Virus record (IMG/VR): IMGVR_UViG_3300044530_000662
Location: 32,001 to 96,000 of that record
Reading direction: 5' to 3' (one strand)
DNA length: 64,000 nucleotides
Source of the DNA: a virus
In this document: in pieces, positions 1 to 64,000 of the stretch
How the letters are laid out: every line of letters starts with the position of its first letter
Numbering within the stretch: position 1 is the stretch's first letter
Notes under the pieces: generated by a model
What the model was told of the DNA's origin: nothing
Databases searched by the model: none
The model's input: the letters and a program-made list of their open reading frames with translations, nothing else
Made by a program: the position numbers and the translations under genes

Positions 1-3000
1 TTAGCTGGTTCAGTAAGCATTAATACACTTGCTGACTTAAGACCTTTTGTATGTAATTTTTTTTCAATATACTCAGGAGTTACTTTGTCTCCTGCTTTAA
101 GACCTTCTTCAGCAATTTGTTTTCTTGTTTCAACAACTCTAGTATCATAGATATCATCAATTATTTCAGCCCAGATACCATCTATAGTATTAACCATTTG
201 ACTACTATCTTGAGGACTTAAGGCATCTTCTTTTGTATTAACTACTTGTCTTGCTCCTCTATCTAATTCATATAACAAAGCATTATCAATACTAGCTTGG
301 TAGCTGTTAAATCTACCAAGATATAAATTATCAAATAGCTCTTTAGCCATTGGAGAATTCATACTATCTATCTGAATATTTTGTTTCTTAAATTTATTAA
401 GGTATTTGCCAAATAGTTGTTTTAAGAAGTTTAATATTCTTCTGAATATAGTATTTCTTTTTGGAGCATTTTGTTTTGCTTTACCAGTCTTAACATAATT
501 TCTAAAGTCTTCAGCTAACATTTCTTCAAGTTGTCTAAAACTTTTATTAGCATGCGGTTGATTACCTTTAGCATCAGTATAATTCTGAAGTTCCGTGTAT
601 AGCTCAATCTTTTGTTCCTTAGTTAAAAACAACTGAGAGAAAACATGCCACGCTTCATGGTATGCTGTAAGATTTTGGTAAAATGAACCGTTAGCCTTAT
701 TCACTTTAATAGAACCCATTTTCTCATTTGTATCAGCTAAGACTGCACCGTTAACTATAAATGTGGCAAACACATCTGAGTTAACAATATTAGCTACATG
801 CTCTAATGATATAAGGTCTCTTAAAGGTTTAAGCTCTTTACTGTTCCACCACTTTTTAGCTTGAAGTATTTTAACAGGATTTATAAAATCTTTACTATAA
901 CCTTTTCTGTCAAATGAACCTGGTATAGAGTTTAAGTCTATCTTACCATTTGATTTAAATATCTCACTAACTGCAGAATTAGTACTTTCAGGAGCAGGTG
1001 CTTCAGGTTCAGTTAAGATTTGTACTATTTCTTCTTTCTTACTTTTAGGTGAAGGATTATGGTCTTTTGCATATGCTATTCTATCATAATACTCATCCTC
1101 TCTTTTTTGTGCTAGTCTTTCAGCTAAACTTCCCGCTGCATCTAATCTATTGTCATCATTACGGGATAAAGATAATTCTCTTTGTATACTAGCTGCATCA
1201 GATAAATCTATGTCACTTCTTCTTTCAATTGAAGGTGAGTCACCTTTTTTAATTATTTGACCTAGTGTACTTTCTGGCGTGGTGTAACTAACTGAATAGT
1301 TATAAAAACCAGGGTCTGCATTTATTATTTTTACTTCAATAGGAAGAGTACTTAAAAACTCAGTGTATGATTTATCAATAAATCTTGTACCATCTTCAGA
1401 TAATCTTTGATATGTTTTACCAAGCTTATCACTATCATATGACATGAACACAGCATTAGTCTGACCTTCTTTATTGTTTCTGTAACCACCATTCATTAAA
1501 ACATTAACAATTCTTTCTTTAATGCTTTTAATTTGTTCTGCTGATAGTTTTTTTAAATTAGTATCAGTTAATAAGTCTCCTTTTTCATTTACCGGATTCT
1601 TAAATTTAAAGTCTTTGTACTCATTAAAATATAAATACTTAAGGTCTTTATCAAAATTAAACTTATATTTTTTAGTAGTGCCTTCAGTATCTAATGAAGC
1701 TGGTAAGAATTGATCAACAAAAACTTTTTTAGCAGCTAATGGGATATTAGCATTAGTTAAAACTGAAGCTACTTCATCAGCAACATCTTTTGTAATTCTT
1801 GGTCTATCTAATGCAAACTTACTACCATTAATTATTATTGATGCTTCACCCTTTCTTAGTGTAGCTGTAGCTCTTGGAGCTGTCCTAATAGTTCTATATA
1901 CATCAGTAGTAATACCGGGAAATTTAGTAAGCTCATTCAAAAGAATATTTGTTGAACTTAAATTAGAAGGTACACCTGTAGTAATACCTGTAACTGGTAA
2001 TAGTTCTGCTTCATTCTTTAATGCTTTTTGTTGTAAGTCATACAACTCTTTCATTTGCTTTTGTTGCTCTGCTACAACTAAATCAAAGTATTCTCTCTTT
2101 GTTCCATCTATTTCTGGATTGTAAGTCATTTTTGCAAACTCTTCTGGAGAAAGAACTTGGTCTTCTTTATTATAGATATCTTTTACTGTATACTTACTTC
2201 CGTCTTTTCTTACAGTTCTCATGAACTGGTATACTAACTTTCCTTTTTCACTATCAGTTAACTTACCTTCATTATCTACATAGATATTACTACCAAATTC
2301 ATCAGTAAGAATAAGAATTACTCTTTGATCAACTTGTGCAATGTTTGGATTTACATTTTCTTTTTTGGTCTTTCCTGTTTTTATATTATCTCTTATAGTT
2401 CTAGAAGCAGCTATTTCAGTTCTAGTTTCTTTATCAAGCATGTCTAGGTTTTTACCTCTAGCAAAAAGATCTAAATTTTCAGCACGGAACATTAACTTTT
2501 TACCTTCATAAATAACACCATCAGTAGTATCACTCATGGCTTGTATTTGTTTTATGTTTTCAAAAGTCTTTATGATAGCAGCTTTTTCTGGATTAATTTC
2601 TTCAATTACTATAGAACCATCAGATTTCTTATTAGGATTAATCTTAATGTAGTTTTGAAGGGTGCCTCCCCAAGGACTTAGTGTTTTAAATCTATTTGAT
2701 TCAATAACAGTTACTGGTTCTTCAGGTATTGGAATTTGATTAAGCTGTAACTTATTAGCTTCATTAGCTTCATTTTCAATTTTATTTGGTACAGGATCTG
2801 GTTTTACTGAGTATTTATCAATTACAGCTTTGATACCTTCATCTGATTTAAACTGAGCATTTAATTTTCTAAGAGATTTTTCATCTAGAGCCCCAACAAA
2901 ATCAAGATTTAGTAAAGCTTTTTTGTTAGACAAATTAGAAACAATAGCAGGAATCTGTTGAACAAATTTAGCTGCAGTATCAGTATCTTCTTTACTTGAA

Positions 3001-3137
3001 ATTTTATTAAACAAATCTTTCATGAAAGCATCAGCATCAAACTCAGTACCTGAGTCTAGTGCATCTTTCATTCTTTTATAAGTTAGTTTAAATAATTTTG
3101 CAATCTGGTCATCAGACAAGGCACATGTTATACTCAT
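1..3137 (-). CDS. 5' part (>1045 aa) of a giant virion/ejected protein with a zincin-like metalloprotease domain; probable crAss-type virion RNA polymerase-associated protein; runs off the left edge
   Basis: Not in the ORF track. I translated it by hand from ATG at 3137 (MSITCALSDDQIAKLF...) and found no stop down to base 1. It has YHEAWHVF at 645-659 and a downstream LEEMLAEDF. The RNAP link is inferred from crAss-like gene order; no RNAP catalytic motif is visible in the window. Confidence 0.8.
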   Translation of the reverse strand, partial: MSITCALSDDQIAKLFKLTYKRMKDALDSGTEFDADAFMKDLFNKISSKEDTDTAAKFVQQIPAIVSNLSNKKALLNLDFVGALDEKSLRKLNAQFKSDEGIKAVIDKYSVKPDPVPNKIENEANEANKLQLNQIPIPEEPVTVIESNRFKTLSPWGGTLQNYIKINPNKKSDGSIVIEEINPEKAAIIKTFENIKQIQAMSDTTDGVIYEGKKLMFRAENLDLFARGKNLDMLDKETRTEIAASRTIRDNIKTGKTKKENVNPNIAQVDQRVILILTDEFGSNIYVDNEGKLTDSEKGKLVYQFMRTVRKDGSKYTVKDIYNKEDQVLSPEEFAKMTYNPEIDGTKREYFDLVVAEQQKQMKELYDLQQKALKNEAELLPVTGITTGVPSNLSSTNILLNELTKFPGITTDVYRTIRTAPRATATLRKGEASIIINGSKFALDRPRITKDVADEVASVLTNANIPLAAKKVFVDQFLPASLDTEGTTKKYKFNFDKDLKYLYFNEYKDFKFKNPVNEKGDLLTDTNLKKLSAEQIKSIKERIVNVLMNGGYRNNKEGQTNAVFMSYDSDKLGKTYQRLSEDGTRFIDKSYTEFLSTLPIEVKIINADPGFYNYSVSYTTPESTLGQIIKKGDSPSIERRSDIDLSDAASIQRELSLSRNDDNRLDAAGSLAERLAQKREDEYYDRIAYAKDHNPSPKSKKEEIVQILTEPEAPAPESTNSAVSEIFKSNGKIDLNSIPGSFDRKGYSKDFINPVKILQAKKWWNSKELKPLRDLISLEHVANIVNSDVFATFIVNGAVLADTNEKMGSIKVNKANGSFYQNLTAYHEAWHVFSQLFLTKEQKIELYTELQNYTDAKGNQPHANKSFRQLEEMLAEDFRNYVKTGKAKQNAPKRNTIFRRILNFLKQLFGKYLNKFKKQNIQIDSMNSPMAKELFDNLYLGRFNSYQASIDNALLYELDRGARQVVNTKEDALSPQDSSQMVNTIDGIWAEIIDDIYDTRVVETRKQIAEEGLKAGDKVTPEYIEKKLHTKGLKSASVLMLTEPA

Positions 3138-3139
3138 GA

Positions 3140-6100
3140 TTATTTACAGGTTAAGTCTTTTAATAAATCATCCTCAGCAGCTTCTGAAGATTTAATTTTA
3201 TCGGCTTCAGCCATTAGTACATCAGTTTTATCTGCACTTTCTAATAAGGCATCTACACTATCTTCAGTTTGATTTACAAACTCTTGTTCTTCTTTAGTGA
3301 TTGGAGCTGTTTCAGGAGCTATTTCAGACCCTAATAAATCTGATTCAGTCTTGTAGTTTTTATTTAAATCATCCATAGTAACAGTAAGTTCATTTCCTTC
3401 ACTATCTTTAAGAGTAACCGTGTTATTTTTATTAATAGTTTGGACAGTAAATTTATCATTTTTTGAGTAAAGAGTCATACCTTTTTTGACAATAATTTTA
3501 TCTAATTGTTCTTCAGCATCAAATTCTTCAAGCTCTCCTTCAGTTACTTCTTGTTCAGGTATAAATTGTTCTTCTACATAACCTGTTGTGATTACTATAG
3601 CTTCACTTATACTATTAAGATCATTTATTTTATCCTGAATAGTTTTCTTAACATTATCATTTTTAGTTTTTTCTAATGTTCTTTCTAATGCATAAACTTC
3701 ATTCTCAATAATATCCAGTGCACGTTTAATATTACCTGCAGTTATTTCTTCTTGGGCTGTGTTTAAAGCAGTTGTGATAGCAGTATTTGATTGATTAACT
3801 TTTGTGCTAAACATCAAGTTAAAAATATCATTTTGATAATCTTTAAACTTCTTAGCTTCTGCAGTAGTATCACTCATGGCAGATAAATACTGAATTCTTT
3901 TTACAGCTTTATGTATTAATAAAGAGACATCACTTGTGTTATAGTTTTCTTCTACAATAGCTTGATATTCATCATCAGTTATGATACCTGATAGATGTAA
4001 TGTATCTGCTGCTATTAACTGACCCATTGTAGGTTTATATGATTTACCCTCAAACATTTCTTCATGTGTAGCAAATCTTTGAGCAAATGCTTTATCTTTT
4101 TTAAGTTGTTCTTGTATAAAAGCACTATCAGGACTAAGATCTATTTCATCAAAAGATATATCTGATTTAGTTTGAGCAAGTCTAGTTACTAATTTATCTA
4201 CATCATTTTTACTTTTTGTAGCAAGATTAGTATATTTAGTTACTATTTTATCAATTAAATTTTTACCTACAACTTTACCCAATGCTAATTGTTTTTCTTT
4301 CAGTAACTCTTTTAAAGCTTCTGGTACAGCAAGATTATTTACTTCTGCAAACTCATTGATTTTGTTTTCTATTTTTACTAATTCATTTTTGTTTTCATCA
4401 GTATCAGCATCTGTAATAGCTTGTAAATCAGTAGTGTAAGAATCAAATTCTTTTTTAGCTTTGTCTTTAAGACCTGGCATAAACTTAACAGTAGATGGCG
4501 GGAATAATATATCTAGTCTATCCTGTACAGAATTTCTATACAATGGAATAAACCATTCAGATGATTTTTCATTTGTTGGGTTCATTACTAATTCACCAAA
4601 CTCATTTCTTTTATAAGTACCATCTTCATTTTTAACAAACTCAATTTTATTGTAAACTCCTGGAGCAGACATGTTAGGCTGACCTGCAGATACCATTTGG
4701 TTTGTTTCTTTATTAGATGCTCTCTCTATAGGTAGTAAAGCTATACCAGCTACCGGATAATCAATCATTCTCTCAAGCATAGTTGCATATCCACCTTGTT
4801 GTAGTGTATACTCTTCTCTTTTAGTATAATTTAATTTCTTAGGATCCTTACTGTTCTTATTAAAGTTTTGCCATTTTCTTTGTTCACCAGACTTGATATC
4901 CACTATCATGATACCATTCTTAGTAGCAAGAAGTAAATCTATCTCTCCGGCAATTCTATCTTTTTTACCATCAGGTCTTGTAATATTAGAATCATAAACT
5001 ACTAAGTCTCTACCAATAAGATAGAACTCACCTGAATCAACTTTTTGTTTTAATTTAGTTAAGTAACCATTTAAACCAAACATGTCTTCATAAGCTTCTT
5101 GTGATAACTTAGCTGGATCAAACTTAGGTTTAACACCAGACTCTAAATAATCTTTAGCATCATCCACATAGTTACCAGCATCTCTACTGTCTTGATATGT
5201 TTCTTCCATGAAAGTATTCATGATAATATCAAATGTAGTATTGTTACTTAAAGCTTCATTTGTAATCTCTGCAGTAGGTTGTTTTGAAGAAGCTAGTTCT
5301 GCATCATATTCAATAGTAATAAAAGTAGAATCATCTGTTTTATTTTCTTTTTGAAACTTAGCAAAATCTAATTTTTTACCAAAGTCAGAGTTAATAAAAT
5401 CTTGAATAGCTTTATCTGTTTCTATAAAATCCGTTGCTAAAACTAAAGTTTCTCCTTCATTGAGAGTTATTGTAAAGTTATCTGTTTTAGGAGTACTACT
5501 AAAAGGTTTGCCATCTTTAATAGAAAACATATAACCACTTGTTGTAGCAACATCAGATAACCCATGTTGTTTTATTACTTTCCCATTTTTATCTACAACA
5601 AAAAATACTGTATCTCCTACTTTTTCTATTTTATAAGTATTTTTATTAATTTTTTCTGCTTTTAATGCAGTAGCTCCTGACCTAAATCCTTTTTTAATAC
5701 TTAAATCACCCTTTGTTTTAAAAGCAGTTAACATAGGTGTTATAAAAATAGAATTAGGTTCTGAAAAACCTTTAGATATTAAAAATTTAACACCATCTTC
5801 AGATGATATATTTGGATTTTTTAAATACTCTTCATAAACTAAATCAGTTAGTGTTTTTTCTTCTTTCCCCAATAACTTATTAATAACAACTTTAGAAGCT
5901 TGTGCTGGAGATAAGGTAATCATACCTTCCCCTCCCATACCATCAGCTAAAATAAAAATACCATTTTGTGTATCTACATAAACAGCATCCTCATTACCAT
6001 CAGTTTGTCCTTGCTTATTAGCAGTACCAAAAGTTACATTTCCAACTGTTTGAATATTAGGTTCATTTGTTTGTATTATATCAGCTTTAGTATCTGTAGT

Positions 6101-9100
6101 AGTAGTTGTTGTTGAAGGCAAACCTTTGATTTCTTTTTCAATTTGTGCTAACTCATTGAATATACTATTCTTCTGTTCAACTAATTGGTTTACTCTATTT
6201 TCATTACCAGCTTTTTCAGCCTTGATAATATCTTTATCTTTATTAGCTATTTGTGTTAATAACTTATCTTTCTGTTTCTCAAGTTTAATTTGAGCAGGAG
6301 ACATGCCAGAAAGATTTCTTAACTGAGTTTTTAAGTTCTTTAAAAAATCTTTATTAGTTCCAGGTAATTTATCAATGGCTAATAAACCATTTAAGCTGTC
6401 AATAAAGTCATTGATTGAATCTTCATTTAATCCTTTTTTAGCAATAGAATTATTAAATGCAGTTTCTACACCTTGTTTAGCAGCATATTCATATTTTTTA
6501 GGAAGAACCTCTTGTATAGCATTGGTCATCCTTCTATGGATTAAACCATTAACTCTATATGCTATCTCTCCTTTTTTAAGACCTGTTACAGAATCATCTT
6601 CAGTAAGCAAATACTTTTCTTCTACACCTTTCTGAGCAGTTAAAAGCTTTTGTATTTTTTTTACACCTTCTCTTACTTCTTCTGAGAATCCAGAATACTG
6701 TCTTCTTTGAATAATAGTATTAATATTCTTTAAGTCAGTCTCTAAATCTCTTAGTTCTTTTGTATTATCTACAGTCTCCTCATCCTCAAACTCATCATTA
6801 ACTTTAAGATTATTATCTAAAAGCTCAATCTTAGCATTGATAGCATCTCTGTATTTAATTAACTCAGGTAATGATAAATCTTTAGTGTTAATATCCGTGC
6901 CTTCATAAGTGAATGTTATATCACTTTTAGATACAGCAGGTTTATTGGCTTTGTTGTACTTGTCAAAGTATTTTTTATTCTCTGCAAGTCTATACCATTT
7001 TTCAAACTCAGCATCAGCAATGTTATCATCTCCATATATAGAATCCTGAACTTCTTGAGGTAAAGTAACTACGTACTTATCATAGAACTCATTGTATAAC
7101 ATTTGTTTAAATTCTACTAAGTCAGCCGTGTCTAAGTTAGAATCTTGTGTTATTTCTTCATAAGGTACTTCATCATCAATTGCTTTCATGTCTGCATTAT
7201 ATGCTTCCATTACCTCTGCAATTTTAACCTCATACCTATCCTTAATCTTTTTCACTTCAGACTCATCAGGTTTCTCTTCTAGTTTAAACCTTTTTGCCTC
7301 AGTAAATCTGGTTTTAATTTCACTAAGAATTACTGAAGCACCTTCAGCATTATCATATAGTAATTCACCATCTGTATTCTTGTAAAATACCATAGGTGCA
7401 ATAGCATCTTTGTCATTTACTTCTACATACTGATCATTCTCAAGTTGCTCATTGATTTCTTGTATGGTAACTGATTTGTTCCCACCTTTTCTTTTAATAT
7501 CATCAAGTTCAACTCTAGTAGGTGTAGTTGGTAATGCATCAATCTCTTCTTGCATTTTTCTATTTAACTCATCAATTTGTTCCTGATAAGTCTTTTTAAC
7601 TACTCCTGTTTTCTTTGGATTCATTTGAGCTTTTAACTGAGCTCTTTTCTCAAAGTATTCAGCATAGATTTTCTTATACTCTTCACTTCCTGCAGGATAT
7701 ACTTTTTTTGCTTTACCATCATAGATTTCAGATGGTGGAATATTCTTGTCTCCAAGATAATTCTCCATGTCTGTTTTGTTTAGATAAATTTGATTATCAG
7801 CTAGGGTATTCAAGAAAGCATTATCTCTTACCTTACCCATCTCAGAGTGAATAAGATCTTCAAAGTACTTTACTCTCTGAGCATTAAACTTTCTCATCCA
7901 TTCAACATTCTTTTGGACTACATCCATAAATGCTGCGGGATCATTAAACATGTCTATGTACTCAGCAAGAGCTCTTGACTCATGACCTAATTTATAGTAA
8001 TCAATAAGTGCTTCAAATCCTTCATCTGTATGTTCATCAAAGATTCTATCATCATTACTTTGAGCAACACCTTTTAGATAGTTATTATGTGCTTCTTTAA
8101 GTTTTTTAATATTCTCTACTTTAAGGTCTTCATTATCTAATGAACCTAGTATATCATCTAGCTTATCTGAAATTTCTTCAGCAGTAGGTTCTTTACCTGT
8201 TTCTTTTTGAAGCATCTCTTTAACACTCTTAGCATACTCAGCTCTATTAAAAAACTTATCAAAAGCTGTATGAGCTTCAGAATAGTTCTTTAGTAAATTA
8301 ATTTTGTTTTCTAATGCATTTACTTTAACACCTCTGTTCTCACCTTCTTTTTCTGTAGCCAATTCTCTCTCAAGCATTTTAACTTCATCAGAGATTCTTT
8401 CAGGTTGAAACAATAAAAGTTTATCAGTAGTGTTTAAACTTTTAAAGTTTTCATTGTTGTTATACTTGTTTTGAATTGCAGCTCTTCTACTTTTAGTATC
8501 ATCATAGTTTTCATGGAAGAAAGCCATATTTTCAATACCTCTATTCCAAGCTTTGTATAAGGTTAATTTAGCTTCATATTCAGGAGTTCCTTCTTCACCT
8601 AAGTTATTTAGATTTACAGGATTAGGATATTTTCTTTCAGCAGTATTAAAAATATTATTTACTCTTTCTATTCTTGCAATACCAGAATCAATTCTTCCTC
8701 TATATTTATCTACTTGGTCTTCTGAAATTTTTAATGCTTCAGCAAACTCTTTGTCATCCATTTCTTTGAAAGACTTCATTGTATCCATGAATAAACCAGA
8801 TGTTCCGGTTCTTCTCATAGTACCTACATGATTTATATATGCTTCTGTCTCAGCATCTAATCCTTCTTTTTTACTTGCTTTATCTCTAATCTTACTGATC
8901 ATATCCTGAGCACCAAGATTTAAAACTTTGTCAGACATGAAATCTTTCATGCTCACAGAGTTTAATTCATTTTTAAGATTCTCAGCAACAGACATCTGTG
9001 CTTCTTTCCATTTAGTAAAACCTTTTTTATCAAAAGTTCTATTCCAAGTAGAACTTAAAAATGGAATAGCACTATTTATTGGAGATGCCAAGGCACCCAT

Positions 9101-10846
9101 AAAGAAACCAGAAGCAAATGTTTCAGCACCTGTACTATTAAACTGATCTTTTAATGCATCAGAATAATAATCTTTCTTAGGTCTTAAGTTTGCTTTAATT
9201 ACTCCTTTAGAATATAATTGAGTTTGAAGAGTAGGACTTTTATAGCTATCAACATAATATCTTTCATTTGCTTGAGCAATAACTTCCTGTAAGTTTTCTT
9301 GAATACCTTCTGTAAAGTTTGATTTAAAATAACCTACTGTACCTAATACAGACTTGTAGATTGGATCTTTTGTCCAACCTTTAGCCCAAGTTCTTAATCC
9401 TGATTTTTGAAGTTCAAATTGTCTTGCTGCTTTATCATATACAACTTTGCCAAGTTTACCAAAATCTTTGGCTCCTTCTCTTGATGCTATTTCATAAATA
9501 TCATCTGTTGAGGATTTTAAAAAGTTTCTTAAGCCTCCTCTTGGTCCTGTAATGTTATTAAAGGTAATTGCATTTGATGCGTATATCAATGCTGTATTAG
9601 CTAATAAAGTTTCCATTGAAGCTTCCTTAGCTTGTTTCTCTAAATCAGCTTGTTCTTTATTACTAGGAGCCTCTCCTTTGGCCATATAAGCTTCATGATA
9701 TAGTTTATCATAGACACTGTTCTGTACCATCCCAGCTTCAAGTCTAGATTCAGCTAAAGCCATATTTATCTTTCTAACATCTCTATAAAATCCACCAGCT
9801 GTTTTAGATAATGCAGCTAAGTCAGTTATGTTATCTGTATTTTGAATTGTTTTAAAAGCATCTAAAGTATTTTCTAATGGATTTAAACCTTTACCCATTG
9901 CAGATAAAGTTTTATTAGAAGCAGCTGTATTCCAAAATTGTCTTGCAGTTTGTATACTATCAAAACTTTTTAAAGTGCTTTTTACTGCATTGTATCCGTT
10001 AATTGTTTTTTGTACTAAAGATAGCTTAGGAATTTTAGTAGCAATATTAGCAGTAGTTGCTATTAAACTTGCACCACCTGTTGGAGCAGCAAGTAAAGCA
10101 CCACCAATTTCTTCAAGTATTGCTTCACCCATGATACCAGCTGTATAGCCAAAATTCATCATAGCATTATTAGCAAAACCAAATACACCTCCTTTATTAG
10201 ACTGACCAATAGCTGCAGCTTCTTCATAAGCTTTAGCATCTTCTCTGTCTCCACTAGTAAAATCTCCAGTTAACATTTTAGCTAAACTCTTAGGTCCAGA
10301 CACAAAACCTCTTGTAAATAAAGGAACAAATGAATTAGTCATCATTCTAGAGAAGTCATCCCATCTGCTTGTTTGTGCATTAAAATTAGCCTCATTGTTT
10401 CTTAATGGGTGAAATCCAATTTTGTCAAATGTTTCTTGTCCATATGCAGCATATCTTTTATAAAAGTTATTACCATCTGGTCCGGCATTATAACTAAAGA
10501 TTTTTGCATAGTTATTTTTATTCTGATTAGTTTGAAAGAATGCATCAAGGTATTGACTTGTACTAGCTTTCTTTTGTTGAGGAGAAACTTTACTATAAGG
10601 TATGCTGGGATTATTAGCATTAGTTCTTACAACATTTTGTTCAATAGCTCTGTTAGGTCTATTAAGATTACTAACTTTAGGTAAAACAGGAAAGTAATTC
10701 TCTGGTTTAGGATAGTTAATCTTAGGGTCTCTAAGCATTTCACCCTCAAAAGGTGCTAATCCTTTTGAATCAACTATTGGACTATTAATACCACCATACT
10801 CCGGACCTAGCGGATCCAGTGAACTAAAAGGAGTTTCTTCTGCCAT
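3140..10846 (-). CDS. Giant 2568-aa virion/ejected protein with a Gly/Ala-rich hydrophobic N-terminal segment, long coiled coils, a PP2C-like phosphatase domain and a PD-(D/E)XK nuclease domain
   Basis: ORF track. PP2C motifs: NED, ADGMGG, VGDT, LATD, DDST. Nuclease motifs: AGEIDLLL, VDIKSG, YTLQQGGY. Sits among three giant genes after the tail module, as in crAss-like phages. Confidence 0.75.
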   Translation of the reverse strand: MAEETPFSSLDPLGPEYGGINSPIVDSKGLAPFEGEMLRDPKINYPKPENYFPVLPKVSNLNRPNRAIEQNVVRTNANNPSIPYSKVSPQQKKASTSQYLDAFFQTNQNKNNYAKIFSYNAGPDGNNFYKRYAAYGQETFDKIGFHPLRNNEANFNAQTSRWDDFSRMMTNSFVPLFTRGFVSGPKSLAKMLTGDFTSGDREDAKAYEEAAAIGQSNKGGVFGFANNAMMNFGYTAGIMGEAILEEIGGALLAAPTGGASLIATTANIATKIPKLSLVQKTINGYNAVKSTLKSFDSIQTARQFWNTAASNKTLSAMGKGLNPLENTLDAFKTIQNTDNITDLAALSKTAGGFYRDVRKINMALAESRLEAGMVQNSVYDKLYHEAYMAKGEAPSNKEQADLEKQAKEASMETLLANTALIYASNAITFNNITGPRGGLRNFLKSSTDDIYEIASREGAKDFGKLGKVVYDKAARQFELQKSGLRTWAKGWTKDPIYKSVLGTVGYFKSNFTEGIQENLQEVIAQANERYYVDSYKSPTLQTQLYSKGVIKANLRPKKDYYSDALKDQFNSTGAETFASGFFMGALASPINSAIPFLSSTWNRTFDKKGFTKWKEAQMSVAENLKNELNSVSMKDFMSDKVLNLGAQDMISKIRDKASKKEGLDAETEAYINHVGTMRRTGTSGLFMDTMKSFKEMDDKEFAEALKISEDQVDKYRGRIDSGIARIERVNNIFNTAERKYPNPVNLNNLGEEGTPEYEAKLTLYKAWNRGIENMAFFHENYDDTKSRRAAIQNKYNNNENFKSLNTTDKLLLFQPERISDEVKMLERELATEKEGENRGVKVNALENKINLLKNYSEAHTAFDKFFNRAEYAKSVKEMLQKETGKEPTAEEISDKLDDILGSLDNEDLKVENIKKLKEAHNNYLKGVAQSNDDRIFDEHTDEGFEALIDYYKLGHESRALAEYIDMFNDPAAFMDVVQKNVEWMRKFNAQRVKYFEDLIHSEMGKVRDNAFLNTLADNQIYLNKTDMENYLGDKNIPPSEIYDGKAKKVYPAGSEEYKKIYAEYFEKRAQLKAQMNPKKTGVVKKTYQEQIDELNRKMQEEIDALPTTPTRVELDDIKRKGGNKSVTIQEINEQLENDQYVEVNDKDAIAPMVFYKNTDGELLYDNAEGASVILSEIKTRFTEAKRFKLEEKPDESEVKKIKDRYEVKIAEVMEAYNADMKAIDDEVPYEEITQDSNLDTADLVEFKQMLYNEFYDKYVVTLPQEVQDSIYGDDNIADAEFEKWYRLAENKKYFDKYNKANKPAVSKSDITFTYEGTDINTKDLSLPELIKYRDAINAKIELLDNNLKVNDEFEDEETVDNTKELRDLETDLKNINTIIQRRQYSGFSEEVREGVKKIQKLLTAQKGVEEKYLLTEDDSVTGLKKGEIAYRVNGLIHRRMTNAIQEVLPKKYEYAAKQGVETAFNNSIAKKGLNEDSINDFIDSLNGLLAIDKLPGTNKDFLKNLKTQLRNLSGMSPAQIKLEKQKDKLLTQIANKDKDIIKAEKAGNENRVNQLVEQKNSIFNELAQIEKEIKGLPSTTTTTTDTKADIIQTNEPNIQTVGNVTFGTANKQGQTDGNEDAVYVDTQNGIFILADGMGGEGMITLSPAQASKVVINKLLGKEEKTLTDLVYEEYLKNPNISSEDGVKFLISKGFSEPNSIFITPMLTAFKTKGDLSIKKGFRSGATALKAEKINKNTYKIEKVGDTVFFVVDKNGKVIKQHGLSDVATTSGYMFSIKDGKPFSSTPKTDNFTITLNEGETLVLATDFIETDKAIQDFINSDFGKKLDFAKFQKENKTDDSTFITIEYDAELASSKQPTAEITNEALSNNTTFDIIMNTFMEETYQDSRDAGNYVDDAKDYLESGVKPKFDPAKLSQEAYEDMFGLNGYLTKLKQKVDSGEFYLIGRDLVVYDSNITRPDGKKDRIAGEIDLLLATKNGIMIVDIKSGEQRKWQNFNKNSKDPKKLNYTKREEYTLQQGGYATMLERMIDYPVAGIALLPIERASNKETNQMVSAGQPNMSAPGVYNKIEFVKNEDGTYKRNEFGELVMNPTNEKSSEWFIPLYRNSVQDRLDILFPPSTVKFMPGLKDKAKKEFDSYTTDLQAITDADTDENKNELVKIENKINEFAEVNNLAVPEALKELLKEKQLALGKVVGKNLIDKIVTKYTNLATKSKNDVDKLVTRLAQTKSDISFDEIDLSPDSAFIQEQLKKDKAFAQRFATHEEMFEGKSYKPTMGQLIAADTLHLSGIITDDEYQAIVEENYNTSDVSLLIHKAVKRIQYLSAMSDTTAEAKKFKDYQNDIFNLMFSTKVNQSNTAITTALNTAQEEITAGNIKRALDIIENEVYALERTLEKTKNDNVKKTIQDKINDLNSISEAIVITTGYVEEQFIPEQEVTEGELEEFDAEEQLDKIIVKKGMTLYSKNDKFTVQTINKNNTVTLKDSEGNELTVTMDDLNKNYKTESDLLGSEIAPETAPITKEEQEFVNQTEDSVDALLESADKTDVLMAEADKIKSSEAAEDDLLKDLTCK

Positions 10847-13800
10847 TATTGATTTACTTTTACAAAGTTATTATATTCAAGAGTATTTTGTACATCTATA
10901 TCATCCATGAAACCATTTACTAAACTGTTTCTTATATCAGTTAGGTTTTCACCAATGTAACCATAGTTTGCTCTGTAAGGTACTTTTTCCATTATACCTT
11001 TGTCTGGATTATATTGAGGATATGTCATAGTAACTATGTAGTCTCCTGTTCCTAATTTATTTTTTTCAACTTTGAAAGATTTCATAGGATCTCCACCAAT
11101 ACTGTTAAGCTCATACTTGTCATGATAATCTACATATGATTCTATTGGTGATTGATATGAAGACTTATACATTGAGCTATTCATTTTTTTACCGTCCATC
11201 ATATATGAAATACCATTTTTAAGTGCAGCTTGTGCTTGACTTGGCATGAGTAATCCTGGTTCTGTTACTACAACATTACCATTTACAGTTTTTGTTTTAG
11301 CAGTATTAGCTTTAATCCATTCAATATTTGGATATATAGTCACAGCAGATAAATCACCTGAACCTCCAGCAATAGGAGTAACTTTCAATTTAAATGTAGA
11401 TAATGAAGATTTAGGTTTATGCATGTCATTAATAAATTTATCCATGAAAGCTTTACCTAAATTATTATTTTTGTCTCCAACTTTATCATAAGCATCTTTG
11501 GATATACCATTAACACTTACTCTATCTGTACTACTTCCCCAATCAAAATTCTTTAAGTCATTTACAACTTCACCAAATTTAGCTTTACCTATTGTTAAAC
11601 CTTTAGGATTAACAGATATTACTGAAGATCCCGTAGTTGATAAACCTGTTCCTGGATCAATTGGACCACTTCCTAATCTAATAGGTGGTGTTTTAATTAC
11701 TTTAGCATTACTGTAAGCTTCACCTGCTTTAGTTACTAAATAATTGTAATCTATTTTTTTACTTGCTGATTCATCAATAGCACTTGCTAACCAATTCCCC
11801 GGTCCAATTTTATCAAGATTAGATATAAATCTTAGAGCCCAACTTGTTGCTGAACCCATTATTGAACTAGGATTTAATTTAGCTGTTGCATCAAGAGCCG
11901 TATCCCATGCTTTTCTTGTAGCTTCATCTTTTATTTTAGAACGGAGCATCTTTAAATCTCCAGGTGATATATTACCACTTTTTAAAAGCTCTTTATAAAA
12001 TTCATTTTTAGTTCTTAAATTACCATTGTCATCATGTAAATACTTAGCATTTGTAAGACCATCTCTAACAAGTTCTGTTGTAACAGACTTACCAGCTTTT
12101 CTATGCCATTCTTCATCTGTTTTTATATACATCATGTAATCTTGCATTTTCATATTAGCATCTCTATATTGTTTATATAGAGGAGTCTTAGAACCATTAT
12201 CAGTGAATAATGAAGTCTCACGAGATTCACTAACCCACTCATTCATGTTTGATCTAATCTTACTAATACCTTTACTACCTACATGTTTTCTTAACCAATT
12301 GTCTCCATATTTGTCATACTTATCAATAAACTGTTGAAGTGTAATACCTTGATTTTTATTATACCCAAGTATCTGACCTACTTTTTCTTTAGTGATTTTA
12401 CCAGAAGTTAAAGCTTTATCTAATACCATAAATGTTGATTTGAAGTAAGGATCTAGATATTCTTGTTTAGTCATATCCGATATCTTTTTACTTGTCTTTC
12501 TCATGTTACCAGTATCTGTAGTATTCCCTTCAGTAGTAAATTCTGTAGTAACTGTATTTTGATCTTCATACTGAACTAAGTTACCGTTCTCATCTCTGTA
12601 TGCTGTACCATTTTCAATAGCCTCTTTTTCAATATCTTGTTGTCTTTTAAGATCACTTTTATATTTAGCTACTCTCATTGAAGATGATTCTCTAGCAGCA
12701 AGTAATTGCATGCTATTTTTTTGTTTCTCATCTAAAATCTTATAAGGGTTAGCTTCAATATCAACTTCCATGTCTTTATAAGCAAGTACATTAGCTATCT
12801 CATCTAAGCGTTTCTGCATTATAAGAGATGCCATACCATTGTCTACTTTGTATCTTAATGATTTAATATCTCCATAAGGATTAACAAAAGTACCACTTCC
12901 AGCAGAAGTAGCTGACTGACCACCATTCAACATTTTTGATTCAGCTTCAGCTCTTGTCAATACTTTATCATTAATATCCTTATTCATTTGATACTGAGCA
13001 AGCATTAGCTTAGCATTAGGAGAAGCTGTACCATTCTTTATTTGTGTCTCAAGATCTTTAATGTTATTCTCATATACAGTACTATTAGCTTGCAACTGTT
13101 TATATCTTAAATCACTTTTCTCTTTAAGAACATTAAAGCTGTTCTCAAGATATTTCATCTCAGCTTTATTCTTATCTCCACCAAATTGTGCAGCATTAGC
13201 AGATGCATAATCTTTTCTATCTACATATGCTTGCATTTTGTACATAGATTCAATTGAAGGATCATCACCTAATGATGCTTCTAATAACTTTTGCATAGGT
13301 TCAGTAAGAGCTTCACCATTTTTAGTTTTAACTATAAACTTACCTCCATCAGTAAACTCTACTTTTTCAACAGATATACCTGCGTCTTTAGCAATCTTTC
13401 TAGCTTTTTCACTAACATCAACACGGGAAACATACTCAGCATTTTGAAAACTCATTGCTTCATCTGATGTAGCAGCTTTAAACTCTTCTGTTAAATAGTT
13501 AACTCCTCTAACACCTTCTTCCCAATACTGACTTTTATCTTTCTCATCAGTAGAGTTTCTGAATATATCAGCTCTATTTAATTGATTGTTTTTGTTTTTA
13601 GTCCAAGCCATGTCTTTCATTAACAGCTTGTCTTCATAAAATGGTTTAAATACTTGTGTTGCTTGATTTACATTTTGCTCCAAAGAAAGATCTAATTGAG
13701 AAACTTTTTTTAATTGAAAATCAATATTTTTTAAATAGCTTTCTTTTTTCTGAGTTGTGTCTTCTCTTGTTAAGTCAGCATAATAATACTGACTATACAT

Positions 13801-13935
13801 TTTATTTAATGCATTCCAATTTGTATCATACTGAGTTTGCTTAGTCTGCATGACATTAGCATAAAAGTTCAGATCTGGTTGAAATGGTTGAACCTGTGGA
13901 ATATAGTCTGTGACCCCTTGTAAATACGTAGCCAT
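10846..13935 (-). CDS. 1029-aa helical virion/ejected protein
   Basis: ORF track; helical/coiled-coil composition; directly upstream of and overlapping the giant gene. Function inferred from synteny only. Confidence 0.6.
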   Translation of the reverse strand: MATYLQGVTDYIPQVQPFQPDLNFYANVMQTKQTQYDTNWNALNKMYSQYYYADLTREDTTQKKESYLKNIDFQLKKVSQLDLSLEQNVNQATQVFKPFYEDKLLMKDMAWTKNKNNQLNRADIFRNSTDEKDKSQYWEEGVRGVNYLTEEFKAATSDEAMSFQNAEYVSRVDVSEKARKIAKDAGISVEKVEFTDGGKFIVKTKNGEALTEPMQKLLEASLGDDPSIESMYKMQAYVDRKDYASANAAQFGGDKNKAEMKYLENSFNVLKEKSDLRYKQLQANSTVYENNIKDLETQIKNGTASPNAKLMLAQYQMNKDINDKVLTRAEAESKMLNGGQSATSAGSGTFVNPYGDIKSLRYKVDNGMASLIMQKRLDEIANVLAYKDMEVDIEANPYKILDEKQKNSMQLLAARESSSMRVAKYKSDLKRQQDIEKEAIENGTAYRDENGNLVQYEDQNTVTTEFTTEGNTTDTGNMRKTSKKISDMTKQEYLDPYFKSTFMVLDKALTSGKITKEKVGQILGYNKNQGITLQQFIDKYDKYGDNWLRKHVGSKGISKIRSNMNEWVSESRETSLFTDNGSKTPLYKQYRDANMKMQDYMMYIKTDEEWHRKAGKSVTTELVRDGLTNAKYLHDDNGNLRTKNEFYKELLKSGNISPGDLKMLRSKIKDEATRKAWDTALDATAKLNPSSIMGSATSWALRFISNLDKIGPGNWLASAIDESASKKIDYNYLVTKAGEAYSNAKVIKTPPIRLGSGPIDPGTGLSTTGSSVISVNPKGLTIGKAKFGEVVNDLKNFDWGSSTDRVSVNGISKDAYDKVGDKNNNLGKAFMDKFINDMHKPKSSLSTFKLKVTPIAGGSGDLSAVTIYPNIEWIKANTAKTKTVNGNVVVTEPGLLMPSQAQAALKNGISYMMDGKKMNSSMYKSSYQSPIESYVDYHDKYELNSIGGDPMKSFKVEKNKLGTGDYIVTMTYPQYNPDKGIMEKVPYRANYGYIGENLTDIRNSLVNGFMDDIDVQNTLEYNNFVKVNQ

Positions 13936-13997
13936 AATTTATTTTATCTATGATGTAAAAATATCAACATTTTTTAAGTTTACTAAACCTTACAGGT

Positions 13998-16190
13998 TTA
14001 AAGAAAGATTGGCCAGTCTGTATAGATGTAACCTCTTTGAGTAGCTCCTCCTTTTTTAGACTTAAATTTATTAACTACCATTTTACCAGCAACATCAGGG
14101 TCTATTCCTTGCTTTATTAAATCTGCATAGTATTCACCTTCTTCTTGAGCAGGTTTTTCTGGATTAAACTTTTTGTCTGTTGGAGTATAAACAACTTTAC
14201 CACCTGGGCCAGCAAGAGTCTGATAGTTAGGATATAACTGATTTAATGCATCTGTTTTCCATTTATTAGTAACAGCTGTATTATATTGATTTCTCATATT
14301 AGCTCTACCAGCTTTAATAGAATTATCAAACTGTTGATTAGCAATAGTATTTTTATCATATACTCTGTTAGCCATTGCTTGATTAAGCATGTTCTCTTGG
14401 TTTCTTACACCAACTTGATTAGCTTCAAACTGATTAGCAACATTAACATTCTGATTATTAATATTAGAAAGAGTGTTAGCAGCTTGTGCAGCTCCTTGTC
14501 CTTGTATTGCAGATAGTCTAGCTCCTAATGCTTGAGGTCCTGCAAACTGAGCAGTAGCTTGTGAAGCAATATTAGCTTGTTCTGATTGTGAAGCAAGTTC
14601 TCTTGTAGGATCTAAGAATGTAGGTCTTGGTTCTTCAAGATCAACTCTTGCTTCCCAAGGCATATATTTCTTAGTACTCATAAGATCACCAAATGCACCC
14701 ATAGTATTTACAGTATCTTGCAACCACCATTGAGGTTCTGTTCCTGGAGGAGTTTCAACATCTGCTTCAGCTTCTGCAGTTTCACAGTCTTTACAAGTAC
14801 CATCTTCATTCATACCGGGATCAGATCCATCTTCACATTCACATCTTTTCTTTTCAGTAGTACAAGGAAGACAATTACCATCAGCATCTTTACCTACCAT
14901 GTAAGTTTCTCCAGTTTTTTCATCTTTACATTCACATTCTGTTTGTGAGATTTCTTCTGGTACTGTTTCAATAGCTTCTTCTTTTTCTGCAAATTTTTCT
15001 TGAACGTCTGCTGTATTACATCTATCAAAGATTGCTTTTGATGATGGTCCCGGTGCCATGTGAGTTTTAAACTTATTTTTTTCTGAAGGCACGGTAAGTT
15101 CCTCATAAGTAGCTCCTGCTTTAATCATATCACAAATAGAACCCTCCCATGCTTTTTTATTAAAGGTACCACTACCACTTCCTGATTTAGCTTCTTTAGC
15201 AGCTTGTCTTTGAGCAGCAGCTGTTTTATTGTATTTATATTCCCCTTTAGCATCTTTTCTAGTTTCCCAAGTACTTTTACCATAGTCCTCTCTACCAACC
15301 TGTTTTGTATTAACAGGTCTACCATCAGCAGCTTGAGGCAAGTAACCTCCATAGGCCATCTCAGTAGGATTATATGGGAACATGTAGTCTTGTTCTAACA
15401 TACCTCCCATTTGCATCATAGTATCTTCTTGTGGCATACCCATTTGATCAGGAGACATTCCTGGTTCCATAGTTGCCATTTGCTCTTGTTCTTCAGGTTC
15501 TATGTTAGGTTCTTGACCTTCATCTTCAGGACCTTGTTGTTGCATCTGTTGTTTTTGAATTGCAAGTTCTGGCATTATTTGTTCTGGAGTAATTTTATTA
15601 GCTTCCATATAAGGTTGAGCAACAGCAGGAATTCCTTGAGGGAATCCTTTCTTACCTTCTTGAGCTAATGCTAAAGCACCTAACTTAATAGTATAGTTCT
15701 TAATCATTAACTCAGCTGTTTTTCTTGCTATTGCATCTGACTCAGGATCTTGTAATACTTTTCTATATTTATTAATGTCATACTGTTTTGATAATTCAGC
15801 CGGAGTGTATCCACCTTTCTTAACCGGCTTATTAAACATTTTAAGTATAGCAGGATCACTAATCTTCATAGATTGTGTATCACTATATATAAAACTATCA
15901 TCTGGAAGATTTAATGGTACACCACCACTATGGTGACGGGGTCCTTTAATAGTATAGAATGATGGCATGTCACTACCATCAATATTTCCTATTACAGTTT
16001 CACCACCTTCAGCTTCTAAGTTAGCTTTAGATCTTGGAACTGCAGATATTGTTTTTTTAACCTCAGAAGGTTTCTGACCAATATATGCATTGTAGTCTGC
16101 ACCACCCATTGCTGGAACATCATTTACTAAGCTTCCTTGAACTTGATATCCAGTTCTAGCCTGTGGTAATTTGGTTATTCTTACTTTCAT
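13998..16190 (-). CDS. 730-aa virion (cargo-like) protein with N-terminal EAEGGE...GPRHHSGGV domain, Q/M/E-rich linker, Cys doublet module and GG motifs
   Basis: ORF track. The ExEGGE/GxxHxxGGV motif is one I recognise from crAss-like virion proteins; position just before the ejected-protein genes. Confidence 0.55.
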   Translation of the reverse strand: MKVRITKLPQARTGYQVQGSLVNDVPAMGGADYNAYIGQKPSEVKKTISAVPRSKANLEAEGGETVIGNIDGSDMPSFYTIKGPRHHSGGVPLNLPDDSFIYSDTQSMKISDPAILKMFNKPVKKGGYTPAELSKQYDINKYRKVLQDPESDAIARKTAELMIKNYTIKLGALALAQEGKKGFPQGIPAVAQPYMEANKITPEQIMPELAIQKQQMQQQGPEDEGQEPNIEPEEQEQMATMEPGMSPDQMGMPQEDTMMQMGGMLEQDYMFPYNPTEMAYGGYLPQAADGRPVNTKQVGREDYGKSTWETRKDAKGEYKYNKTAAAQRQAAKEAKSGSGSGTFNKKAWEGSICDMIKAGATYEELTVPSEKNKFKTHMAPGPSSKAIFDRCNTADVQEKFAEKEEAIETVPEEISQTECECKDEKTGETYMVGKDADGNCLPCTTEKKRCECEDGSDPGMNEDGTCKDCETAEAEADVETPPGTEPQWWLQDTVNTMGAFGDLMSTKKYMPWEARVDLEEPRPTFLDPTRELASQSEQANIASQATAQFAGPQALGARLSAIQGQGAAQAANTLSNINNQNVNVANQFEANQVGVRNQENMLNQAMANRVYDKNTIANQQFDNSIKAGRANMRNQYNTAVTNKWKTDALNQLYPNYQTLAGPGGKVVYTPTDKKFNPEKPAQEEGEYYADLIKQGIDPDVAGKMVVNKFKSKKGGATQRGYIYTDWPIFL

Positions 16191-16200
16191 TATATTATAA

Positions 16201-19197
16201 TTATAAGTATTCTACTTGTCCTCCATTTGCAATGAAGTCTGCTAATTCTTCTTCTGTCATATCTACTATAGCACCTTCAGTATAATTTGAAGATCCTCCT
16301 TGTTGAGCAGATCTACTTCCCCAGTTCTGACCTTGTTCATCTGGTCTATATAGTCCTTTATCAGTTCCTGAAATTACATAATCTCCACGGTCTCTACTTG
16401 GATCAGAAGCATAAAGATTATCAGCTGTAAGATTTTCATACATCTTAGCTTGTCTCTTATTATTTTTTGCTCTATCTATAAAACCAGCTAAACCTTCTAT
16501 ACCAGCATTTGCTGAAAGAATGGCTCCTTGATTATCACCTAACCATTGCTTTTTATTTTTGTAATCTACAGAGTATTCATCTGGTTCATAGTTAGCTTCT
16601 TCTTGTAGTTTTTTTCTGCTATCCATCATTAACTCTTGTCCAACTTCTTTACTACTTCTTGTTGGTAAAGTAAGTTTACTATTAGCTGGATTGTTTTCCA
16701 TACTTACAGGAGTTTCATCACCTAGTAAAGCTTGTGGTAAAAATCTATTTAAACCACCATATTGATTTTTACCTAAAAAGGCTTTAGAAGGATCTATAAC
16801 CCTAGCTGGTGTATTATTTACAGGTTCTCTTTTTTCTACCTGATTAGCTTTTAAACCAGGTCCATAATATTGAGCACCTACACCAGGAGTATCTTGATAT
16901 GACCAGTTTCTATTTTTAGCTTGTTGCATATACTCAAGATTACCTAATCTAGGTGTAGTATCAGTAGTTTCTGGAAATTCTTCTTCTCCTCTACCTACTT
17001 CTCTAGCAGTTCTTCTTTCACCTTGTCTTATTTGTCTTTGAGCACTATTAGATAAACCTTCTGTATTTGAGAATTTTCTTTGTTCATCTTTTGTTTTAGG
17101 TGCTTGTTCTTTAGATTTAGCGGCAGCTTTTGATGTACTATCTTGAGTAAATGAATTTGTACCAGCAAGTCTTCTATCTTCAGGTTTACCAGAAGGATTA
17201 TTGTTATAAGTAACTGTGTAGTTTTTAGGTCTTCCAAAAACACCTGTCTTAGTTACATTGATATCTTTAATTAAAGCATTAGGATTGTACCCTGGCATAT
17301 TAGCAAACTGTTGACCAGTAGCTTTGTTATAAGCAGGACGCATCATTTTTGAATAATAACCTCTTTGTGGTAAGTTTGCTGGGAAATAGTTTCTCATCAT
17401 AGCTCCCCAGAATCCACCACCAAACTGTGCTTCTGGCATATAAGGATCTGATGTATCTTTAGAATACATATCATCTATGTCTTCTTGAGATATCTCTTCA
17501 TCACCACCAGACATAAATCTTTGAAGATTTCCAAATTGATCTGGCATAGGATTATCTATAACTCCACCTTGTTGTTTTTTATTTAATGAATTACCAACAA
17601 ACTTTGTTCCATCCCATACATCTGTATTCCTATAATATCCGGGATTACCTGTTACCCTCATTAGATAATCACTATTGGTCTCACCAACTTTAGGTGGATT
17701 TTTTCCAAATAGTTCAGTAACAGCTTCAGGAACATTACTTTTTTCTTGAGTAGTTGTAGAAGCAGGAGAAGTTCCCCAAGTTCCAGCATCTCCAGCAGCT
17801 GTTGCAGCAGCTCTCATTTCTTCTAATGTTGGTACACCAGCTGATTTAGCTGTAGCATCTGTACCTGTTGCTTTTGCAACTTCTTTGGTTGCTTCATTAT
17901 TAATAGTGGTTCTTACCTTTTCAGTAATTAATTTTCCTGGAGTTTTTGTAGTTTTAGCTTTATATCCATAACCATAAGCCTGTGATAATAAAGGATTATT
18001 TGCTAATTGTACTAATGGATTTTCTCCAAACTCTACAGTATATTCTTTTGGACCACCAAAGATACCTGTTTTACGTACATCAAACTTTGTTATAGGGCCC
18101 ATCATACCTGGTGCTCCACCAGGAAGATGTTTAATAGCTCTATTCATTCTTCTCATAGCTCTTCTTTGTTGACCACCAAACTGCATTTCATCCATACCTT
18201 CATAGTCTTCTGGTATAAATTGTTGTAGCTGAGGTTGAGGCATCATCATTTGTTGATGCATAGCTTGCATTTGCTCAAATTGTTTTTCTGCTTCTTCTTT
18301 AGCAATAGCCATATTGCCTTCTTTCTTAATAGAGCCAACAAAAGCATCAAGTCTATTTTTTCTTAAATCATCTCCTCTAGGATCAGCATCAGAAGCTTTT
18401 ACATCTGCTTCAGAATCTTCACCTCCCATTTGTTTTTTGACAAGTTTTAAAACAGAGTTGACATAACCTTTTTTAGTTTTAAAACCACCCATTTTAAATT
18501 CTTCTGGATCAACTGCAGGATCAACATAATCTGCTGAAGACTGTTCATCTATAGCTTCTTCTGATTCTTCAGGACTAGCCCAAGCAATATCAGCAGCAGC
18601 ATTAGATAAATACTGCTCCATTCCGGACGGTAAATATTCTGATACATCAGGGAATACAATTTGTTGTTGAGGACCAGACCAAGTGTTACCATCATTATTC
18701 ATTTCATTGAGGTAATCTTCTTCTCCGCCATCTTGATATCTTGGTGTACCACCATATCTCATCATGTCTTCATCACCAAGATCCATTACATCTATCTCTT
18801 CATCATCCATAGCAAGATCTGTGTTACCTCTAATCTTGCTCATAGGTTTATTCTCATTAAGAACTTCTTCTTCTACTTGTTCTTGAGCTTCTTCCTCTGA
18901 GTTATCTTCTTCTTCTTCTTCGGGTTCATCTTGATCAATTTTATTCTGAAGTATACCATATACTTGTTGGACATACTGATTAGCCATAGCTGGATCCAAG
19001 TTATATGCATTAACAAGTTTAGCAACAATAGCTCCTTCAGGAACTTCATTACTTATGTCTTGGTAAATAATTTGCATTAACTGTTCTTCTCCTGATGCTT
19101 GTTGTTCTTGAGCTTGTGCACCCGGATATCCTAATTGTTCAATAGATGGTTGACCACCTTCTTGAGCTTTATAAAGTCTTACTCTTCTTTTTTCCAT
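16201..19197 (-). CDS. 998-aa low-complexity acidic protein with 12 xQxGG-type motifs (putative internal/core polyprotein)
   Basis: ORF track. Motifs: AQEGG, MRYGG, YQDGG, FKMGG, KQMGG, MQFGG, KQQGG, FMSGG, AQFGG, NQYGG, AQQGG, IANGG. Confidence 0.6.
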   Translation of the reverse strand: MEKRRVRLYKAQEGGQPSIEQLGYPGAQAQEQQASGEEQLMQIIYQDISNEVPEGAIVAKLVNAYNLDPAMANQYVQQVYGILQNKIDQDEPEEEEEDNSEEEAQEQVEEEVLNENKPMSKIRGNTDLAMDDEEIDVMDLGDEDMMRYGGTPRYQDGGEEDYLNEMNNDGNTWSGPQQQIVFPDVSEYLPSGMEQYLSNAAADIAWASPEESEEAIDEQSSADYVDPAVDPEEFKMGGFKTKKGYVNSVLKLVKKQMGGEDSEADVKASDADPRGDDLRKNRLDAFVGSIKKEGNMAIAKEEAEKQFEQMQAMHQQMMMPQPQLQQFIPEDYEGMDEMQFGGQQRRAMRRMNRAIKHLPGGAPGMMGPITKFDVRKTGIFGGPKEYTVEFGENPLVQLANNPLLSQAYGYGYKAKTTKTPGKLITEKVRTTINNEATKEVAKATGTDATAKSAGVPTLEEMRAAATAAGDAGTWGTSPASTTTQEKSNVPEAVTELFGKNPPKVGETNSDYLMRVTGNPGYYRNTDVWDGTKFVGNSLNKKQQGGVIDNPMPDQFGNLQRFMSGGDEEISQEDIDDMYSKDTSDPYMPEAQFGGGFWGAMMRNYFPANLPQRGYYSKMMRPAYNKATGQQFANMPGYNPNALIKDINVTKTGVFGRPKNYTVTYNNNPSGKPEDRRLAGTNSFTQDSTSKAAAKSKEQAPKTKDEQRKFSNTEGLSNSAQRQIRQGERRTAREVGRGEEEFPETTDTTPRLGNLEYMQQAKNRNWSYQDTPGVGAQYYGPGLKANQVEKREPVNNTPARVIDPSKAFLGKNQYGGLNRFLPQALLGDETPVSMENNPANSKLTLPTRSSKEVGQELMMDSRKKLQEEANYEPDEYSVDYKNKKQWLGDNQGAILSANAGIEGLAGFIDRAKNNKRQAKMYENLTADNLYASDPSRDRGDYVISGTDKGLYRPDEQGQNWGSRSAQQGGSSNYTEGAIVDMTEEELADFIANGGQVEYL

Positions 19198-19255
19198 GTA
19201 ATTACTTATATATTAAATATAATAAATTTTATTTTAACAGGTAAACTTAATAAGT

Positions 19256-21892
19256 TTAGTCTACATATTCTATTACCCAACCTCCTTTTTTGTATTCATC
19301 TATTTCTTCTGGAGTAAGATCTAATTCTATAAAGTTATTTACATCACCTCCTTTTGCATAACCTGTAGCATCAAGTATAGTTTTTGAATAATAAGGATCG
19401 GGTCTTGATAAAAAATCTGTGGGTGCAGTTATACTATTTAAAAAACCTTCTTTAGTAGCTTGCATTCTTGTTGGTATTGAATAACCTTTTTTTCTAAGAT
19501 CTTCAACAGTTATATTATTTTTCTTTATAAATTGTTTAGCCTCATCATCCATATCACTGTATGGATCATAAGTTAATGCAGCAGTTGCGGCACCTGCACC
19601 ACCTACTACAGGTATTGCTTTACCAAATTTTTCAGCAACATTTTGTAAACCAGCTCCTGTAGTTGACCATTGAAATTCATTGTTTAATAGCTTTTGCTTA
19701 TTAATATCTACATATCTATTTGAAAAAGGTAGTCTTCTATTTAAAGATACACCTTCATCTAATAAAGATACTTCAGTTAATGGATTACCTGTAGTCTTAG
19801 ATTGTAAAGGAGTTAAAGCATTTTTTTTATTAAAAGTTCTTCCCATAAAACCTTGTCTCATAGGATCTCCAAGAACTATATCAGAATTATCTACTGCATC
19901 ATCAAACTTTGCAGCATATATATCAGTATTAGTTCTATTCATTTTAGTAGTTATTGGATCAGCTTGTCCTTTACCTATTACATTTTTTGCTTTTCCTATA
20001 ATACCTTGTTGTTCAACAAGATTACCATTCTTAATATTCTTATTAATTACATTACCTAAAGGCTTAACAGCTCCTTCTAATTTTTTACCATAACCAGGTA
20101 CATAATTTAAAGGACTAATTTTATTTAAAGTTTTATTAAGAACACCCATAGATGGTGAAACATATGCTTGGTCTAATAAATTAGCTCCTACTTTATTTGA
20201 AGGCCCTACTGCATTTTTTAATAACTCTGGAGAAATACCTGCATTTAATGTACCACTGGTATTTTTAGTAGGTATTGTTTTAGCTACATTACTAATATTT
20301 TTAGTTTTATCACCAAGTTTGGATAAACTACTAATTCCTTTAGTACCAATATTTGTTAAACCTTTTAAATCAGTTCCGGCCATAAATGCTTCACCTAAAT
20401 TTAAAGCTGCTTGTCCATAATTGCCTTTATTTGCATTTACTGCAGAAGATGTTGCATAAGAAGCAGGATTAATTATATTAACTAAATCATTAATTGGATT
20501 ATTATCAGCACCTGTTATTTTTTTATAATATTGCTGATTAGTATTTTGATCATCTCTCAAAGCACCAGATTGACCCATTAAAGGTCTATTACCAGACATA
20601 GCATTAGCACCTGTAAGTATAGGATCTGCCATAAATGCACTTACAGCATTTCCTGTTTTTTGTAAAATACCTGCATTGTCATAAGCTTTTTGTTCATTTT
20701 GTTTAAACTCTTCTAGCTTATTCTCATCTATTTTTTTTAAAAAATTAGGATCTGTTGTTAAAGCTTCTCTTGTAAGTTGCTCTAAAGATTTAGTATTATC
20801 TTTTGCAAAATATTTATCTTTTAATAATCTAGCTGCATCACCAGATGTTACTAAAGAATTAACTTTATTATCAAACTCTTTTAAATTATCAGATAAAGAC
20901 AAAGGTTTATCTAAACTGTTTTCTATATGTTGTACTTTTGGAATACTACTATTACTATTTACTTTTTGTATTTCAGTAGTTTTTTTAGCTACTGGAGGAT
21001 TCTTTAATGTTTTTATAGCAGCTGCTTTTTTTGTTGAATCTAAAGGATCAATACTTTTTTTAGTTTCTTGAGGAGCTGTAAAAAAATTACTTACACAAGA
21101 TTTAGAATTACTATCCCAACGGTAACCTTGAGGACAAGTATTTTTTTGTAAACCTGTTTGTGCTTTTATTAACTCTGGTACAGATATATCTTCTACTACA
21201 TAACCACCATCTTTGTATGCTTGTATCTCTTCAGGGGTAAGATCTAACTCAATGAAGTCATTAACATCTCCTCCATTTTGTTTTTTAGTCATAGGATCAA
21301 ATCCATTAACAAAAGCATTATAGTTTACTCTATTATCTCTTAATGGTAAATTAGGTATACCACCTACATTAAAGTTATCTCTATTACCAATAAAGTTCTG
21401 AGATACTCCAGTACCTAAAGGCATACCATATTCTCCACCTGATGCATAATACTTAGCATTAGGATCAAATACTTTTCTTTTTTTATCCTTTGGTTTTTTA
21501 AATAAATTATTCTCAGTAAATAATTTATTAGTAGCATCTAAGCTTCTAGAGTATGCTTTAGATGCTAAACCTTTTTTACTAGGTTTAGGCATAACAACTA
21601 ATTTTTTCATATAACCTCCTCTTTTCATCTGAGGATATTCATCAACATAGTCTGCTTCAGGAAACATATATTCTTGACCTGGATACATCATCTGTGGTTG
21701 ACCTACGTTAGGTTGTGCATATACAGGATATGGTACTCCTTGCATAGTTATATTACCACCAGGTATTCTTGTATTTTGTCCAGGAAATTTCCATTGTCCT
21801 GCAGGATCATAGATTATGTCCTTTGATTTTTTAGGAGCTTTGGCTTTAGTCAACTCCTTAGTTGCTTTTTGTAATATTCTGCTGTTACCCAT
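19256..21892 (-). CDS. 878-aa modular protein with GG motifs and a duplicated ELDLTPEEI module (putative internal virion polyprotein)
   Basis: ORF track. Motifs: MKRGG, YASGG, FNVGG, KQNGG, YKDGG, YAKGG, YKKGG; internal repeat. Confidence 0.6.
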   Translation of the reverse strand: MGNSRILQKATKELTKAKAPKKSKDIIYDPAGQWKFPGQNTRIPGGNITMQGVPYPVYAQPNVGQPQMMYPGQEYMFPEADYVDEYPQMKRGGYMKKLVVMPKPSKKGLASKAYSRSLDATNKLFTENNLFKKPKDKKRKVFDPNAKYYASGGEYGMPLGTGVSQNFIGNRDNFNVGGIPNLPLRDNRVNYNAFVNGFDPMTKKQNGGDVNDFIELDLTPEEIQAYKDGGYVVEDISVPELIKAQTGLQKNTCPQGYRWDSNSKSCVSNFFTAPQETKKSIDPLDSTKKAAAIKTLKNPPVAKKTTEIQKVNSNSSIPKVQHIENSLDKPLSLSDNLKEFDNKVNSLVTSGDAARLLKDKYFAKDNTKSLEQLTREALTTDPNFLKKIDENKLEEFKQNEQKAYDNAGILQKTGNAVSAFMADPILTGANAMSGNRPLMGQSGALRDDQNTNQQYYKKITGADNNPINDLVNIINPASYATSSAVNANKGNYGQAALNLGEAFMAGTDLKGLTNIGTKGISSLSKLGDKTKNISNVAKTIPTKNTSGTLNAGISPELLKNAVGPSNKVGANLLDQAYVSPSMGVLNKTLNKISPLNYVPGYGKKLEGAVKPLGNVINKNIKNGNLVEQQGIIGKAKNVIGKGQADPITTKMNRTNTDIYAAKFDDAVDNSDIVLGDPMRQGFMGRTFNKKNALTPLQSKTTGNPLTEVSLLDEGVSLNRRLPFSNRYVDINKQKLLNNEFQWSTTGAGLQNVAEKFGKAIPVVGGAGAATAALTYDPYSDMDDEAKQFIKKNNITVEDLRKKGYSIPTRMQATKEGFLNSITAPTDFLSRPDPYYSKTILDATGYAKGGDVNNFIELDLTPEEIDEYKKGGWVIEYVD

Positions 21893-24800
21893 TACCTTGG
21901 AGAGTATTGATTTTTACTATCTACTGTTTTTAATATCATATTGACATTACCAGATATTTCTTTTCTTAAAGATAAGAAATGTGTATAGTGTCTAAACTTC
22001 TTTCTTTGAAGTTGAGCTTTATTATAGTCTATATTTACTAAGTTAAGTTCTCTTGTGTAACCATCAGGTTTACTATTCCAAATTAACTGTTGTACATAGT
22101 TACCTAATAATACAGTTGTGTTAGGTACAAGAGGTCCTTGTGGAGGATAACCGGCACCAACTGGAAACTCACCTCTATTGTTTGTTACATCCCAGAATTG
22201 ATTAAACCTGTATTTGTTTTCTTCTTTAGAAAATAATATATCAAATCCAGGAACACCAGTAACACTAGGTAATCCAGTAACAGGATTAGTAAATATCATT
22301 GGTATTGAAGGATTAAACTTAGGATAGTTTAAACTCAATACTATATTGTTCTTAGGGAATATATTTAAGTTTAAGTATCCGGAAACTTGTTCTGAATTAT
22401 AAATTACAGCATTGTCAAAGTTAAAGTCTAATACATGAAACTGGTCAACACAATTACTAGCTCTTGTATAACATTCTAGTATATACTCAAATGATTTTAC
22501 AACAGTAGGAGTTTGCCCAGTAATAATAGGGAACTCAATTTCAAATGGATAATTAACACCATAGTAGTTACAGTACTGTTGACAATTAAAATTATGTTTC
22601 CATATAGTCTCCATCTTAGTAGTTAAGAATACTGTTTTAGTTGGTATAACTAAATCTGGATGCCAGTCATGATATGATATCCAAAATTCATTTTTTGGAT
22701 CATAACTTATTGTCCATGAAGCACTGTCAAATAGTTTTGGATCTCCAATTAAATAACGTCCAGCACCATCTAATGTAAAGTAATCTCCTGTTCCTTTTTG
22801 TACAGCTGCTCCATTTGAATTAACATAACACTCTTTTACAAAAGGAATATATTCTACTCTATCAGCTAGTTCTGGTTTAACATCATAATCTTTTTTACAG
22901 AAATACAATATAGAGTTTTCATTATCATATACTGCTTGGATGCCAATACCTGCTACTGGATTATCTTGCCATTCATAATTTGGAAAATGTTGTGTTAATT
23001 TATATTTTAAAAATAATGAGAACCACCATTTTAAACCTATCTGAGATATCTCTTTTAAACCTTCACCATAACTAAATATTTTACCTTGGTTTTGTGACAC
23101 ATAAAAAAGTCCAGCAGGTGTAGACACAACAGATAATCTATTTTGAGAAGAACCATACTCATATGGTTTATCTGCATTAGATACAGATTGTCCAGGTTGA
23201 CTAAATAAACCTCCGTCACCTATAGTAATCTTAGTTCCAAGAGCTGTATTAAGTGTATCAACACCTTGAAACATTTGAGGCATATCATTTTTAAACGTGA
23301 TAAATAAACCACTTTTATTAATAGATTTTACACCAGAGATTTGAGACTTAAATTCTCTATAGTTATTTGCTAAATATACAAACCAACTATCTTTAAATGA
23401 TTGATCTTGTTGTGGTAATGAATAGTATATTGTGTCTGGTAAGTATGTGTAACAAAGTTTAGCTACAGCAGGATTATAATAAGGACTCTGTAAGGCACCA
23501 GAAGAAAAGTATTCTGTAAACAGTTTACTTATACTTAATGAGTAATCATATCTGTATGTATTACCTCTAGTAATGTTTTGAGGATCAATATCAAACATTC
23601 TTGTTAACTCTGTATAGTTATATGGGTTATAATGTTTTTCCCATTCATAATCACCAGCAATTCTAAAATCTACAAGTACATCTGATTCTACAAAGAAATC
23701 TCTTACAGAAGAACATGCTAAATAAAAGTTAGCATTTTTTGCTCTAAACAAACCTGGGTAACCACCAATAGGAAAGTCACTTGAATAACTATAATACCTT
23801 GATGAGTTTTTATAATAATCTAAATTATAGAAACTGGTTGGTAAATCTCCTGTTCCTGGAGTTGTATTACCATTTGCAAAATCTGGAGCTAAATCTGATA
23901 CATCATAATCTTTTGAATTCATCCAGAATCTTGGTTGCGGAATCATTTGACGCAATAAGTAATTAAACTCAAATCCATCAGGTTGACCAAATAACCAGTC
24001 ATAGAAAAAGAACATACTATTCTTTTCTGTATATCTATTTACAAAAGTATCACCTCCAAAAAATACAGGTGATTGTCTTATTCTTTTGATTTTTGTATCT
24101 ACATTACAAGCAGCACATTTTGTACTTGCACCTGGTGTATCTTCTAATTGTCCTAAACTAAACTTCTGTTCACATGGAGTAATTACAATTTGTTTAACTC
24201 CTTGCAATTGACCATATTGATTTCCAAGTCTAATTTTCATACCAGCATAATGACTGGCAATAGGTGCTTGAAAAGGTGTATCAGTTTTTGTAAATGTTGG
24301 GATGTCTAAACTTGACCCAGTAATATTAGCTAAGGTGTCAGTTTTAATAATTCCATTTTGATTTAATCTACCTAGTGTTGTTAATGATTGATCTACATAA
24401 CTTACACCAGTTGGTTCAGTAATATAATTAGGACCAATAACATTATTATATAAAGGACCTGCATAGTTAGGACCAGCCTTTGTTCTTATTACAACTGTAT
24501 CAGATCTATTAAGGTTGTTTATACTATAGCTTGTGAGAGCATTATTATATTTATAATATGAAGGAACTTGTTGTATGTTACCTCTAATGTAAAAGCTATC
24601 TTCTATTTTAAATCTAAATAATCCATTAGCTGCATTGTTGCGTCTCATATCATCATAGAAACCATGAGCAATCATTTGTAATGCAAATTGATCTTCAGGT
24701 ATAAAAGCTTTTATTAAAGTTAATGTTGTTCTAGCACCTTCACTAAAATAAAATAATAATTGATTAGTTGCACCAAGTGCTCTACTAAAAGGATCTAAAT

Positions 24801-27417
24801 ATGCCCAATCAGGTAATGTATAACTGTATCTACTTCCTGATGCAGCTACCCCTCCTACTGCAACAGCACCTGCCATATAACCTTCAAGTGTTGTATCAAT
24901 TACACTTAAAACTGGAGTACTGCCTGTATAGGCCATAGAAAAAGAATCAAGTAAAGCACCGCCCGATGTAAAATATCTTGTTAATGCATTATTGTAACCT
25001 AGAGCTGGTATAAGACTTGAAGGTAAAACGTAGGGACTTACAGTATATGCAGCATTTGCAATACTTGCACCAACAATTTGAGCAGCAAAACTGACATCTC
25101 CTCCTAAGCCGGGAGTTGTATACTCAGCAGAAGTAATATCTATTTTACCTCTCATAGATATAATAGCTTCAATAAGACCTCCTATTGAAATTACAGCAAC
25201 AACAAGATCACTTAGTAATTTATTCTGTGGATGTTTGTTTGGTTCAATATATCTTTGATTAGATTGTCCTCTCAAATAACCATAGAGTTTTAATTCTGTA
25301 GATGATAAGAAAGGAGTATTAAACATAGTATCCGGAGAATGGAAACTTACCATATCCATCGGAACTGCTTGATCTAATACATTGTTATTATTACTAGGAC
25401 TTGGTATTCTAATATAAGGATCCATAAAAGGTCTATCATGATTATTTCCAGACCCTGTATTAAAAAATGAGTTAATTGTATTAAATGGATAGTTAGCATA
25501 TAAGCCTGTAGTAGGGTTTGCTTGATTAACCACTTGACCTTGTATATTATATGTTCTAAAGTTATTCAACATACCTTTAGCAATAATAGACTTGTTCCCT
25601 TCTCGGGAACCTCTTAGTATTTCATAACCTACTATACCAGGAATATCATTACCTTCATTATCTTTTGGATAAGAAATGTTTTCAAAGTATACTCCCATTA
25701 ATCTAATCTTTAAAGGATTAGGTGTATAAGGAGGATTTGGTTTAAAATGATTAGTTACAGCATTAGGTGTAGTATCCGTCATGTTGTCTGGAAACTTATG
25801 ATGTCTTATGGCTTGTCCACATAAATCATATTTAGTACTTTTTTTACCAAATACTCCTGTCCAACATTGATCACTAGCATTCCATATGTCAGGTCTATCA
25901 TCAGGATATTTTTCACTAGATTCCCAATAAGCCATACGACCAACAGCAATAACAGTACCTCCATCATCAGTTACTGAACCTACTACAGGATTACCAATAG
26001 GATCAACACTTGCTGTATTATATACTTCAAATATTTTATCATCTGGAGTTAAAGAATTTACACCATTATCATCATCATTCTCATATGTTGGACTAGCTGA
26101 TGTTGGATATCTTTCAGCAGCTCTTCCTGGAATATGATAGGATGAAGATTTATCTCCTGTATCATATACCCATCTAATAAAATAACAGTATACTTCATCT
26201 CTTAAATAGCTTCCTTTATTACCACCTTTTACATAATAGTCTGCTGGATATTCTACGGAAGCCCACTTAGCTTGAATAAGATTAGCAAAAGGTTGATAAT
26301 TAAAATCAAATTTAGAAGTAGGACCTACTCTTAGCAAGTAACTGTTTACTTCAGCTATTTGATCACACTTTTCAAACACTGGAGTTTGTAATGGTAGAAA
26401 TTGTAATGGTACAGATAATAAATCTGTTATAATTTGATCTATTGCAATTCTACTAGTCTTAGTAGAATAGGTACCAATTTGTTTTGCTACTGTTCCTTGG
26501 TTAATATTCTGAACAATGACTAATTGAAATTCATCAAAGTTTTCAAAGTCTGCTTCTACATCTATTACCAAAGATCCTTGTAAATCATTTGGATACCAGA
26601 TTGGTTGTGAATTACTTGGAGAAAAATAATCTGTAACTCTTTGACCTTTAATACTATATGCAATAGTAGCAAAGTAAGTTCCGTTTCTTAATGTTCCTCC
26701 TTGATCTCCTAATCTTACTTTAAGACATGGTGTTGACATAAGTCTTGCAAGTCTTATTTTATCACAATTTAAACTAGAGTCAAAAGTAATATAATCACAT
26801 GAACCTCCAGGTTTTACAAATTCATTCCATGCAACACCAGGCCATAATATTCTATTGGTACCATCAGAATAATAATTTATAGTAGGTTGACCTAACCACA
26901 CATAAGGAGCTTTTGGCCATGTCTGTGGATCTCCTACATTTAAAAATCTATCTGGATTATTTGCATCAGCCCAATATACTTGCCAAGTACAATCTTCTTT
27001 TTCTCTTGCTGAACCAGATATAAGATATCTTTTATCAAATCCTAAACAAGCATCTTGAACAATAGGTCTATATGTACAGGTATCTGTTTCAAGTAAACCA
27101 ATTTCTGACATAACGCTACCACCTTTAATTCCGTGACCAGCTGTAAAGATTATCCATTTATCAGAAAATAATTGTATTGCACCTATGATGTATTTTTTTA
27201 CTACACTAATAGGCATTGTTGATCCTGCTGTAATACATAAAAAGTTTGCACTCTCATTTGATATTGTACCCAAGTCACCTTCTTCTGTATTGTTTACAAC
27301 ATTACGGGCATGAGTCCACATACCTTCTTGTATAAAGGTAGTGTCAGCATCTTTATTTAAACCTTTAGTAAAACTACGGTTGATAATTTGTGTTGTGTTT
27401 TGCATTCCTTTTGCCAT
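21892..27417 (-). CDS. Tail stabilisation / muzzle-type protein (crAss-like Tstab), 1841 aa
   Basis: N-terminus FTKGLNKD...ARNV and C-terminal WTISY...WISYHDW.P.../Y.GVNYPFEIEF segments resemble crAss-like tail stabilisation proteins; follows two ring-type genes. Confidence 0.7.
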   Translation of the reverse strand: MAKGMQNTTQIINRSFTKGLNKDADTTFIQEGMWTHARNVVNNTEEGDLGTISNESANFLCITAGSTMPISVVKKYIIGAIQLFSDKWIIFTAGHGIKGGSVMSEIGLLETDTCTYRPIVQDACLGFDKRYLISGSAREKEDCTWQVYWADANNPDRFLNVGDPQTWPKAPYVWLGQPTINYYSDGTNRILWPGVAWNEFVKPGGSCDYITFDSSLNCDKIRLARLMSTPCLKVRLGDQGGTLRNGTYFATIAYSIKGQRVTDYFSPSNSQPIWYPNDLQGSLVIDVEADFENFDEFQLVIVQNINQGTVAKQIGTYSTKTSRIAIDQIITDLLSVPLQFLPLQTPVFEKCDQIAEVNSYLLRVGPTSKFDFNYQPFANLIQAKWASVEYPADYYVKGGNKGSYLRDEVYCYFIRWVYDTGDKSSSYHIPGRAAERYPTSASPTYENDDDNGVNSLTPDDKIFEVYNTASVDPIGNPVVGSVTDDGGTVIAVGRMAYWESSEKYPDDRPDIWNASDQCWTGVFGKKSTKYDLCGQAIRHHKFPDNMTDTTPNAVTNHFKPNPPYTPNPLKIRLMGVYFENISYPKDNEGNDIPGIVGYEILRGSREGNKSIIAKGMLNNFRTYNIQGQVVNQANPTTGLYANYPFNTINSFFNTGSGNNHDRPFMDPYIRIPSPSNNNNVLDQAVPMDMVSFHSPDTMFNTPFLSSTELKLYGYLRGQSNQRYIEPNKHPQNKLLSDLVVAVISIGGLIEAIISMRGKIDITSAEYTTPGLGGDVSFAAQIVGASIANAAYTVSPYVLPSSLIPALGYNNALTRYFTSGGALLDSFSMAYTGSTPVLSVIDTTLEGYMAGAVAVGGVAASGSRYSYTLPDWAYLDPFSRALGATNQLLFYFSEGARTTLTLIKAFIPEDQFALQMIAHGFYDDMRRNNAANGLFRFKIEDSFYIRGNIQQVPSYYKYNNALTSYSINNLNRSDTVVIRTKAGPNYAGPLYNNVIGPNYITEPTGVSYVDQSLTTLGRLNQNGIIKTDTLANITGSSLDIPTFTKTDTPFQAPIASHYAGMKIRLGNQYGQLQGVKQIVITPCEQKFSLGQLEDTPGASTKCAACNVDTKIKRIRQSPVFFGGDTFVNRYTEKNSMFFFYDWLFGQPDGFEFNYLLRQMIPQPRFWMNSKDYDVSDLAPDFANGNTTPGTGDLPTSFYNLDYYKNSSRYYSYSSDFPIGGYPGLFRAKNANFYLACSSVRDFFVESDVLVDFRIAGDYEWEKHYNPYNYTELTRMFDIDPQNITRGNTYRYDYSLSISKLFTEYFSSGALQSPYYNPAVAKLCYTYLPDTIYYSLPQQDQSFKDSWFVYLANNYREFKSQISGVKSINKSGLFITFKNDMPQMFQGVDTLNTALGTKITIGDGGLFSQPGQSVSNADKPYEYGSSQNRLSVVSTPAGLFYVSQNQGKIFSYGEGLKEISQIGLKWWFSLFLKYKLTQHFPNYEWQDNPVAGIGIQAVYDNENSILYFCKKDYDVKPELADRVEYIPFVKECYVNSNGAAVQKGTGDYFTLDGAGRYLIGDPKLFDSASWTISYDPKNEFWISYHDWHPDLVIPTKTVFLTTKMETIWKHNFNCQQYCNYYGVNYPFEIEFPIITGQTPTVVKSFEYILECYTRASNCVDQFHVLDFNFDNAVIYNSEQVSGYLNLNIFPKNNIVLSLNYPKFNPSIPMIFTNPVTGLPSVTGVPGFDILFSKEENKYRFNQFWDVTNNRGEFPVGAGYPPQGPLVPNTTVLLGNYVQQLIWNSKPDGYTRELNLVNIDYNKAQLQRKKFRHYTHFLSLRKEISGNVNMILKTVDSKNQYSPR

Positions 27418-28448
27418 TATCTCAAAGTTGTATTGCGTCCAAAATAACCATTATACCCTTGGTATGATTTAAACATATCATAATACTTAGAGTATTGTGC
27501 TCTTCTGTTTGTCCACCATAGTTTCTCCATCTCTTTAAAGTTTGGAGTATTAACTAGGCTAAGTGCTTGACTTCTAGCTGCTTTTAATCTTTGTTCAAGT
27601 AATGTCATTCTTTGAGCAACATCTTCACCATTTAGAAATAGGTTTTCCATGATTCTCATTTTTAATGCATACTCATAATATTCATTTAATAAATCATGAT
27701 CAGGAACTAAAAGCTGTCCTTGCTCATTCTCCATTAAACCTTGATAGTTAAGATATACTTTACCATCTTGAAATGTAGTAAACAAATATCCATTCTTAAT
27801 CCAACCTTCATTAGGTCCATTGTAATATAAGTTAGGACATTCACATTCTATTTCTTGACTAGCTTTTAATCTTAAAGGAATTAATCCAGTATATGTATAA
27901 TAGTTTGAATTAGTTATTACTTGGATTAGTTCATACTTGTCTCCTTTACAGTTCATAAAAACTCTTGGTGGAATACATGTATCACCATATGGATTATTTG
28001 GATCATATGATGTTGGTATTGGATCTACTATAGGGTGATTAAGATCACAACCTGCTGTATGATTACACGGATTAGCATTACATGTTCTACAGTTAACACT
28101 TATGGGAGCACAAGTATCAACAGTACTTGGAACTTCTACATAGGGTATCTCTTGTATATTAGTACCGCCCTGTGGGTATCCTGTATGTTGTGTATATTGA
28201 CCACACACCATTGCATAGTTAACTGTATAAAAATTATCAGGTAATTTTACTTTACCATGACATACATCAAGTACAGCTTCTTTTGTTTGATTAATTCTAA
28301 GACCTAAATCATAATTAAGTTTTTTTACAAGCTTAATTAATTGTTGAGGCTCAATCATATTTTCAAGAGCAAATGAATTTAGATCAACTGTTACATCTTC
28401 AAGTAACTGATCAAATGTACGGTATTTAAGTGTGTAGTTAAAATCCAT
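27417..28448 (-). CDS. Tail ring / tubular-type protein with Cys-rich insertion, 343 aa
   Basis: ORF track; position directly before Tstab. The C-terminal VYLNYQG...LLVPD...EYYEYALKMRI segment is typical of adaptor/ring proteins. Inference. Confidence 0.55.
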   Translation of the reverse strand: MDFNYTLKYRTFDQLLEDVTVDLNSFALENMIEPQQLIKLVKKLNYDLGLRINQTKEAVLDVCHGKVKLPDNFYTVNYAMVCGQYTQHTGYPQGGTNIQEIPYVEVPSTVDTCAPISVNCRTCNANPCNHTAGCDLNHPIVDPIPTSYDPNNPYGDTCIPPRVFMNCKGDKYELIQVITNSNYYTYTGLIPLRLKASQEIECECPNLYYNGPNEGWIKNGYLFTTFQDGKVYLNYQGLMENEQGQLLVPDHDLLNEYYEYALKMRIMENLFLNGEDVAQRMTLLEQRLKAARSQALSLVNTPNFKEMEKLWWTNRRAQYSKYYDMFKSYQGYNGYFGRNTTLR

Positions 28449-29110
28449 TATCTAAGAGCATTTTGGCTGTCATCAGGACCATCACTTGGAACTGACATTG
28501 ACATTGTTAATTCTTTTACTACATATTGTTCTACTTCTGCAAACAAGTATTCAGGAATATTTAATATTTCATCTTGTTGAATCAAGCATGGTTCTGTATC
28601 ACATTTTACTGTATTGTTTTCAAAGATTGCTTCCATTCTTATTGCATCCCAATCAATATTAGGACAGTATACATATCCGTTAAGATACCAGAAGTAAGGT
28701 CTTGTGTTATACTTAAATGTTGTTGTTCTAGTCATGGATACCCAAGTGCCTGGATCAGTTCTAAACATTTCAATACTACCATCAATAGATGAAGTAGTTC
28801 TTATTATAGGACCAAACATACCATTAAGTATACTAGGTAATTTATCTTTAGATCTTTTGAAGTAACATTCTGAATAAACACCAACACATCCAGCTTCAAC
28901 TTTATCAACATCAATTAATTCTATGTAGGGAAGTACTTGAAATATCTGACTCATCTTCATTAACCTAAATTGATTATCCTCTCTCTTAATAAGAGTCTGA
29001 GAATATTTCATTAAAGAAAAGTAAATAGTCCTGTCAGTTAAAAAGGGATCCTCTTTAACAGCTTTTAAAGTATTTCTTACTCTTGATATTGCTTCACCTA
29101 TTGTTGTCAT
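28448..29110 (-). CDS. Tail ring / adaptor-type structural protein, 220 aa
   Basis: ORF track; YFWYLNGYVY beta segment and C-terminal IPEYLFAEVEQYV; synteny. Confidence 0.5.
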   Translation of the reverse strand: MTTIGEAISRVRNTLKAVKEDPFLTDRTIYFSLMKYSQTLIKREDNQFRLMKMSQIFQVLPYIELIDVDKVEAGCVGVYSECYFKRSKDKLPSILNGMFGPIIRTTSSIDGSIEMFRTDPGTWVSMTRTTTFKYNTRPYFWYLNGYVYCPNIDWDAIRMEAIFENNTVKCDTEPCLIQQDEILNIPEYLFAEVEQYVVKELTMSMSVPSDGPDDSQNALR

Positions 29111-29688
29111 AAGTTAAATTCATTATATGTTGTCAAGGCTTCTGCCTGTTTTTTAAGGGCATAATGCTTCTTAAAGAAGTTTTGATATGTTATTCTTATT
29201 TTAGCATTAGGTTCAACTACCACATACATATTCCAATTTTCAGGATATGTTTTTGCTACAGCTCTTTTAAATTCTCTGCATGCTACAAATTTCCAATACT
29301 CCTTATTTTTCATTTTTATTTTAGGAGCATAATTTGTATAAAATATTTTAGCTAGTTTTCCATCAGTAGCCCAGTTATTATTTGATACAGCCATTCCGTA
29401 TGTATGAGATTTGGCAAAGTCTATATTCTTTTTCTTGCTTTGCTGACAAGTCCCTATAAATAACCAACCAATTGATTCTGGTAATTGCACACCATCTCTT
29501 GTATTAATAACTGTTTGATATACAGTTTGATTAAATAGTTTAGCTATTTGTTTCAATGTTGCATTATCAAAGTGTTTATACTTTGGATACCTATTTCTAA
29601 AATTTTCAAAGAACTCATTATTTAGAACATTATATACATCTGGTCTAAATCTTGGAGCTTTAACATCTGGTTTTTTAATTTCCTTCAT
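29107..29688 (-). CDS. HU/IHF-like DNA-binding protein with extension, 193 aa
   Basis: Helix-helix followed by DGVQLPESIGWLFIG, resembling the HU VxLxxFGxF strand; crAss-like phages carry IHF-like genes in the tail module. Confidence 0.55.
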   Translation of the reverse strand: MKEIKKPDVKAPRFRPDVYNVLNNEFFENFRNRYPKYKHFDNATLKQIAKLFNQTVYQTVINTRDGVQLPESIGWLFIGTCQQSKKKNIDFAKSHTYGMAVSNNNWATDGKLAKIFYTNYAPKIKMKNKEYWKFVACREFKRAVAKTYPENWNMYVVVEPNAKIRITYQNFFKKHYALKKQAEALTTYNEFNL

Positions 29689-29699
29689 GCTACTATATT

Positions 29700-29712
29700 A
29701 ATATACTAAAAA
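29700..29712 (-). promoter_or_regulatory. Putative late promoter element TTTTTAGTATATT
   Basis: Identical 13-mer at 62392-62404; lies 11 nt upstream of the 29688 start and just after a terminator. Confidence 0.55.
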
Positions 29713-29736
29713 TAAATGACTTTAACAAATGTACAT

Positions 29737-29770
29737 AAAAAACAAAACCCCCACAAGTGTGAGGGCTTTG
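29737..29770 (-). terminator. Rho-independent terminator
   Basis: Minus strand CAAAGCCCTCAC-ACTT-GTGGGGGTTTTG: 12-bp stem with G-U pairs, followed by a T-run. Confidence 0.75.
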
Positions 29771-29817
29771 CCGTTGTTGTTACAGAAACCAACAAACCGT
29801 AACTTCTTTTAATACAG

Positions 29818-29926
29818 AATAATGTTATGGGCACGCCTATAATCAGGTATACACCTAGGTGCGTACTTATAATCAGGCAATCTCCTTGGAGATCAATTAT
29901 CATCAAGCACTACCCATAACATTATT
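29818..29926. ncRNA. Candidate structured non-coding element (three-way junction RNA or DNA protein-binding array)
   Basis: Perfect 14-bp inverted repeat at 29818-29831/29913-29926. It encloses three 10-mers TAT(A/C)ATCA(G/A)G at 29838, 29868 and 29898, separated by palindromic spacers. Confidence 0.5.
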
Positions 29927-29937
29927 GTGCATATTAG

Positions 29938-30888
29938 TTAATGATTAAAATGTTTAATATTAGTAGGATCATGATTTATTGCATATGAAACATAAGAAGG
30001 ACCACCAATAGTCAATCTAAACTTCACTATTTTACATTGAATACTTGCTGTTAATGGACCAAATATAATTGGATATTTTGAATTTGGATCTGGATTTTCA
30101 ATACCAATTGCAAATCTAAAATACACTGATCTGTTTGGACTATCTCTTTTTCTTCCTCTTACATAATATTTTGCTAACTGATCCCATAAAACTGTATTAT
30201 TAAATGGTGCTGGTAATGAGTCAGAAATGAGTGAACAAATATAAAATTCTCCTGGATTAAAATCAGTTAGTAATTGTCTTTCATAAGGTTCAGTTATTGT
30301 TAAAGGAAACTCTGAATGTGTAGGACATAATGTAGTTCCACTATAAAAATTACCGTTTGGAAAATTTATACCTTGCATGTGAGTAGTATGTTTCCATCCA
30401 CCATGGTAATACTTTTTTTGTGAATCATCATTAATATCACGCACTTTTCTATTCTTTCCATTTTTCTTTACAAAAAGATAAATCTTAGGATTATAGTCTA
30501 AGTATGCATTAGATTCAGTACCAGGTAATATTGAAGCATGCAATAACTTACCTGCTTGTGATTGTATAGTTAATTGTGGTATTTGAATACCAGAGCCTCC
30601 TGAATTATTACAAAAATAATCAACTATACTTTCTAAAGCTTCAGCTACTGTATCATTAGTATTTACAATAGGTCCTGCAGGTGCAGGATTAGGTTCAGGT
30701 GCAGCATTAAATGTTTGAGCTACTGTACATGATAAAGGTAATCCTGTATATCTTACACATTGTGCATCAAATATTTCAGAGCATGGTTGTGGAGTAGGAC
30801 ATCCTATTGGTGTAGGACATGGAGCAGGACTAACCATAAAGCTATCCTGACATCCGCATTTCTTACATGTATTATTTGTTGTTGTCAT
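29938..30888 (-). CDS. Fibre-like protein with Cys-rich N-terminal anchor and variable C-terminal domain, 316 aa
   Basis: CKKCGCQD...PCSEIFDAQCVRYTG N-terminus is paralogous to CSPISSNCVIWQG of the next gene. Confidence 0.5.
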   Translation of the reverse strand: MTTTNNTCKKCGCQDSFMVSPAPCPTPIGCPTPQPCSEIFDAQCVRYTGLPLSCTVAQTFNAAPEPNPAPAGPIVNTNDTVAEALESIVDYFCNNSGGSGIQIPQLTIQSQAGKLLHASILPGTESNAYLDYNPKIYLFVKKNGKNRKVRDINDDSQKKYYHGGWKHTTHMQGINFPNGNFYSGTTLCPTHSEFPLTITEPYERQLLTDFNPGEFYICSLISDSLPAPFNNTVLWDQLAKYYVRGRKRDSPNRSVYFRFAIGIENPDPNSKYPIIFGPLTASIQCKIVKFRLTIGGPSYVSYAINHDPTNIKHFNH

Positions 30889-30905
30889 AGTTTAATTTTT
30901 TAAAA

Positions 30906-32441
30906 TTATGGACAAACTGTAGTAGTTAAACCATCTTTTAATTTTACAATAGAAAAAGAAATACCATCGGCACCAGCATAACCTGTACCATCATAATTTC
31001 TATTTGTTGTATTTAATACCTTTACTCTAAAAGTTGCACCTGCATTAGCTACTAAAACTTGTGAAACAGATATTTCTACATTTCTATCTATACTTGGTAT
31101 TAAAGCTTGACCTTGAGCAACATAAACATCTGTATTATTATTAGGATGTATACCTAATAAAAAAGAACCTATATCTGTTGAAACAGTTCCTGACCAAAAT
31201 ACTGTACTACCATTATCAGGTTTTAAATGGACTCTAGCATTAATTAAGTAAGTACCTGGATCGTTTATTGTAAATAAACCATTATCATTATCAAAGGTAC
31301 CAAATGATATAGTTGGTATACAACTATTAGTTACATAGTTACCACTTCCAAGAGCAGCTGTAACAAAGTTTTTATTTACCCCAATACTTGTATATTTAGA
31401 AATAACTTGTCCTTTTGTTACACCATCAACACTTGAAGGTACTACTTTAGGAATAACACCTGAATCTGGAGCGTATGTATTTTTAATAGTAAGATTTGCT
31501 ACAAATGTTTCTAAATAATCATTAGTAACTGTATAAGTTGTTTCATTACCAACAGTAACTGGTGTAACAAGTATGCCTTCTCCTGCTGCTACAACACTTG
31601 TTGGAAGATCCGTTACATATTCTCTAATATCACATATAGCAATCCAAATGTTATTTATTGCATTTGATACTGATGGAGATGATCCAAGAGTAGCTGCATT
31701 AATCCAGCTTCCAGAATAGTATGCACTAAAACTATTTAGAGCAGGTAAAGCTGCTAATGCTTGATCACTATCAGCAATACATTGAGATAATACTGCATCA
31801 TTTATTTCTGCAGGAGTTCCTGTAGAACTAAGCAATGCACAATAACCCAATGTATTATCATTCATAAGAGCTTCAACTATTGCATCTAAGGGTTGATCAC
31901 CTGTTAATATACAGTCTACACTAAATGAAGGTAATGTATATGTAGCAATGTTATCTATTTGAAACTGAAGATCATTTAAAGTATTATTGATTACACCTAT
32001 TTGATTATTAATTGAGTCTATTTCTAAAACTATACTACATACTCTATTAGCAATCATTTGAACATAGTCTACTAATTGCATAGTAGTTGCAGTACCTTGA
32101 ATAAAACAATCTGCTACAACAACTACACAATCAGGACAACCTGATGATTTTGGTGTATCTACAACAACACCATTAGCTTCACAAATTTTATTAATCAATA
32201 ATTGTATTAAAGCTTGAAAGTCTTCTGGAGGACATGCTGTTAAGTTAAAACAAGATAAGTCATAATTAGAAACATTCAACTGTTCCATAATTGTACATAA
32301 CTCTGTGCCTAATTTATATACAATATCAGATACTGTATCTCCAGTACATATTTTAATGCATGGGATATCCGGTCCTTGCCAAATAACACAGTTACTTGAT
32401 ATTGGGCTACACGGTCTATTATCTAAGTTTAGTGGCTTCAT
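30906..32441 (-). CDS. Tail fibre protein with Cys-rich N-terminus, coiled coil and C1q/TNF-like C-terminal head, 511 aa
   Basis: Heptad stretch EIDSINNQIGVINNTLNDLQFQI; FDNDNGLFTINDPGTYLINARV matches the C1q-like FT.P..G.Y.f pattern. Confidence 0.6.
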   Translation of the reverse strand: MKPLNLDNRPCSPISSNCVIWQGPDIPCIKICTGDTVSDIVYKLGTELCTIMEQLNVSNYDLSCFNLTACPPEDFQALIQLLINKICEANGVVVDTPKSSGCPDCVVVVADCFIQGTATTMQLVDYVQMIANRVCSIVLEIDSINNQIGVINNTLNDLQFQIDNIATYTLPSFSVDCILTGDQPLDAIVEALMNDNTLGYCALLSSTGTPAEINDAVLSQCIADSDQALAALPALNSFSAYYSGSWINAATLGSSPSVSNAINNIWIAICDIREYVTDLPTSVVAAGEGILVTPVTVGNETTYTVTNDYLETFVANLTIKNTYAPDSGVIPKVVPSSVDGVTKGQVISKYTSIGVNKNFVTAALGSGNYVTNSCIPTISFGTFDNDNGLFTINDPGTYLINARVHLKPDNGSTVFWSGTVSTDIGSFLLGIHPNNNTDVYVAQGQALIPSIDRNVEISVSQVLVANAGATFRVKVLNTTNRNYDGTGYAGADGISFSIVKLKDGLTTTVCP

Positions 32442-32462
32442 ATTATAATATAATAATTATTA

Positions 32463-35126
32463 TTAAGAATTACAAGTTTTAAGTGTACTATTACATCCAC
32501 ACCCGCAAGAAGTTATTGGTTGATTACAACAACTAGTAGTTGGTTTACATATATAATCAGGATCTCTTAAAGCATCTAAGTCTATTAGTTCTTTTTTAAT
32601 TAACCATTTTTCATCATCTTCTGGACAGCAATTAGTTAAACCATATCTTAATCTCATTACTTGTTTGTATAAGATTTCAGATGAACGGCAAGTTATTTTT
32701 TCATACTTCTCTATGTCACATGAAGGTGTAGAGTATCCTGGTTTTACTTTTCTTTTTGGAAGTATTTCTACTGGACAAGCTCCATTAATACAGTCTCCAT
32801 ATTCTTTAATATCATCTGTAGCAGAAGGAATAAAAGGTTCATATCCTACTGAGCAATCAACTGTTTGAGCTTCACAAAATCCTTTAATTTCAATGTAGAA
32901 TGCAGTTGGTTCAACATTTGTGTAAACACCATTTAAACAACTACAGTCTGCTGGAAATGCTGCTACTTGTGTCCAAACAGGTTCTGGTAAGTCAGTGTTA
33001 AAATATTCTAAATACCATATACCATTGCATGACATAAAATAAAATACACGTAATCTAAATTCATAAACAGTACCATCAACTTCAATATCTCCAGTATACA
33101 AATTTGTTGTATAATTATAAACTAATACTCCTTGTAATACTAATGTACCATTATCTAAAAAAACTGATATATCAATAGCAGGATTACTGTCAACATCCCA
33201 TTCTCCAACAGGACATGTTATACTTGGACTACCTAATGTAGCTATAGGATTGGGTGCTGTTGAATTTGTAATTTTCCAACCAATTATTGCATCATATACA
33301 ATATTGAAAGTTAATGTATTATATACAAAAGTCCAAGCTGGTTTTCCGTTTACAAGATTTGGTTGAAGTACTGCGGTAACTGATTGTCCACTAATAGTAA
33401 GTGTAATACAATTACAAAGTTTATCTCCAACAAAATTTCTTATACATTCTTTTTCACTTTCTTGATTAGAAGTTAATGTGATTGTTTGTGCAATACCATT
33501 ACAGTCTATGTAAGTATAGGTATGCGGTAAAGTATCATAATTTTTAACTGTAGTACATATGCATGGTGCAATTGCTCCACAGGCTTCACAATCATCAAAT
33601 GATTCTATTAATGTAACTATACCAGCATTAATAGGTAATCTTGTTTCTTCTACTGTAAAACAAGTATCACATCCTTTAATTTTTATTACTGGTAAAGAAC
33701 TACAAGGTTCTACTTCAAACGCTTCAAAGATTGTAGCACCTAAACTTGGAATATAAAAAACTCCATAAGGACAATTTATATCTTCTTCTAAATAAACATA
33801 CGTTGACCAAGCACCTATAAATAATAATAAATTCCAACTATCTTCACCATTCCATTCAATTTTTGCATTTATATCTCCAATAATGAAAGTGTAAGAATTT
33901 TTTCCAAAAGCTGTTCCACTACTCTCCACCTCCACCGTAACAGGCTCTTCACCAACTAAGGTGTAAGTAACTTTTATACATTCACAACCTATTACTGGTG
34001 GTGGTATAATTGAACTTAAGTCAGTATATGTATATGTTACATTACTAAGATTTGTACAATCAGTAAGTTTATAATAAGTTCTGTTACATGCTGCACAATT
34101 ATCAAATGTATAAAGTATAACAATAGTTTGTGTGCTTGGTGGTATGTAATCTATTTCAGATACAAACCAACATTCACCACATTCTAGTTCTACTGTTTTT
34201 CCTACATAAACTGAGTAGTCTTCAGTACTATATCTAATAAGAGCTTGATTATTACAATTAGTAAACTTATAATTTACTATTGGTAAACAAGCAGGACAAC
34301 TAGCATATGCTGTTAATACAGTAACACTAACTGGACATTCACAAACTTCTGTAATATCTATACTCCAACAACCATCATAACCTTGTAAAGTAACTACTTG
34401 TTCTTGAGCATAATAAGGAATTACAGTAGGTGAATTGGATACTACTAATACTTCACCTGTTTGGCAGTTAGTAAATTCAAAACATATCTCAGGACATTCT
34501 TCATCTACACATAATCCTAATTCTACAACAAATCCAGAACCGGCTCCAGTAACAATAGGTGTAATGAATGAACATACTCTAGTAGCACCAATTACTGTAA
34601 TGATATCATAGTCAGCATTCATGTATGTTACTGTAGCAGGATTACCTGTAACTTGATAACATTTTAATACACAAGGTGTTTTAACACTAACTGTATCTAA
34701 CACAACATCTATAGCATCATCACAAGTTGTTTTAGTTGGATCTTCTATTACATACCATGTTTTAGGATCATCTTCAATTCTGATGTAAGTTCCTACATTA
34801 GCAGAAAGATCTGTAGTAGTATTAAATGTACTACCATCACAAGCATATAAAGTATAACATGGTGTATCACAAATACATTTGACATCATCACAACCTGTTC
34901 TAATTGTAAAATCTACAGCAAGCACATCCGGTAACCCTATAACAAAACCAATAGTTCCTGTTTTTGTACTTATACTATAACAACCATCATTTACTAAACC
35001 ATTTTCTGATACTCCTGAATATTGATAAAAATCAGGTGCTTCATTAAATCCGCTAGGTAATTTAAAGTTTAATATAATTAAAGGATCACAACAAGAGATT
35101 ACTTCTATGTATTTAGCTGTAGCCAT
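32463..35126 (-). CDS. 887-aa Cys-rich repeat protein (structural/fibre)
   Basis: About 60 Cys by hand count; ~70-aa repeats of the form Y.lt.C...G..v.l..gCw.v...y..C..C. Confidence 0.55.
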   Translation of the reverse strand: MATAKYIEVISCCDPLIILNFKLPSGFNEAPDFYQYSGVSENGLVNDGCYSISTKTGTIGFVIGLPDVLAVDFTIRTGCDDVKCICDTPCYTLYACDGSTFNTTTDLSANVGTYIRIEDDPKTWYVIEDPTKTTCDDAIDVVLDTVSVKTPCVLKCYQVTGNPATVTYMNADYDIITVIGATRVCSFITPIVTGAGSGFVVELGLCVDEECPEICFEFTNCQTGEVLVVSNSPTVIPYYAQEQVVTLQGYDGCWSIDITEVCECPVSVTVLTAYASCPACLPIVNYKFTNCNNQALIRYSTEDYSVYVGKTVELECGECWFVSEIDYIPPSTQTIVILYTFDNCAACNRTYYKLTDCTNLSNVTYTYTDLSSIIPPPVIGCECIKVTYTLVGEEPVTVEVESSGTAFGKNSYTFIIGDINAKIEWNGEDSWNLLLFIGAWSTYVYLEEDINCPYGVFYIPSLGATIFEAFEVEPCSSLPVIKIKGCDTCFTVEETRLPINAGIVTLIESFDDCEACGAIAPCICTTVKNYDTLPHTYTYIDCNGIAQTITLTSNQESEKECIRNFVGDKLCNCITLTISGQSVTAVLQPNLVNGKPAWTFVYNTLTFNIVYDAIIGWKITNSTAPNPIATLGSPSITCPVGEWDVDSNPAIDISVFLDNGTLVLQGVLVYNYTTNLYTGDIEVDGTVYEFRLRVFYFMSCNGIWYLEYFNTDLPEPVWTQVAAFPADCSCLNGVYTNVEPTAFYIEIKGFCEAQTVDCSVGYEPFIPSATDDIKEYGDCINGACPVEILPKRKVKPGYSTPSCDIEKYEKITCRSSEILYKQVMRLRYGLTNCCPEDDEKWLIKKELIDLDALRDPDYICKPTTSCCNQPITSCGCGCNSTLKTCNS

Positions 35127-35132
35127 TATTTT

Positions 35133-35372
35133 TTATTTTGTAAACTTATCTAAGTTTTTATATCTTTCTTTACCCCAAACATTTAATGGAGCAGGTGCTT
35201 TTCCTTCAATTGTTACTGTAGCTCTCCTTACCGGCTTAGCTATAGGTGTTGGACCTTTTGTTGCTCCTGCTGTTTTTCCTAAGCAACTAGTGCATCCTTG
35301 AGATCCGTTTGGTAATGTTCTCTTCTGACATGAACATGTCATTGTACTATTACAGTTTGGACATTTTGCCAT
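35133..35372 (-). CDS. Small Cys-rich basic protein, 79 aa
   Basis: CPNC..CSC...CTSC; tightly packed with neighbours. Confidence 0.6.
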   Translation of the reverse strand: MAKCPNCNSTMTCSCQKRTLPNGSQGCTSCLGKTAGATKGPTPIAKPVRRATVTIEGKAPAPLNVWGKERYKNLDKFTK

Positions 35373-35389
35373 AATTAGTTGGTTTTAAA

Positions 35390-35935
35390 TTATTTACAAT
35401 TTGTACAAGTCATCTTGTTAAGAAGCTTCATAGCATAGTTATATAAACTCATACCTTTCTGAGGCTCATGACAAAATTCAACTTTTCCTTTTGCTGCTTG
35501 AAGATACATAAAAATTAATCTTAGTTCTTCAAGTCTTTGTTTAATTTTAAATGGAGGATCACATGCAGCAGCATCAACATCACATAATACATTATAGTAT
35601 TTGTTTAATGCTTGTGTAATTCTCATATGGTTATATTCTACATATACTGTTTCATTAGGAGATACACTATATTTAATAATGTATACTCCATCAGGAATAT
35701 CTACATTAATAATTCCACAGTCTACAGTTTGTAACTGTAAGTCACATGCAGTAATTGTTTCTACAAAATTTGCTGTAGTATCTAGTTGTACAGAATATCC
35801 AAAACCTGGTACAGTAATATTTAATGTAGGACAAGTTACCGGAATCAGAGCAGAATACACACTTGTATCAAATATTTTTAAGATACAAGGATTCATTACT
35901 GTAGGTACTTCTAAACTTAGTATATGATTAGCCAT
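35390..35935 (-). CDS. Conserved structural protein, 181 aa
   Basis: ORF track; beta-rich N-terminal part plus helical C-terminal part; position in the structural operon. Confidence 0.5.
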   Translation of the reverse strand: MANHILSLEVPTVMNPCILKIFDTSVYSALIPVTCPTLNITVPGFGYSVQLDTTANFVETITACDLQLQTVDCGIINVDIPDGVYIIKYSVSPNETVYVEYNHMRITQALNKYYNVLCDVDAAACDPPFKIKQRLEELRLIFMYLQAAKGKVEFCHEPQKGMSLYNYAMKLLNKMTCTNCK

Positions 35936-35946
35936 AGTGATATATT

Positions 35947-35984
35947 AAAAAAAGGGGAGGAGTATGAAACTCAGCTCCCCTTTT
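35947..35984. terminator. Rho-independent terminator (potentially bidirectional)
   Basis: AAAAGGGGAG...CTCCCCTTTT 10-bp stem with A/T runs on both sides. Confidence 0.7.
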
Positions 35985-36005
35985 CTAGTTATTAATTAGA
36001 GTTAA

Positions 36006-37661
36006 TTAATCTCTATCTTTTCTTTTCAATGGAATTGGAGGAAATTGAATTGGAACATCACATGATGTTTCACAACCAAAGGTTTCAATTTCACATACTC
36101 CACATTTATCTAACCATTCATCAGTTGCCTCATTGAATGCACCAAGACCATAAGATTGTGTTGCAACAACTTGTAACAAGTATTGGTCATTATCAAATGT
36201 ACTTGATGGGTTATTGAAACGTGGAACACTGTGTTGTAAACATGATTGGTAGTACAATGCATTACGGTTAATTGAAGCAATGATTTGGTTTCCTTGTGTA
36301 ATCTCTCTGATACGGAGATCAGAGTGAAGGAAGTTTTGTCTGTATGCTTCTGACAATGTTAAGTCACGTACAATTGTTTCACCAAGACCATTAGCTTGAG
36401 TACCTAAACACTCATGAACTACACAGATTCCATCAAATGTACATGGATCACCATTAAAGTCTACTTCAGATGCATAAAGTTTAACTGGTTCTTTTTCATA
36501 GAAGTCAGTTAACTGGAATGTACAGTCACCAAATTTAGTGTCAACATAAGCACCGTTGAAAATCATACCTGCACATGCACCATCAACATGTACTGTAGAT
36601 ACATAGTTATCCCAAGTATCACCACCTACTGTAGCTAAATCAGAAGCAGAAGTTCCTGGAGCATACCAAAGTACACCAGCTTCATCTTGTATAACAATTT
36701 GTAAAAATGGATTAACTACTGGGTAACGTAAGATAGCATCAGCCCACTTGATAAATACTTCAGTTGAGTCAACTGCAACTGGTGCAATTGAACCATCTGG
36801 ACAACATCCTGTGTAAGCTTCAGCAATATAGTATGCATTGTGATTTAAGTAGCGTAATGCTGGAGAACCTTTAATGTCAATACGTAATGAGTAAGTCTCA
36901 CCACATAAGAATTCTTTACAACAGTTAATACCACCAGAACCTGTAATTGGATCTACGTTAGCTGTAGTAACACTGTTTACAGTAAATGCAAAACCAGAAC
37001 CATCACCAGCTACTGTTAATACATTACCAGCTGTGTACCCTTTACCAATTGCTTGACCAAAAGTGTATGCGGTAACAACACCAGAACCATTAGTTGTAAT
37101 TTGAAGAGTAGCTCCTGTTCCAGTACCACCTGTTAATTCAACAATAGCATTTACTAAGTTTGGAGTTTGTCCGTCAATTGGACCACCTGTTGCTGAGTGA
37201 GTTAAAATACCACCACCTGCAGTCCAGAATGTAGAACCAATATGAAGTACTTCATTTTGTGGTGCACATGGATTCACTGTGTAGAAACGTGATACATACT
37301 TAGGATTGATCATCTTAGACTTGTTAGTCTCAGTATAACCTCCGTGGAAAGGACCAATCTTGTCATTAGTATAAATTGCTGAACCAGCAAGATAAGCATT
37401 ACAACATCCTTCAGGAGTTCCTAAAGACAAGTTAGTTTTTGGATCAAAGTATCCAACATACCCACTGTAGTAAGGACCATAAGTATTTTCTCCTTCAACA
37501 GATAATGAGTTTAATACATAAGTTGGTAAACCTGTTGTAGTTAAGAAACCATCAGAGGTTGCTGCAGCAGCAACTGTGCCATCAAGCAAAGTTACATTTG
37601 TGCTAAGACTTCTCCCTGTTGCAAGGAAAGTCTTTTTAAACGCGTGATTAAAATAAGCCAT
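36006..37661 (-). CDS. Structural protein (auxiliary capsid/decoration-like) with a Gly/Thr-rich insert, 551 aa
   Basis: ORF track. Own promoter-like element and terminator imply high expression; specific role inferred. Confidence 0.5.
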   Translation of the reverse strand: MAYFNHAFKKTFLATGRSLSTNVTLLDGTVAAAATSDGFLTTTGLPTYVLNSLSVEGENTYGPYYSGYVGYFDPKTNLSLGTPEGCCNAYLAGSAIYTNDKIGPFHGGYTETNKSKMINPKYVSRFYTVNPCAPQNEVLHIGSTFWTAGGGILTHSATGGPIDGQTPNLVNAIVELTGGTGTGATLQITTNGSGVVTAYTFGQAIGKGYTAGNVLTVAGDGSGFAFTVNSVTTANVDPITGSGGINCCKEFLCGETYSLRIDIKGSPALRYLNHNAYYIAEAYTGCCPDGSIAPVAVDSTEVFIKWADAILRYPVVNPFLQIVIQDEAGVLWYAPGTSASDLATVGGDTWDNYVSTVHVDGACAGMIFNGAYVDTKFGDCTFQLTDFYEKEPVKLYASEVDFNGDPCTFDGICVVHECLGTQANGLGETIVRDLTLSEAYRQNFLHSDLRIREITQGNQIIASINRNALYYQSCLQHSVPRFNNPSSTFDNDQYLLQVVATQSYGLGAFNEATDEWLDKCGVCEIETFGCETSCDVPIQFPPIPLKRKDRD

Positions 37662-37726
37662 TGTTTTTTTGTTTTAATTTATAAATATATAATATAATAT
37701 AATAAAAGTTTTTGAAATAACAAAAT

Positions 37727-38179
37727 TTATTTCAAGAAAAGTAATTTATATTTTGTAGAATTAAGTGTAGACTTGATTGTATCCAAATCATTTACTAATT
37801 CTGAGTAAGGCATTTTAGCTTGAAGATTAGATACCATAGTAGTTATCTCTCTAATATAAGCTAGTGCATCTTGCACTGTATTTAATGTTCTTGGTGATGT
37901 TTCATTATAAGATAATAATACTTCTGCTGCTCCTTGATATCCTTCTGCTAAATCATCAGCATGTCCTGGTAAAGCATCATACAAATCATTAAGAGCTTTG
38001 TGTGCAGCATATGATCCTGCACCAGTTACTTTTAAATGTAGTTTATGTATGCTTGTTGCAGCATTCATTAATTCTGATACACATGCAGCAGTCATAGTAG
38101 TACAGTCTCCTCCTCCTGGAGCACTTGAGTATGATGCAGTTGATGCAGTATCTCTTTTTAACATTCTAGGTTTTTCCAT
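37727..38179 (-). CDS. Ferritin/Dps-like four-helix protein (DUF5856-like), 150 aa
   Basis: HKLHLKVTG..SYAAHKALNDLYD....ADDLAEGYQG matches the Dps/ferritin-like H..HW...G..f...H..l.e.Y...D..aE pattern. Confidence 0.7.
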   Translation of the reverse strand: MEKPRMLKRDTASTASYSSAPGGGDCTTMTAACVSELMNAATSIHKLHLKVTGAGSYAAHKALNDLYDALPGHADDLAEGYQGAAEVLLSYNETSPRTLNTVQDALAYIREITTMVSNLQAKMPYSELVNDLDTIKSTLNSTKYKLLFLK

Positions 38180-38184
38180 TATTT

Positions 38185-38883
38185 TTAGTTATTACGTTCA
38201 GCTCCTTCAGATCCTCTAGAGAATTGGTTTCCAGACTCAATATCTCCAGCTAAGATGCTCACAGCTTCGTCAATTATTAATTCAATTATATCATCTTTAA
38301 ATTCACATTGTACATTTACTGCAGATGCTGTATTAGTATAAGGGTCAACACATCCTTGAACTTGTATCTTAACAGGTTGTCTGTAATATATCAAGTCTAG
38401 TTTTTGAATATTAAATACACCGTCTGTGTATACATTAACATGATTACCTTTAAGTGTAGCAAATGTTTCTGCCCAATCAAAGTTAGGTTGTTTAGCTTTA
38501 TCTCTGAGAAGTAAATTAAGATTTCCTTCTTCTGCTAAGTATACTGTCATTCTTCTTTTATCACAACAGTCTTTCTGAGCAAACACATCTACTCTTTTCC
38601 ACTGAAGATAATCTTCCGGAAGAAGTCCTGTGAAGTAATACTCTTTATTAACTGTAGGCAATGTCTCAGTAATAAGTAAAACTTGTAAGTCATCTTTTCT
38701 TCTAGTAGATTGCTCATCACCTTCTCTTACTTGGTTAATACCATGTAACTGTCTTCTAGCCCATTCAACTTGTGCTTTATTAAAAGCCTCAACAATAGCC
38801 CAGCATTCTATGTTATCATAGTCTTGGGAATCAAGCTTATTGATCCTTTCTTTAACTTTTATGGTAATGGTGCTATTTAGCAT
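38185..38883 (-). CDS. Head-tail adaptor / ring protein, 232 aa
   Basis: KERINKLDSQ...FNKAQ N-terminus and IIELIIDEAVSILAG C-terminus are typical of crAss-like ring/neck proteins. Confidence 0.6.
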   Translation of the reverse strand: MLNSTITIKVKERINKLDSQDYDNIECWAIVEAFNKAQVEWARRQLHGINQVREGDEQSTRRKDDLQVLLITETLPTVNKEYYFTGLLPEDYLQWKRVDVFAQKDCCDKRRMTVYLAEEGNLNLLLRDKAKQPNFDWAETFATLKGNHVNVYTDGVFNIQKLDLIYYRQPVKIQVQGCVDPYTNTASAVNVQCEFKDDIIELIIDEAVSILAGDIESGNQFSRGSEGAERNN

Positions 38884-38886
38884 GTT

Positions 38887-39540
38887 TTATTTCTTTTTGG
38901 ACTTTACAACTCCACCTTTTTTCTTTTCTGGCATTATGGGATATCTACCTGGTTCTGATGATGTACTCGGAGGAGAAACCCAATTTACTTTTGGTTTTTT
39001 TTCAGGTACTTCAAATGTTGGTGGTACAACAGAAAATGGACCTTTTTGAGTTTTAGCATTTTGCCAACCTGTATTTTTTATTCCTTTTCCTGATGTAAAT
39101 TTATCAAATCCAGAATTACCTCCATCTTGTTTTTTAATAATACCACCTGTCTTTCTATAAGAGTCTTCAATATCTTTTTGATATTGTTGTTCTTTAGTAA
39201 GCTTTTTAGGTTTCTTTTGAACAGCTTTTTGTAAATCTTTTTTTGCTTGTATTTCTTTCATTGTCATATTACCTTTTGGACCACTCCCTCTATAAATAGG
39301 TTTACCTGCGGCTGCTCTTTGTTTTTGATATATAGACAATTCTTTTGAAATAGTTTTTGCTATTGGAGCAGGTTTAGAAACAACCTTAGAAGCAGCTGCA
39401 ACAGGTTTGATATATTTAACGGCTGTTTTTACCAGCTTACCCAATTGAGCTTTAGGTAAAGACTTTTTTACTACAGCTTGTCTAGCTTCATTAGCTTTTT
39501 TAAAAAATGTAAGTGGATGTTCTTTAGTAGTCTTTTTCAT
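38887..39540 (-). CDS. Very basic Lys-rich protein with GG motifs, 217 aa
   Basis: LPKAQLG, RKTGG, KQDGG, KKKGG; Lys-rich throughout. Confidence 0.6.
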   Translation of the reverse strand: MKKTTKEHPLTFFKKANEARQAVVKKSLPKAQLGKLVKTAVKYIKPVAAASKVVSKPAPIAKTISKELSIYQKQRAAAGKPIYRGSGPKGNMTMKEIQAKKDLQKAVQKKPKKLTKEQQYQKDIEDSYRKTGGIIKKQDGGNSGFDKFTSGKGIKNTGWQNAKTQKGPFSVVPPTFEVPEKKPKVNWVSPPSTSSEPGRYPIMPEKKKGGVVKSKKK

Positions 39541-39541
39541 T

Positions 39542-39706
39542 TTATTTCTTTTTTGCTTTTGCCATTTTCTTAAAAGTAAGAGCTAATGTTTTAGCTTTAC
39601 CTGTACAACCTGGTTTAGTTATTGGAGTACACTTACCTGCAGTACCTCTTCTTTTAATAGAAGCTGTAGCTTTTTGAATCCAGTTTTTATCCTTTTTCTC
39701 AGCCAT
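39542..39706 (-). CDS. Small basic protein, 54 aa (not in track)
   Basis: Hand translation MAEKKDKNWIQKATASIKRRGTAGKCTPITKPGCTGKAKTLALTFKKMAKAKKK; fills the gap exactly. Confidence 0.7.
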   Translation of the reverse strand: MAEKKDKNWIQKATASIKRRGTAGKCTPITKPGCTGKAKTLALTFKKMAKAKKK

Positions 39707-39708
39707 GA

Positions 39709-41040
39709 TTAACAGCTTTTTTTACCTTTAACCATTCCACCTTTTTTAGCTTTTTTAATAGGTTTAGGTTTTGGACCATTAGCAATAGCTACACCACTTG
39801 CAATAGGTTTTAACATAGGTTTTGATCCTGTTGATTTCATAGCTTTAATTTTAGACTGACCTGTAGACTGACCTGTAGATTGTGGTATAGATTTTGGTCT
39901 AGGTATTTGACGAGTAGGATTATTACCTGTTGAAAAACCACCCTGTAATGGATATGATTTAGTATTTTTAACAACAGATACTTTAGGTTTAGGTTTTGAA
40001 GATATTGTACCGCCTTTTTGCATTTTAACAGCACCTCCTTTTTTCTTCTGACCAATTTGATAGTTAGGATACATTTCATTTAATGTATCTGTATTAGCTC
40101 TATTATTTCTTGTCTGATTTATCTTTGCATTATATTCTTGTGTCCCTTTGTCTCTTATTTCTTTACTGAGTATTTTCATGTTTTCAGCTTGTTGTTTTGC
40201 AAGCATTTGTTTATCATAATCTAAAGCAGCATTTTTTGATTTACTACCGCCATCTTGATATTTTTTTGCAGTATCTTTTTGAAGTTTGTTTTTAGCAGCT
40301 GCTAGTTTTAATGAAGCTTCTTTTTTTGATTGAAGCATTTTAGTAGCATTTACTTTTTTAGCTATTTCATATGGATCTTTAGAAGATATTTTTTGCATTG
40401 CAATACTTGTATCACCACCATCTTGATATTTTTTAACAGCACCACCTTTTTTCTTACGCATGCCTACAGGTACTGTACCTACACCAGAAGAAGATCTTAC
40501 TCTTCCTGGAGCTGGAGAATGTTGTACTGAAACTGATGCACCAAATTTAGCTTTAGGAGTTTCTTTAGCTTTTTTAGCAGCTTTCTTAGCTCTTACTTTA
40601 TCAGCAATAGCTTTAGCACCTATACCCATCATACCAGTAAGAGCTGTACCTACACCAATTCTAGCACTTTTACCATCAAGAATTCCTGCTTTTACACACT
40701 CACCATTGATATCTCTATATCCTGGAGGGCATCCAGTAGATTTAGTTGAGCCACCTTTTTTAAGAGTTCTACCAGCATCAGTTCTTGGATCATTAGAATA
40801 CTTAGGCATTCCAACAATACCCATTGCTCCACCCATTTGCATTTTAGTAGTAGTCTTACTACTGCCTTTAAGCATTTTTTGTACGGCAGCTTTTTTTTCT
40901 TCAGCTGTTTTAAATGTTTTACTTTTACCAGTAGGTACTAAATAACCAGTTTGATTAAGTTTTGATAATTTTTTTTCTCCACCTGTTTGCATTTTTTTCA
41001 TTTTAGTGGAGCCTCCACATTGCATACATTTAGTTTTCAT
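39709..41040 (-). CDS. Very basic 443-aa protein with 10 GG motifs (putative DNA-condensing core polyprotein)
   Basis: MQCGG, MQTGG, MQMGG, LKKGG, KKKGG x2, YQDGG x2, MQKGG, AKKGG. Confidence 0.65.
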   Translation of the reverse strand: MKTKCMQCGGSTKMKKMQTGGEKKLSKLNQTGYLVPTGKSKTFKTAEEKKAAVQKMLKGSSKTTTKMQMGGAMGIVGMPKYSNDPRTDAGRTLKKGGSTKSTGCPPGYRDINGECVKAGILDGKSARIGVGTALTGMMGIGAKAIADKVRAKKAAKKAKETPKAKFGASVSVQHSPAPGRVRSSSGVGTVPVGMRKKKGGAVKKYQDGGDTSIAMQKISSKDPYEIAKKVNATKMLQSKKEASLKLAAAKNKLQKDTAKKYQDGGSKSKNAALDYDKQMLAKQQAENMKILSKEIRDKGTQEYNAKINQTRNNRANTDTLNEMYPNYQIGQKKKGGAVKMQKGGTISSKPKPKVSVVKNTKSYPLQGGFSTGNNPTRQIPRPKSIPQSTGQSTGQSKIKAMKSTGSKPMLKPIASGVAIANGPKPKPIKKAKKGGMVKGKKSC

Positions 41041-41052
41041 TATATATAGTTT

Positions 41053-41325
41053 TTAACAGTTCCATTTTCTTAGTGAAAGAGCCTTTCTTGTAGGTCTTCC
41101 TTTTTCATCTTTCATAGGTCCAGGCATGCCTGACATTCTAGCACAAAAACTTTTTCTTCTATTTGCATCTTTACTTCCAGCTTTAAGCTTAGAAGGTTTA
41201 GTAGTTACAGCTGTCTGAAGTTTACTACCAGGATTAGCAGCTCTATAACTAGCTACTCCTTTAGCATTTAATCCTCCAGTTTTATTCTTACCTTCAGATC
41301 TTGTCCAAGCTGGTGTTTTTGCCAT
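41053..41325 (-). CDS. Small basic phage protein (DUF6321-like), 90 aa
   Basis: AW.R.EGKN..GGLNAKG.ASY...RRKSFCARM...LRKWNC signature. Confidence 0.65.
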   Translation of the reverse strand: MAKTPAWTRSEGKNKTGGLNAKGVASYRAANPGSKLQTAVTTKPSKLKAGSKDANRRKSFCARMSGMPGPMKDEKGRPTRKALSLRKWNC

Positions 41326-41327
41326 AA

Positions 41328-41666
41328 TTATGCTTTTGTAACTTTTCTTCCCATACCTACTTTAGACTTCTCAGCTTTTTTAGCAGCTAGTTTAGAAGGA
41401 GTTAGTTCATACTTTGTTTTAGGAGTATCTTTTGATACCTTTCTTGTAGGCCGGCAGTATTCATTTTTACCACCGGCTCCACAAGCTTTTCCTGATTTTG
41501 TGTCTTGCCACTTTTCTGCTTGCCATCTTTTAAGATCACTACCAGCTTTAGTCTTTCTTACTGTGCCTGAACCTTTACGGCATTTGGCAATAGCTTGAGA
41601 AGCTCTAGCTGAAGGAAACACAGCGTACTGTGCTTTTACTTTTGTATAGCAAGCATCTTTAGGCAT
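41328..41666 (-). CDS. Small basic phage protein (DUF5872-like), 112 aa
   Basis: KDACY.KVK..Y.VFPSA.AS..IAKCRK plus LKRW..EKW...CG...YCRP. Confidence 0.55.
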   Translation of the reverse strand: MPKDACYTKVKAQYAVFPSARASQAIAKCRKGSGTVRKTKAGSDLKRWQAEKWQDTKSGKACGAGGKNEYCRPTRKVSKDTPKTKYELTPSKLAAKKAEKSKVGMGRKVTKA

Positions 41667-41809
41667 TACTTTACAGCCTTAACTTTTTTAGCTTTTGCTT
41701 CTTTAACAGGTGCTTCAGTTGCTTTTTCTTGCTCCTTAGAGTAAGCTGGATTTAATTCAAATCTACCTGGAGATGTTTCTACATAAGCTGATACTTCTGT
41801 CTTTTCCAT
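41666..41809 (-). CDS. Small protein, 47 aa (not in track)
   Basis: Hand translation MEKTEVSAYVETSPGRFELNPAYSKEQEKATEAPVKEAKAKKVKAVK; its TAA overlaps the next ATG. Confidence 0.6.
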   Translation of the reverse strand: MEKTEVSAYVETSPGRFELNPAYSKEQEKATEAPVKEAKAKKVKAVK

Positions 41810-41833
41810 GATTACTTGTTTAGTAGTTAATAA

Positions 41834-42037
41834 TTATTTCTTCTTAACGGTCATTCCATATTTAGCTTTTGGAACAGCCGTTTTAGGAGCTGCAGATGTA
41901 CCACCTGAATGTCCTCTAGCTACTTTAGAAGCAGCAGCTTTTGGATTTACACCAGACTTAACACCGTTAGATCCTGCTTTTTTTTGTACAGATAAGTTAC
42001 CATTTAAACCTACCTTAACACCTGATTTTGTTGCCAT
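41834..42037 (-). CDS. Small basic protein, 67 aa
   Basis: K/G/A-rich; ends PKAKYGMTVKKK. Confidence 0.6.
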   Translation of the reverse strand: MATKSGVKVGLNGNLSVQKKAGSNGVKSGVNPKAAASKVARGHSGGTSAAPKTAVPKAKYGMTVKKK

Positions 42038-42039
42038 GA

Positions 42040-43539
42040 TTATTTCTTTTTAGATTTCTTTTTATTTGGATATAATGCTAAAGCAGTTGATCCACCAGCT
42101 ATACCAATTAGAGTGCGTTGTAATTTTTTGTCAGACTCAGCAGCTTTAAATTTTTCCCAATCTTCAGATCTTTTTAAATTAGCTGTTTTTTTATTATAAC
42201 TATCTACTTTAGCTTTTTTATATTTATCTGAAAGTTGTTTAACACCTATCTTAGCAGATTTAGTAGCACTTTTAGCAGCACCCATAGCTGGTTTAATATA
42301 GTTGGCTGCTGTTTTTACAATTTTACCATATTGAGCTTTAGGTAAAACTTGTCCACCTTTTCTCATTTTTTCTTTTTTTGACTTATCAATGTTAGCATTC
42401 ATTTTTTGTTCAGCTGTCATTGCTAGTTCTTTAGGTCCAGTATACTCAATAGGTCCTGCTTTTTTAATCTCCATTTTTTCTGGAGCTGTTACAGTTTTAG
42501 CTGGAGCAGTTTTAGGTTTTGAACTAGCCATTTGTTTATTAATGATAGCTTGAACTTTATCATAGTCTGCACCTAATGCTTTTTTTCTATCAGCACCTGA
42601 ACCATATTTACCACTCATTACATCTTTTGCTTTTTGTTCAATTGATGTATTGTTAACTTTAGGAGTATCTTTTTTCAAGTTAGTTTCTATCTTAGTAGTA
42701 TTCTTACCTGTTACTGTAGCTTTAACAGCACCGATAACTTTAGAACTTGTTACTGGTTTTTTAGCAGCTGGTTTTTTAGCACCTGGTCTTTCTAAACCTT
42801 CAATATAACCTTTTACAAATTTTGGATTACTTGTTTTAGTAGAACTTTTAGGAGCTTTCTTAGCAGCATTAACAGCAGCAGAACTAATACCTGTTGCTTT
42901 TTTAGGACCGGCTAAACTTTCTTTAACATTTTTTAAAGTGTTAGCATTTCTTTCAGCAGGTGTCATGTTTTTATAACGTGAATCACTTGCTGGTATAGCT
43001 TTCTTAGAATCTGTTTTTGGTTTTGTAGATTGTTTAGTTTCAGCTTTTGTAGTATCAGGTTTTTTAGTAAGAGTTTTAGCTCCAGCTTTTATTGCTGTTC
43101 CTTTTTTCTTATCAAAAGCTCCAGATGAAGTGGCAGCTGCAAGAGCTGCTGCTGTACCATAAACAGCAAGCATTGCTTTACCTTTTATATCTTTTCCTTT
43201 ACTAGCTTTTTTACCTACTTCAACAAAATCTGTATATTTTGGTGCTTGTTGTGCAATCTTACCAGCTTTAGCTAAAGCAGTACTTTTACCAGAACTTATT
43301 AATTTAGCTTTACTTACCGTACTTGCATTTTTTGTTTGAGTAGCAGGATAATTATTTCCAGGTTTAGCTACAGCTGTAGATGTAGATTTTGATTTAGAAA
43401 CATTTTCTGCAGCTTTTTGACCATATGATTTTGTTTTTTCTGTAGCTTTTTTAAATGCATCTCTAGATGTATTTTTTGTTTTAGCTGGTAAATTAAAACT
43501 CATTTGGAGTTGTTTAGCTGTTGTTTTTTTCTTTGCCAT
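42040..43539 (-). CDS. Histone H1-like Lys/Ala/Thr-rich protein, 499 aa
   Basis: AKKPAAKKP-type tracts; MRKGG and LPKAQYG motifs. Confidence 0.6.
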   Translation of the reverse strand: MAKKKTTAKQLQMSFNLPAKTKNTSRDAFKKATEKTKSYGQKAAENVSKSKSTSTAVAKPGNNYPATQTKNASTVSKAKLISSGKSTALAKAGKIAQQAPKYTDFVEVGKKASKGKDIKGKAMLAVYGTAAALAAATSSGAFDKKKGTAIKAGAKTLTKKPDTTKAETKQSTKPKTDSKKAIPASDSRYKNMTPAERNANTLKNVKESLAGPKKATGISSAAVNAAKKAPKSSTKTSNPKFVKGYIEGLERPGAKKPAAKKPVTSSKVIGAVKATVTGKNTTKIETNLKKDTPKVNNTSIEQKAKDVMSGKYGSGADRKKALGADYDKVQAIINKQMASSKPKTAPAKTVTAPEKMEIKKAGPIEYTGPKELAMTAEQKMNANIDKSKKEKMRKGGQVLPKAQYGKIVKTAANYIKPAMGAAKSATKSAKIGVKQLSDKYKKAKVDSYNKKTANLKRSEDWEKFKAAESDKKLQRTLIGIAGGSTALALYPNKKKSKKK

Positions 43540-43551
43540 TTTATTTTGTTT

Positions 43552-44568
43552 TTATGAATTCCAATACTTCTCACAAGCAGTATTAAGATCTTTTAAAACA
43601 TCCTCATTTAAAGGGTTCTTCAAGAACTCAACAACATCAGAAACATTTCTTCCAAGTAAGCTATTTGACTTAGAATGATAAATGAATCCATCTGCCTTAT
43701 TAATAATATACTTAAAAAATACGGAATCTCTAACAATTGATTTAATTTTTAATGCTTCCATATCCATATTTGCTGTTTCCATGAAGGATTTAGCAGCTCT
43801 TTCTTTATTAGTCTCTCCACCTTCACCGTTAATATATCTATCCATGTTCTCATAGATAATATCTGTTGGTGTTGCTTTTCTATATTGTGTACTATTAATA
43901 TCTACAACTTTTGCAATGTAGAATAATTTAGTACTGTTTTTGTCAAATAATTTTTGTAGTTCAGACAATGCTCTATTTCTAAGTTTTTTGTACTCAGTTC
44001 TAACCATTACTGTTTCTTCTTCTTTGTCTAAGTAAAACTTAGGTGGAACAGCTTTTGATCTAGCATCATCAAAACTTTTTGCTACAATAGAAAACCCTCC
44101 GGCCTCAATAGCATATAGCTTAACTCTATCAAAAGGATCTTTAGGATCCAAGTATAATGGGTCATTACCACAAGAGATTTGTATTTTATTCCAAAACTCT
44201 GCATTATCTGGTTTAAGTAATTTTACTTTATTCCAGAATTGTAAATCATCAATATCAATATAATTAGCAGCAAGTTCTTTTTCTAATTCTATTACCGCAG
44301 TTCTAATCTGAAATATTCTTGCTTCTTTTTCTTCTTTTGGTAAATGATTAATCTCTGGAGAAAATTCATTTAATCCTGTAATGTATCTAACAACACCGTT
44401 TATTTCTAAACAAGATAATTGTTCATTGTGTGTAACTCCATCAAATAGAGTCATACCATATTCTTCTAATCCCATGTTAGAAGATCTGCTGTCAAAGAAA
44501 GGTCTGATAGCAATTGCTGTTTTTCTTACTGAGCCCTTACCGGTCTCAACCATTGTGAAATTTTCCAT
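43552..44568 (-). CDS. Conserved crAss-like structural protein downstream of MCP (gene 75-like), 338 aa
   Basis: Directly follows MCP; LDPKDPFDRVKLY..EA..F..VA.S segment; synteny. Confidence 0.55.
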   Translation of the reverse strand: MENFTMVETGKGSVRKTAIAIRPFFDSRSSNMGLEEYGMTLFDGVTHNEQLSCLEINGVVRYITGLNEFSPEINHLPKEEKEARIFQIRTAVIELEKELAANYIDIDDLQFWNKVKLLKPDNAEFWNKIQISCGNDPLYLDPKDPFDRVKLYAIEAGGFSIVAKSFDDARSKAVPPKFYLDKEEETVMVRTEYKKLRNRALSELQKLFDKNSTKLFYIAKVVDINSTQYRKATPTDIIYENMDRYINGEGGETNKERAAKSFMETANMDMEALKIKSIVRDSVFFKYIINKADGFIYHSKSNSLLGRNVSDVVEFLKNPLNEDVLKDLNTACEKYWNS

Positions 44569-44604
44569 TTTGTTGTTGGTTTGTTTATTGGTTTGTTTTT
44601 ATTT

Positions 44605-44641
44605 AAAAAAAGCACAGAGCATCATTAGTGACACTCTGTGC
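44605..44641 (-). terminator. Rho-independent terminator after MCP
   Basis: GCACAGAG...CTCTGTGC 8-bp stem followed by 7 T on the minus strand. Confidence 0.75.
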
Positions 44642-44656
44642 AATTATTTTGTTTAA

Positions 44657-46276
44657 TTAGAATGATCCACCAGTGATTGGGTTTCTCATAACAATTTTCA
44701 ACACTTTAGTTGGGTCTTTTACCCAGATAGCTGGCATTGTTTGAGACATCATAACACGGTAACCATTGAATTGTCCTGAAGACTGGAACCCTTGTGTACG
44801 TCCCATGTAGTCCATAGTACCATTTTGATACCACCATTTCAATTGATTATCCCAAGATAATTTCAACAAGAAGATGTTGTCATTAGTATTATCTGTGATA
44901 TCAAAGATAATGAATGAGTAAGATGATAATGGGAAACCATCAATGATTGGGTTCTCAATATCATTAGTATGAACATTGTCAAATGCTGGGTTCAATACAA
45001 ACTTAACATTTGCCAAGAAAGGAATCACATAAGAAGTGTAAGCAAATCCAAAATTCAAGTCCATACCTTTACCAGTGATTGCACCAATATCAGCAGCTTG
45101 AATTAATAAACCTGAAGATACTGCTTCACGTTTGATAGCTTCATTTACCATTCTCATTCCACCCATACCAGTTTGTACAACTAATGAGCGTTTTGGATCT
45201 GGACCTTGGAACTCAACTTTACCATTGAAGAAGTTGTAGATCTCTCCACGGAACAAATCAAGTGTAAAGTTATTTTTGTTGTATACTCTTTTGAAAGAGT
45301 TATCCAACTGTTTCCAAAGACCTACAGACAATCTAACATCATCTGGTCCATCTTGACGTACTCTACCACCATGACCCCACATTAAGTAAGTCTCAATGTC
45401 AGTTGCAATTTTAGATAAATGTGCAGATTCCATTGTAGTTAAGAAAGTTCTTGACAAGTCTCCATTGTCAAATGCTTTTTTAACTTTATCCTTACCTAAT
45501 TTAGTTACCATATCTTCTAAAGATGTGATAGATGGATCAATGTTTTTGTCAAATGTTCTCCAGATCTCAGTTACAGGAACTGTACCATCTGCATTCATTC
45601 CACCTTTGATCATCAAGTCAGCACGGCTAGAGATAGAATAATGTACGTGAGCTTCAGCACCACCAACATAGTTGTAGAATTCACGGAATCCAGCTCTTGT
45701 TGTAATGTCAGAGAATCTCTCACCATATTCACCACGTGCAGAACCTTTACGGAATACTTTAGTTCCATTGTTCAAATACTTGTTATCCAAATATTTGTAG
45801 TTGTCATTATCTACTAATTGTACTGTATAGATGAATCCATCTCCAATAGGAAGGATATCTTCTGAAGGTACAATGTACATCTCAGCACCATTGTATTTGT
45901 CATAAGTGATGATATCACCATGTCCAAACTCACGTCTGCTTAATTTGATACGGAATGTTGTTCCATCAACACCTTTGAAAGTATTGTCTGGTTCAATATC
46001 CTCAATAATGTAAGGTAAGTCTGTAGACACAGGTGTCTGCCATTTGTACTCACCACGCGCGTTATCAACCATGATAACATTTTTACCACCAAATGATGAC
46101 ATTTGATAAAGTGGCATTTCAACTTTCTGAGCCATAGCCCATAAGTCAACTGGGCCTAAGTCCATAGGCTCAGCATCTTTTAGCATGTTCACCAAGTGGT
46201 AAGAATCCACATGGGAAGTAGCTTGATACGCGGTATCTCTAAGGAATATACCATTGTTTAAAACTGGAGTTGCCAT
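44657..46276 (-). CDS. Major capsid protein (crAss-like), 539 aa
   Basis: Position portal-scaffold-this gene; followed by a terminator; lower AT skew typical of a highly expressed gene; E...LMWG.GG and VKFVLNPAFD motifs. Confidence 0.85.
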   Translation of the reverse strand: MATPVLNNGIFLRDTAYQATSHVDSYHLVNMLKDAEPMDLGPVDLWAMAQKVEMPLYQMSSFGGKNVIMVDNARGEYKWQTPVSTDLPYIIEDIEPDNTFKGVDGTTFRIKLSRREFGHGDIITYDKYNGAEMYIVPSEDILPIGDGFIYTVQLVDNDNYKYLDNKYLNNGTKVFRKGSARGEYGERFSDITTRAGFREFYNYVGGAEAHVHYSISSRADLMIKGGMNADGTVPVTEIWRTFDKNIDPSITSLEDMVTKLGKDKVKKAFDNGDLSRTFLTTMESAHLSKIATDIETYLMWGHGGRVRQDGPDDVRLSVGLWKQLDNSFKRVYNKNNFTLDLFRGEIYNFFNGKVEFQGPDPKRSLVVQTGMGGMRMVNEAIKREAVSSGLLIQAADIGAITGKGMDLNFGFAYTSYVIPFLANVKFVLNPAFDNVHTNDIENPIIDGFPLSSYSFIIFDITDNTNDNIFLLKLSWDNQLKWWYQNGTMDYMGRTQGFQSSGQFNGYRVMMSQTMPAIWVKDPTKVLKIVMRNPITGGSF

Positions 46277-46303
46277 TTTTATTATTTATTTAATTGTTAC
46301 TAA

Positions 46304-47560
46304 TTAAAATCTCTTGAACATATTTGCTCTTGGGATTGTTCTTTGTTGAGGTTTTGCGGTCCCTCTTTTTTGTTCTTCAAAAGCATCTGTTGATGATGAA
46401 GAAGCAAGTTTCCTAGACTCCTCTGTCTTTAATTGTCTTACTGTTTTTTCTACAGCTTGTTTACTACCTTGCTCTCTGATCTTTGCTTCAAATCCATCTG
46501 GATCTGCAAGTAACCAAAGTGCTTTAGCAATTAATCCATGATTAGGTTCTACAAACTGATACTTTTCAAGTAAGTGTCCTAACATGTTTGTTTGTTTACC
46601 AGAAATTGATGGGTAGTTAGGTTGAACTAATCCTGAGTATAACATACTCTGAATTTTTTTGTCAAGCTTAACACCACTTAGTTCACCAGTTACAAGAGTA
46701 TTATATACACTATCAGTATATGCTTTAGCTTGTTTTTGTTGTTGATCTTTTCTATGCTCTTGTTCTGCTAATTGACTTGCAACAATTTCTTCTTGCATTC
46801 TGTCTAACTTAGGTTTAAACTGATTAGCTTTTTGTTCTAGTTTACCAACATCAGACCAATCTTCAATTTCAGATTCAATCTCTTCAGGTGTACCAAAGTT
46901 TGTTGCATAAAGATATTGTCTTGCAATTTCAGCTTGATCATTTTCATCTGATGGATTTAAAGATCTCATTTCTTCTACATGAGCAAGAGTTCTGAATAAG
47001 CTTTTAAGGTCTTGACCACCATCAGCTACATACTTTGCTGCTATTTGAAGTTCTTCTGGAAGAGAGTTAAAGAATTCTTTTGGTGTATCTTCTCTAACTT
47101 TATTTTCTCTTTCTTGGAAGTTTGCTTCAAATAATTCTCTGAAGTCTTTAGTAGTATATTCATCTAATGATTTATCATCATCAAATGGAACAAGTGTACC
47201 TTCTTCAATCATTTTACTAGCTAATTCAGCAAGACCTGATTTATCAACCTTTGGTCTTCCTTTATTACCAGCATCTTCTTCTTGAAAAATTAAGTCTTCT
47301 AGCTCAGCAATTGTTTCATCAACTTCTGTTTTCTTTTCTTTGGCTTCTTGCTTTTCAGCATAAGTAGCCGTAGAGTTGTCAAGGAACGTGGTATCAACAT
47401 TCTCCTTTGAGAATACTGATTTAGGTTTTTCAGACTTATCATCTGGTAACATGATGTTTGCTGCACCAGGGTTACCAAAGATCTCATCAATATTTACATC
47501 TACTTGTTCTACCGTTGTAGAATTTAGGACCTCAGCAAGGTCTTTTGTTTCTTCACTCAT
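46304..47560 (-). CDS. Acidic scaffold-like protein (crAss gene 77-like), 418 aa
   Basis: Acidic N-terminal half, coiled coil, between portal and MCP. Confidence 0.65.
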   Translation of the reverse strand: MSEETKDLAEVLNSTTVEQVDVNIDEIFGNPGAANIMLPDDKSEKPKSVFSKENVDTTFLDNSTATYAEKQEAKEKKTEVDETIAELEDLIFQEEDAGNKGRPKVDKSGLAELASKMIEEGTLVPFDDDKSLDEYTTKDFRELFEANFQERENKVREDTPKEFFNSLPEELQIAAKYVADGGQDLKSLFRTLAHVEEMRSLNPSDENDQAEIARQYLYATNFGTPEEIESEIEDWSDVGKLEQKANQFKPKLDRMQEEIVASQLAEQEHRKDQQQKQAKAYTDSVYNTLVTGELSGVKLDKKIQSMLYSGLVQPNYPSISGKQTNMLGHLLEKYQFVEPNHGLIAKALWLLADPDGFEAKIREQGSKQAVEKTVRQLKTEESRKLASSSSTDAFEEQKRGTAKPQQRTIPRANMFKRF

Positions 47561-47585
47561 TGTTGTTGGTTTTTGTTTATACTTT

Positions 47586-47613
47586 AATATACAAAATAAA
47601 CTTGATAAATTTA
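47586..47613 (-). promoter_or_regulatory. Putative promoter (TTTTGTATATT) plus TAAACTT-N3-AAATTTA palindrome upstream of scaffold/MCP
   Basis: Matches the shared TATATT element; palindrome is a 1-mismatch copy of 19242-19258. Confidence 0.45.
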
Positions 47614-47651
47614 AAAGAGATTATATAATTTTTTGCACTATATAGCTAAGT

Positions 47652-50402
47652 CTACTTTTTCTTAGCATCTTTATTTGGTTTATCAAACTTATTTTTGTTT
47701 TCTCTAGCAATTTGTAATTGTTTATCAGCTATTTCTTTTTGAGTTTGAAGCTTCTGTCTGTCAAGATCAATCTTTTGACTTTCTCTGTAGTTCTCATTAC
47801 TTTGCTTTTCTCTTTGTAATTGCATTTGAGACTGATACTGTTCAGTAGATCTTATTTCTTTCATAGCATCTTCATAGTCAGATATCTCATTTTTGTTTAC
47901 ATCCTGCATAGCACCGTATCCTGCTGATCTTATCTCAGCTACAGTAATATCTTTCTGTATAAGTTTATCTTGTTTTTCAGCTTCTGCTTGAATCTCCATT
48001 TGTTTTTGTTTCTCTTGAGAAGCAATTTGTTCTTGTTGCATTTGTTGTGCTGACTGTTGTTCTTGTTGTTTCATCTGAGTTTGTTTTTCTTCAGATGATT
48101 TAAGAGCTGTATTTACTTCAGCAATTGAATCTGCTTGTACAATTTTACCAAGATCATAGATTGATGCTCCACTTGTATTATTAGTCAAGGCCATAGATTT
48201 TAACTGTTCTAATACTGCCCTATGATTTGCTGTTGTTGTACAGAAAATATTAAGGTCTCTCAGAAGTAAATCTGTTCCATTTACTTGAAAATTAACTTTA
48301 TCATCAGCACCCGTGATATAACTAAGTCTAGCAGATGGTTTTGTAGAATGATAATATTGAGCTAAGTCAGTTCTCATCTGATGAACTCTTGGCATTAAGT
48401 AGTCACAATGTTGAATAAAGAATACTTCTGTTTGAGCATAAGATGATGCAGTAGCTTGTTCCACACCTGTTGCAGTCATTTGTGATAACTGTGCACCCAT
48501 ACGTTGTGGATTTATTCCTATCACTTCATATGCTTGTTGTTTAAAATGTTCAGCAAGTTTAATCCTTGACATTAATCTTTCTGTCTGAGATAGATCTAGT
48601 TTCTGGAAATGTTGGAAGTTAAGAGCATTCTCTGTATTTGTAATAGAGGTATCAAGAGGAAGCATCTGGAAGTTCTTCATAGCTACATAAGCTTTAGCTA
48701 AATTTCCTTTCCCCCAGTCTTCTCCTAATGAATGTCTTGGTAAAGCATTTTGATCAAGTAAGATAATAGTACCTAACTCATCTACTAAGATGTCTGCAAT
48801 CTGATTATTTACAATATTGTATCCAATCTGATATGGCTTCATTAAGTCAAGTAAAGCAGTTGACTTGGTGTTTCTATCTGAGAATACTGCTCCCTCCACA
48901 GGCAACTTACAACCATATAGAGTATTATCTCCTTTAAATTGAAACTTAAGTGGTCCTATATGGTTTCTGTCTACCCCTAAATATATTGGTGAAAATCCTC
49001 CTGGATTATTCATACCCCAGAATGATGGAATGTTTGGACCTATTTTAATACCACCCCAAACTTCATTGATCCATATCCAGTCAATATGTTCACCAAATAC
49101 AAGATTGTCTTTTGTTTTGTTTTTAAAAAGTCTTGTATCATAAATAGGCTTGTCTTCAACTTTGTAATCTTCAGTAATTACTTCATTAATAATTTCACCA
49201 TTATCTGATATCTTGGTTAAGTGCCCTACTTTACGTTGAGACTTCCAGTATCCTGTAGTTACTCTTAATAAGTATGCTGTACCTTGGTCAAAGTAATCTT
49301 CTCCCTCAGACATAATTGAAGCAATAATATCACCACCATCTAATACAGAACCTGCTCTCATAGTAGTATACTGTCTGTATGCTAATGAAGGCATGTTAAC
49401 ATTCCACTCATGAGATTTAGTACCGTCATAATAAGTACCATCATTTTGATATCCTCCAGTGATGTAACCAGCAGAACGGATAGGATATACATTTTCTAGA
49501 GCTTCTAACTGATCTTGGGTCATCATATAACCAAATCTATCAATTACATCTGATACAGTCATCATATCAATTTTACCTACCCAGTTAGCTTGAGAGATAT
49601 ATCTAGCATCTGGAGATTTATGATAGAATGTAATTGGGGGATTCCATAGCTCAATTTCATAGTCATCTTCCATCATGCGGAAATGCCAGAACTCTCTATC
49701 TGTAATAAGCATGTCTCTGAAACCTCTTTCTTCAAGCTCATCCATTTTAAATCTTTCTACATCTACATGATGCTGATGAACTGCCCATTGTTCTGCCATT
49801 GATCTGTAATCTTTTTTAAAGAAAGATTCTATCTCAGGTAAGCTTTTTATTTTATCAGGAGATAATTCTTCTTGTGCTTCTGGAGAGTTTGGATCAAGAC
49901 CTTGTTCTAATAATGCTGCAGTAATTTTAATCTGTGCATTTGCCATTAATACTTCTTCTACAGCAGTTCTTTTTTGTTCTAGTAATTCATTATATGAATA
50001 CTCATCAACAGCTCTATATGTAAGTTTAGTTGATCTCTTAGCAAATTCAGCTACTAGAACATTAATAACATTTGGAATGATTGGGTAAAACTTAAGCTCT
50101 AATGCTGAAGCATCTTCTCTAGTTAATACTTCTACTATGTCTCTATAGTCATTATCTTCTTCTACAATATAATCAGACTTATCTATTACACCTTTTGCTA
50201 ACTTATAGTTTTTCATAAGTCTGCGAGCATTTCTGCGGATCTGTTTTAATCCATTCCATTCTAACCAGTCTAAGTTCCAAGCTGCCCACTCATCATCTTT
50301 ATCTTTTTTATTTAAAAATTGAAGCGGTTGAGTAATACTACCCATTCTATTATGAGATGTCTTAGCACCTTTTTTGGCTTGTAACGCGTTGATAATTTGC
50401 AT
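47652..50402 (-). CDS. Portal protein, 916 aa
   Basis: Follows terminase; FYPIIPNVINVL.AE..KR and DLMKPYQI.YN...N motifs; long Q/E coiled-coil C-terminus as in crAss-like portals. Confidence 0.85.
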   Translation of the reverse strand: MQIINALQAKKGAKTSHNRMGSITQPLQFLNKKDKDDEWAAWNLDWLEWNGLKQIRRNARRLMKNYKLAKGVIDKSDYIVEEDNDYRDIVEVLTREDASALELKFYPIIPNVINVLVAEFAKRSTKLTYRAVDEYSYNELLEQKRTAVEEVLMANAQIKITAALLEQGLDPNSPEAQEELSPDKIKSLPEIESFFKKDYRSMAEQWAVHQHHVDVERFKMDELEERGFRDMLITDREFWHFRMMEDDYEIELWNPPITFYHKSPDARYISQANWVGKIDMMTVSDVIDRFGYMMTQDQLEALENVYPIRSAGYITGGYQNDGTYYDGTKSHEWNVNMPSLAYRQYTTMRAGSVLDGGDIIASIMSEGEDYFDQGTAYLLRVTTGYWKSQRKVGHLTKISDNGEIINEVITEDYKVEDKPIYDTRLFKNKTKDNLVFGEHIDWIWINEVWGGIKIGPNIPSFWGMNNPGGFSPIYLGVDRNHIGPLKFQFKGDNTLYGCKLPVEGAVFSDRNTKSTALLDLMKPYQIGYNIVNNQIADILVDELGTIILLDQNALPRHSLGEDWGKGNLAKAYVAMKNFQMLPLDTSITNTENALNFQHFQKLDLSQTERLMSRIKLAEHFKQQAYEVIGINPQRMGAQLSQMTATGVEQATASSYAQTEVFFIQHCDYLMPRVHQMRTDLAQYYHSTKPSARLSYITGADDKVNFQVNGTDLLLRDLNIFCTTTANHRAVLEQLKSMALTNNTSGASIYDLGKIVQADSIAEVNTALKSSEEKQTQMKQQEQQSAQQMQQEQIASQEKQKQMEIQAEAEKQDKLIQKDITVAEIRSAGYGAMQDVNKNEISDYEDAMKEIRSTEQYQSQMQLQREKQSNENYRESQKIDLDRQKLQTQKEIADKQLQIARENKNKFDKPNKDAKKK

Positions 50403-50407
50403 ATCTG

Positions 50408-52612
50408 TTATTTAAGGTTTTTAAATGGGGATTTTTTAAACCCCGTTCCATTAGAATAATAGGACTTACCCATATGTCTAAAGGGACTATTATTTAATTT
50501 AAACAAATTTTCTGACTTTTGCAAGTTTTTAGCTGCATCATCCATGATAACTCTTTTACTATATCCCCTATTTGCTTGCTGTATTCTCATAAAAGCTACA
50601 AGTGCACAGAAAGCTACCATCCTATCCACGTTGAGCCCATCAGCATAAGCTTGCATCTCTTTAAGCAACATTGGATCAGGTATTCTTTCTATACCGTATT
50701 TAGTTCTTACAATAGTACCATCTGTTTTAGTTTCAATATCTAACTCTTCTTTAGTATATTCTATAGCATAACTAAGAAGGTGATTTTTAAATAGTACTCC
50801 TGTATTTTTCCAACCATACTCCTGGAATACATTAGCATTAGCACCTAAGTCTTTTAAGAACATAATCTGACTTTTAGGTACTAGATATTTTTGTTTCTTT
50901 CTGGATATCATGTATTGAATAAATAGAGAGATGTTATTCTCTATAACAGCCCATGCATTATACCATTCTATAATTAACTCTAGTCTTTGGTGTGTTTTGT
51001 TAAGGTCATCAAACCTTCCACACCAAGCTGCTACAATTTTATCTGGTTCTATATAAGTCTCTGTTTCTGTACCTGTAACCTTGGTAACTTCTATTGGAGC
51101 TTTCATTATATAGATAGAACATAGTGATTCTGAGGTAGTTGTCTTACCCTCCGACACCGGGTCAATAGAAGCATAATAATGTTTAGCAAACTCTGGATTA
51201 GGTATAGGTCTTTCCCATACTACAAGTACTCCTGTTTTATCTTCTGTATTTTTAGTAACTGGAAATTCTCTAATAGGCATTTTATTAGAAATTTTAACTG
51301 CAGGTTTTCCATTCTCATCTGCATAGATATCTAAAAATTCATATGCATATTCTTTTTCTTCTATTCTTCTTTGTTGTGCAGCAATTAAGTGTGTTGGAAA
51401 TTTAGATACAGTTCTGTTTGCAAAAGCTTCTTCAATATTTCTAGGATGCTGTGAAATCCTTAACTGATAAGTTTCTGGATCCAATTCTTTTTTCCAAACT
51501 TCAAACTGTCTATCTAATGCTTCTAATGCTTGTTCTACAAGTGAATTACCATAAGCATCAATGTGTGGTGGCATAGACCATTGTTCAGGTATAAATAAAC
51601 CTGATAAACCTATAGTACCTTTATTATCTATTAGATCTGTTTCTACAGCATATACATCACTATCTTTTGGTTTAAGAATCATTTTTCTCAAAGGTTCACA
51701 TTGAGATAAGTCACCCACAGATCCTGCAGCAATAAACATCCCTGTAGTAATTAAACCAGATCTCATGGCTGGACGCATGTACTCATATGTAGTATCCATC
51801 TTAGGAGCAATCCCAGCCTCCTCATGAAAGAAGTATTTAACTGGACCCCCTACACCATTTGTTGGATCTTTTTCAAAAGACATACCTTGCATAGTACCTT
51901 TTAGACCCACTTCTGTTTTTCTGTCTCCTTTTCTTACTTCAATCTTCTGCTGCCACATTAAGACCTTGTCTGGAGACATTGGACGGTACCATGCAGTATG
52001 TTCATTAAGGAAGGCAGCATATTCCGATAAAAACTTCCAAGAACCTTTCTCATTAATATAATCTTTAAGACTGGCTCCCATTTTTAATGTTACCCCTGAC
52101 TCAAACCATAACTGATTAAGTAACTTAGATATATGAAAATAAGAAGATGCTATCTGACGTTTCTTTAAGATAGCAACATGTTTGTAATTTAATTCTGCAA
52201 GTAACTCATACAGAGCCATGTGATACTGAGCATCACGGATTTTAGCAAAGTCAAACTTCTGTTGTTCTTTATCAAAGATTGGTAAGAAGTTTAACCACAT
52301 GTAATAGTCTCTAGTTATAAACCATTTCTTATTACCATTTATATAAAAGACTCCTTTTCTACATTTGTTTTTTTGATCATCCCAGTAATTAATAAAATCT
52401 TTAGATTTAAAGGGAGCTAAGCAATATACATTGTTAGCCCTAAATAAAGTAGATTGTTCATTAAATAAATAACTGGTTTCATCAAAGTTATATTTACCTG
52501 GTTCAGCAAATATCTCTTCTATAGATTTAGAAAATTCTTCTCTAGACTCAAATGATATTGTAGTCCAAGTACCATTATCCCAACAGGGTATATCTTGATA
52601 GATTTCACTCAT
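50408..52612 (-). CDS. terL: Terminase large subunit, 734 aa
   Basis: Walker A-like LKKRQIASS; Walker B FFHEEAG; nuclease YASIDPV and E.N motifs; C-terminal DR..A. Confidence 0.9.
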   Translation of the reverse strand: MSEIYQDIPCWDNGTWTTISFESREEFSKSIEEIFAEPGKYNFDETSYLFNEQSTLFRANNVYCLAPFKSKDFINYWDDQKNKCRKGVFYINGNKKWFITRDYYMWLNFLPIFDKEQQKFDFAKIRDAQYHMALYELLAELNYKHVAILKKRQIASSYFHISKLLNQLWFESGVTLKMGASLKDYINEKGSWKFLSEYAAFLNEHTAWYRPMSPDKVLMWQQKIEVRKGDRKTEVGLKGTMQGMSFEKDPTNGVGGPVKYFFHEEAGIAPKMDTTYEYMRPAMRSGLITTGMFIAAGSVGDLSQCEPLRKMILKPKDSDVYAVETDLIDNKGTIGLSGLFIPEQWSMPPHIDAYGNSLVEQALEALDRQFEVWKKELDPETYQLRISQHPRNIEEAFANRTVSKFPTHLIAAQQRRIEEKEYAYEFLDIYADENGKPAVKISNKMPIREFPVTKNTEDKTGVLVVWERPIPNPEFAKHYYASIDPVSEGKTTTSESLCSIYIMKAPIEVTKVTGTETETYIEPDKIVAAWCGRFDDLNKTHQRLELIIEWYNAWAVIENNISLFIQYMISRKKQKYLVPKSQIMFLKDLGANANVFQEYGWKNTGVLFKNHLLSYAIEYTKEELDIETKTDGTIVRTKYGIERIPDPMLLKEMQAYADGLNVDRMVAFCALVAFMRIQQANRGYSKRVIMDDAAKNLQKSENLFKLNNSPFRHMGKSYYSNGTGFKKSPFKNLK

Positions 52613-52614
52613 AA

Positions 52615-53130
52615 TTAAGAATCATAAGATAACCCAATTCCTCCTCTAACTTTACTAGACTGTTCATCTTGTAGGTCTTTGTACACACCCTTAAATGATT
52701 GTCTAATGCCATCAAAGTCTTTTGCTAATGCTCTTATCTGAGCTATGTTACCATCTTTACCATCTGTGATTTGTGCAGTAGACAAGTAATTAGATATCCT
52801 ATCAAGTGCTTTTTGCATACCCCCATATGCTCTGGATGTTGGAGTTTCATATAATTTTTCACAGAACTTAAGAGCATTAAATATATCCTCATCTTCTGTT
52901 GAGAATTCTCCATCTATTTCTCTTATAATCAATGATTCTTTTTCTATCTGTGGTGTATGAAAGAAAGGATTCAAATCTGGATCAGGACATGTCATATAAA
53001 ACAAGTACTGGTATATTTTTAGATAATCATCTGGATAATTATCCATGATATCTTTTAGAGATTTAAGTGTATAGCAATGTTCAGTTGGAACTACTGTTCT
53101 GTTCTGTACATCAAATAGTTTAATCAGCAT
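52615..53130 (-). CDS. Conserved helical protein, possible terminase small subunit, 171 aa
   Basis: Immediately upstream of terL; inference from position. Confidence 0.4.
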   Translation of the reverse strand: MLIKLFDVQNRTVVPTEHCYTLKSLKDIMDNYPDDYLKIYQYLFYMTCPDPDLNPFFHTPQIEKESLIIREIDGEFSTEDEDIFNALKFCEKLYETPTSRAYGGMQKALDRISNYLSTAQITDGKDGNIAQIRALAKDFDGIRQSFKGVYKDLQDEQSSKVRGGIGLSYDS

Positions 53131-53132
53131 CT

Positions 53133-53966
53133 TTATTTCTTTTTAATATTTTGTTTGTTCTCATGAAGGTAATGAATAAGTGCATGCACTTCTTCTACTA
53201 GATAAGGTATTGCCATAGGTATTACCTCTTTTACTATAGGATCTCCATTATCATCTAGTTTTGCAATTGGATAACCCCACTGATCTTCTCTATCTACTTC
53301 AAATGTTATATGATGAATATAAATGCTTCCTGGTTTTAATTTAGGATTATGCTTTAATATAATATACATATAAATGCTAAGTTGTAAAGCATAATGATAA
53401 AAGTTACAGTCATCTAAATTATTGACAGGGTGAGCCATCTTTTCAGATATTCCTTCCCAGTTAACATAAGATTCTTTCTTTATCTCCTTGTTAGTTTTGT
53501 AGTCAATAATATTTACTTTACCATTCACTACTTCTACTAAATCTGATTGGCCACAAAGACCAACTGATCTTAAATAGACCATATGTTCTGGATACACACC
53601 TGGTTCTAATTTTTGTAATGGAGCCACCTTAACTCCTTCTTTAACTTCTGATGGTTTAAATACAGGTACTGTTACACCTTCTCTTTCCATAGAAGCTAGT
53701 GCACATAAGTCATCTTCTCTTTGGTTGTGATACCATGAACCAAGAGTAGTAGACCTAGTAGATTCATTATTCCAAATATCTTGAATAGTCTGAGGATCTA
53801 CTCCGGCCCATTTAGATTTTTTATTTTTGCTTACTTTCTGAGCTACAGCTTTGGCATCAAAAGATTTTTTAAAATGGGATACAAGTGTAGTTACACTTAT
53901 CCATTCAATACCTGTATCTTCTATACTTCTATAGCTGTGATCAGATGCGTTAAATATTATGCTCAT
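53133..53966 (-). CDS. PD-(D/E)XK (Cas4/RecB-like) nuclease, 277 aa
   Basis: GSWYH, E...Y, CGQSDL, IIDYKTNK, HYALQLSIY motifs. Confidence 0.85.
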   Translation of the reverse strand: MSIIFNASDHSYRSIEDTGIEWISVTTLVSHFKKSFDAKAVAQKVSKNKKSKWAGVDPQTIQDIWNNESTRSTTLGSWYHNQREDDLCALASMEREGVTVPVFKPSEVKEGVKVAPLQKLEPGVYPEHMVYLRSVGLCGQSDLVEVVNGKVNIIDYKTNKEIKKESYVNWEGISEKMAHPVNNLDDCNFYHYALQLSIYMYIILKHNPKLKPGSIYIHHITFEVDREDQWGYPIAKLDDNGDPIVKEVIPMAIPYLVEEVHALIHYLHENKQNIKKK

Positions 53967-53968
53967 AA

Positions 53969-54289
53969 TTATGCATTTTCAATTATTGATTCTGCTAATG
54001 TTCTTGATGATTCATCTTCAGCCATTAACATCTTACGGATATTAGTTACTTCTTCTTGTGTAAACTTACCCTCCATAGAAAGAATCTTTAGTCTTAAGAA
54101 CTTATTATCTGTTTCTAACTTCTTTACTCTTTCTAGTAGATCTTGTATAGGATTCCCCCATGGATCATTATTAATAGCACTAAATAAACCATTAGCATTA
54201 CCAGGAATGGTATTAATTACTGTAGTAGGATCATTAACATATACACCTTGTATACTTTGTGTTTGTAATCTATCTGTAAACTTTGACAT
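53969..54289 (-). CDS. Hypothetical coiled-coil protein, 106 aa
   Basis: ORF track; tight packing. Confidence 0.6.
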   Translation of the reverse strand: MSKFTDRLQTQSIQGVYVNDPTTVINTIPGNANGLFSAINNDPWGNPIQDLLERVKKLETDNKFLRLKILSMEGKFTQEEVTNIRKMLMAEDESSRTLAESIIENA

Positions 54290-54293
54290 AATA

Positions 54294-54593
54294 TTAATCT
54301 TTAAGGTTATCTAAATCATCTTCTTCATCTTCAGTACAAACAGCTTTCCATTTACCTAGTGGGCAATCTGCAGACAGAGCTCTAGTTTTAAATGTTAATG
54401 AGCAACCACACTCATTACAACAGGGAGCTGTACCTGGTACTGCACAATCATCACCTTTTGAAGTACAGTCATCACAAACTTCTTTTCTAAATTTTGCTAC
54501 ATCTTCAATAAATTCATCTCTGATAATAGAATTTTTAATTCCTTCAACAATCCCTTTTCTATTCTCCCAGATTGTTTTTAATACTGCTTTCAT
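54294..54593 (-). CDS. Zn-finger protein (DUF6171-like), 99 aa
   Basis: R..VC..C...C..CGC....KTR.L...CPLGKW. Confidence 0.65.
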   Translation of the reverse strand: MKAVLKTIWENRKGIVEGIKNSIIRDEFIEDVAKFRKEVCDDCTSKGDDCAVPGTAPCCNECGCSLTFKTRALSADCPLGKWKAVCTEDEEDDLDNLKD

Positions 54594-54948
54594 TTTTGGT
54601 TTTTTTAAAATTATCTTTTCTGGTTTCCTCTACTAGCATTTTCTTTTCTAATTCTAGTAATTGTTCAAGTTTAACTTCTAAACCTTTTTTATTAAAATAA
54701 GCTCCAAAAGTTGATGTGTCATGTTCTTGTAATTTTTTTGTTATCTTAGGTATATCATTTTTAACTAGCATAGGTTTAGCAACAAAATGACCAAGTCCTT
54801 CTAAGTTTACTCTAGGATACTCTAAGTTAGATAGCACACTTCTCAGTTCTTTATAACAAAATTCAATATAAGTTTCTAGCATAGTTTCATCAAGATTGTT
54901 ATCTTCTGCTAACTGCTTATATATGCTATTTGCTTTCTTGGGTATCAT
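54559..54948 (-). CDS. HU/IHF-like DNA-binding protein, 129 aa
   Basis: IYKQLAE..NL...LE.YI...VNLEGLGHF matches the HU fold pattern. Confidence 0.7.
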   Translation of the reverse strand: MIPKKANSIYKQLAEDNNLDETMLETYIEFCYKELRSVLSNLEYPRVNLEGLGHFVAKPMLVKNDIPKITKKLQEHDTSTFGAYFNKKGLEVKLEQLLELEKKMLVEETRKDNFKKTKNESSIKNNLGE

Positions 54949-55306
54949 TTCCTAAAAATTTATAATCTAGTAAAAGTGTTCCCTTTGTTTGTATTTTAAT
55001 ATCTGGATTAATCATAATCAATTTCTTATTGTTAGGATCTTTAATAACCAGATTATTCTTTTCTGCTTTATTAATACAATTCCTTACAGTTTGAGGTGAT
55101 TTAAATATCCAGTCTTCATCTGCAGAGGCATCATAACAAAAATGGGTAAGTTCTATAGGTTCATTAAAACTAAGTAAAGTTAAACAGTTTAAATCAGACT
55201 CACTCACTGTTATACGGCTAATATAACAATGAGTAAGAATCTGAAACTTAACAACATCCCATTTTGGCATCTTGACACGCTTCTGTACCTGATTTACAAG
55301 TGCCAT
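54926..55306 (-). CDS. Winged-HTH / RepL-like protein, 126 aa
   Basis: QTVRNCINKAEKNNLVIK...MINP recognition helix plus wing; crAss-like synteny. Confidence 0.5.
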   Translation of the reverse strand: MALVNQVQKRVKMPKWDVVKFQILTHCYISRITVSESDLNCLTLLSFNEPIELTHFCYDASADEDWIFKSPQTVRNCINKAEKNNLVIKDPNNKKLIMINPDIKIQTKGTLLLDYKFLGNDTQESK

Positions 55307-55308
55307 GA

Positions 55309-55614
55309 TTAATTCTTTTTAAGCTTTCTTTTTGCTGTTTCCGGATTAATTCTACCATCTAACTCTAAACCTTCTTCTTCTAGATCTTCATCTAAAGGTG
55401 TAGGATTATTTATTTGATACATAGTTACAGCATACTGATGTTCATACTGTAGTCTCTTAAGTTTATTTTCTGAGATCTCAGCTAATAACTTTTCATATTC
55501 AGCTTGAGCTTTTAAATAAGGTAAAGCTTCTTCAAAGAATTGTTTCATCTCTTCTTTTCTAGCTGTTAACTGTTCTGGAGATAAATTCTCCATTTGTTCT
55601 TGTTGGTTTTCCAT
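55309..55614 (-). CDS. Hypothetical coiled-coil protein, 101 aa
   Basis: ORF track; preceded by a promoter-like element. Confidence 0.65.
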   Translation of the reverse strand: MENQQEQMENLSPEQLTARKEEMKQFFEEALPYLKAQAEYEKLLAEISENKLKRLQYEHQYAVTMYQINNPTPLDEDLEEEGLELDGRINPETAKRKLKKN

Positions 55615-55632
55615 TACTTTTTAATTTTAAGT

Positions 55633-55645
55633 TTAGACAAATATA
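55633..55645 (-). promoter_or_regulatory. Bacteroidota-type -7 promoter element TATATTTG(TCTAA)
   Basis: Fits TAnnTTTG; identical 13-mer at 63964-63976. Confidence 0.6.
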
Positions 55646-55676
55646 CAAGAAAAGTTTAAATTAAAATAGTTTAAAT

Positions 55677-55707
55677 AAAAAAATCCAGGCATAGTATATA
55701 CCTGGAT
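55677..55707 (-). terminator. Rho-independent terminator
   Basis: ATCCAGG...CCTGGAT stem followed by a T-run on the minus strand. Confidence 0.7.
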
Positions 55708-55726
55708 CTCTATAATTTGTATGTAA

Positions 55727-56035
55727 TTATTTTTTCTTAGTCATTGTTTTGGCTTTAACAATACCACCTTTTTTATTTTTATCTAGCATCTTTTTAACAC
55801 CTAGTCCTGCGGCACCTGCGGCACCTATCCCTAGAATAGCACCTAATGCACCACCGCCTCCTCCACCACTTCTAGAAGATGATCTAAACTTAGTTGTTTT
55901 ACCACAACCACTTTTTCTTCTTCTTCTTTTTTTACCATCAGCTGCTACATATTCTTCCATACAACTATCTTCTGTACTTCCGCCCTCAGCATAACTCTTC
56001 ATAGATCTAATGATCTGGTTTTTACTATCTATCAT
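55727..56035 (-). CDS. Small basic protein with GG motifs and a hydrophobic Gly/Ala segment, 102 aa
   Basis: YAEGG, NKKGG, poly-R/K tract, GALGAILGIGAAGAAGLG. Confidence 0.6.
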   Translation of the reverse strand: MIDSKNQIIRSMKSYAEGGSTEDSCMEEYVAADGKKRRRRKSGCGKTTKFRSSSRSGGGGGGALGAILGIGAAGAAGLGVKKMLDKNKKGGIVKAKTMTKKK

Positions 56036-56037
56036 GA

Positions 56038-56199
56038 TTATCTATTTTTAAGTGTAAAGTTTAATACAGTAATCATATAAAATGATCTTGGTACATCTAT
56101 TTCTAGAGTAAATACATCAATAGAAGATACTCTTAAACTTAATCTTAATTGTTTTAAGTTTTTCTTCCAGTTTTTCCAATTATTTCTAGACTTTATCAT
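56038..56199 (-). CDS. Small protein, 53 aa (not in track)
   Basis: Hand translation MIKSRNNWKNWKKNLKQLRLSLRVSSIDVFTLEIDVPRSFYMITVLNFTLKNR; ATGA overlap with the upstream gene. Confidence 0.6.
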   Translation of the reverse strand: MIKSRNNWKNWKKNLKQLRLSLRVSSIDVFTLEIDVPRSFYMITVLNFTLKNR

Positions 56200-56714
56200 G
56201 CTTCATTTGTACTTATGGTTCCTTTTGCTTCAAGATAAACTTTTCTAACACTTGCTGGTTGTGCTACTTTCCAAGCAGTTCTTCTAGCTTGTGTTAGTCT
56301 AGACTTAGCAAGTCTCATCACATTTACCTGGTTAGATTGGTTACCACCAAGAACATGATAGTGAGTTTTATCCTCACCTACATAAAATCCAACATGGCCA
56401 CCGCCATTTCTTTTGAATGTAAGTATATCACCTAACATAGGTTCAGTTACTTGAGTTCCGTACTTATTCCAGTTAAGAGCCCATAAAGGTCTTTCAACTA
56501 CTTGTACTCCTGCCTTGTGTGCACAGTAAGCTACAAATAAACCGCACCAAGGAATTTCATCATTGGTATAAATAGTACTTAGACTAAGTTCTTTAGCCCA
56601 ATTGAGTATTACAGGATTATGTGCTTTACCTACTATCTCTTTAGTACCTATCAGCTTTATAGCTTCTACTAATATTTTAGGAGCTGTTTCTTGAGTTAAA
56701 TAGCCGTAACTCAT
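56196..56714 (-). CDS. TIGR02594-family NlpC/P60-CHAP-like cell-wall hydrolase (putative endolysin), 172 aa
   Basis: DEIPWCGLFV, GGGHVGF, LGGNQSNQV; beside holin-like genes. Confidence 0.8.
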   Translation of the reverse strand: MSYGYLTQETAPKILVEAIKLIGTKEIVGKAHNPVILNWAKELSLSTIYTNDEIPWCGLFVAYCAHKAGVQVVERPLWALNWNKYGTQVTEPMLGDILTFKRNGGGHVGFYVGEDKTHYHVLGGNQSNQVNVMRLAKSRLTQARRTAWKVAQPASVRKVYLEAKGTISTNEA

Positions 56715-57022
56715 TGCTTAGGTTTTTTATTTAATTTTTTACTAATTAGTTTTGCTATCCATGATCCTACTTTTTTAAGAACATTAGATTCAGCATCTAC
56801 ATTCACTGTTGTTCTTTCTCCAGTTTTTTCTACAGTGATATCTAATTTTTTAGTATCTACTTTAACAGATTTACTATCTGCATCCGCGTGAACTTCTACA
56901 TCAACTTTTTTTGTATCTACTACAACATCCAAAGTTTCTGGAGTCTTATCAATGCTTACTGTAGTTTCTCCTACTTTTACTTCAGCATCAATACTTACTG
57001 GTTTTTTTGGTTTCTTACTCAT
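56711..57022 (-). CDS. Hypothetical protein with beta-strand repeats (VDTKKVDV/VDTKKLDI), 103 aa
   Basis: Internal repeat; amphipathic basic C-terminus. Confidence 0.55.
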   Translation of the reverse strand: MSKKPKKPVSIDAEVKVGETTVSIDKTPETLDVVVDTKKVDVEVHADADSKSVKVDTKKLDITVEKTGERTTVNVDAESNVLKKVGSWIAKLISKKLNKKPKQ

Positions 57023-57025
57023 GGT

Positions 57026-57262
57026 TTATTCATTTATTAATTCTTCTTCTACTTTAGAATCATCAACTGTTAATTGTGATAATGTTGCTGCTACTGTTCC
57101 TGCTGTAGCTAAATAACCTGCTGCTGTAATTACTGCTGCTGGTAATGATATTGGAGCTGTTAGAATTACTCCTGCTACTGCACCTAATGTAATTGCAATG
57201 TTTCTTACTTTCTTCCAAAACTTTGGAGTTTTACCACTCCATCTTCTTTTTAACTCTTTCAT
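57026..57262 (-). CDS. Holin-like membrane protein, 78 aa
   Basis: Basic N-terminus (RW..KTPKFWKK), two hydrophobic segments, acidic tail; in the lysis cassette. Confidence 0.65.
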   Translation of the reverse strand: MKELKRRWSGKTPKFWKKVRNIAITLGAVAGVILTAPISLPAAVITAAGYLATAGTVAATLSQLTVDDSKVEEELINE

Positions 57263-57531
57263 TTGTCTTTATTTAATACAAACATCTTAACTGCATCTGA
57301 TAATTCACCTACATTCTTAGCTAGATTCTTTATCTCAAGTTGAGTAAGTTCTTGCAATGCTTGATATTTTATCTGTGTCTCTTGTTGTACAAGTTCTATT
57401 TTACCTTTCAGTCTTCCTTGCTCTTCAGTATTTTTTCTAACATCTCCGTGAATCATTTTTAAAAAGTATCCAAATATAGCAAAAACAATACTTGTAATAA
57501 AAAGTCCTACGGTTAGTGTTTGTGTATCCAT
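57259..57531 (-). CDS. N-terminal TM plus coiled-coil protein (holin/spanin-like), 90 aa
   Basis: Single TM at residues 7-25, then heptads. Confidence 0.55.
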   Translation of the reverse strand: MDTQTLTVGLFITSIVFAIFGYFLKMIHGDVRKNTEEQGRLKGKIELVQQETQIKYQALQELTQLEIKNLAKNVGELSDAVKMFVLNKDK

Positions 57532-57557
57532 TGTTATAAGTTATAAATATATATAAT

Positions 57558-57570
57558 AATATAGTAAAAA
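57558..57570 (-). promoter_or_regulatory. Putative late promoter TTTTTACTATATT
   Basis: One mismatch to the 29700/62392 13-mer; upstream of the lysis genes. Confidence 0.5.
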
Positions 57571-57588
57571 TATTTGAATCTACAGTGA

Positions 57589-58989
57589 TTATACCAAACT
57601 ATATTCTATATACCATGTATCTGTATCTGTTTTTGTAAGTGTTGCTACACTGTATTGTCCTGGTAAAGGTCCAGGAATACTTGTATATAAGGTTACTCCA
57701 ATTACTCCTAATATGGTTACAGTTCCGGTTCCTTGTTGTGATACTTTTATTACAGCACCTGTAGGAATTGGAAAATTACTATTTAATTGAATAGTCATAG
57801 TCTGCGGAGATGCCGAATCAACCATTAAAAATTTACCAGCATCTATATTCAATAAAATTCTACCAGCAATATTTAACTCTGGTGTTACATAAGCATTTAT
57901 AGAGTTAGCTGCTACATTTATTCTATTATTAATAGCATCATTTACAATAGCCCAATCTACTCCAGCACCTGAAATAAAATTTATTTTTGATGTACTTCCT
58001 ACAGCATTTGCATTTTCTGTAAGATCAATAGTTGCTACATTTGCTTGAGGTCCAAATCCTGATTGAAACTTAACATCATCTAAAGCATATCTATCAAAAT
58101 TGGTAGCAAATGTATTAGCTGTTGTACCAGTCATAAATATTCTTACCATTGACATAGTACTGATAGCAAGATTGCCAAATGCATTTGTAGGAATAGAAAC
58201 TAATTGCCAGTTTCCTATACTATTCATATTCATACCCCAGTTTGTAGCAAGGACAGAACCAATCAAAGTTGTACCGTTATAAAGGAAAATTTGAATATTT
58301 CTAGCAGGAAGAGCTACTGGTAAGTAAACTCTAAATGTAAGAAAAGCAAATGTTGTCCTAGAGATATTTCCTGTTGGTTTTGTATATTGTATATACTTAC
58401 CACTACTATAGGTAGGAGCAGTAACTAAAGTGCACTGGCTTCCTTGAAAAACTGGAGCTGGAGTTGTACTTGAAAAATTAACTGACAAAGCCGGAGCTGC
58501 ACCTGCTACAGAAGAGGGATTCCAATCTGGAGTTAATCCTTCTCTGTAGACAAATTCGTTTGTTACTGTAGGAGTAGTTGAACCAGCTCCTACTAACACA
58601 TACTGGATAAGTACATAGTTCTCATCTACTGCAGGAGTAAGAGGATTTGTAGCAGGAGTTCCAGAGATTACTGAAACTACTCCAATATCATTTACAACTA
58701 TAGCATCAAATCTTGGTAATGTTGGATTACTTGCAGGTAATGTTACATTCTGAGCATTTGCTGAAAGTTGTATTCCTGCAATTTGATATACCAAAGCTGA
58801 TACATTAAACACCATACCTGTATCAGACCAAGAAGCTCCTCCAGATATTAATAAGTTGGCTCTACCAGGGTTATTAATATTTGCAAGATCTAACTGAGTT
58901 GCATATGGATTAGTTACTGATGGAGTATTTGCACCTACGGCTGCATCATATGCATTACCAGGTAAATTTCTATTTATATTGATACTCAT
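57589..58989 (-). CDS. Receptor-binding / fibre protein with a carbohydrate-binding-like beta-sandwich, 466 aa
   Basis: TLPASNPTLPRFDAIVV anchor segment; FRVYL...WQLVSIP..AF...ALDDV pattern resembles a galactose-binding-like fold. Confidence 0.5.
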   Translation of the reverse strand: MSININRNLPGNAYDAAVGANTPSVTNPYATQLDLANINNPGRANLLISGGASWSDTGMVFNVSALVYQIAGIQLSANAQNVTLPASNPTLPRFDAIVVNDIGVVSVISGTPATNPLTPAVDENYVLIQYVLVGAGSTTPTVTNEFVYREGLTPDWNPSSVAGAAPALSVNFSSTTPAPVFQGSQCTLVTAPTYSSGKYIQYTKPTGNISRTTFAFLTFRVYLPVALPARNIQIFLYNGTTLIGSVLATNWGMNMNSIGNWQLVSIPTNAFGNLAISTMSMVRIFMTGTTANTFATNFDRYALDDVKFQSGFGPQANVATIDLTENANAVGSTSKINFISGAGVDWAIVNDAINNRINVAANSINAYVTPELNIAGRILLNIDAGKFLMVDSASPQTMTIQLNSNFPIPTGAVIKVSQQGTGTVTILGVIGVTLYTSIPGPLPGQYSVATLTKTDTDTWYIEYSLV

Positions 58990-59552
58990 TAGTATGTTTT
59001 GTTTAAAATAAATATATCACTATAGATATTGTTTCCTGTAGAAGCGACTTGCCATTGAACTGTTACATCCAATACATTAGGAATGGTTGTATCAAATGTT
59101 GTGTTATTTACCTCATTAAATCCAAATCCTTGAACAGAAGCATTGTTAGTTTTTGTATAATGAAATGAACCTAATGCTACAATAGATGCTACACCAGCAA
59201 TCCCAATTTGTCTAATTGTAAAATCAACATTTAAAGACCATACATCATCTATAACACTGCTGCCCAAATTTTGTAGATTACTATTTAAAAGAACAATAGA
59301 TCCTGCTTTAACTCTAATTGTAATATTTTGATTATTATTAGCATTCATTACACCACCAAAAACAGCTCTAAAACTATCTCCTACCTTGAAGCCATTAGGA
59401 GGAACCGTTAATGTACCTACACCACCATTAATAAGACTAAGTTCTACATTAGTATTAGTGATTATAGTACTATTGCCTGTTTGAGCAAATAGACCTCCTG
59501 TTTTACTGTAGGGGCTAAAAAAATCACTATCTGTATAAACCTGAATACCCAT
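58989..59552 (-). CDS. Beta-sandwich structural protein, 187 aa
   Basis: ORF track; beta-rich; within the fibre cluster. Confidence 0.5.
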   Translation of the reverse strand: MGIQVYTDSDFFSPYSKTGGLFAQTGNSTIITNTNVELSLINGGVGTLTVPPNGFKVGDSFRAVFGGVMNANNNQNITIRVKAGSIVLLNSNLQNLGSSVIDDVWSLNVDFTIRQIGIAGVASIVALGSFHYTKTNNASVQGFGFNEVNNTTFDTTIPNVLDVTVQWQVASTGNNIYSDIFILNKTY

Positions 59553-60391
59553 TAGATATAACTATAGATAATTATTAATGATGATCCTACATTAGTTGTA
59601 GTATCCCAAAAGAAAGAAGTTCCTACATAAGCATTTGAAGGACTATTTGCATCAAGATTTATAGTTGTTCCAGGTACTAAATTTACATATGAGGCACCTC
59701 CATTAACTGATACTAATGCATTAGCTGTCCCATTAGAGAAGAATGATATTGAAGTAATATTAGGACCAAAAGAAGATAGATTCCCATCTGCTGCAGAAAC
59801 TTCAAGATTTTCAAGACTTACTATAATATATCTAGGTAATACATTAACATCTAATGCTTGTTCAGTTGGACTAAATGCAGTACTAGTAAGAGGAGTTCCC
59901 CCAGCACAAATTGATACTGAATCAGTTGCACAGTCTAAATCTCTTATATCTAAATCAAGAGCATCAACAGTAATACCTCCTTGAAGTTCAGTATATATAT
60001 TATCTAAAGTTACTTCAGTAGCTAAACCTGTAGTGTTACTTACAATTTGAGCTAAGTAAGTATTAGGATTGATATATGTAATTGGAGCAACTGGAGTACC
60101 AGGTACAGTATCTCCAGCTTCAAAATATATAGGTGGATCAAATGTAGTTCCATTCCAAATTCTTATTTCTAACCATGTAACATCATTAGCATCTACAACT
60201 AAGGCTGCTTCATAATCAGTACCATTTTGAATAGCTGCAAGTATTTGAGTTAGTAATGGTTCTACAGTATCTGTGTTATCTACAATTTCTTGTAAAGCAT
60301 CACAAGCACATTGTTGACCCATCAACATTTTCAATTGCCAAGGAAAGTTATTTCCTTTGTTTCCATAGTCTTTTAAATTTCCTATTGACAT
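59552..60391 (-). CDS. Structural/fibre-associated protein, 279 aa
   Basis: ORF track; acidic, beta-rich C-terminus. Confidence 0.5.
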   Translation of the reverse strand: MSIGNLKDYGNKGNNFPWQLKMLMGQQCACDALQEIVDNTDTVEPLLTQILAAIQNGTDYEAALVVDANDVTWLEIRIWNGTTFDPPIYFEAGDTVPGTPVAPITYINPNTYLAQIVSNTTGLATEVTLDNIYTELQGGITVDALDLDIRDLDCATDSVSICAGGTPLTSTAFSPTEQALDVNVLPRYIIVSLENLEVSAADGNLSSFGPNITSISFFSNGTANALVSVNGGASYVNLVPGTTINLDANSPSNAYVGTSFFWDTTTNVGSSLIIIYSYI

Positions 60392-60417
60392 TGTTTCTTA
60401 TTTTTAATTTTTAAAAC

Positions 60418-60579
60418 TTAATCTTCTTTTGTTAACTCCACTACATCTTGTGGTTGCGGTGGAAATAGTACTGCTAATGCTTGTACTAAAAAAGCTGCAT
60501 CCTGTAATGAGTAAGCACCTTTCTTAAACCCTTGATCTAATGCCTGGTTTAAAATTTGAATTGCTTGTTCTTGATTCAT
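60418..60579 (-). CDS. Small helical protein, 53 aa (start re-called to ATG at 60579)
   Basis: MNQEQAIQILNQAL...; ATGA-type junction with the upstream gene. Confidence 0.6.
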   Translation of the reverse strand: MNQEQAIQILNQALDQGFKKGAYSLQDAAFLVQALAVLFPPQPQDVVELTKED

Positions 60580-60800
60580 ATTGCTTGTAATTCTGTTATT
60601 TGTAAAGGTGTAAGACCTGCAACAAACCATTCTTTACCCATCATAATTCTGATGTGTTCTACATTACGGTCAAATGTTGCTAATTCTTCTTCAGTGATAT
60701 CTAGTTTACCGTTCAATTGATTATAGATAGCTACACTATCATAAGCAGCAGATACTGATTGTGCTACTTCTTCTGGGGTATAAGTAATTATATTTTCCAT
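60576..60800 (-). CDS. Small protein, possible fibre chaperone, 74 aa
   Basis: Follows the beta-roll fibre gene; inference. Confidence 0.45.
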   Translation of the reverse strand: MENIITYTPEEVAQSVSAAYDSVAIYNQLNGKLDITEEELATFDRNVEHIRIMMGKEWFVAGLTPLQITELQAI

Positions 60801-60819
60801 GATTCAAATGTATTAAAAA

Positions 60820-61812
60820 TTATGCTAATAGAATTCTTTGTGCTACTCCATTAATAATAACATTCCAGTATTTAGTTTGAGTTTGTGCTGCTGTAACTAC
60901 TGAACCTGCATTAGTTCCAACTGATCCAACTACAAATTGATTACTTGCTGTAGCTTGAGCATTTCTACCCAGAATAATACAACTATTAAAATTACCTGAA
61001 AAAATATTGCTACCAACTATTGTATTATTAAAACCTGATACAAGATCTTGTGCAGATCCATATCCAATTACTGTATTTTCACTACCAACAGTATTATATT
61101 GAGCAGTTTGATTTCCTAAAAATATATTACCGCTTCCTGTAGTAGTTCTAGTTCCAGCATAATATCCAATTGTTGTATTTTGACTTCCTGTAGTTGTATT
61201 CGTTGATGCTAAATAACCTATTGCAACATTTTGATCTGAATTTGAATTTAATAATGCTGCATTTCCTACAGCTGTATTATAACTACCTGTAGTATTACTA
61301 AATAATGCTCCTCTTCCGATAACAGTATTATAGTTACCAGTAGCATTATTATACATAGCATTACAACCTATTCCTGTATTTTGAATACCTCCCGTATTAC
61401 TACGTAATGTATTCCAACCTATTGCTACATTTTGTTCACCTGATGTATTTAATCTTAAAGCAAACTCACCATATGATGTATTAGTTTGCTGATTACCTTT
61501 ACCATTGTTCCAAATAGTTAAGTCAGTAGCATCATACTCTAACCATGCTGGTAATGAGCTAGTTGAATAGTTAGGAATGTTTAAAGTTGAACCTACTAAA
61601 GTAGACGCTCCACTAGTACCAAATGTAGTTAAGCTTAAGCCACCGCCACCAAGTTGAGCAGCTAGATCAGCATAAGTTATAACAGTAGGTTGATAACCAC
61701 CGCCAAATCTTGCATCTGGTGTACCAATTGCTAATAGATCTTTATTGTCTAAGGTTGTCTTAACCTTACGCGTTGTGATAAGGTTAAAGAAGTTTGTAAG
61801 ATTATTTAACAT
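60820..61812 (-). CDS. Fibre/adhesin with YadA-like 14-residue beta-roll repeats, 330 aa
   Basis: Tandem (T/S)GxxN(T/V)A(I/V)Gxx(A/T)(L/M) repeats. Confidence 0.75.
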   Translation of the reverse strand: MLNNLTNFFNLITTRKVKTTLDNKDLLAIGTPDARFGGGYQPTVITYADLAAQLGGGGLSLTTFGTSGASTLVGSTLNIPNYSTSSLPAWLEYDATDLTIWNNGKGNQQTNTSYGEFALRLNTSGEQNVAIGWNTLRSNTGGIQNTGIGCNAMYNNATGNYNTVIGRGALFSNTTGSYNTAVGNAALLNSNSDQNVAIGYLASTNTTTGSQNTTIGYYAGTRTTTGSGNIFLGNQTAQYNTVGSENTVIGYGSAQDLVSGFNNTIVGSNIFSGNFNSCIILGRNAQATASNQFVVGSVGTNAGSVVTAAQTQTKYWNVIINGVAQRILLA

Positions 61813-61814
61813 AA

Positions 61815-62366
61815 TCAGTTAATTGTATAAAGTTCATAGTAAACATACAAATCACCATCCCAGTTATTAAGACCAGCTATTGCAGGATTAGCATTATAAA
61901 GATTAAACTCTAATCCATTTGCAATACCTGTAGATATCAAATATGGAATAGTATTATCAACTATAGTGTTTTTATAATATACAGAGTATTGTAAATATAT
62001 ATTATCTCTATTAGCTACAGTAAGATCTAGATCTGGATTATTAATCTTAAAAGATACAGTGCTAGCATAACCAGGAGCAGGTCTCAATGGTGCACTTATT
62101 CCCATACCAGTAATATCAATAATACCACGGGTAGTATCTACTGTTACAACATCAGTAGCTGCTCTATTTAATTCATAATGCTTAGTATTAGCTTTACAAC
62201 CTGATTGTACAGCATCTTTAAGAGTCATTGCATAATCTTGATATCCATCATCTCTTTTAGTAAATGGTACCTCAGCACCTAATACTATTAAGTCTGTGTC
62301 AGCATTATTAGCTTCTGTTTTGATAAGTTGCTGTTTTTTCCAGTACAGCCAGTTTAATATTGTCAT
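61815..62366 (-). CDS. Fibre-associated protein sharing its N-terminal module with 60820..61812, 183 aa
   Basis: KT...DLIVLG...R.DGYQ..MTLKD aligns with KT...DLLAIG...RF.GGYQ..ITYAD. Confidence 0.55.
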   Translation of the reverse strand: MTILNWLYWKKQQLIKTEANNADTDLIVLGAEVPFTKRDDGYQDYAMTLKDAVQSGCKANTKHYELNRAATDVVTVDTTRGIIDITGMGISAPLRPAPGYASTVSFKINNPDLDLTVANRDNIYLQYSVYYKNTIVDNTIPYLISTGIANGLEFNLYNANPAIAGLNNWDGDLYVYYELYTIN

Positions 62367-62391
62367 GATATAAAAAATTAGATTACAATAT

Positions 62392-62404
62392 AATATACTA
62401 AAAA
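62392..62404 (-). promoter_or_regulatory. Putative late promoter TTTTTAGTATATT
   Basis: Identical to 29700-29712; follows a terminator; heads the fibre operon. Confidence 0.55.
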
Positions 62405-62413
62405 TAATTGAAT

Positions 62414-62444
62414 AAAAAAAATCCTTAGCTAAAAAACTAAGGAT
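62414..62444 (-). terminator. Rho-independent terminator
   Basis: ATCCTTAG...CTAAGGAT 8-bp stem plus 8 T on the minus strand. Confidence 0.75.
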
Positions 62445-62471
62445 CTTCTATATGGAGAGAAACAGGGGATA

Positions 62472-62666
62472 CTATAATCGGGTACCTAAATAAAAAGCTA
62501 CAGCCAACATAACACAAAGTAATAAGTTAGCATATTGCCTACCTGTAGGATCATCCTCATAGACATTAGACATCTTATTATATATAGGTTTAGTTAATGC
62601 ATTATGCAATAAAAAACTAAATCCTATAACAAGGGTACCTATAAAAGCAATTATAAAATCTATCAT
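62472..62666 (-). CDS. Small two-TM membrane protein, 64 aa
   Basis: Two hydrophobic segments. Confidence 0.6.
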   Translation of the reverse strand: MIDFIIAFIGTLVIGFSFLLHNALTKPIYNKMSNVYEDDPTGRQYANLLLCVMLAVAFYLGTRL

Positions 62667-62720
62667 AGTGTATCAATTCTTTTTTGTAAATATACTAAAG
62701 CTTTTTGTAAATCCTATTTT

Positions 62721-63014
62721 TTACCAAATAATAATTACATCTCCTTCATTAAGAACAAGTTTTGTCTCACCGTCAATATCAATACGCTCAACTACTTCCA
62801 TGTTTAAAGAACTTGTGCGGATGTAAACTTGATCTCCTACAGATACTTCTTCTACTTTATCACCTACTGCAAATACAGTAAGTTTGTTCCACATCTTTAC
62901 AGCTTCAGCCATGATTGCTTCTTCATCCTTTGAGCTTAACTCAATAACTGATTTCTTTCTTTCAGGAATGCTTAACAAGATTGTTCTTCCTCTTAATTTT
63001 TTAAATGGTGTCAT
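62721..63014 (-). CDS. groES: GroES-like co-chaperonin, 97 aa
   Basis: LRGRTILL...VFAVGDKVEEVSVGDQVY...LNEGDVI fits the Cpn10 pattern. Confidence 0.75.
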   Translation of the reverse strand: MTPFKKLRGRTILLSIPERKKSVIELSSKDEEAIMAEAVKMWNKLTVFAVGDKVEEVSVGDQVYIRTSSLNMEVVERIDIDGETKLVLNEGDVIIIW

Positions 63015-63017
63015 GGT

Positions 63018-63302
63018 TTATGATTTAAATGTAATTACTTTTACTACTGCCATTTGAGCGTTCACCAGTTCTCCTACTGCATGATCAAATAACAAACTTT
63101 TAATTGGAGATTTCTGCTCTGTATTATACTGATCTTTCATAAGGTTAGCAATTTCAGCCATCATAGACTTTACTTTAGCTACCTTGTCATCATTAGAAGG
63201 ATTAAATTCTATCCCTACTAGTAATTCTCCAAAAGAGAGAATCTTAGTTTCAGTAATTGTTGTTCCTTCTGGAACAGTCACTGTTGGTTTGTTTGTTTCC
63301 AT
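63018..63302 (-). CDS. Acb2/Tad1-like helical-hairpin protein (putative cyclic-nucleotide sponge), 94 aa
   Basis: FGE.LVG..FNPS....V.K.K...A...N...A.GEL.NAQM.VVK.IT matches the remembered Acb2/Tad1 hairpin family pattern. Confidence 0.55.
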   Translation of the reverse strand: METNKPTVTVPEGTTITETKILSFGELLVGIEFNPSNDDKVAKVKSMMAEIANLMKDQYNTEQKSPIKSLLFDHAVGELVNAQMAVVKVITFKS

Positions 63303-63303
63303 T

Positions 63304-63513
63304 TTATTTATTTTCTGGTTTATGGTTTGGTCCTCCTGGTTGTTGTGCTAACCATTGAACATATAACTTATCTAATGTGGTCTCGCGTGATCCAGGATAT
63401 ATTTCTAAAATATGAATAGGTTCCATGTAGCATTTAAAATCACTATTCTCTCTGGAGTAGCATGCAACCTCACGGCCCTGGTGTTGTACTATTTCTTTTG
63501 TATACTTACTCAT
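63304..63513 (-). CDS. Hypothetical protein, 69 aa
   Basis: ORF track; tight packing. Confidence 0.55.
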   Translation of the reverse strand: MSKYTKEIVQHQGREVACYSRENSDFKCYMEPIHILEIYPGSRETTLDKLYVQWLAQQPGGPNHKPENK

Positions 63514-63769
63514 TTACTTTATCATATGTAAGAACAAAGATATCCGGCTTACATGGATAGAACTCACCCTTAACTCCCATAATAATATAATCTCCTACAG
63601 TAGCAGTCATTAATCCTTCTAAGGTCTGAATCTTTAACTCAGGTTCTAACTTAGCATTAGAGTAAGTTAAATAGCCTTTAGTACAAAACTTAAGAATCTC
63701 TTCTTTGTTTTTCCCAGTCCATTGAAGAGCATCAATGACAACTGGTCTTTTTACATACTTAGGCATCAT
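63506..63769 (-). CDS. Widespread phage protein of the TLEG..GDYII.GV.GEFYPCKPDIF family, ~87 aa (start re-called)
   Basis: Signature motif intact; function unknown. Confidence 0.7.
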   Translation of the reverse strand: MMPKYVKRPVVIDALQWTGKNKEEILKFCTKGYLTYSNAKLEPELKIQTLEGLMTATVGDYIIMGVKGEFYPCKPDIFVLTYDKVNE

Positions 63770-63947
63770 ACTTAGTTTTAGCTGGTTTACTTTTTTTAGG
63801 ATCAGTAGGAAGAGCTTCATCCAAAAGACTAATCTTAATCTTTTCTAATAAACCTACTATGGCAAGATTACCATAAGCTTCTTCTCCTACTCTGACCTCA
63901 ATACCATTTTCAGTATTTGAGATACTAATTATTAACTTATTATCCAT
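63759..63947 (-). CDS. Hypothetical protein, ~62 aa (start re-called to ATG at 63947)
   Basis: The track start is a TTG inside the promoter element. Confidence 0.55.
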   Translation of the reverse strand: MDNKLIISISNTENGIEVRVGEEAYGNLAIVGLLEKIKISLLDEALPTDPKKSKPAKTKYDA

Positions 63948-63963
63948 TATATATAATTGTTGG

Positions 63964-63976
63964 TTAGACAAATATA
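63964..63976 (-). promoter_or_regulatory. Bacteroidota-type -7 promoter element TATATTTG(TCTAA)
   Basis: Fits TAnnTTTG; identical to 55633-55645. Confidence 0.6.
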
Positions 63977-64000
63977 GTAATATTTTTATTTATCAGCTAC

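Follow-up and report, generated by a model that had tools for sequence, protein, structure and literature searches.

A short peptide motif ending in two glycines recurs in a restricted set of proteins encoded by an uncultured lake crAss-like phage, in a 64,000-nucleotide stretch of its 99%-complete genome (the window). The motif is real and previously undescribed, a literature search having found no publication that describes it, and it looks more like an uncut handle for docking or loading than like a protease cut site. Our best explanation, held tentatively and at somewhat less than an even chance, is that the motif is a conserved short linear peptide serving as an uncut joint, or as a docking or loading handle, in proteins that are packed into the particle and ejected from it. 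Crassvirales are among the most abundant gut phages and are common in lakes and seas. A 2023 review states that the mechanisms of crassvirus assembly are yet to be established, and mentions no protease. A short conserved tag that all likely cargo proteins have in common, in crAss001 as in this lake phage, makes the loading and ordering of megadaltons of cargo directly testable.

We counted the motif with the regular expression [AYMFK][QKRA]xGG, against a null of 1,000 per-protein, composition-preserving shuffles (ORFs are named by their first coordinate). Seven ORFs (3,867 aa) listed in a preliminary description of the window hold 30 matches, in agreement with the counts and places given there, as compared to 3.10 ± 1.73 after shuffling (shuffle maximum 10). 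The remaining 39 ORFs (16,328 aa), which include the portal, terminase, capsid, muzzle and ring proteins, are at chance with 5 matches versus 3.30, bearing out the remark that the motif is rare in such proteins. Enrichment is individually significant in five proteins: 16201 (9 matches versus 0.6 in shuffles), 19256 (6 versus 0.4) and 39709 (9 versus 0.7), whose counts were reached by 0 of 1,000 shuffles, together with 38887 (2 versus 0.17; 6 of 1,000 shuffles) and 13998 (2 versus 0.37; 54 of 1,000). 19256, 16201 and 13998 occupy the post-muzzle cargo position, while 39709 and 38887 are very basic and lie after the capsid gene. Eight proteins had been listed originally; the other three are not significant alone (42040 and 55727, 1 match each) or hold just a single-Gly variant (41834), and we count them as members through shared modules and tails.

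The consensus reads h-(P/K)-(K/A)-Q-x-G-G, with single-Gly variants such as LPKAQxG; Gln is over-represented 6.3-fold at -3, and position -4 favours hydrophobic residues or Lys. Segments between GG pairs, described earlier as strongly acidic or strongly basic, are 5-535 aa long with net charges from -29 to +25. The proteins are of low complexity, and two of the counts are not significant alone, as might be expected of a compositional artefact of Gly/Lys/Gln-rich sequence; the shuffles, an enrichment check suggested beforehand and run here, never came near the observed counts, and the sites are invariant alignment columns, which refutes chance and leaves it a very small probability. A DNA-level repeat is ruled out as the source of the motif, because the Gly codons differ between sites (GGT, GGA, GGC), indicating that selection acts on the protein. 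Apart from CW_7 and an amidase-like match in 42040 and two DUFs, the motif proteins had no matches in PHROGs or Pfam, and neither DNA nor protein matches were found among GenBank phages.

Table 1. Positions of motif-bearing proteins, their handles and connectors, and associated features in the window.
Feature	Position	Strand	Remarks
HEAWH zincin-like signature	645..659	-	residue 827 of a 4,301-aa giant protein
Cargo-position protein C, 730 aa	13998..16190	-	N-terminal handle MKVRITKLPQARTGYQ, folded N-domain, disordered middle, long helices (predicted)
Cargo-position protein B, 998 aa	16201..19197	-	acidic, mostly disordered (predicted); 14 GG sites
C-terminal connector of B	16204..16305	-	...DMTEEELADFIANGGQVEYL; nearly invariant in family; predicted strand 977-981, helix 982-990, strand 994-997
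N-terminal handle of B	19153..19197	-	M-EKRRVRLYKAQEGG; basic strand (predicted, residues 3-9), then first GG
Cargo-position protein A, 878 aa	19256..21892	-	directly after muzzle gene; 9 GG sites, 6 fit the regular expression
C-terminal connector of A	19259..19360	-	end ...YKKGGWVIEYVD
Unsplit internal connector of A, residues 203-250	21143..21286	-	GG, strand, acidic helix, GG, strand, h-x-KAQxG
Basic array protein, 217 aa	38887..39540	-	LPKAQLG module, KKQDGG, C-terminal tail EKKKGGVVKSKKK
Basic array member, 54 aa	39542..39706	-	end ...TFKKMAKAKKK, common to relatives
Basic array protein, 443 aa	39709..41040	-	K+R 0.22; 11 GG sites; KKKGGAVK twice inside; end KKAKKGGMVKGKKSC
Basic array member, 90 aa	41053..41325	-	DUF6321; KNKTGG; end ...LRKWNC
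Basic array member, 112 aa	41328..41666	-	DUF5872; kept in relatives
Small array ORF, 47 aa	41666..41809	-	basic tail
Basic array member, 67 aa	41834..42037	-	...SGGTSAAPK..., AKYG single-Gly variant, KKK end; same ends in relatives
First array member, 499 aa	42040..43539	-	K+R 0.23; KMRKGG then LPKAQYG module, CW_7 repeat, K-rich end
Scaffold-like acidic protein, 418 aa	46304..47560	-	D+E 0.20, no Cys; between portal and capsid genes; role putative
Displaced array-type protein, 102 aa	55727..56035	-	Gly/Ala-rich hydrophobic segment, then tail KNKKGGIVKAKTMTKKK

As an uncut handle, the motif would take three forms: isolated handles within the extended disordered regions of cargo-position proteins A, B and C; a connector of ~45 residues (GG, strand, acidic helix, GG, strand, h-x-KAQxGG) lying inside protein A and split at the A|B and B|C borders; and a C-terminal tail, KKGG-h-V-K-x-KKK, on many small basic array proteins. 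In each, Gly-Gly may act as a hinge or turn presenting the flanking strand or tail to a common putative partner in the procapsid, for which the portal, the ring proteins, the acidic scaffold, the shell interior and a neighbouring cargo protein are candidates. Such a handle could let very different, rapidly exchanged proteins be loaded, and perhaps be kept in order for ejection. A docking signal had been offered before as the second choice to cutting; it fits better than cutting, with candidates only for its partner.

The genes for A, B and C are positioned like that of crassvirus cargo protein 1, directly downstream of the muzzle gene (21892-27417, its product matching Pfam crAss_MUZ) and upstream of giant polymerase-associated genes, and the order muzzle, A, B, C is kept in L085-L143. 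Protein B, with 197 homologues found, is mostly disordered (mean pLDDT 43 in its AF2 model), so that its GG sites appear as conserved islands in disorder; GG pairs account for 14 of the 49 invariant columns in its alignment (A1). Among homologues of protein C (A2), G29/30, G89/90 and G281/282 are invariant. GG pairs stay invariant down to homologues of ~40% identity while their surroundings, mostly in predicted disorder, diverge, and the conservation score at GG is 0.82-0.89 versus a mean of 0.54. MQMGG and AYGG sites lie in the disordered middle of protein C, which ends in KSKKGG and GYIYTDWPIFL; its GG 62/63 and 89/90 and VKKGG 126/127, a strict instance, fall inside the confidently predicted fold of the N-domain, where they would be turns and not linkers.

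Many sites per chain with charged spacers between them, in a protein as disordered as B, could also reflect generic hinges or weak stickers, that is, aromatic or Met-Gly-Gly peptides comparable to the FG or [FY]GG motifs of phase-separating proteins, which would have no specific partner and undergo no cutting; cargo would condense into the protein zone beside the portal and pass through portal and tail in an unfolded state. The (A/S)(F/Y)GG form of the sites in crAss001 gp45 is consistent with this, as is the distinct protein cargo zone of crAss001, whose cargo is regarded as unfolded in part (PMC10172136, PMC10136315). We consider stickers improbable, since each site is an invariant column across distant homologues, the preferences at -3 and -4 point to specific recognition rather than bulk stickiness, and connectors and tails are longer, two-sided motifs.

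Those connectors occur in the A family across relatives in 34 internal and 46 terminal copies. They are strongly conserved on both sides of the middle GG, which in the A family is itself often QG, AG or DG, indicating that the feature kept is a turn. At the A|B and B|C gene borders the connector is split, with the acidic half ending one protein and the basic strand starting the next. The C-terminal connector of B and the N-terminal V(K/R)I(K/T) strand of C are both present in 27/27 pairs and both absent in 3 pairs, all of one clade, a co-loss amounting to a single evolutionary event. Complex prediction with B residues 930-998 and C residues 1-200, run without controls, gave a score of 0.13 (mark 0.32), which weighs neither for nor against docking. 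For protein C, a Foldseek search against the PDB returned nothing at E ≤ 0.001, and VIA-align wide gave generic long-helix matches only (Z ≤ 8.2, residues 514-647), one long helix filling the list, so that this search bears on the helical region and not on the N-domain; A, B and C had no relevant match among PDB sequences in phmmer searches.

The remaining motif proteins belong to a hypervariable array of small, very basic proteins, whose genes lie between those for the capsid and the tail rings. Across 43 relatives with capsid proteins ≥ 90% identical, the array interval measures 1.5-4.9 kb and holds 5-11 ORFs, giving 299 distinct array ORFs (56 clusters, 43 singletons), 95% of them with K+R ≥ 0.19 (median 0.25). 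These contain [QKR]xGG 420 times versus 101 ± 10 in shuffles (fourfold), 24% have GG within the last 12 residues, and otherwise unrelated small proteins have in common the C-terminal tail (K/R)(K/R/M)GG-x-(V/I)-K-x-KKK, conserved on both sides of GG. Modules following the motif in different genes, called identical in the preliminary description, are indeed shared but only similar, with ~55% identity for LPKAQxGK.VKTA..YIKP in 38887 and 42040. The protein at 39709 looks like a fusion of several array units, and proteins similar to 55727, displaced in this phage, sit within the arrays of L015 and L055.

Given this composition, array tails and K-rich GG sites might instead be histone-tail-like DNA-binding ends on internal proteins that condense DNA, with the cargo joints a separate structural feature. 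K-G-G-K and K-Q-G-G-K occur in the tails of histones H4 and H2A, the median K+R of the array is high, and prime-side preferences differ between GG-(S/A/T)-(T/V)-K in the array and GG-(D/E/Q)-(P/V/L) in the B family. Against two unrelated features, which we hold to be quite improbable, the same Q-x-G-G core (KMQTGG, KYQDGG, KKQDGG) is present in both basic and acidic proteins, a module common to both classes links 13998 (residues 611-657) to 39709 (residues 275-328) in an alignment with E = 7e-6, and crAss001 gp45 combines both kinds in one chain.

gp45 is a proven virion cargo protein of crAss001, with a solved portal-bound domain of residues 425-552 (Bayfield et al. 2023, PMC10172136; PDB 7QOG, 7QOI, 7QOJ, 7QOL and 8CKB), and Pfam crAss_CARG1 (PF25725) spans its residues 424-555. 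The motif is not mentioned in that paper (PMC10172136). gp45 contains repeated (A/S)(F/Y)GG sites and a hydrophobic, Gly-rich segment with a basic stretch behind it, and its C-terminus is the tail KKAKGGKVRTKKKK. It resembles A, B and C in being encoded right after the muzzle gene, in being a long, partly unfolded chain, and in the type of site and of tail; where crAss001 has this one cargo protein, the lake phage has three with split connectors and a separate array of small basic proteins. Sequence and profile comparisons detected no similarity between gp45 and the motif proteins (hhalign probability 0.2% for protein C), and neither PF25725 nor other Pfam cargo models match the window's proteins, the phage being very distant from crAss001 (portal 21% identical). 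From gene order and synteny with crAss001 we infer that the window's own motif proteins are located in the virion, where they would bind the putative partner. The earlier description of a motif system in putative internal proteins is borne out, and both the motif and its confinement to likely internal or ejected proteins are conserved across the lineage.

That description came with a proposal of GG-delimited polyproteins matured by a dedicated protease, in the manner of adenovirus and ASFV, for which we found no positive support. Read more broadly, cargo and array proteins would be polyproteins from which cutting behind Gly-Gly yields small peptides, some acidic and some basic, either in the head or after ejection, the latter fitting the evidence better. 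The enzyme could be the zincin-like domain that the giant packaged protein carries, a phage protease not yet recognised or a peptidase of the host. We regard cleavage at either stage as unlikely, though as a serious contender. The form of the motif resembles the GG|X sites of viral core-protein proteases, and residues N-terminal to GG are somewhat better conserved than those C-terminal to it (0.60-0.69 versus 0.50-0.59), as expected for non-prime-side protease recognition, which speaks against an uncut handle. Gene borders coincide with the same module as the internal joints, and 39709 looks like fused units with their former ends inside it; however, the positions that directly follow GG show no significant excess of indels (8.5% of positions hold 10.8% of events, P = 0.31; 6.6% hold 12.8%, P = 0.13), and we therefore do not claim module swapping exactly at joints. 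In the B family Pro is very rare at P1' (0.4% versus 6.3% background), a depletion that rests on ~12 orthologous sites only and so is not independent evidence, whereas in the array it is not depleted (4.3% versus 5.2%) and FSAYGG|P, a typical site of gp45, places Pro there. A number of GGs fall within folded domains or conserved strand-helix-GG-strand units, and the solved gp45 model from the crAss001 virion starts on A425-F-G-G428 and continues through this site uncut (PMC10172136). We also matched peptide masses to the published 2018 MALDI lists of crAss001 gel bands 1-10, which resolve as gp44, gp47, gp49, gp20, gp26/22, gp22/25, gp25 and gp23. gp45 never rose above decoy score in these bands, and that the full-length protein does not stand out would suit cleavage; GG neo-termini in the same lists came to 2 semi-tryptic GG peptides versus 3.8 for random cut sites.

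The earlier remark that the window shows no C5, C48, C39 or HK97-type protease extends to the whole 99%-complete genome, in which the clan CE models of C5, C57 and C48 (PF00770, PF03290, PF02902), whose search had been recommended, gave no match at E ≤ 10, and models of C39 and C39_2 peptidases (PF03412, PF13529), of prohead proteases (S77, S78, ClpP; PF03420, PF04586, PF00574) and of OTU gave no match either. Scanning ~70 ORFs with Pfam returned, as regards proteases, only CHAP and DUF2201_N, and the CHAP protein at 56196 is more readily explained as the endolysin. That leaves a single candidate for a packaged peptidase, the zincin-like signature in the 4,301-aa protein, YHEA(W/F)HV...EE.(M/L)AE.F, which is common to crAss001 gp47, a protein present in virions (PMC10172136). 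A zincin-like domain in the same virion compartment in crAss001, conserved here, counts against an uncut handle and makes late cleavage possible, but the giant proteins that bear it have the motif at chance level only. The zincin region had no match in Pfam, to LPD23 or among PDB sequences; Atlas neighbours carry LPD23. Sortase (LPXTG), GlyGly-CTERM/rhombosortase and transglutaminase Gln-Lys cross-linking were dropped for wrong spacing, no enzyme or ejection incompatibility.

Among proteases of clan CE, adenain cuts at (M/I/L)XGG|X, ASFV pS273R at GG|X, poxvirus I7 at AG|X and Ulp1/SENP at Q-x-G-G, the C-terminal processing site of SUMO. The lake phage motif shares its Q-x-G-G core with the SUMO/Ulp1 site and, as in clan CE systems, a short recognition peptide closing on two glycines is found repeatedly in putative virion-interior proteins. 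It differs in having hydrophobic residues (or Lys) at P5 and Gln/Lys at P4, where adenain has hydrophobic residues at P4, and in some P1' Pro, at least one site uncut in a solved virion, and no match to the C5, C48 and C57 enzymes of the clan. Double-glycine leaders cut by C39 peptidases are single, N-terminal and ~15-30 residues long, in contrast to up to 14 sites per protein, both internal and C-terminal. In phiKZ and SPN3US, gp175 and gp245 process inner-body and head proteins at S/A/G-x-E, as mass spectrometry has shown; these phages likewise have many head-interior proteins with one repeated short code, although the code and the protease family differ. Cleaved internal proteins of phages, with T4 gp21 and phiKZ gp175 as precedents, were missing from the preliminary description. 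Iyer and colleagues reportedly described, in 2017, zincin-like metallopeptidase domains in the polyvalent proteins that phages and conjugative elements encode, with a suggested role in freeing passenger domains. The HExxH domain here is similarly embedded in a giant, presumably injected multi-domain protein, but Pfam LPD23 does not match it and the giant proteins lack GG motif enrichment.

The array resembles T4 IPI-III, a rapidly exchanged set of small, strongly basic proteins from the head gene region that are packaged along with the DNA and injected; their capsid targeting sequence is an N-terminal peptide ending in L/I-x-E that prohead protease gp21 removes. Both sets are hypervariable, small and very basic, lie in the head gene region and have one short terminal peptide in common among otherwise unrelated members. 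In the array this peptide is C-terminal and Gly-Gly based, and there is no S77 protease. Some T4 internal proteins are anti-defence weapons, and by this resemblance the tagged array may be a reservoir of injected counter-defence or DNA-handling factors. More speculative than the uncut handle, and in our view rather unlikely, is that crassviruses use a universal Gly-Gly-hinged address tag, by which any protein with the handle, the split connector or the KKGG-x-V-K-x-KKK tail would be clipped into an ordered cargo chain (muzzle, A, B, C, polymerase proteins) or loaded into the head. As a variant, the co-packaged zincin could cut this chain at its tags once it has been ejected and not before, for a timed release of peptides in the host. 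An address tag, if true, would explain the swapping of a fast-evolving arsenal of small injected proteins, and if the tag sufficed for loading, foreign proteins could be packed into crassvirus particles.

Encapsulin cargo-loading peptides and the coat-binding C-terminus of P22-type scaffolding proteins offer a further parallel, in which varied cargo is docked to the inner face of an HK97-fold shell by a short terminal peptide that follows a flexible, Gly-rich linker. The short terminal peptide is the shared feature; these peptides have no sequence relation to the tails described here, for which docking is putative, and no counterpart to the internal handles. The scaffold-like acidic protein at 46304 is a possible electrostatic partner of the basic tails, and in relatives it too ends in a Gly-Gly peptide, GG..FKR(S.FKNFK).

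The virus record is 117 kb long and 99% complete (CheckV), with every late gene on the minus strand. It belongs to a very divergent crAss-like phage; no similar sequences were found among GenBank phages, and more than 590 contigs in IMG/VR encode a capsid protein of at least 90% identity. Three large proteins, A, B and C, are encoded directly after the muzzle gene, followed by ORFs of 1,029, 2,568 and 4,301 aa. The corresponding position in Bacteroides phage crAss001 holds the cargo proteins gp45 and gp46 and the virion polymerase proteins (PMC10172136).

Features of the phage and its relatives; positions are those of the window unless marked otherwise
Feature	Position	Strand	Basis or description
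Terminase	50408-52612	(-)	PHROGs
Capsid protein	44657-46276	(-)	PHROGs
Portal	47652-50402	(-)	21% identity to crAss001 gp20
Ring protein 1	at 27417	(-)	Pfam CrAss_Ring_1
Ring protein 2	at 28448	(-)	Pfam CrAss_Ring_2
Muzzle protein	21892-27417	(-)	Pfam crAss_MUZ
A	19256-21892	(-)	878 aa
B	16201-19197	(-)	998 aa
C	13998-16190	(-)	730 aa
Array protein 42040	42040-43539	(-)	499 aa, very basic
DUF5872 protein	41328-41666	(-)	
DUF6321 protein	41053-41325	(-)	
Array protein 39709	39709-41040	(-)	
Displaced protein 55727	55727-56035	(-)	
CHAP / NlpC-P60 protein	56196-56714	(-)	172 aa
Protein directly upstream of terminase gene	52615-53130	(-)	171 aa
Zincin-like signature	645-659	(-)	Residue 827 of 4,301-aa protein
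DUF2201 protein	genome 8189-9493 (L003, outside window)	(+)	434 aa, early region
GIY-YIG-like ORF	L086:7234-7875, L089:7032-7673, L092:6321-6962, L099:3428-4063, L100:11269-11904, L103:4162-4803		Relatives
B homologue in two ORFs	L139:2982-6090		559 + 497 aa

The preliminary description had counted a motif, [AYMFK][QKRA]xGG, in A, B, C and five further proteins (named here by their start positions), and our recount of these ORFs confirmed its numbers. In 1,000 shuffles keeping each protein's own composition, seven of these ORFs were expected to hold 3.1 ± 1.7 matches (highest count 10) and in fact hold 30, so that the enrichment is genuine; the other 39 ORFs hold 5, against 3.3 in shuffles. 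The likelihood of a chance pattern is, in our view, negligible. Taken singly, B, A and 39709 are strongly enriched, 38887 moderately and C weakly, and per-protein shuffles detected no enrichment in 42040 or 55727; these two and the 67-aa ORF 41834 belong with the motif proteins by virtue of common modules and tails. Glycine codons differ between the Gly-Gly ends of these peptides (GG sites), indicating that the signal lies in the protein, not the DNA.

Searches detected 197 homologues of B. When 41 homologues (~40% identity at the lowest) were aligned, 49 columns proved invariant; 14 of these make up the Gly-Gly pairs at seven sites, and two further pairs are nearly invariant. Pooling the family gives a consensus in which G-G is preceded by Tyr, Phe or Met at -2, by Gln at -3 (44%, a 6.3-fold enrichment) and by Lys or a hydrophobic residue at -4. 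Conservation is maximal at the GG itself (0.82-0.89 vs a mean of 0.54), with the N-terminal side somewhat better conserved (0.60-0.69) than the C-terminal side (0.50-0.59), and indels in the lineage show no significant excess just after GG, which lends no support to an exchange of modules precisely at these joints. Many homologues have single-Gly forms (AQYG, QEGM) at some sites, which leaves (K/A)-Q-x-G as the retained core. The B homologue of one relative is divided between two overlapping ORFs; the break lies at a distance from all GG sites and reflects either a frameshift or an assembly error.

Structure prediction from the B alignment shows a mostly disordered protein (mean pLDDT 43), in which most GG sites are thus conserved islands in disorder. 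Its ordered parts are an N-terminal strand (3-9), a helical domain (36-90), a helix ending KKQMGG258 and a C-terminal strand-helix-strand (977-997). In the prediction for C, a folded N-domain (~40-215, pLDDT 55-85) is accompanied by long helices and by a disordered middle region (219-345) in which the MQMGG and AYGG sites lie. The N-domain itself houses three GG sites, among them the strict instance VKKGG126/127 (local pLDDT ~80), and for all three the model points to turns rather than linkers. That the motif peptides are generic hinges or stickers seems to us rather improbable.

Three GG sites of A build one conserved module of ~45 residues (203-250), which runs GG, strand, acidic helix (...LT.EEI..Y..), GG, strand (Y-V-V-E-D-I) and then S-V-P-E-L-I-K-A-Q-x-G, the middle GG frequently being QG, AG or DG in the A family. 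Relatives' A-family proteins contain 34 internal copies of this connector and 46 at C-termini, and it is split at both the A|B and B|C borders. A ends in ...YKKGGWVIEYVD and B begins with M-EKRRVRLYKAQEGG; B ends in ...FIANGGQVEYL, almost invariant across 120 homologues, and C begins with MKVRITKLPQARTGYQ. The connector at the C-terminus of B is accompanied by the N-terminal V(K/R)I(K/T) strand of C in 27 of 27 distinct pairs, and both are absent from three pairs of a single clade, a joint loss that is only suggestive because it represents one event.

The array of basic proteins lies between the ring-protein gene at 38185 and the gene for a conserved protein of 338 aa that follows the capsid gene, and comprises eight ORFs in the window (499, 67, 47, 112, 90, 443, 54 and 217 aa), nearly all with a K+R fraction of 0.22-0.27. 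Across 43 relatives possessing both flanking genes, the interval measures 1.5-4.9 kb and holds 5-11 ORFs. The 299 distinct products are 95% basic and form 56 clusters, 43 of them singletons, with only the DUF5872 and DUF6321 proteins as stable members; [QKR]xGG occurs 420 times in these products, compared with 101 ± 10 in shuffles. Many members end in the tail (K/R)(K/R/M)GG-(S/A/V/M/T)-(V/I)-K-x-KKK, carried in the window by 38887, 39709 and 55727, and the scaffold-like protein of relatives likewise ends GG..FKR.... Two extra internal tail copies make 39709 look as if it were fused from small units. Cargo and array have a module in common (C 611-657 aligns to 39709 275-328, E = 7e-6), and 38887 28-69 aligns to 42040 399-437 at 55% identity. 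We consider it highly improbable that the motif comprises two unrelated features.

Several array proteins show other features. The DUF6321 and DUF5872 proteins both match PHROG 727, which unites the two parts in a single protein, and ...LRKWNC is the C-terminal end of the DUF6321 members, its last Cys being conserved. A CW_7 peptidoglycan-binding repeat in 42040 (residues 304-335, E = 7e-11), accompanied by weak amidase/endolysin PHROG matches, would suit a head-carried cell-wall-binding protein. Proteins 55727, 39709 and 42040 contain hydrophobic segments that are rich in Gly and Ala, similar to glycine zippers, and precede clusters of Lys; these segments recall the transmembrane helix predicted in gp45 (residues 136-158) and might be ejected peptides that insert into membranes.

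The proven virion cargo protein gp45, with a full-length mass of 91 kDa, has five (A/S)(F/Y)GG sites and the C-terminal end KKAKGGKVRTKKKK. Within Crassvirales, the epsilon group is without this cargo protein (C1). Neither the motif nor any proteolysis is mentioned in the crAss001 structure paper (PMC10172136) or in a 2023 review. In that structure (PDB 7QOG/7QOJ), gp45 residues 425-552 form a portal-bound domain and 214-245 a tail-barrel-bound helix (PMC10172136). The portal-bound domain, covered by Pfam crAss_CARG1 (424-555), starts at A-F-G-G (425-428), showing that the mature virion keeps one typical site both ordered and uncut; the following site, FAYGG, ends at 563. At another site, FSAYGG, whose last residue is 210, the P1' position is occupied by Pro, which few peptidases accept. 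We also compared peptide masses to MALDI peak lists from a 2018 crAss001 virion gel (PMC6235969, supplement 14), assigning bands 1-9 to gp44, gp47, gp49 (with gp44), gp20, gp26/gp22, gp22/gp25, gp25 and gp23. gp45 scored at or below its decoy throughout and semi-tryptic peptides starting or ending at GG were no more frequent than for random cut sites, so these data neither show nor exclude processing.

The preliminary description had inferred maturation by a dedicated protease and proposed searching the rest of the genome for clan CE or other enzymes. When the whole genome was searched with nine Pfam families (C48, C39, C39_2, C5, C57, OTU, S78, S77 and ClpP), none matched at E <= 10. We tentatively favour an uncut, Gly-hinged docking or loading code as the best fit to the facts, because invariant sites lie in disorder, connectors and tails are conserved on both sides, GGs occur inside folded units, one site is uncut in a solved virion and the known GG proteases were not found. 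The main rival, a cut-site code used most plausibly after ejection by a packaged zincin or a host enzyme, we judge unlikely. A Pfam scan of ~70 ORFs returned just three peptidase-like items. One is a zincin-like signature, YHEAWHV...EEMLAEDF, within a zincin region at roughly residues 650-1050 of the 4,301-aa protein, whose ORF extends past the window start; no Pfam model matches the signature, and the nearest Atlas clusters are polyvalent proteins with LPD23 (score 0.93). The signature recurs at residue 2157 of gp47, a protein of the crAss001 virion, so that crassvirus cargo seems to conserve a metallopeptidase-like domain. Late cleavage, post-ejection, could therefore occur, but the giant zincin-bearing proteins carry the motif at chance level only.

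The other two items are a CHAP / NlpC-P60 cysteine peptidase with intact Cys and His motifs, which adjoins the tailed hydrophobic protein 55727 and is most likely an endolysin, and an early-region protein combining a DUF2201_N putative metallopeptidase domain (HELLH) with a VWA-like DUF2201 domain.

Our literature search found no published description of the Gly-Gly motif system. The closest known systems are gp45 and the internal proteins of T4, which bear a capsid-targeting peptide. In contrast to T4, the crassvirus tag has a different chemistry and sits C-terminally and internally, and the system has split connectors and, by Pfam search of the whole genome, no matching protease.

The capsid protein ends in NPITGGSF in nearly all relatives, and the 171-aa protein ends in S(K/R)VRGG(I/Q)G(L/M)(A/S)YD., with a ubiquitin-like ...RGG near its C-terminus. 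Several relatives have an ORF of ~212 aa inserted downstream of gene C, ahead of the 1,029-aa gene. Its start resembles GIY-YIG (...GIYKIT...), and it shares the N-terminal MATYLQ with the 1,029-aa gene; it looks like a homing endonuclease with duplicated first codons of its target.
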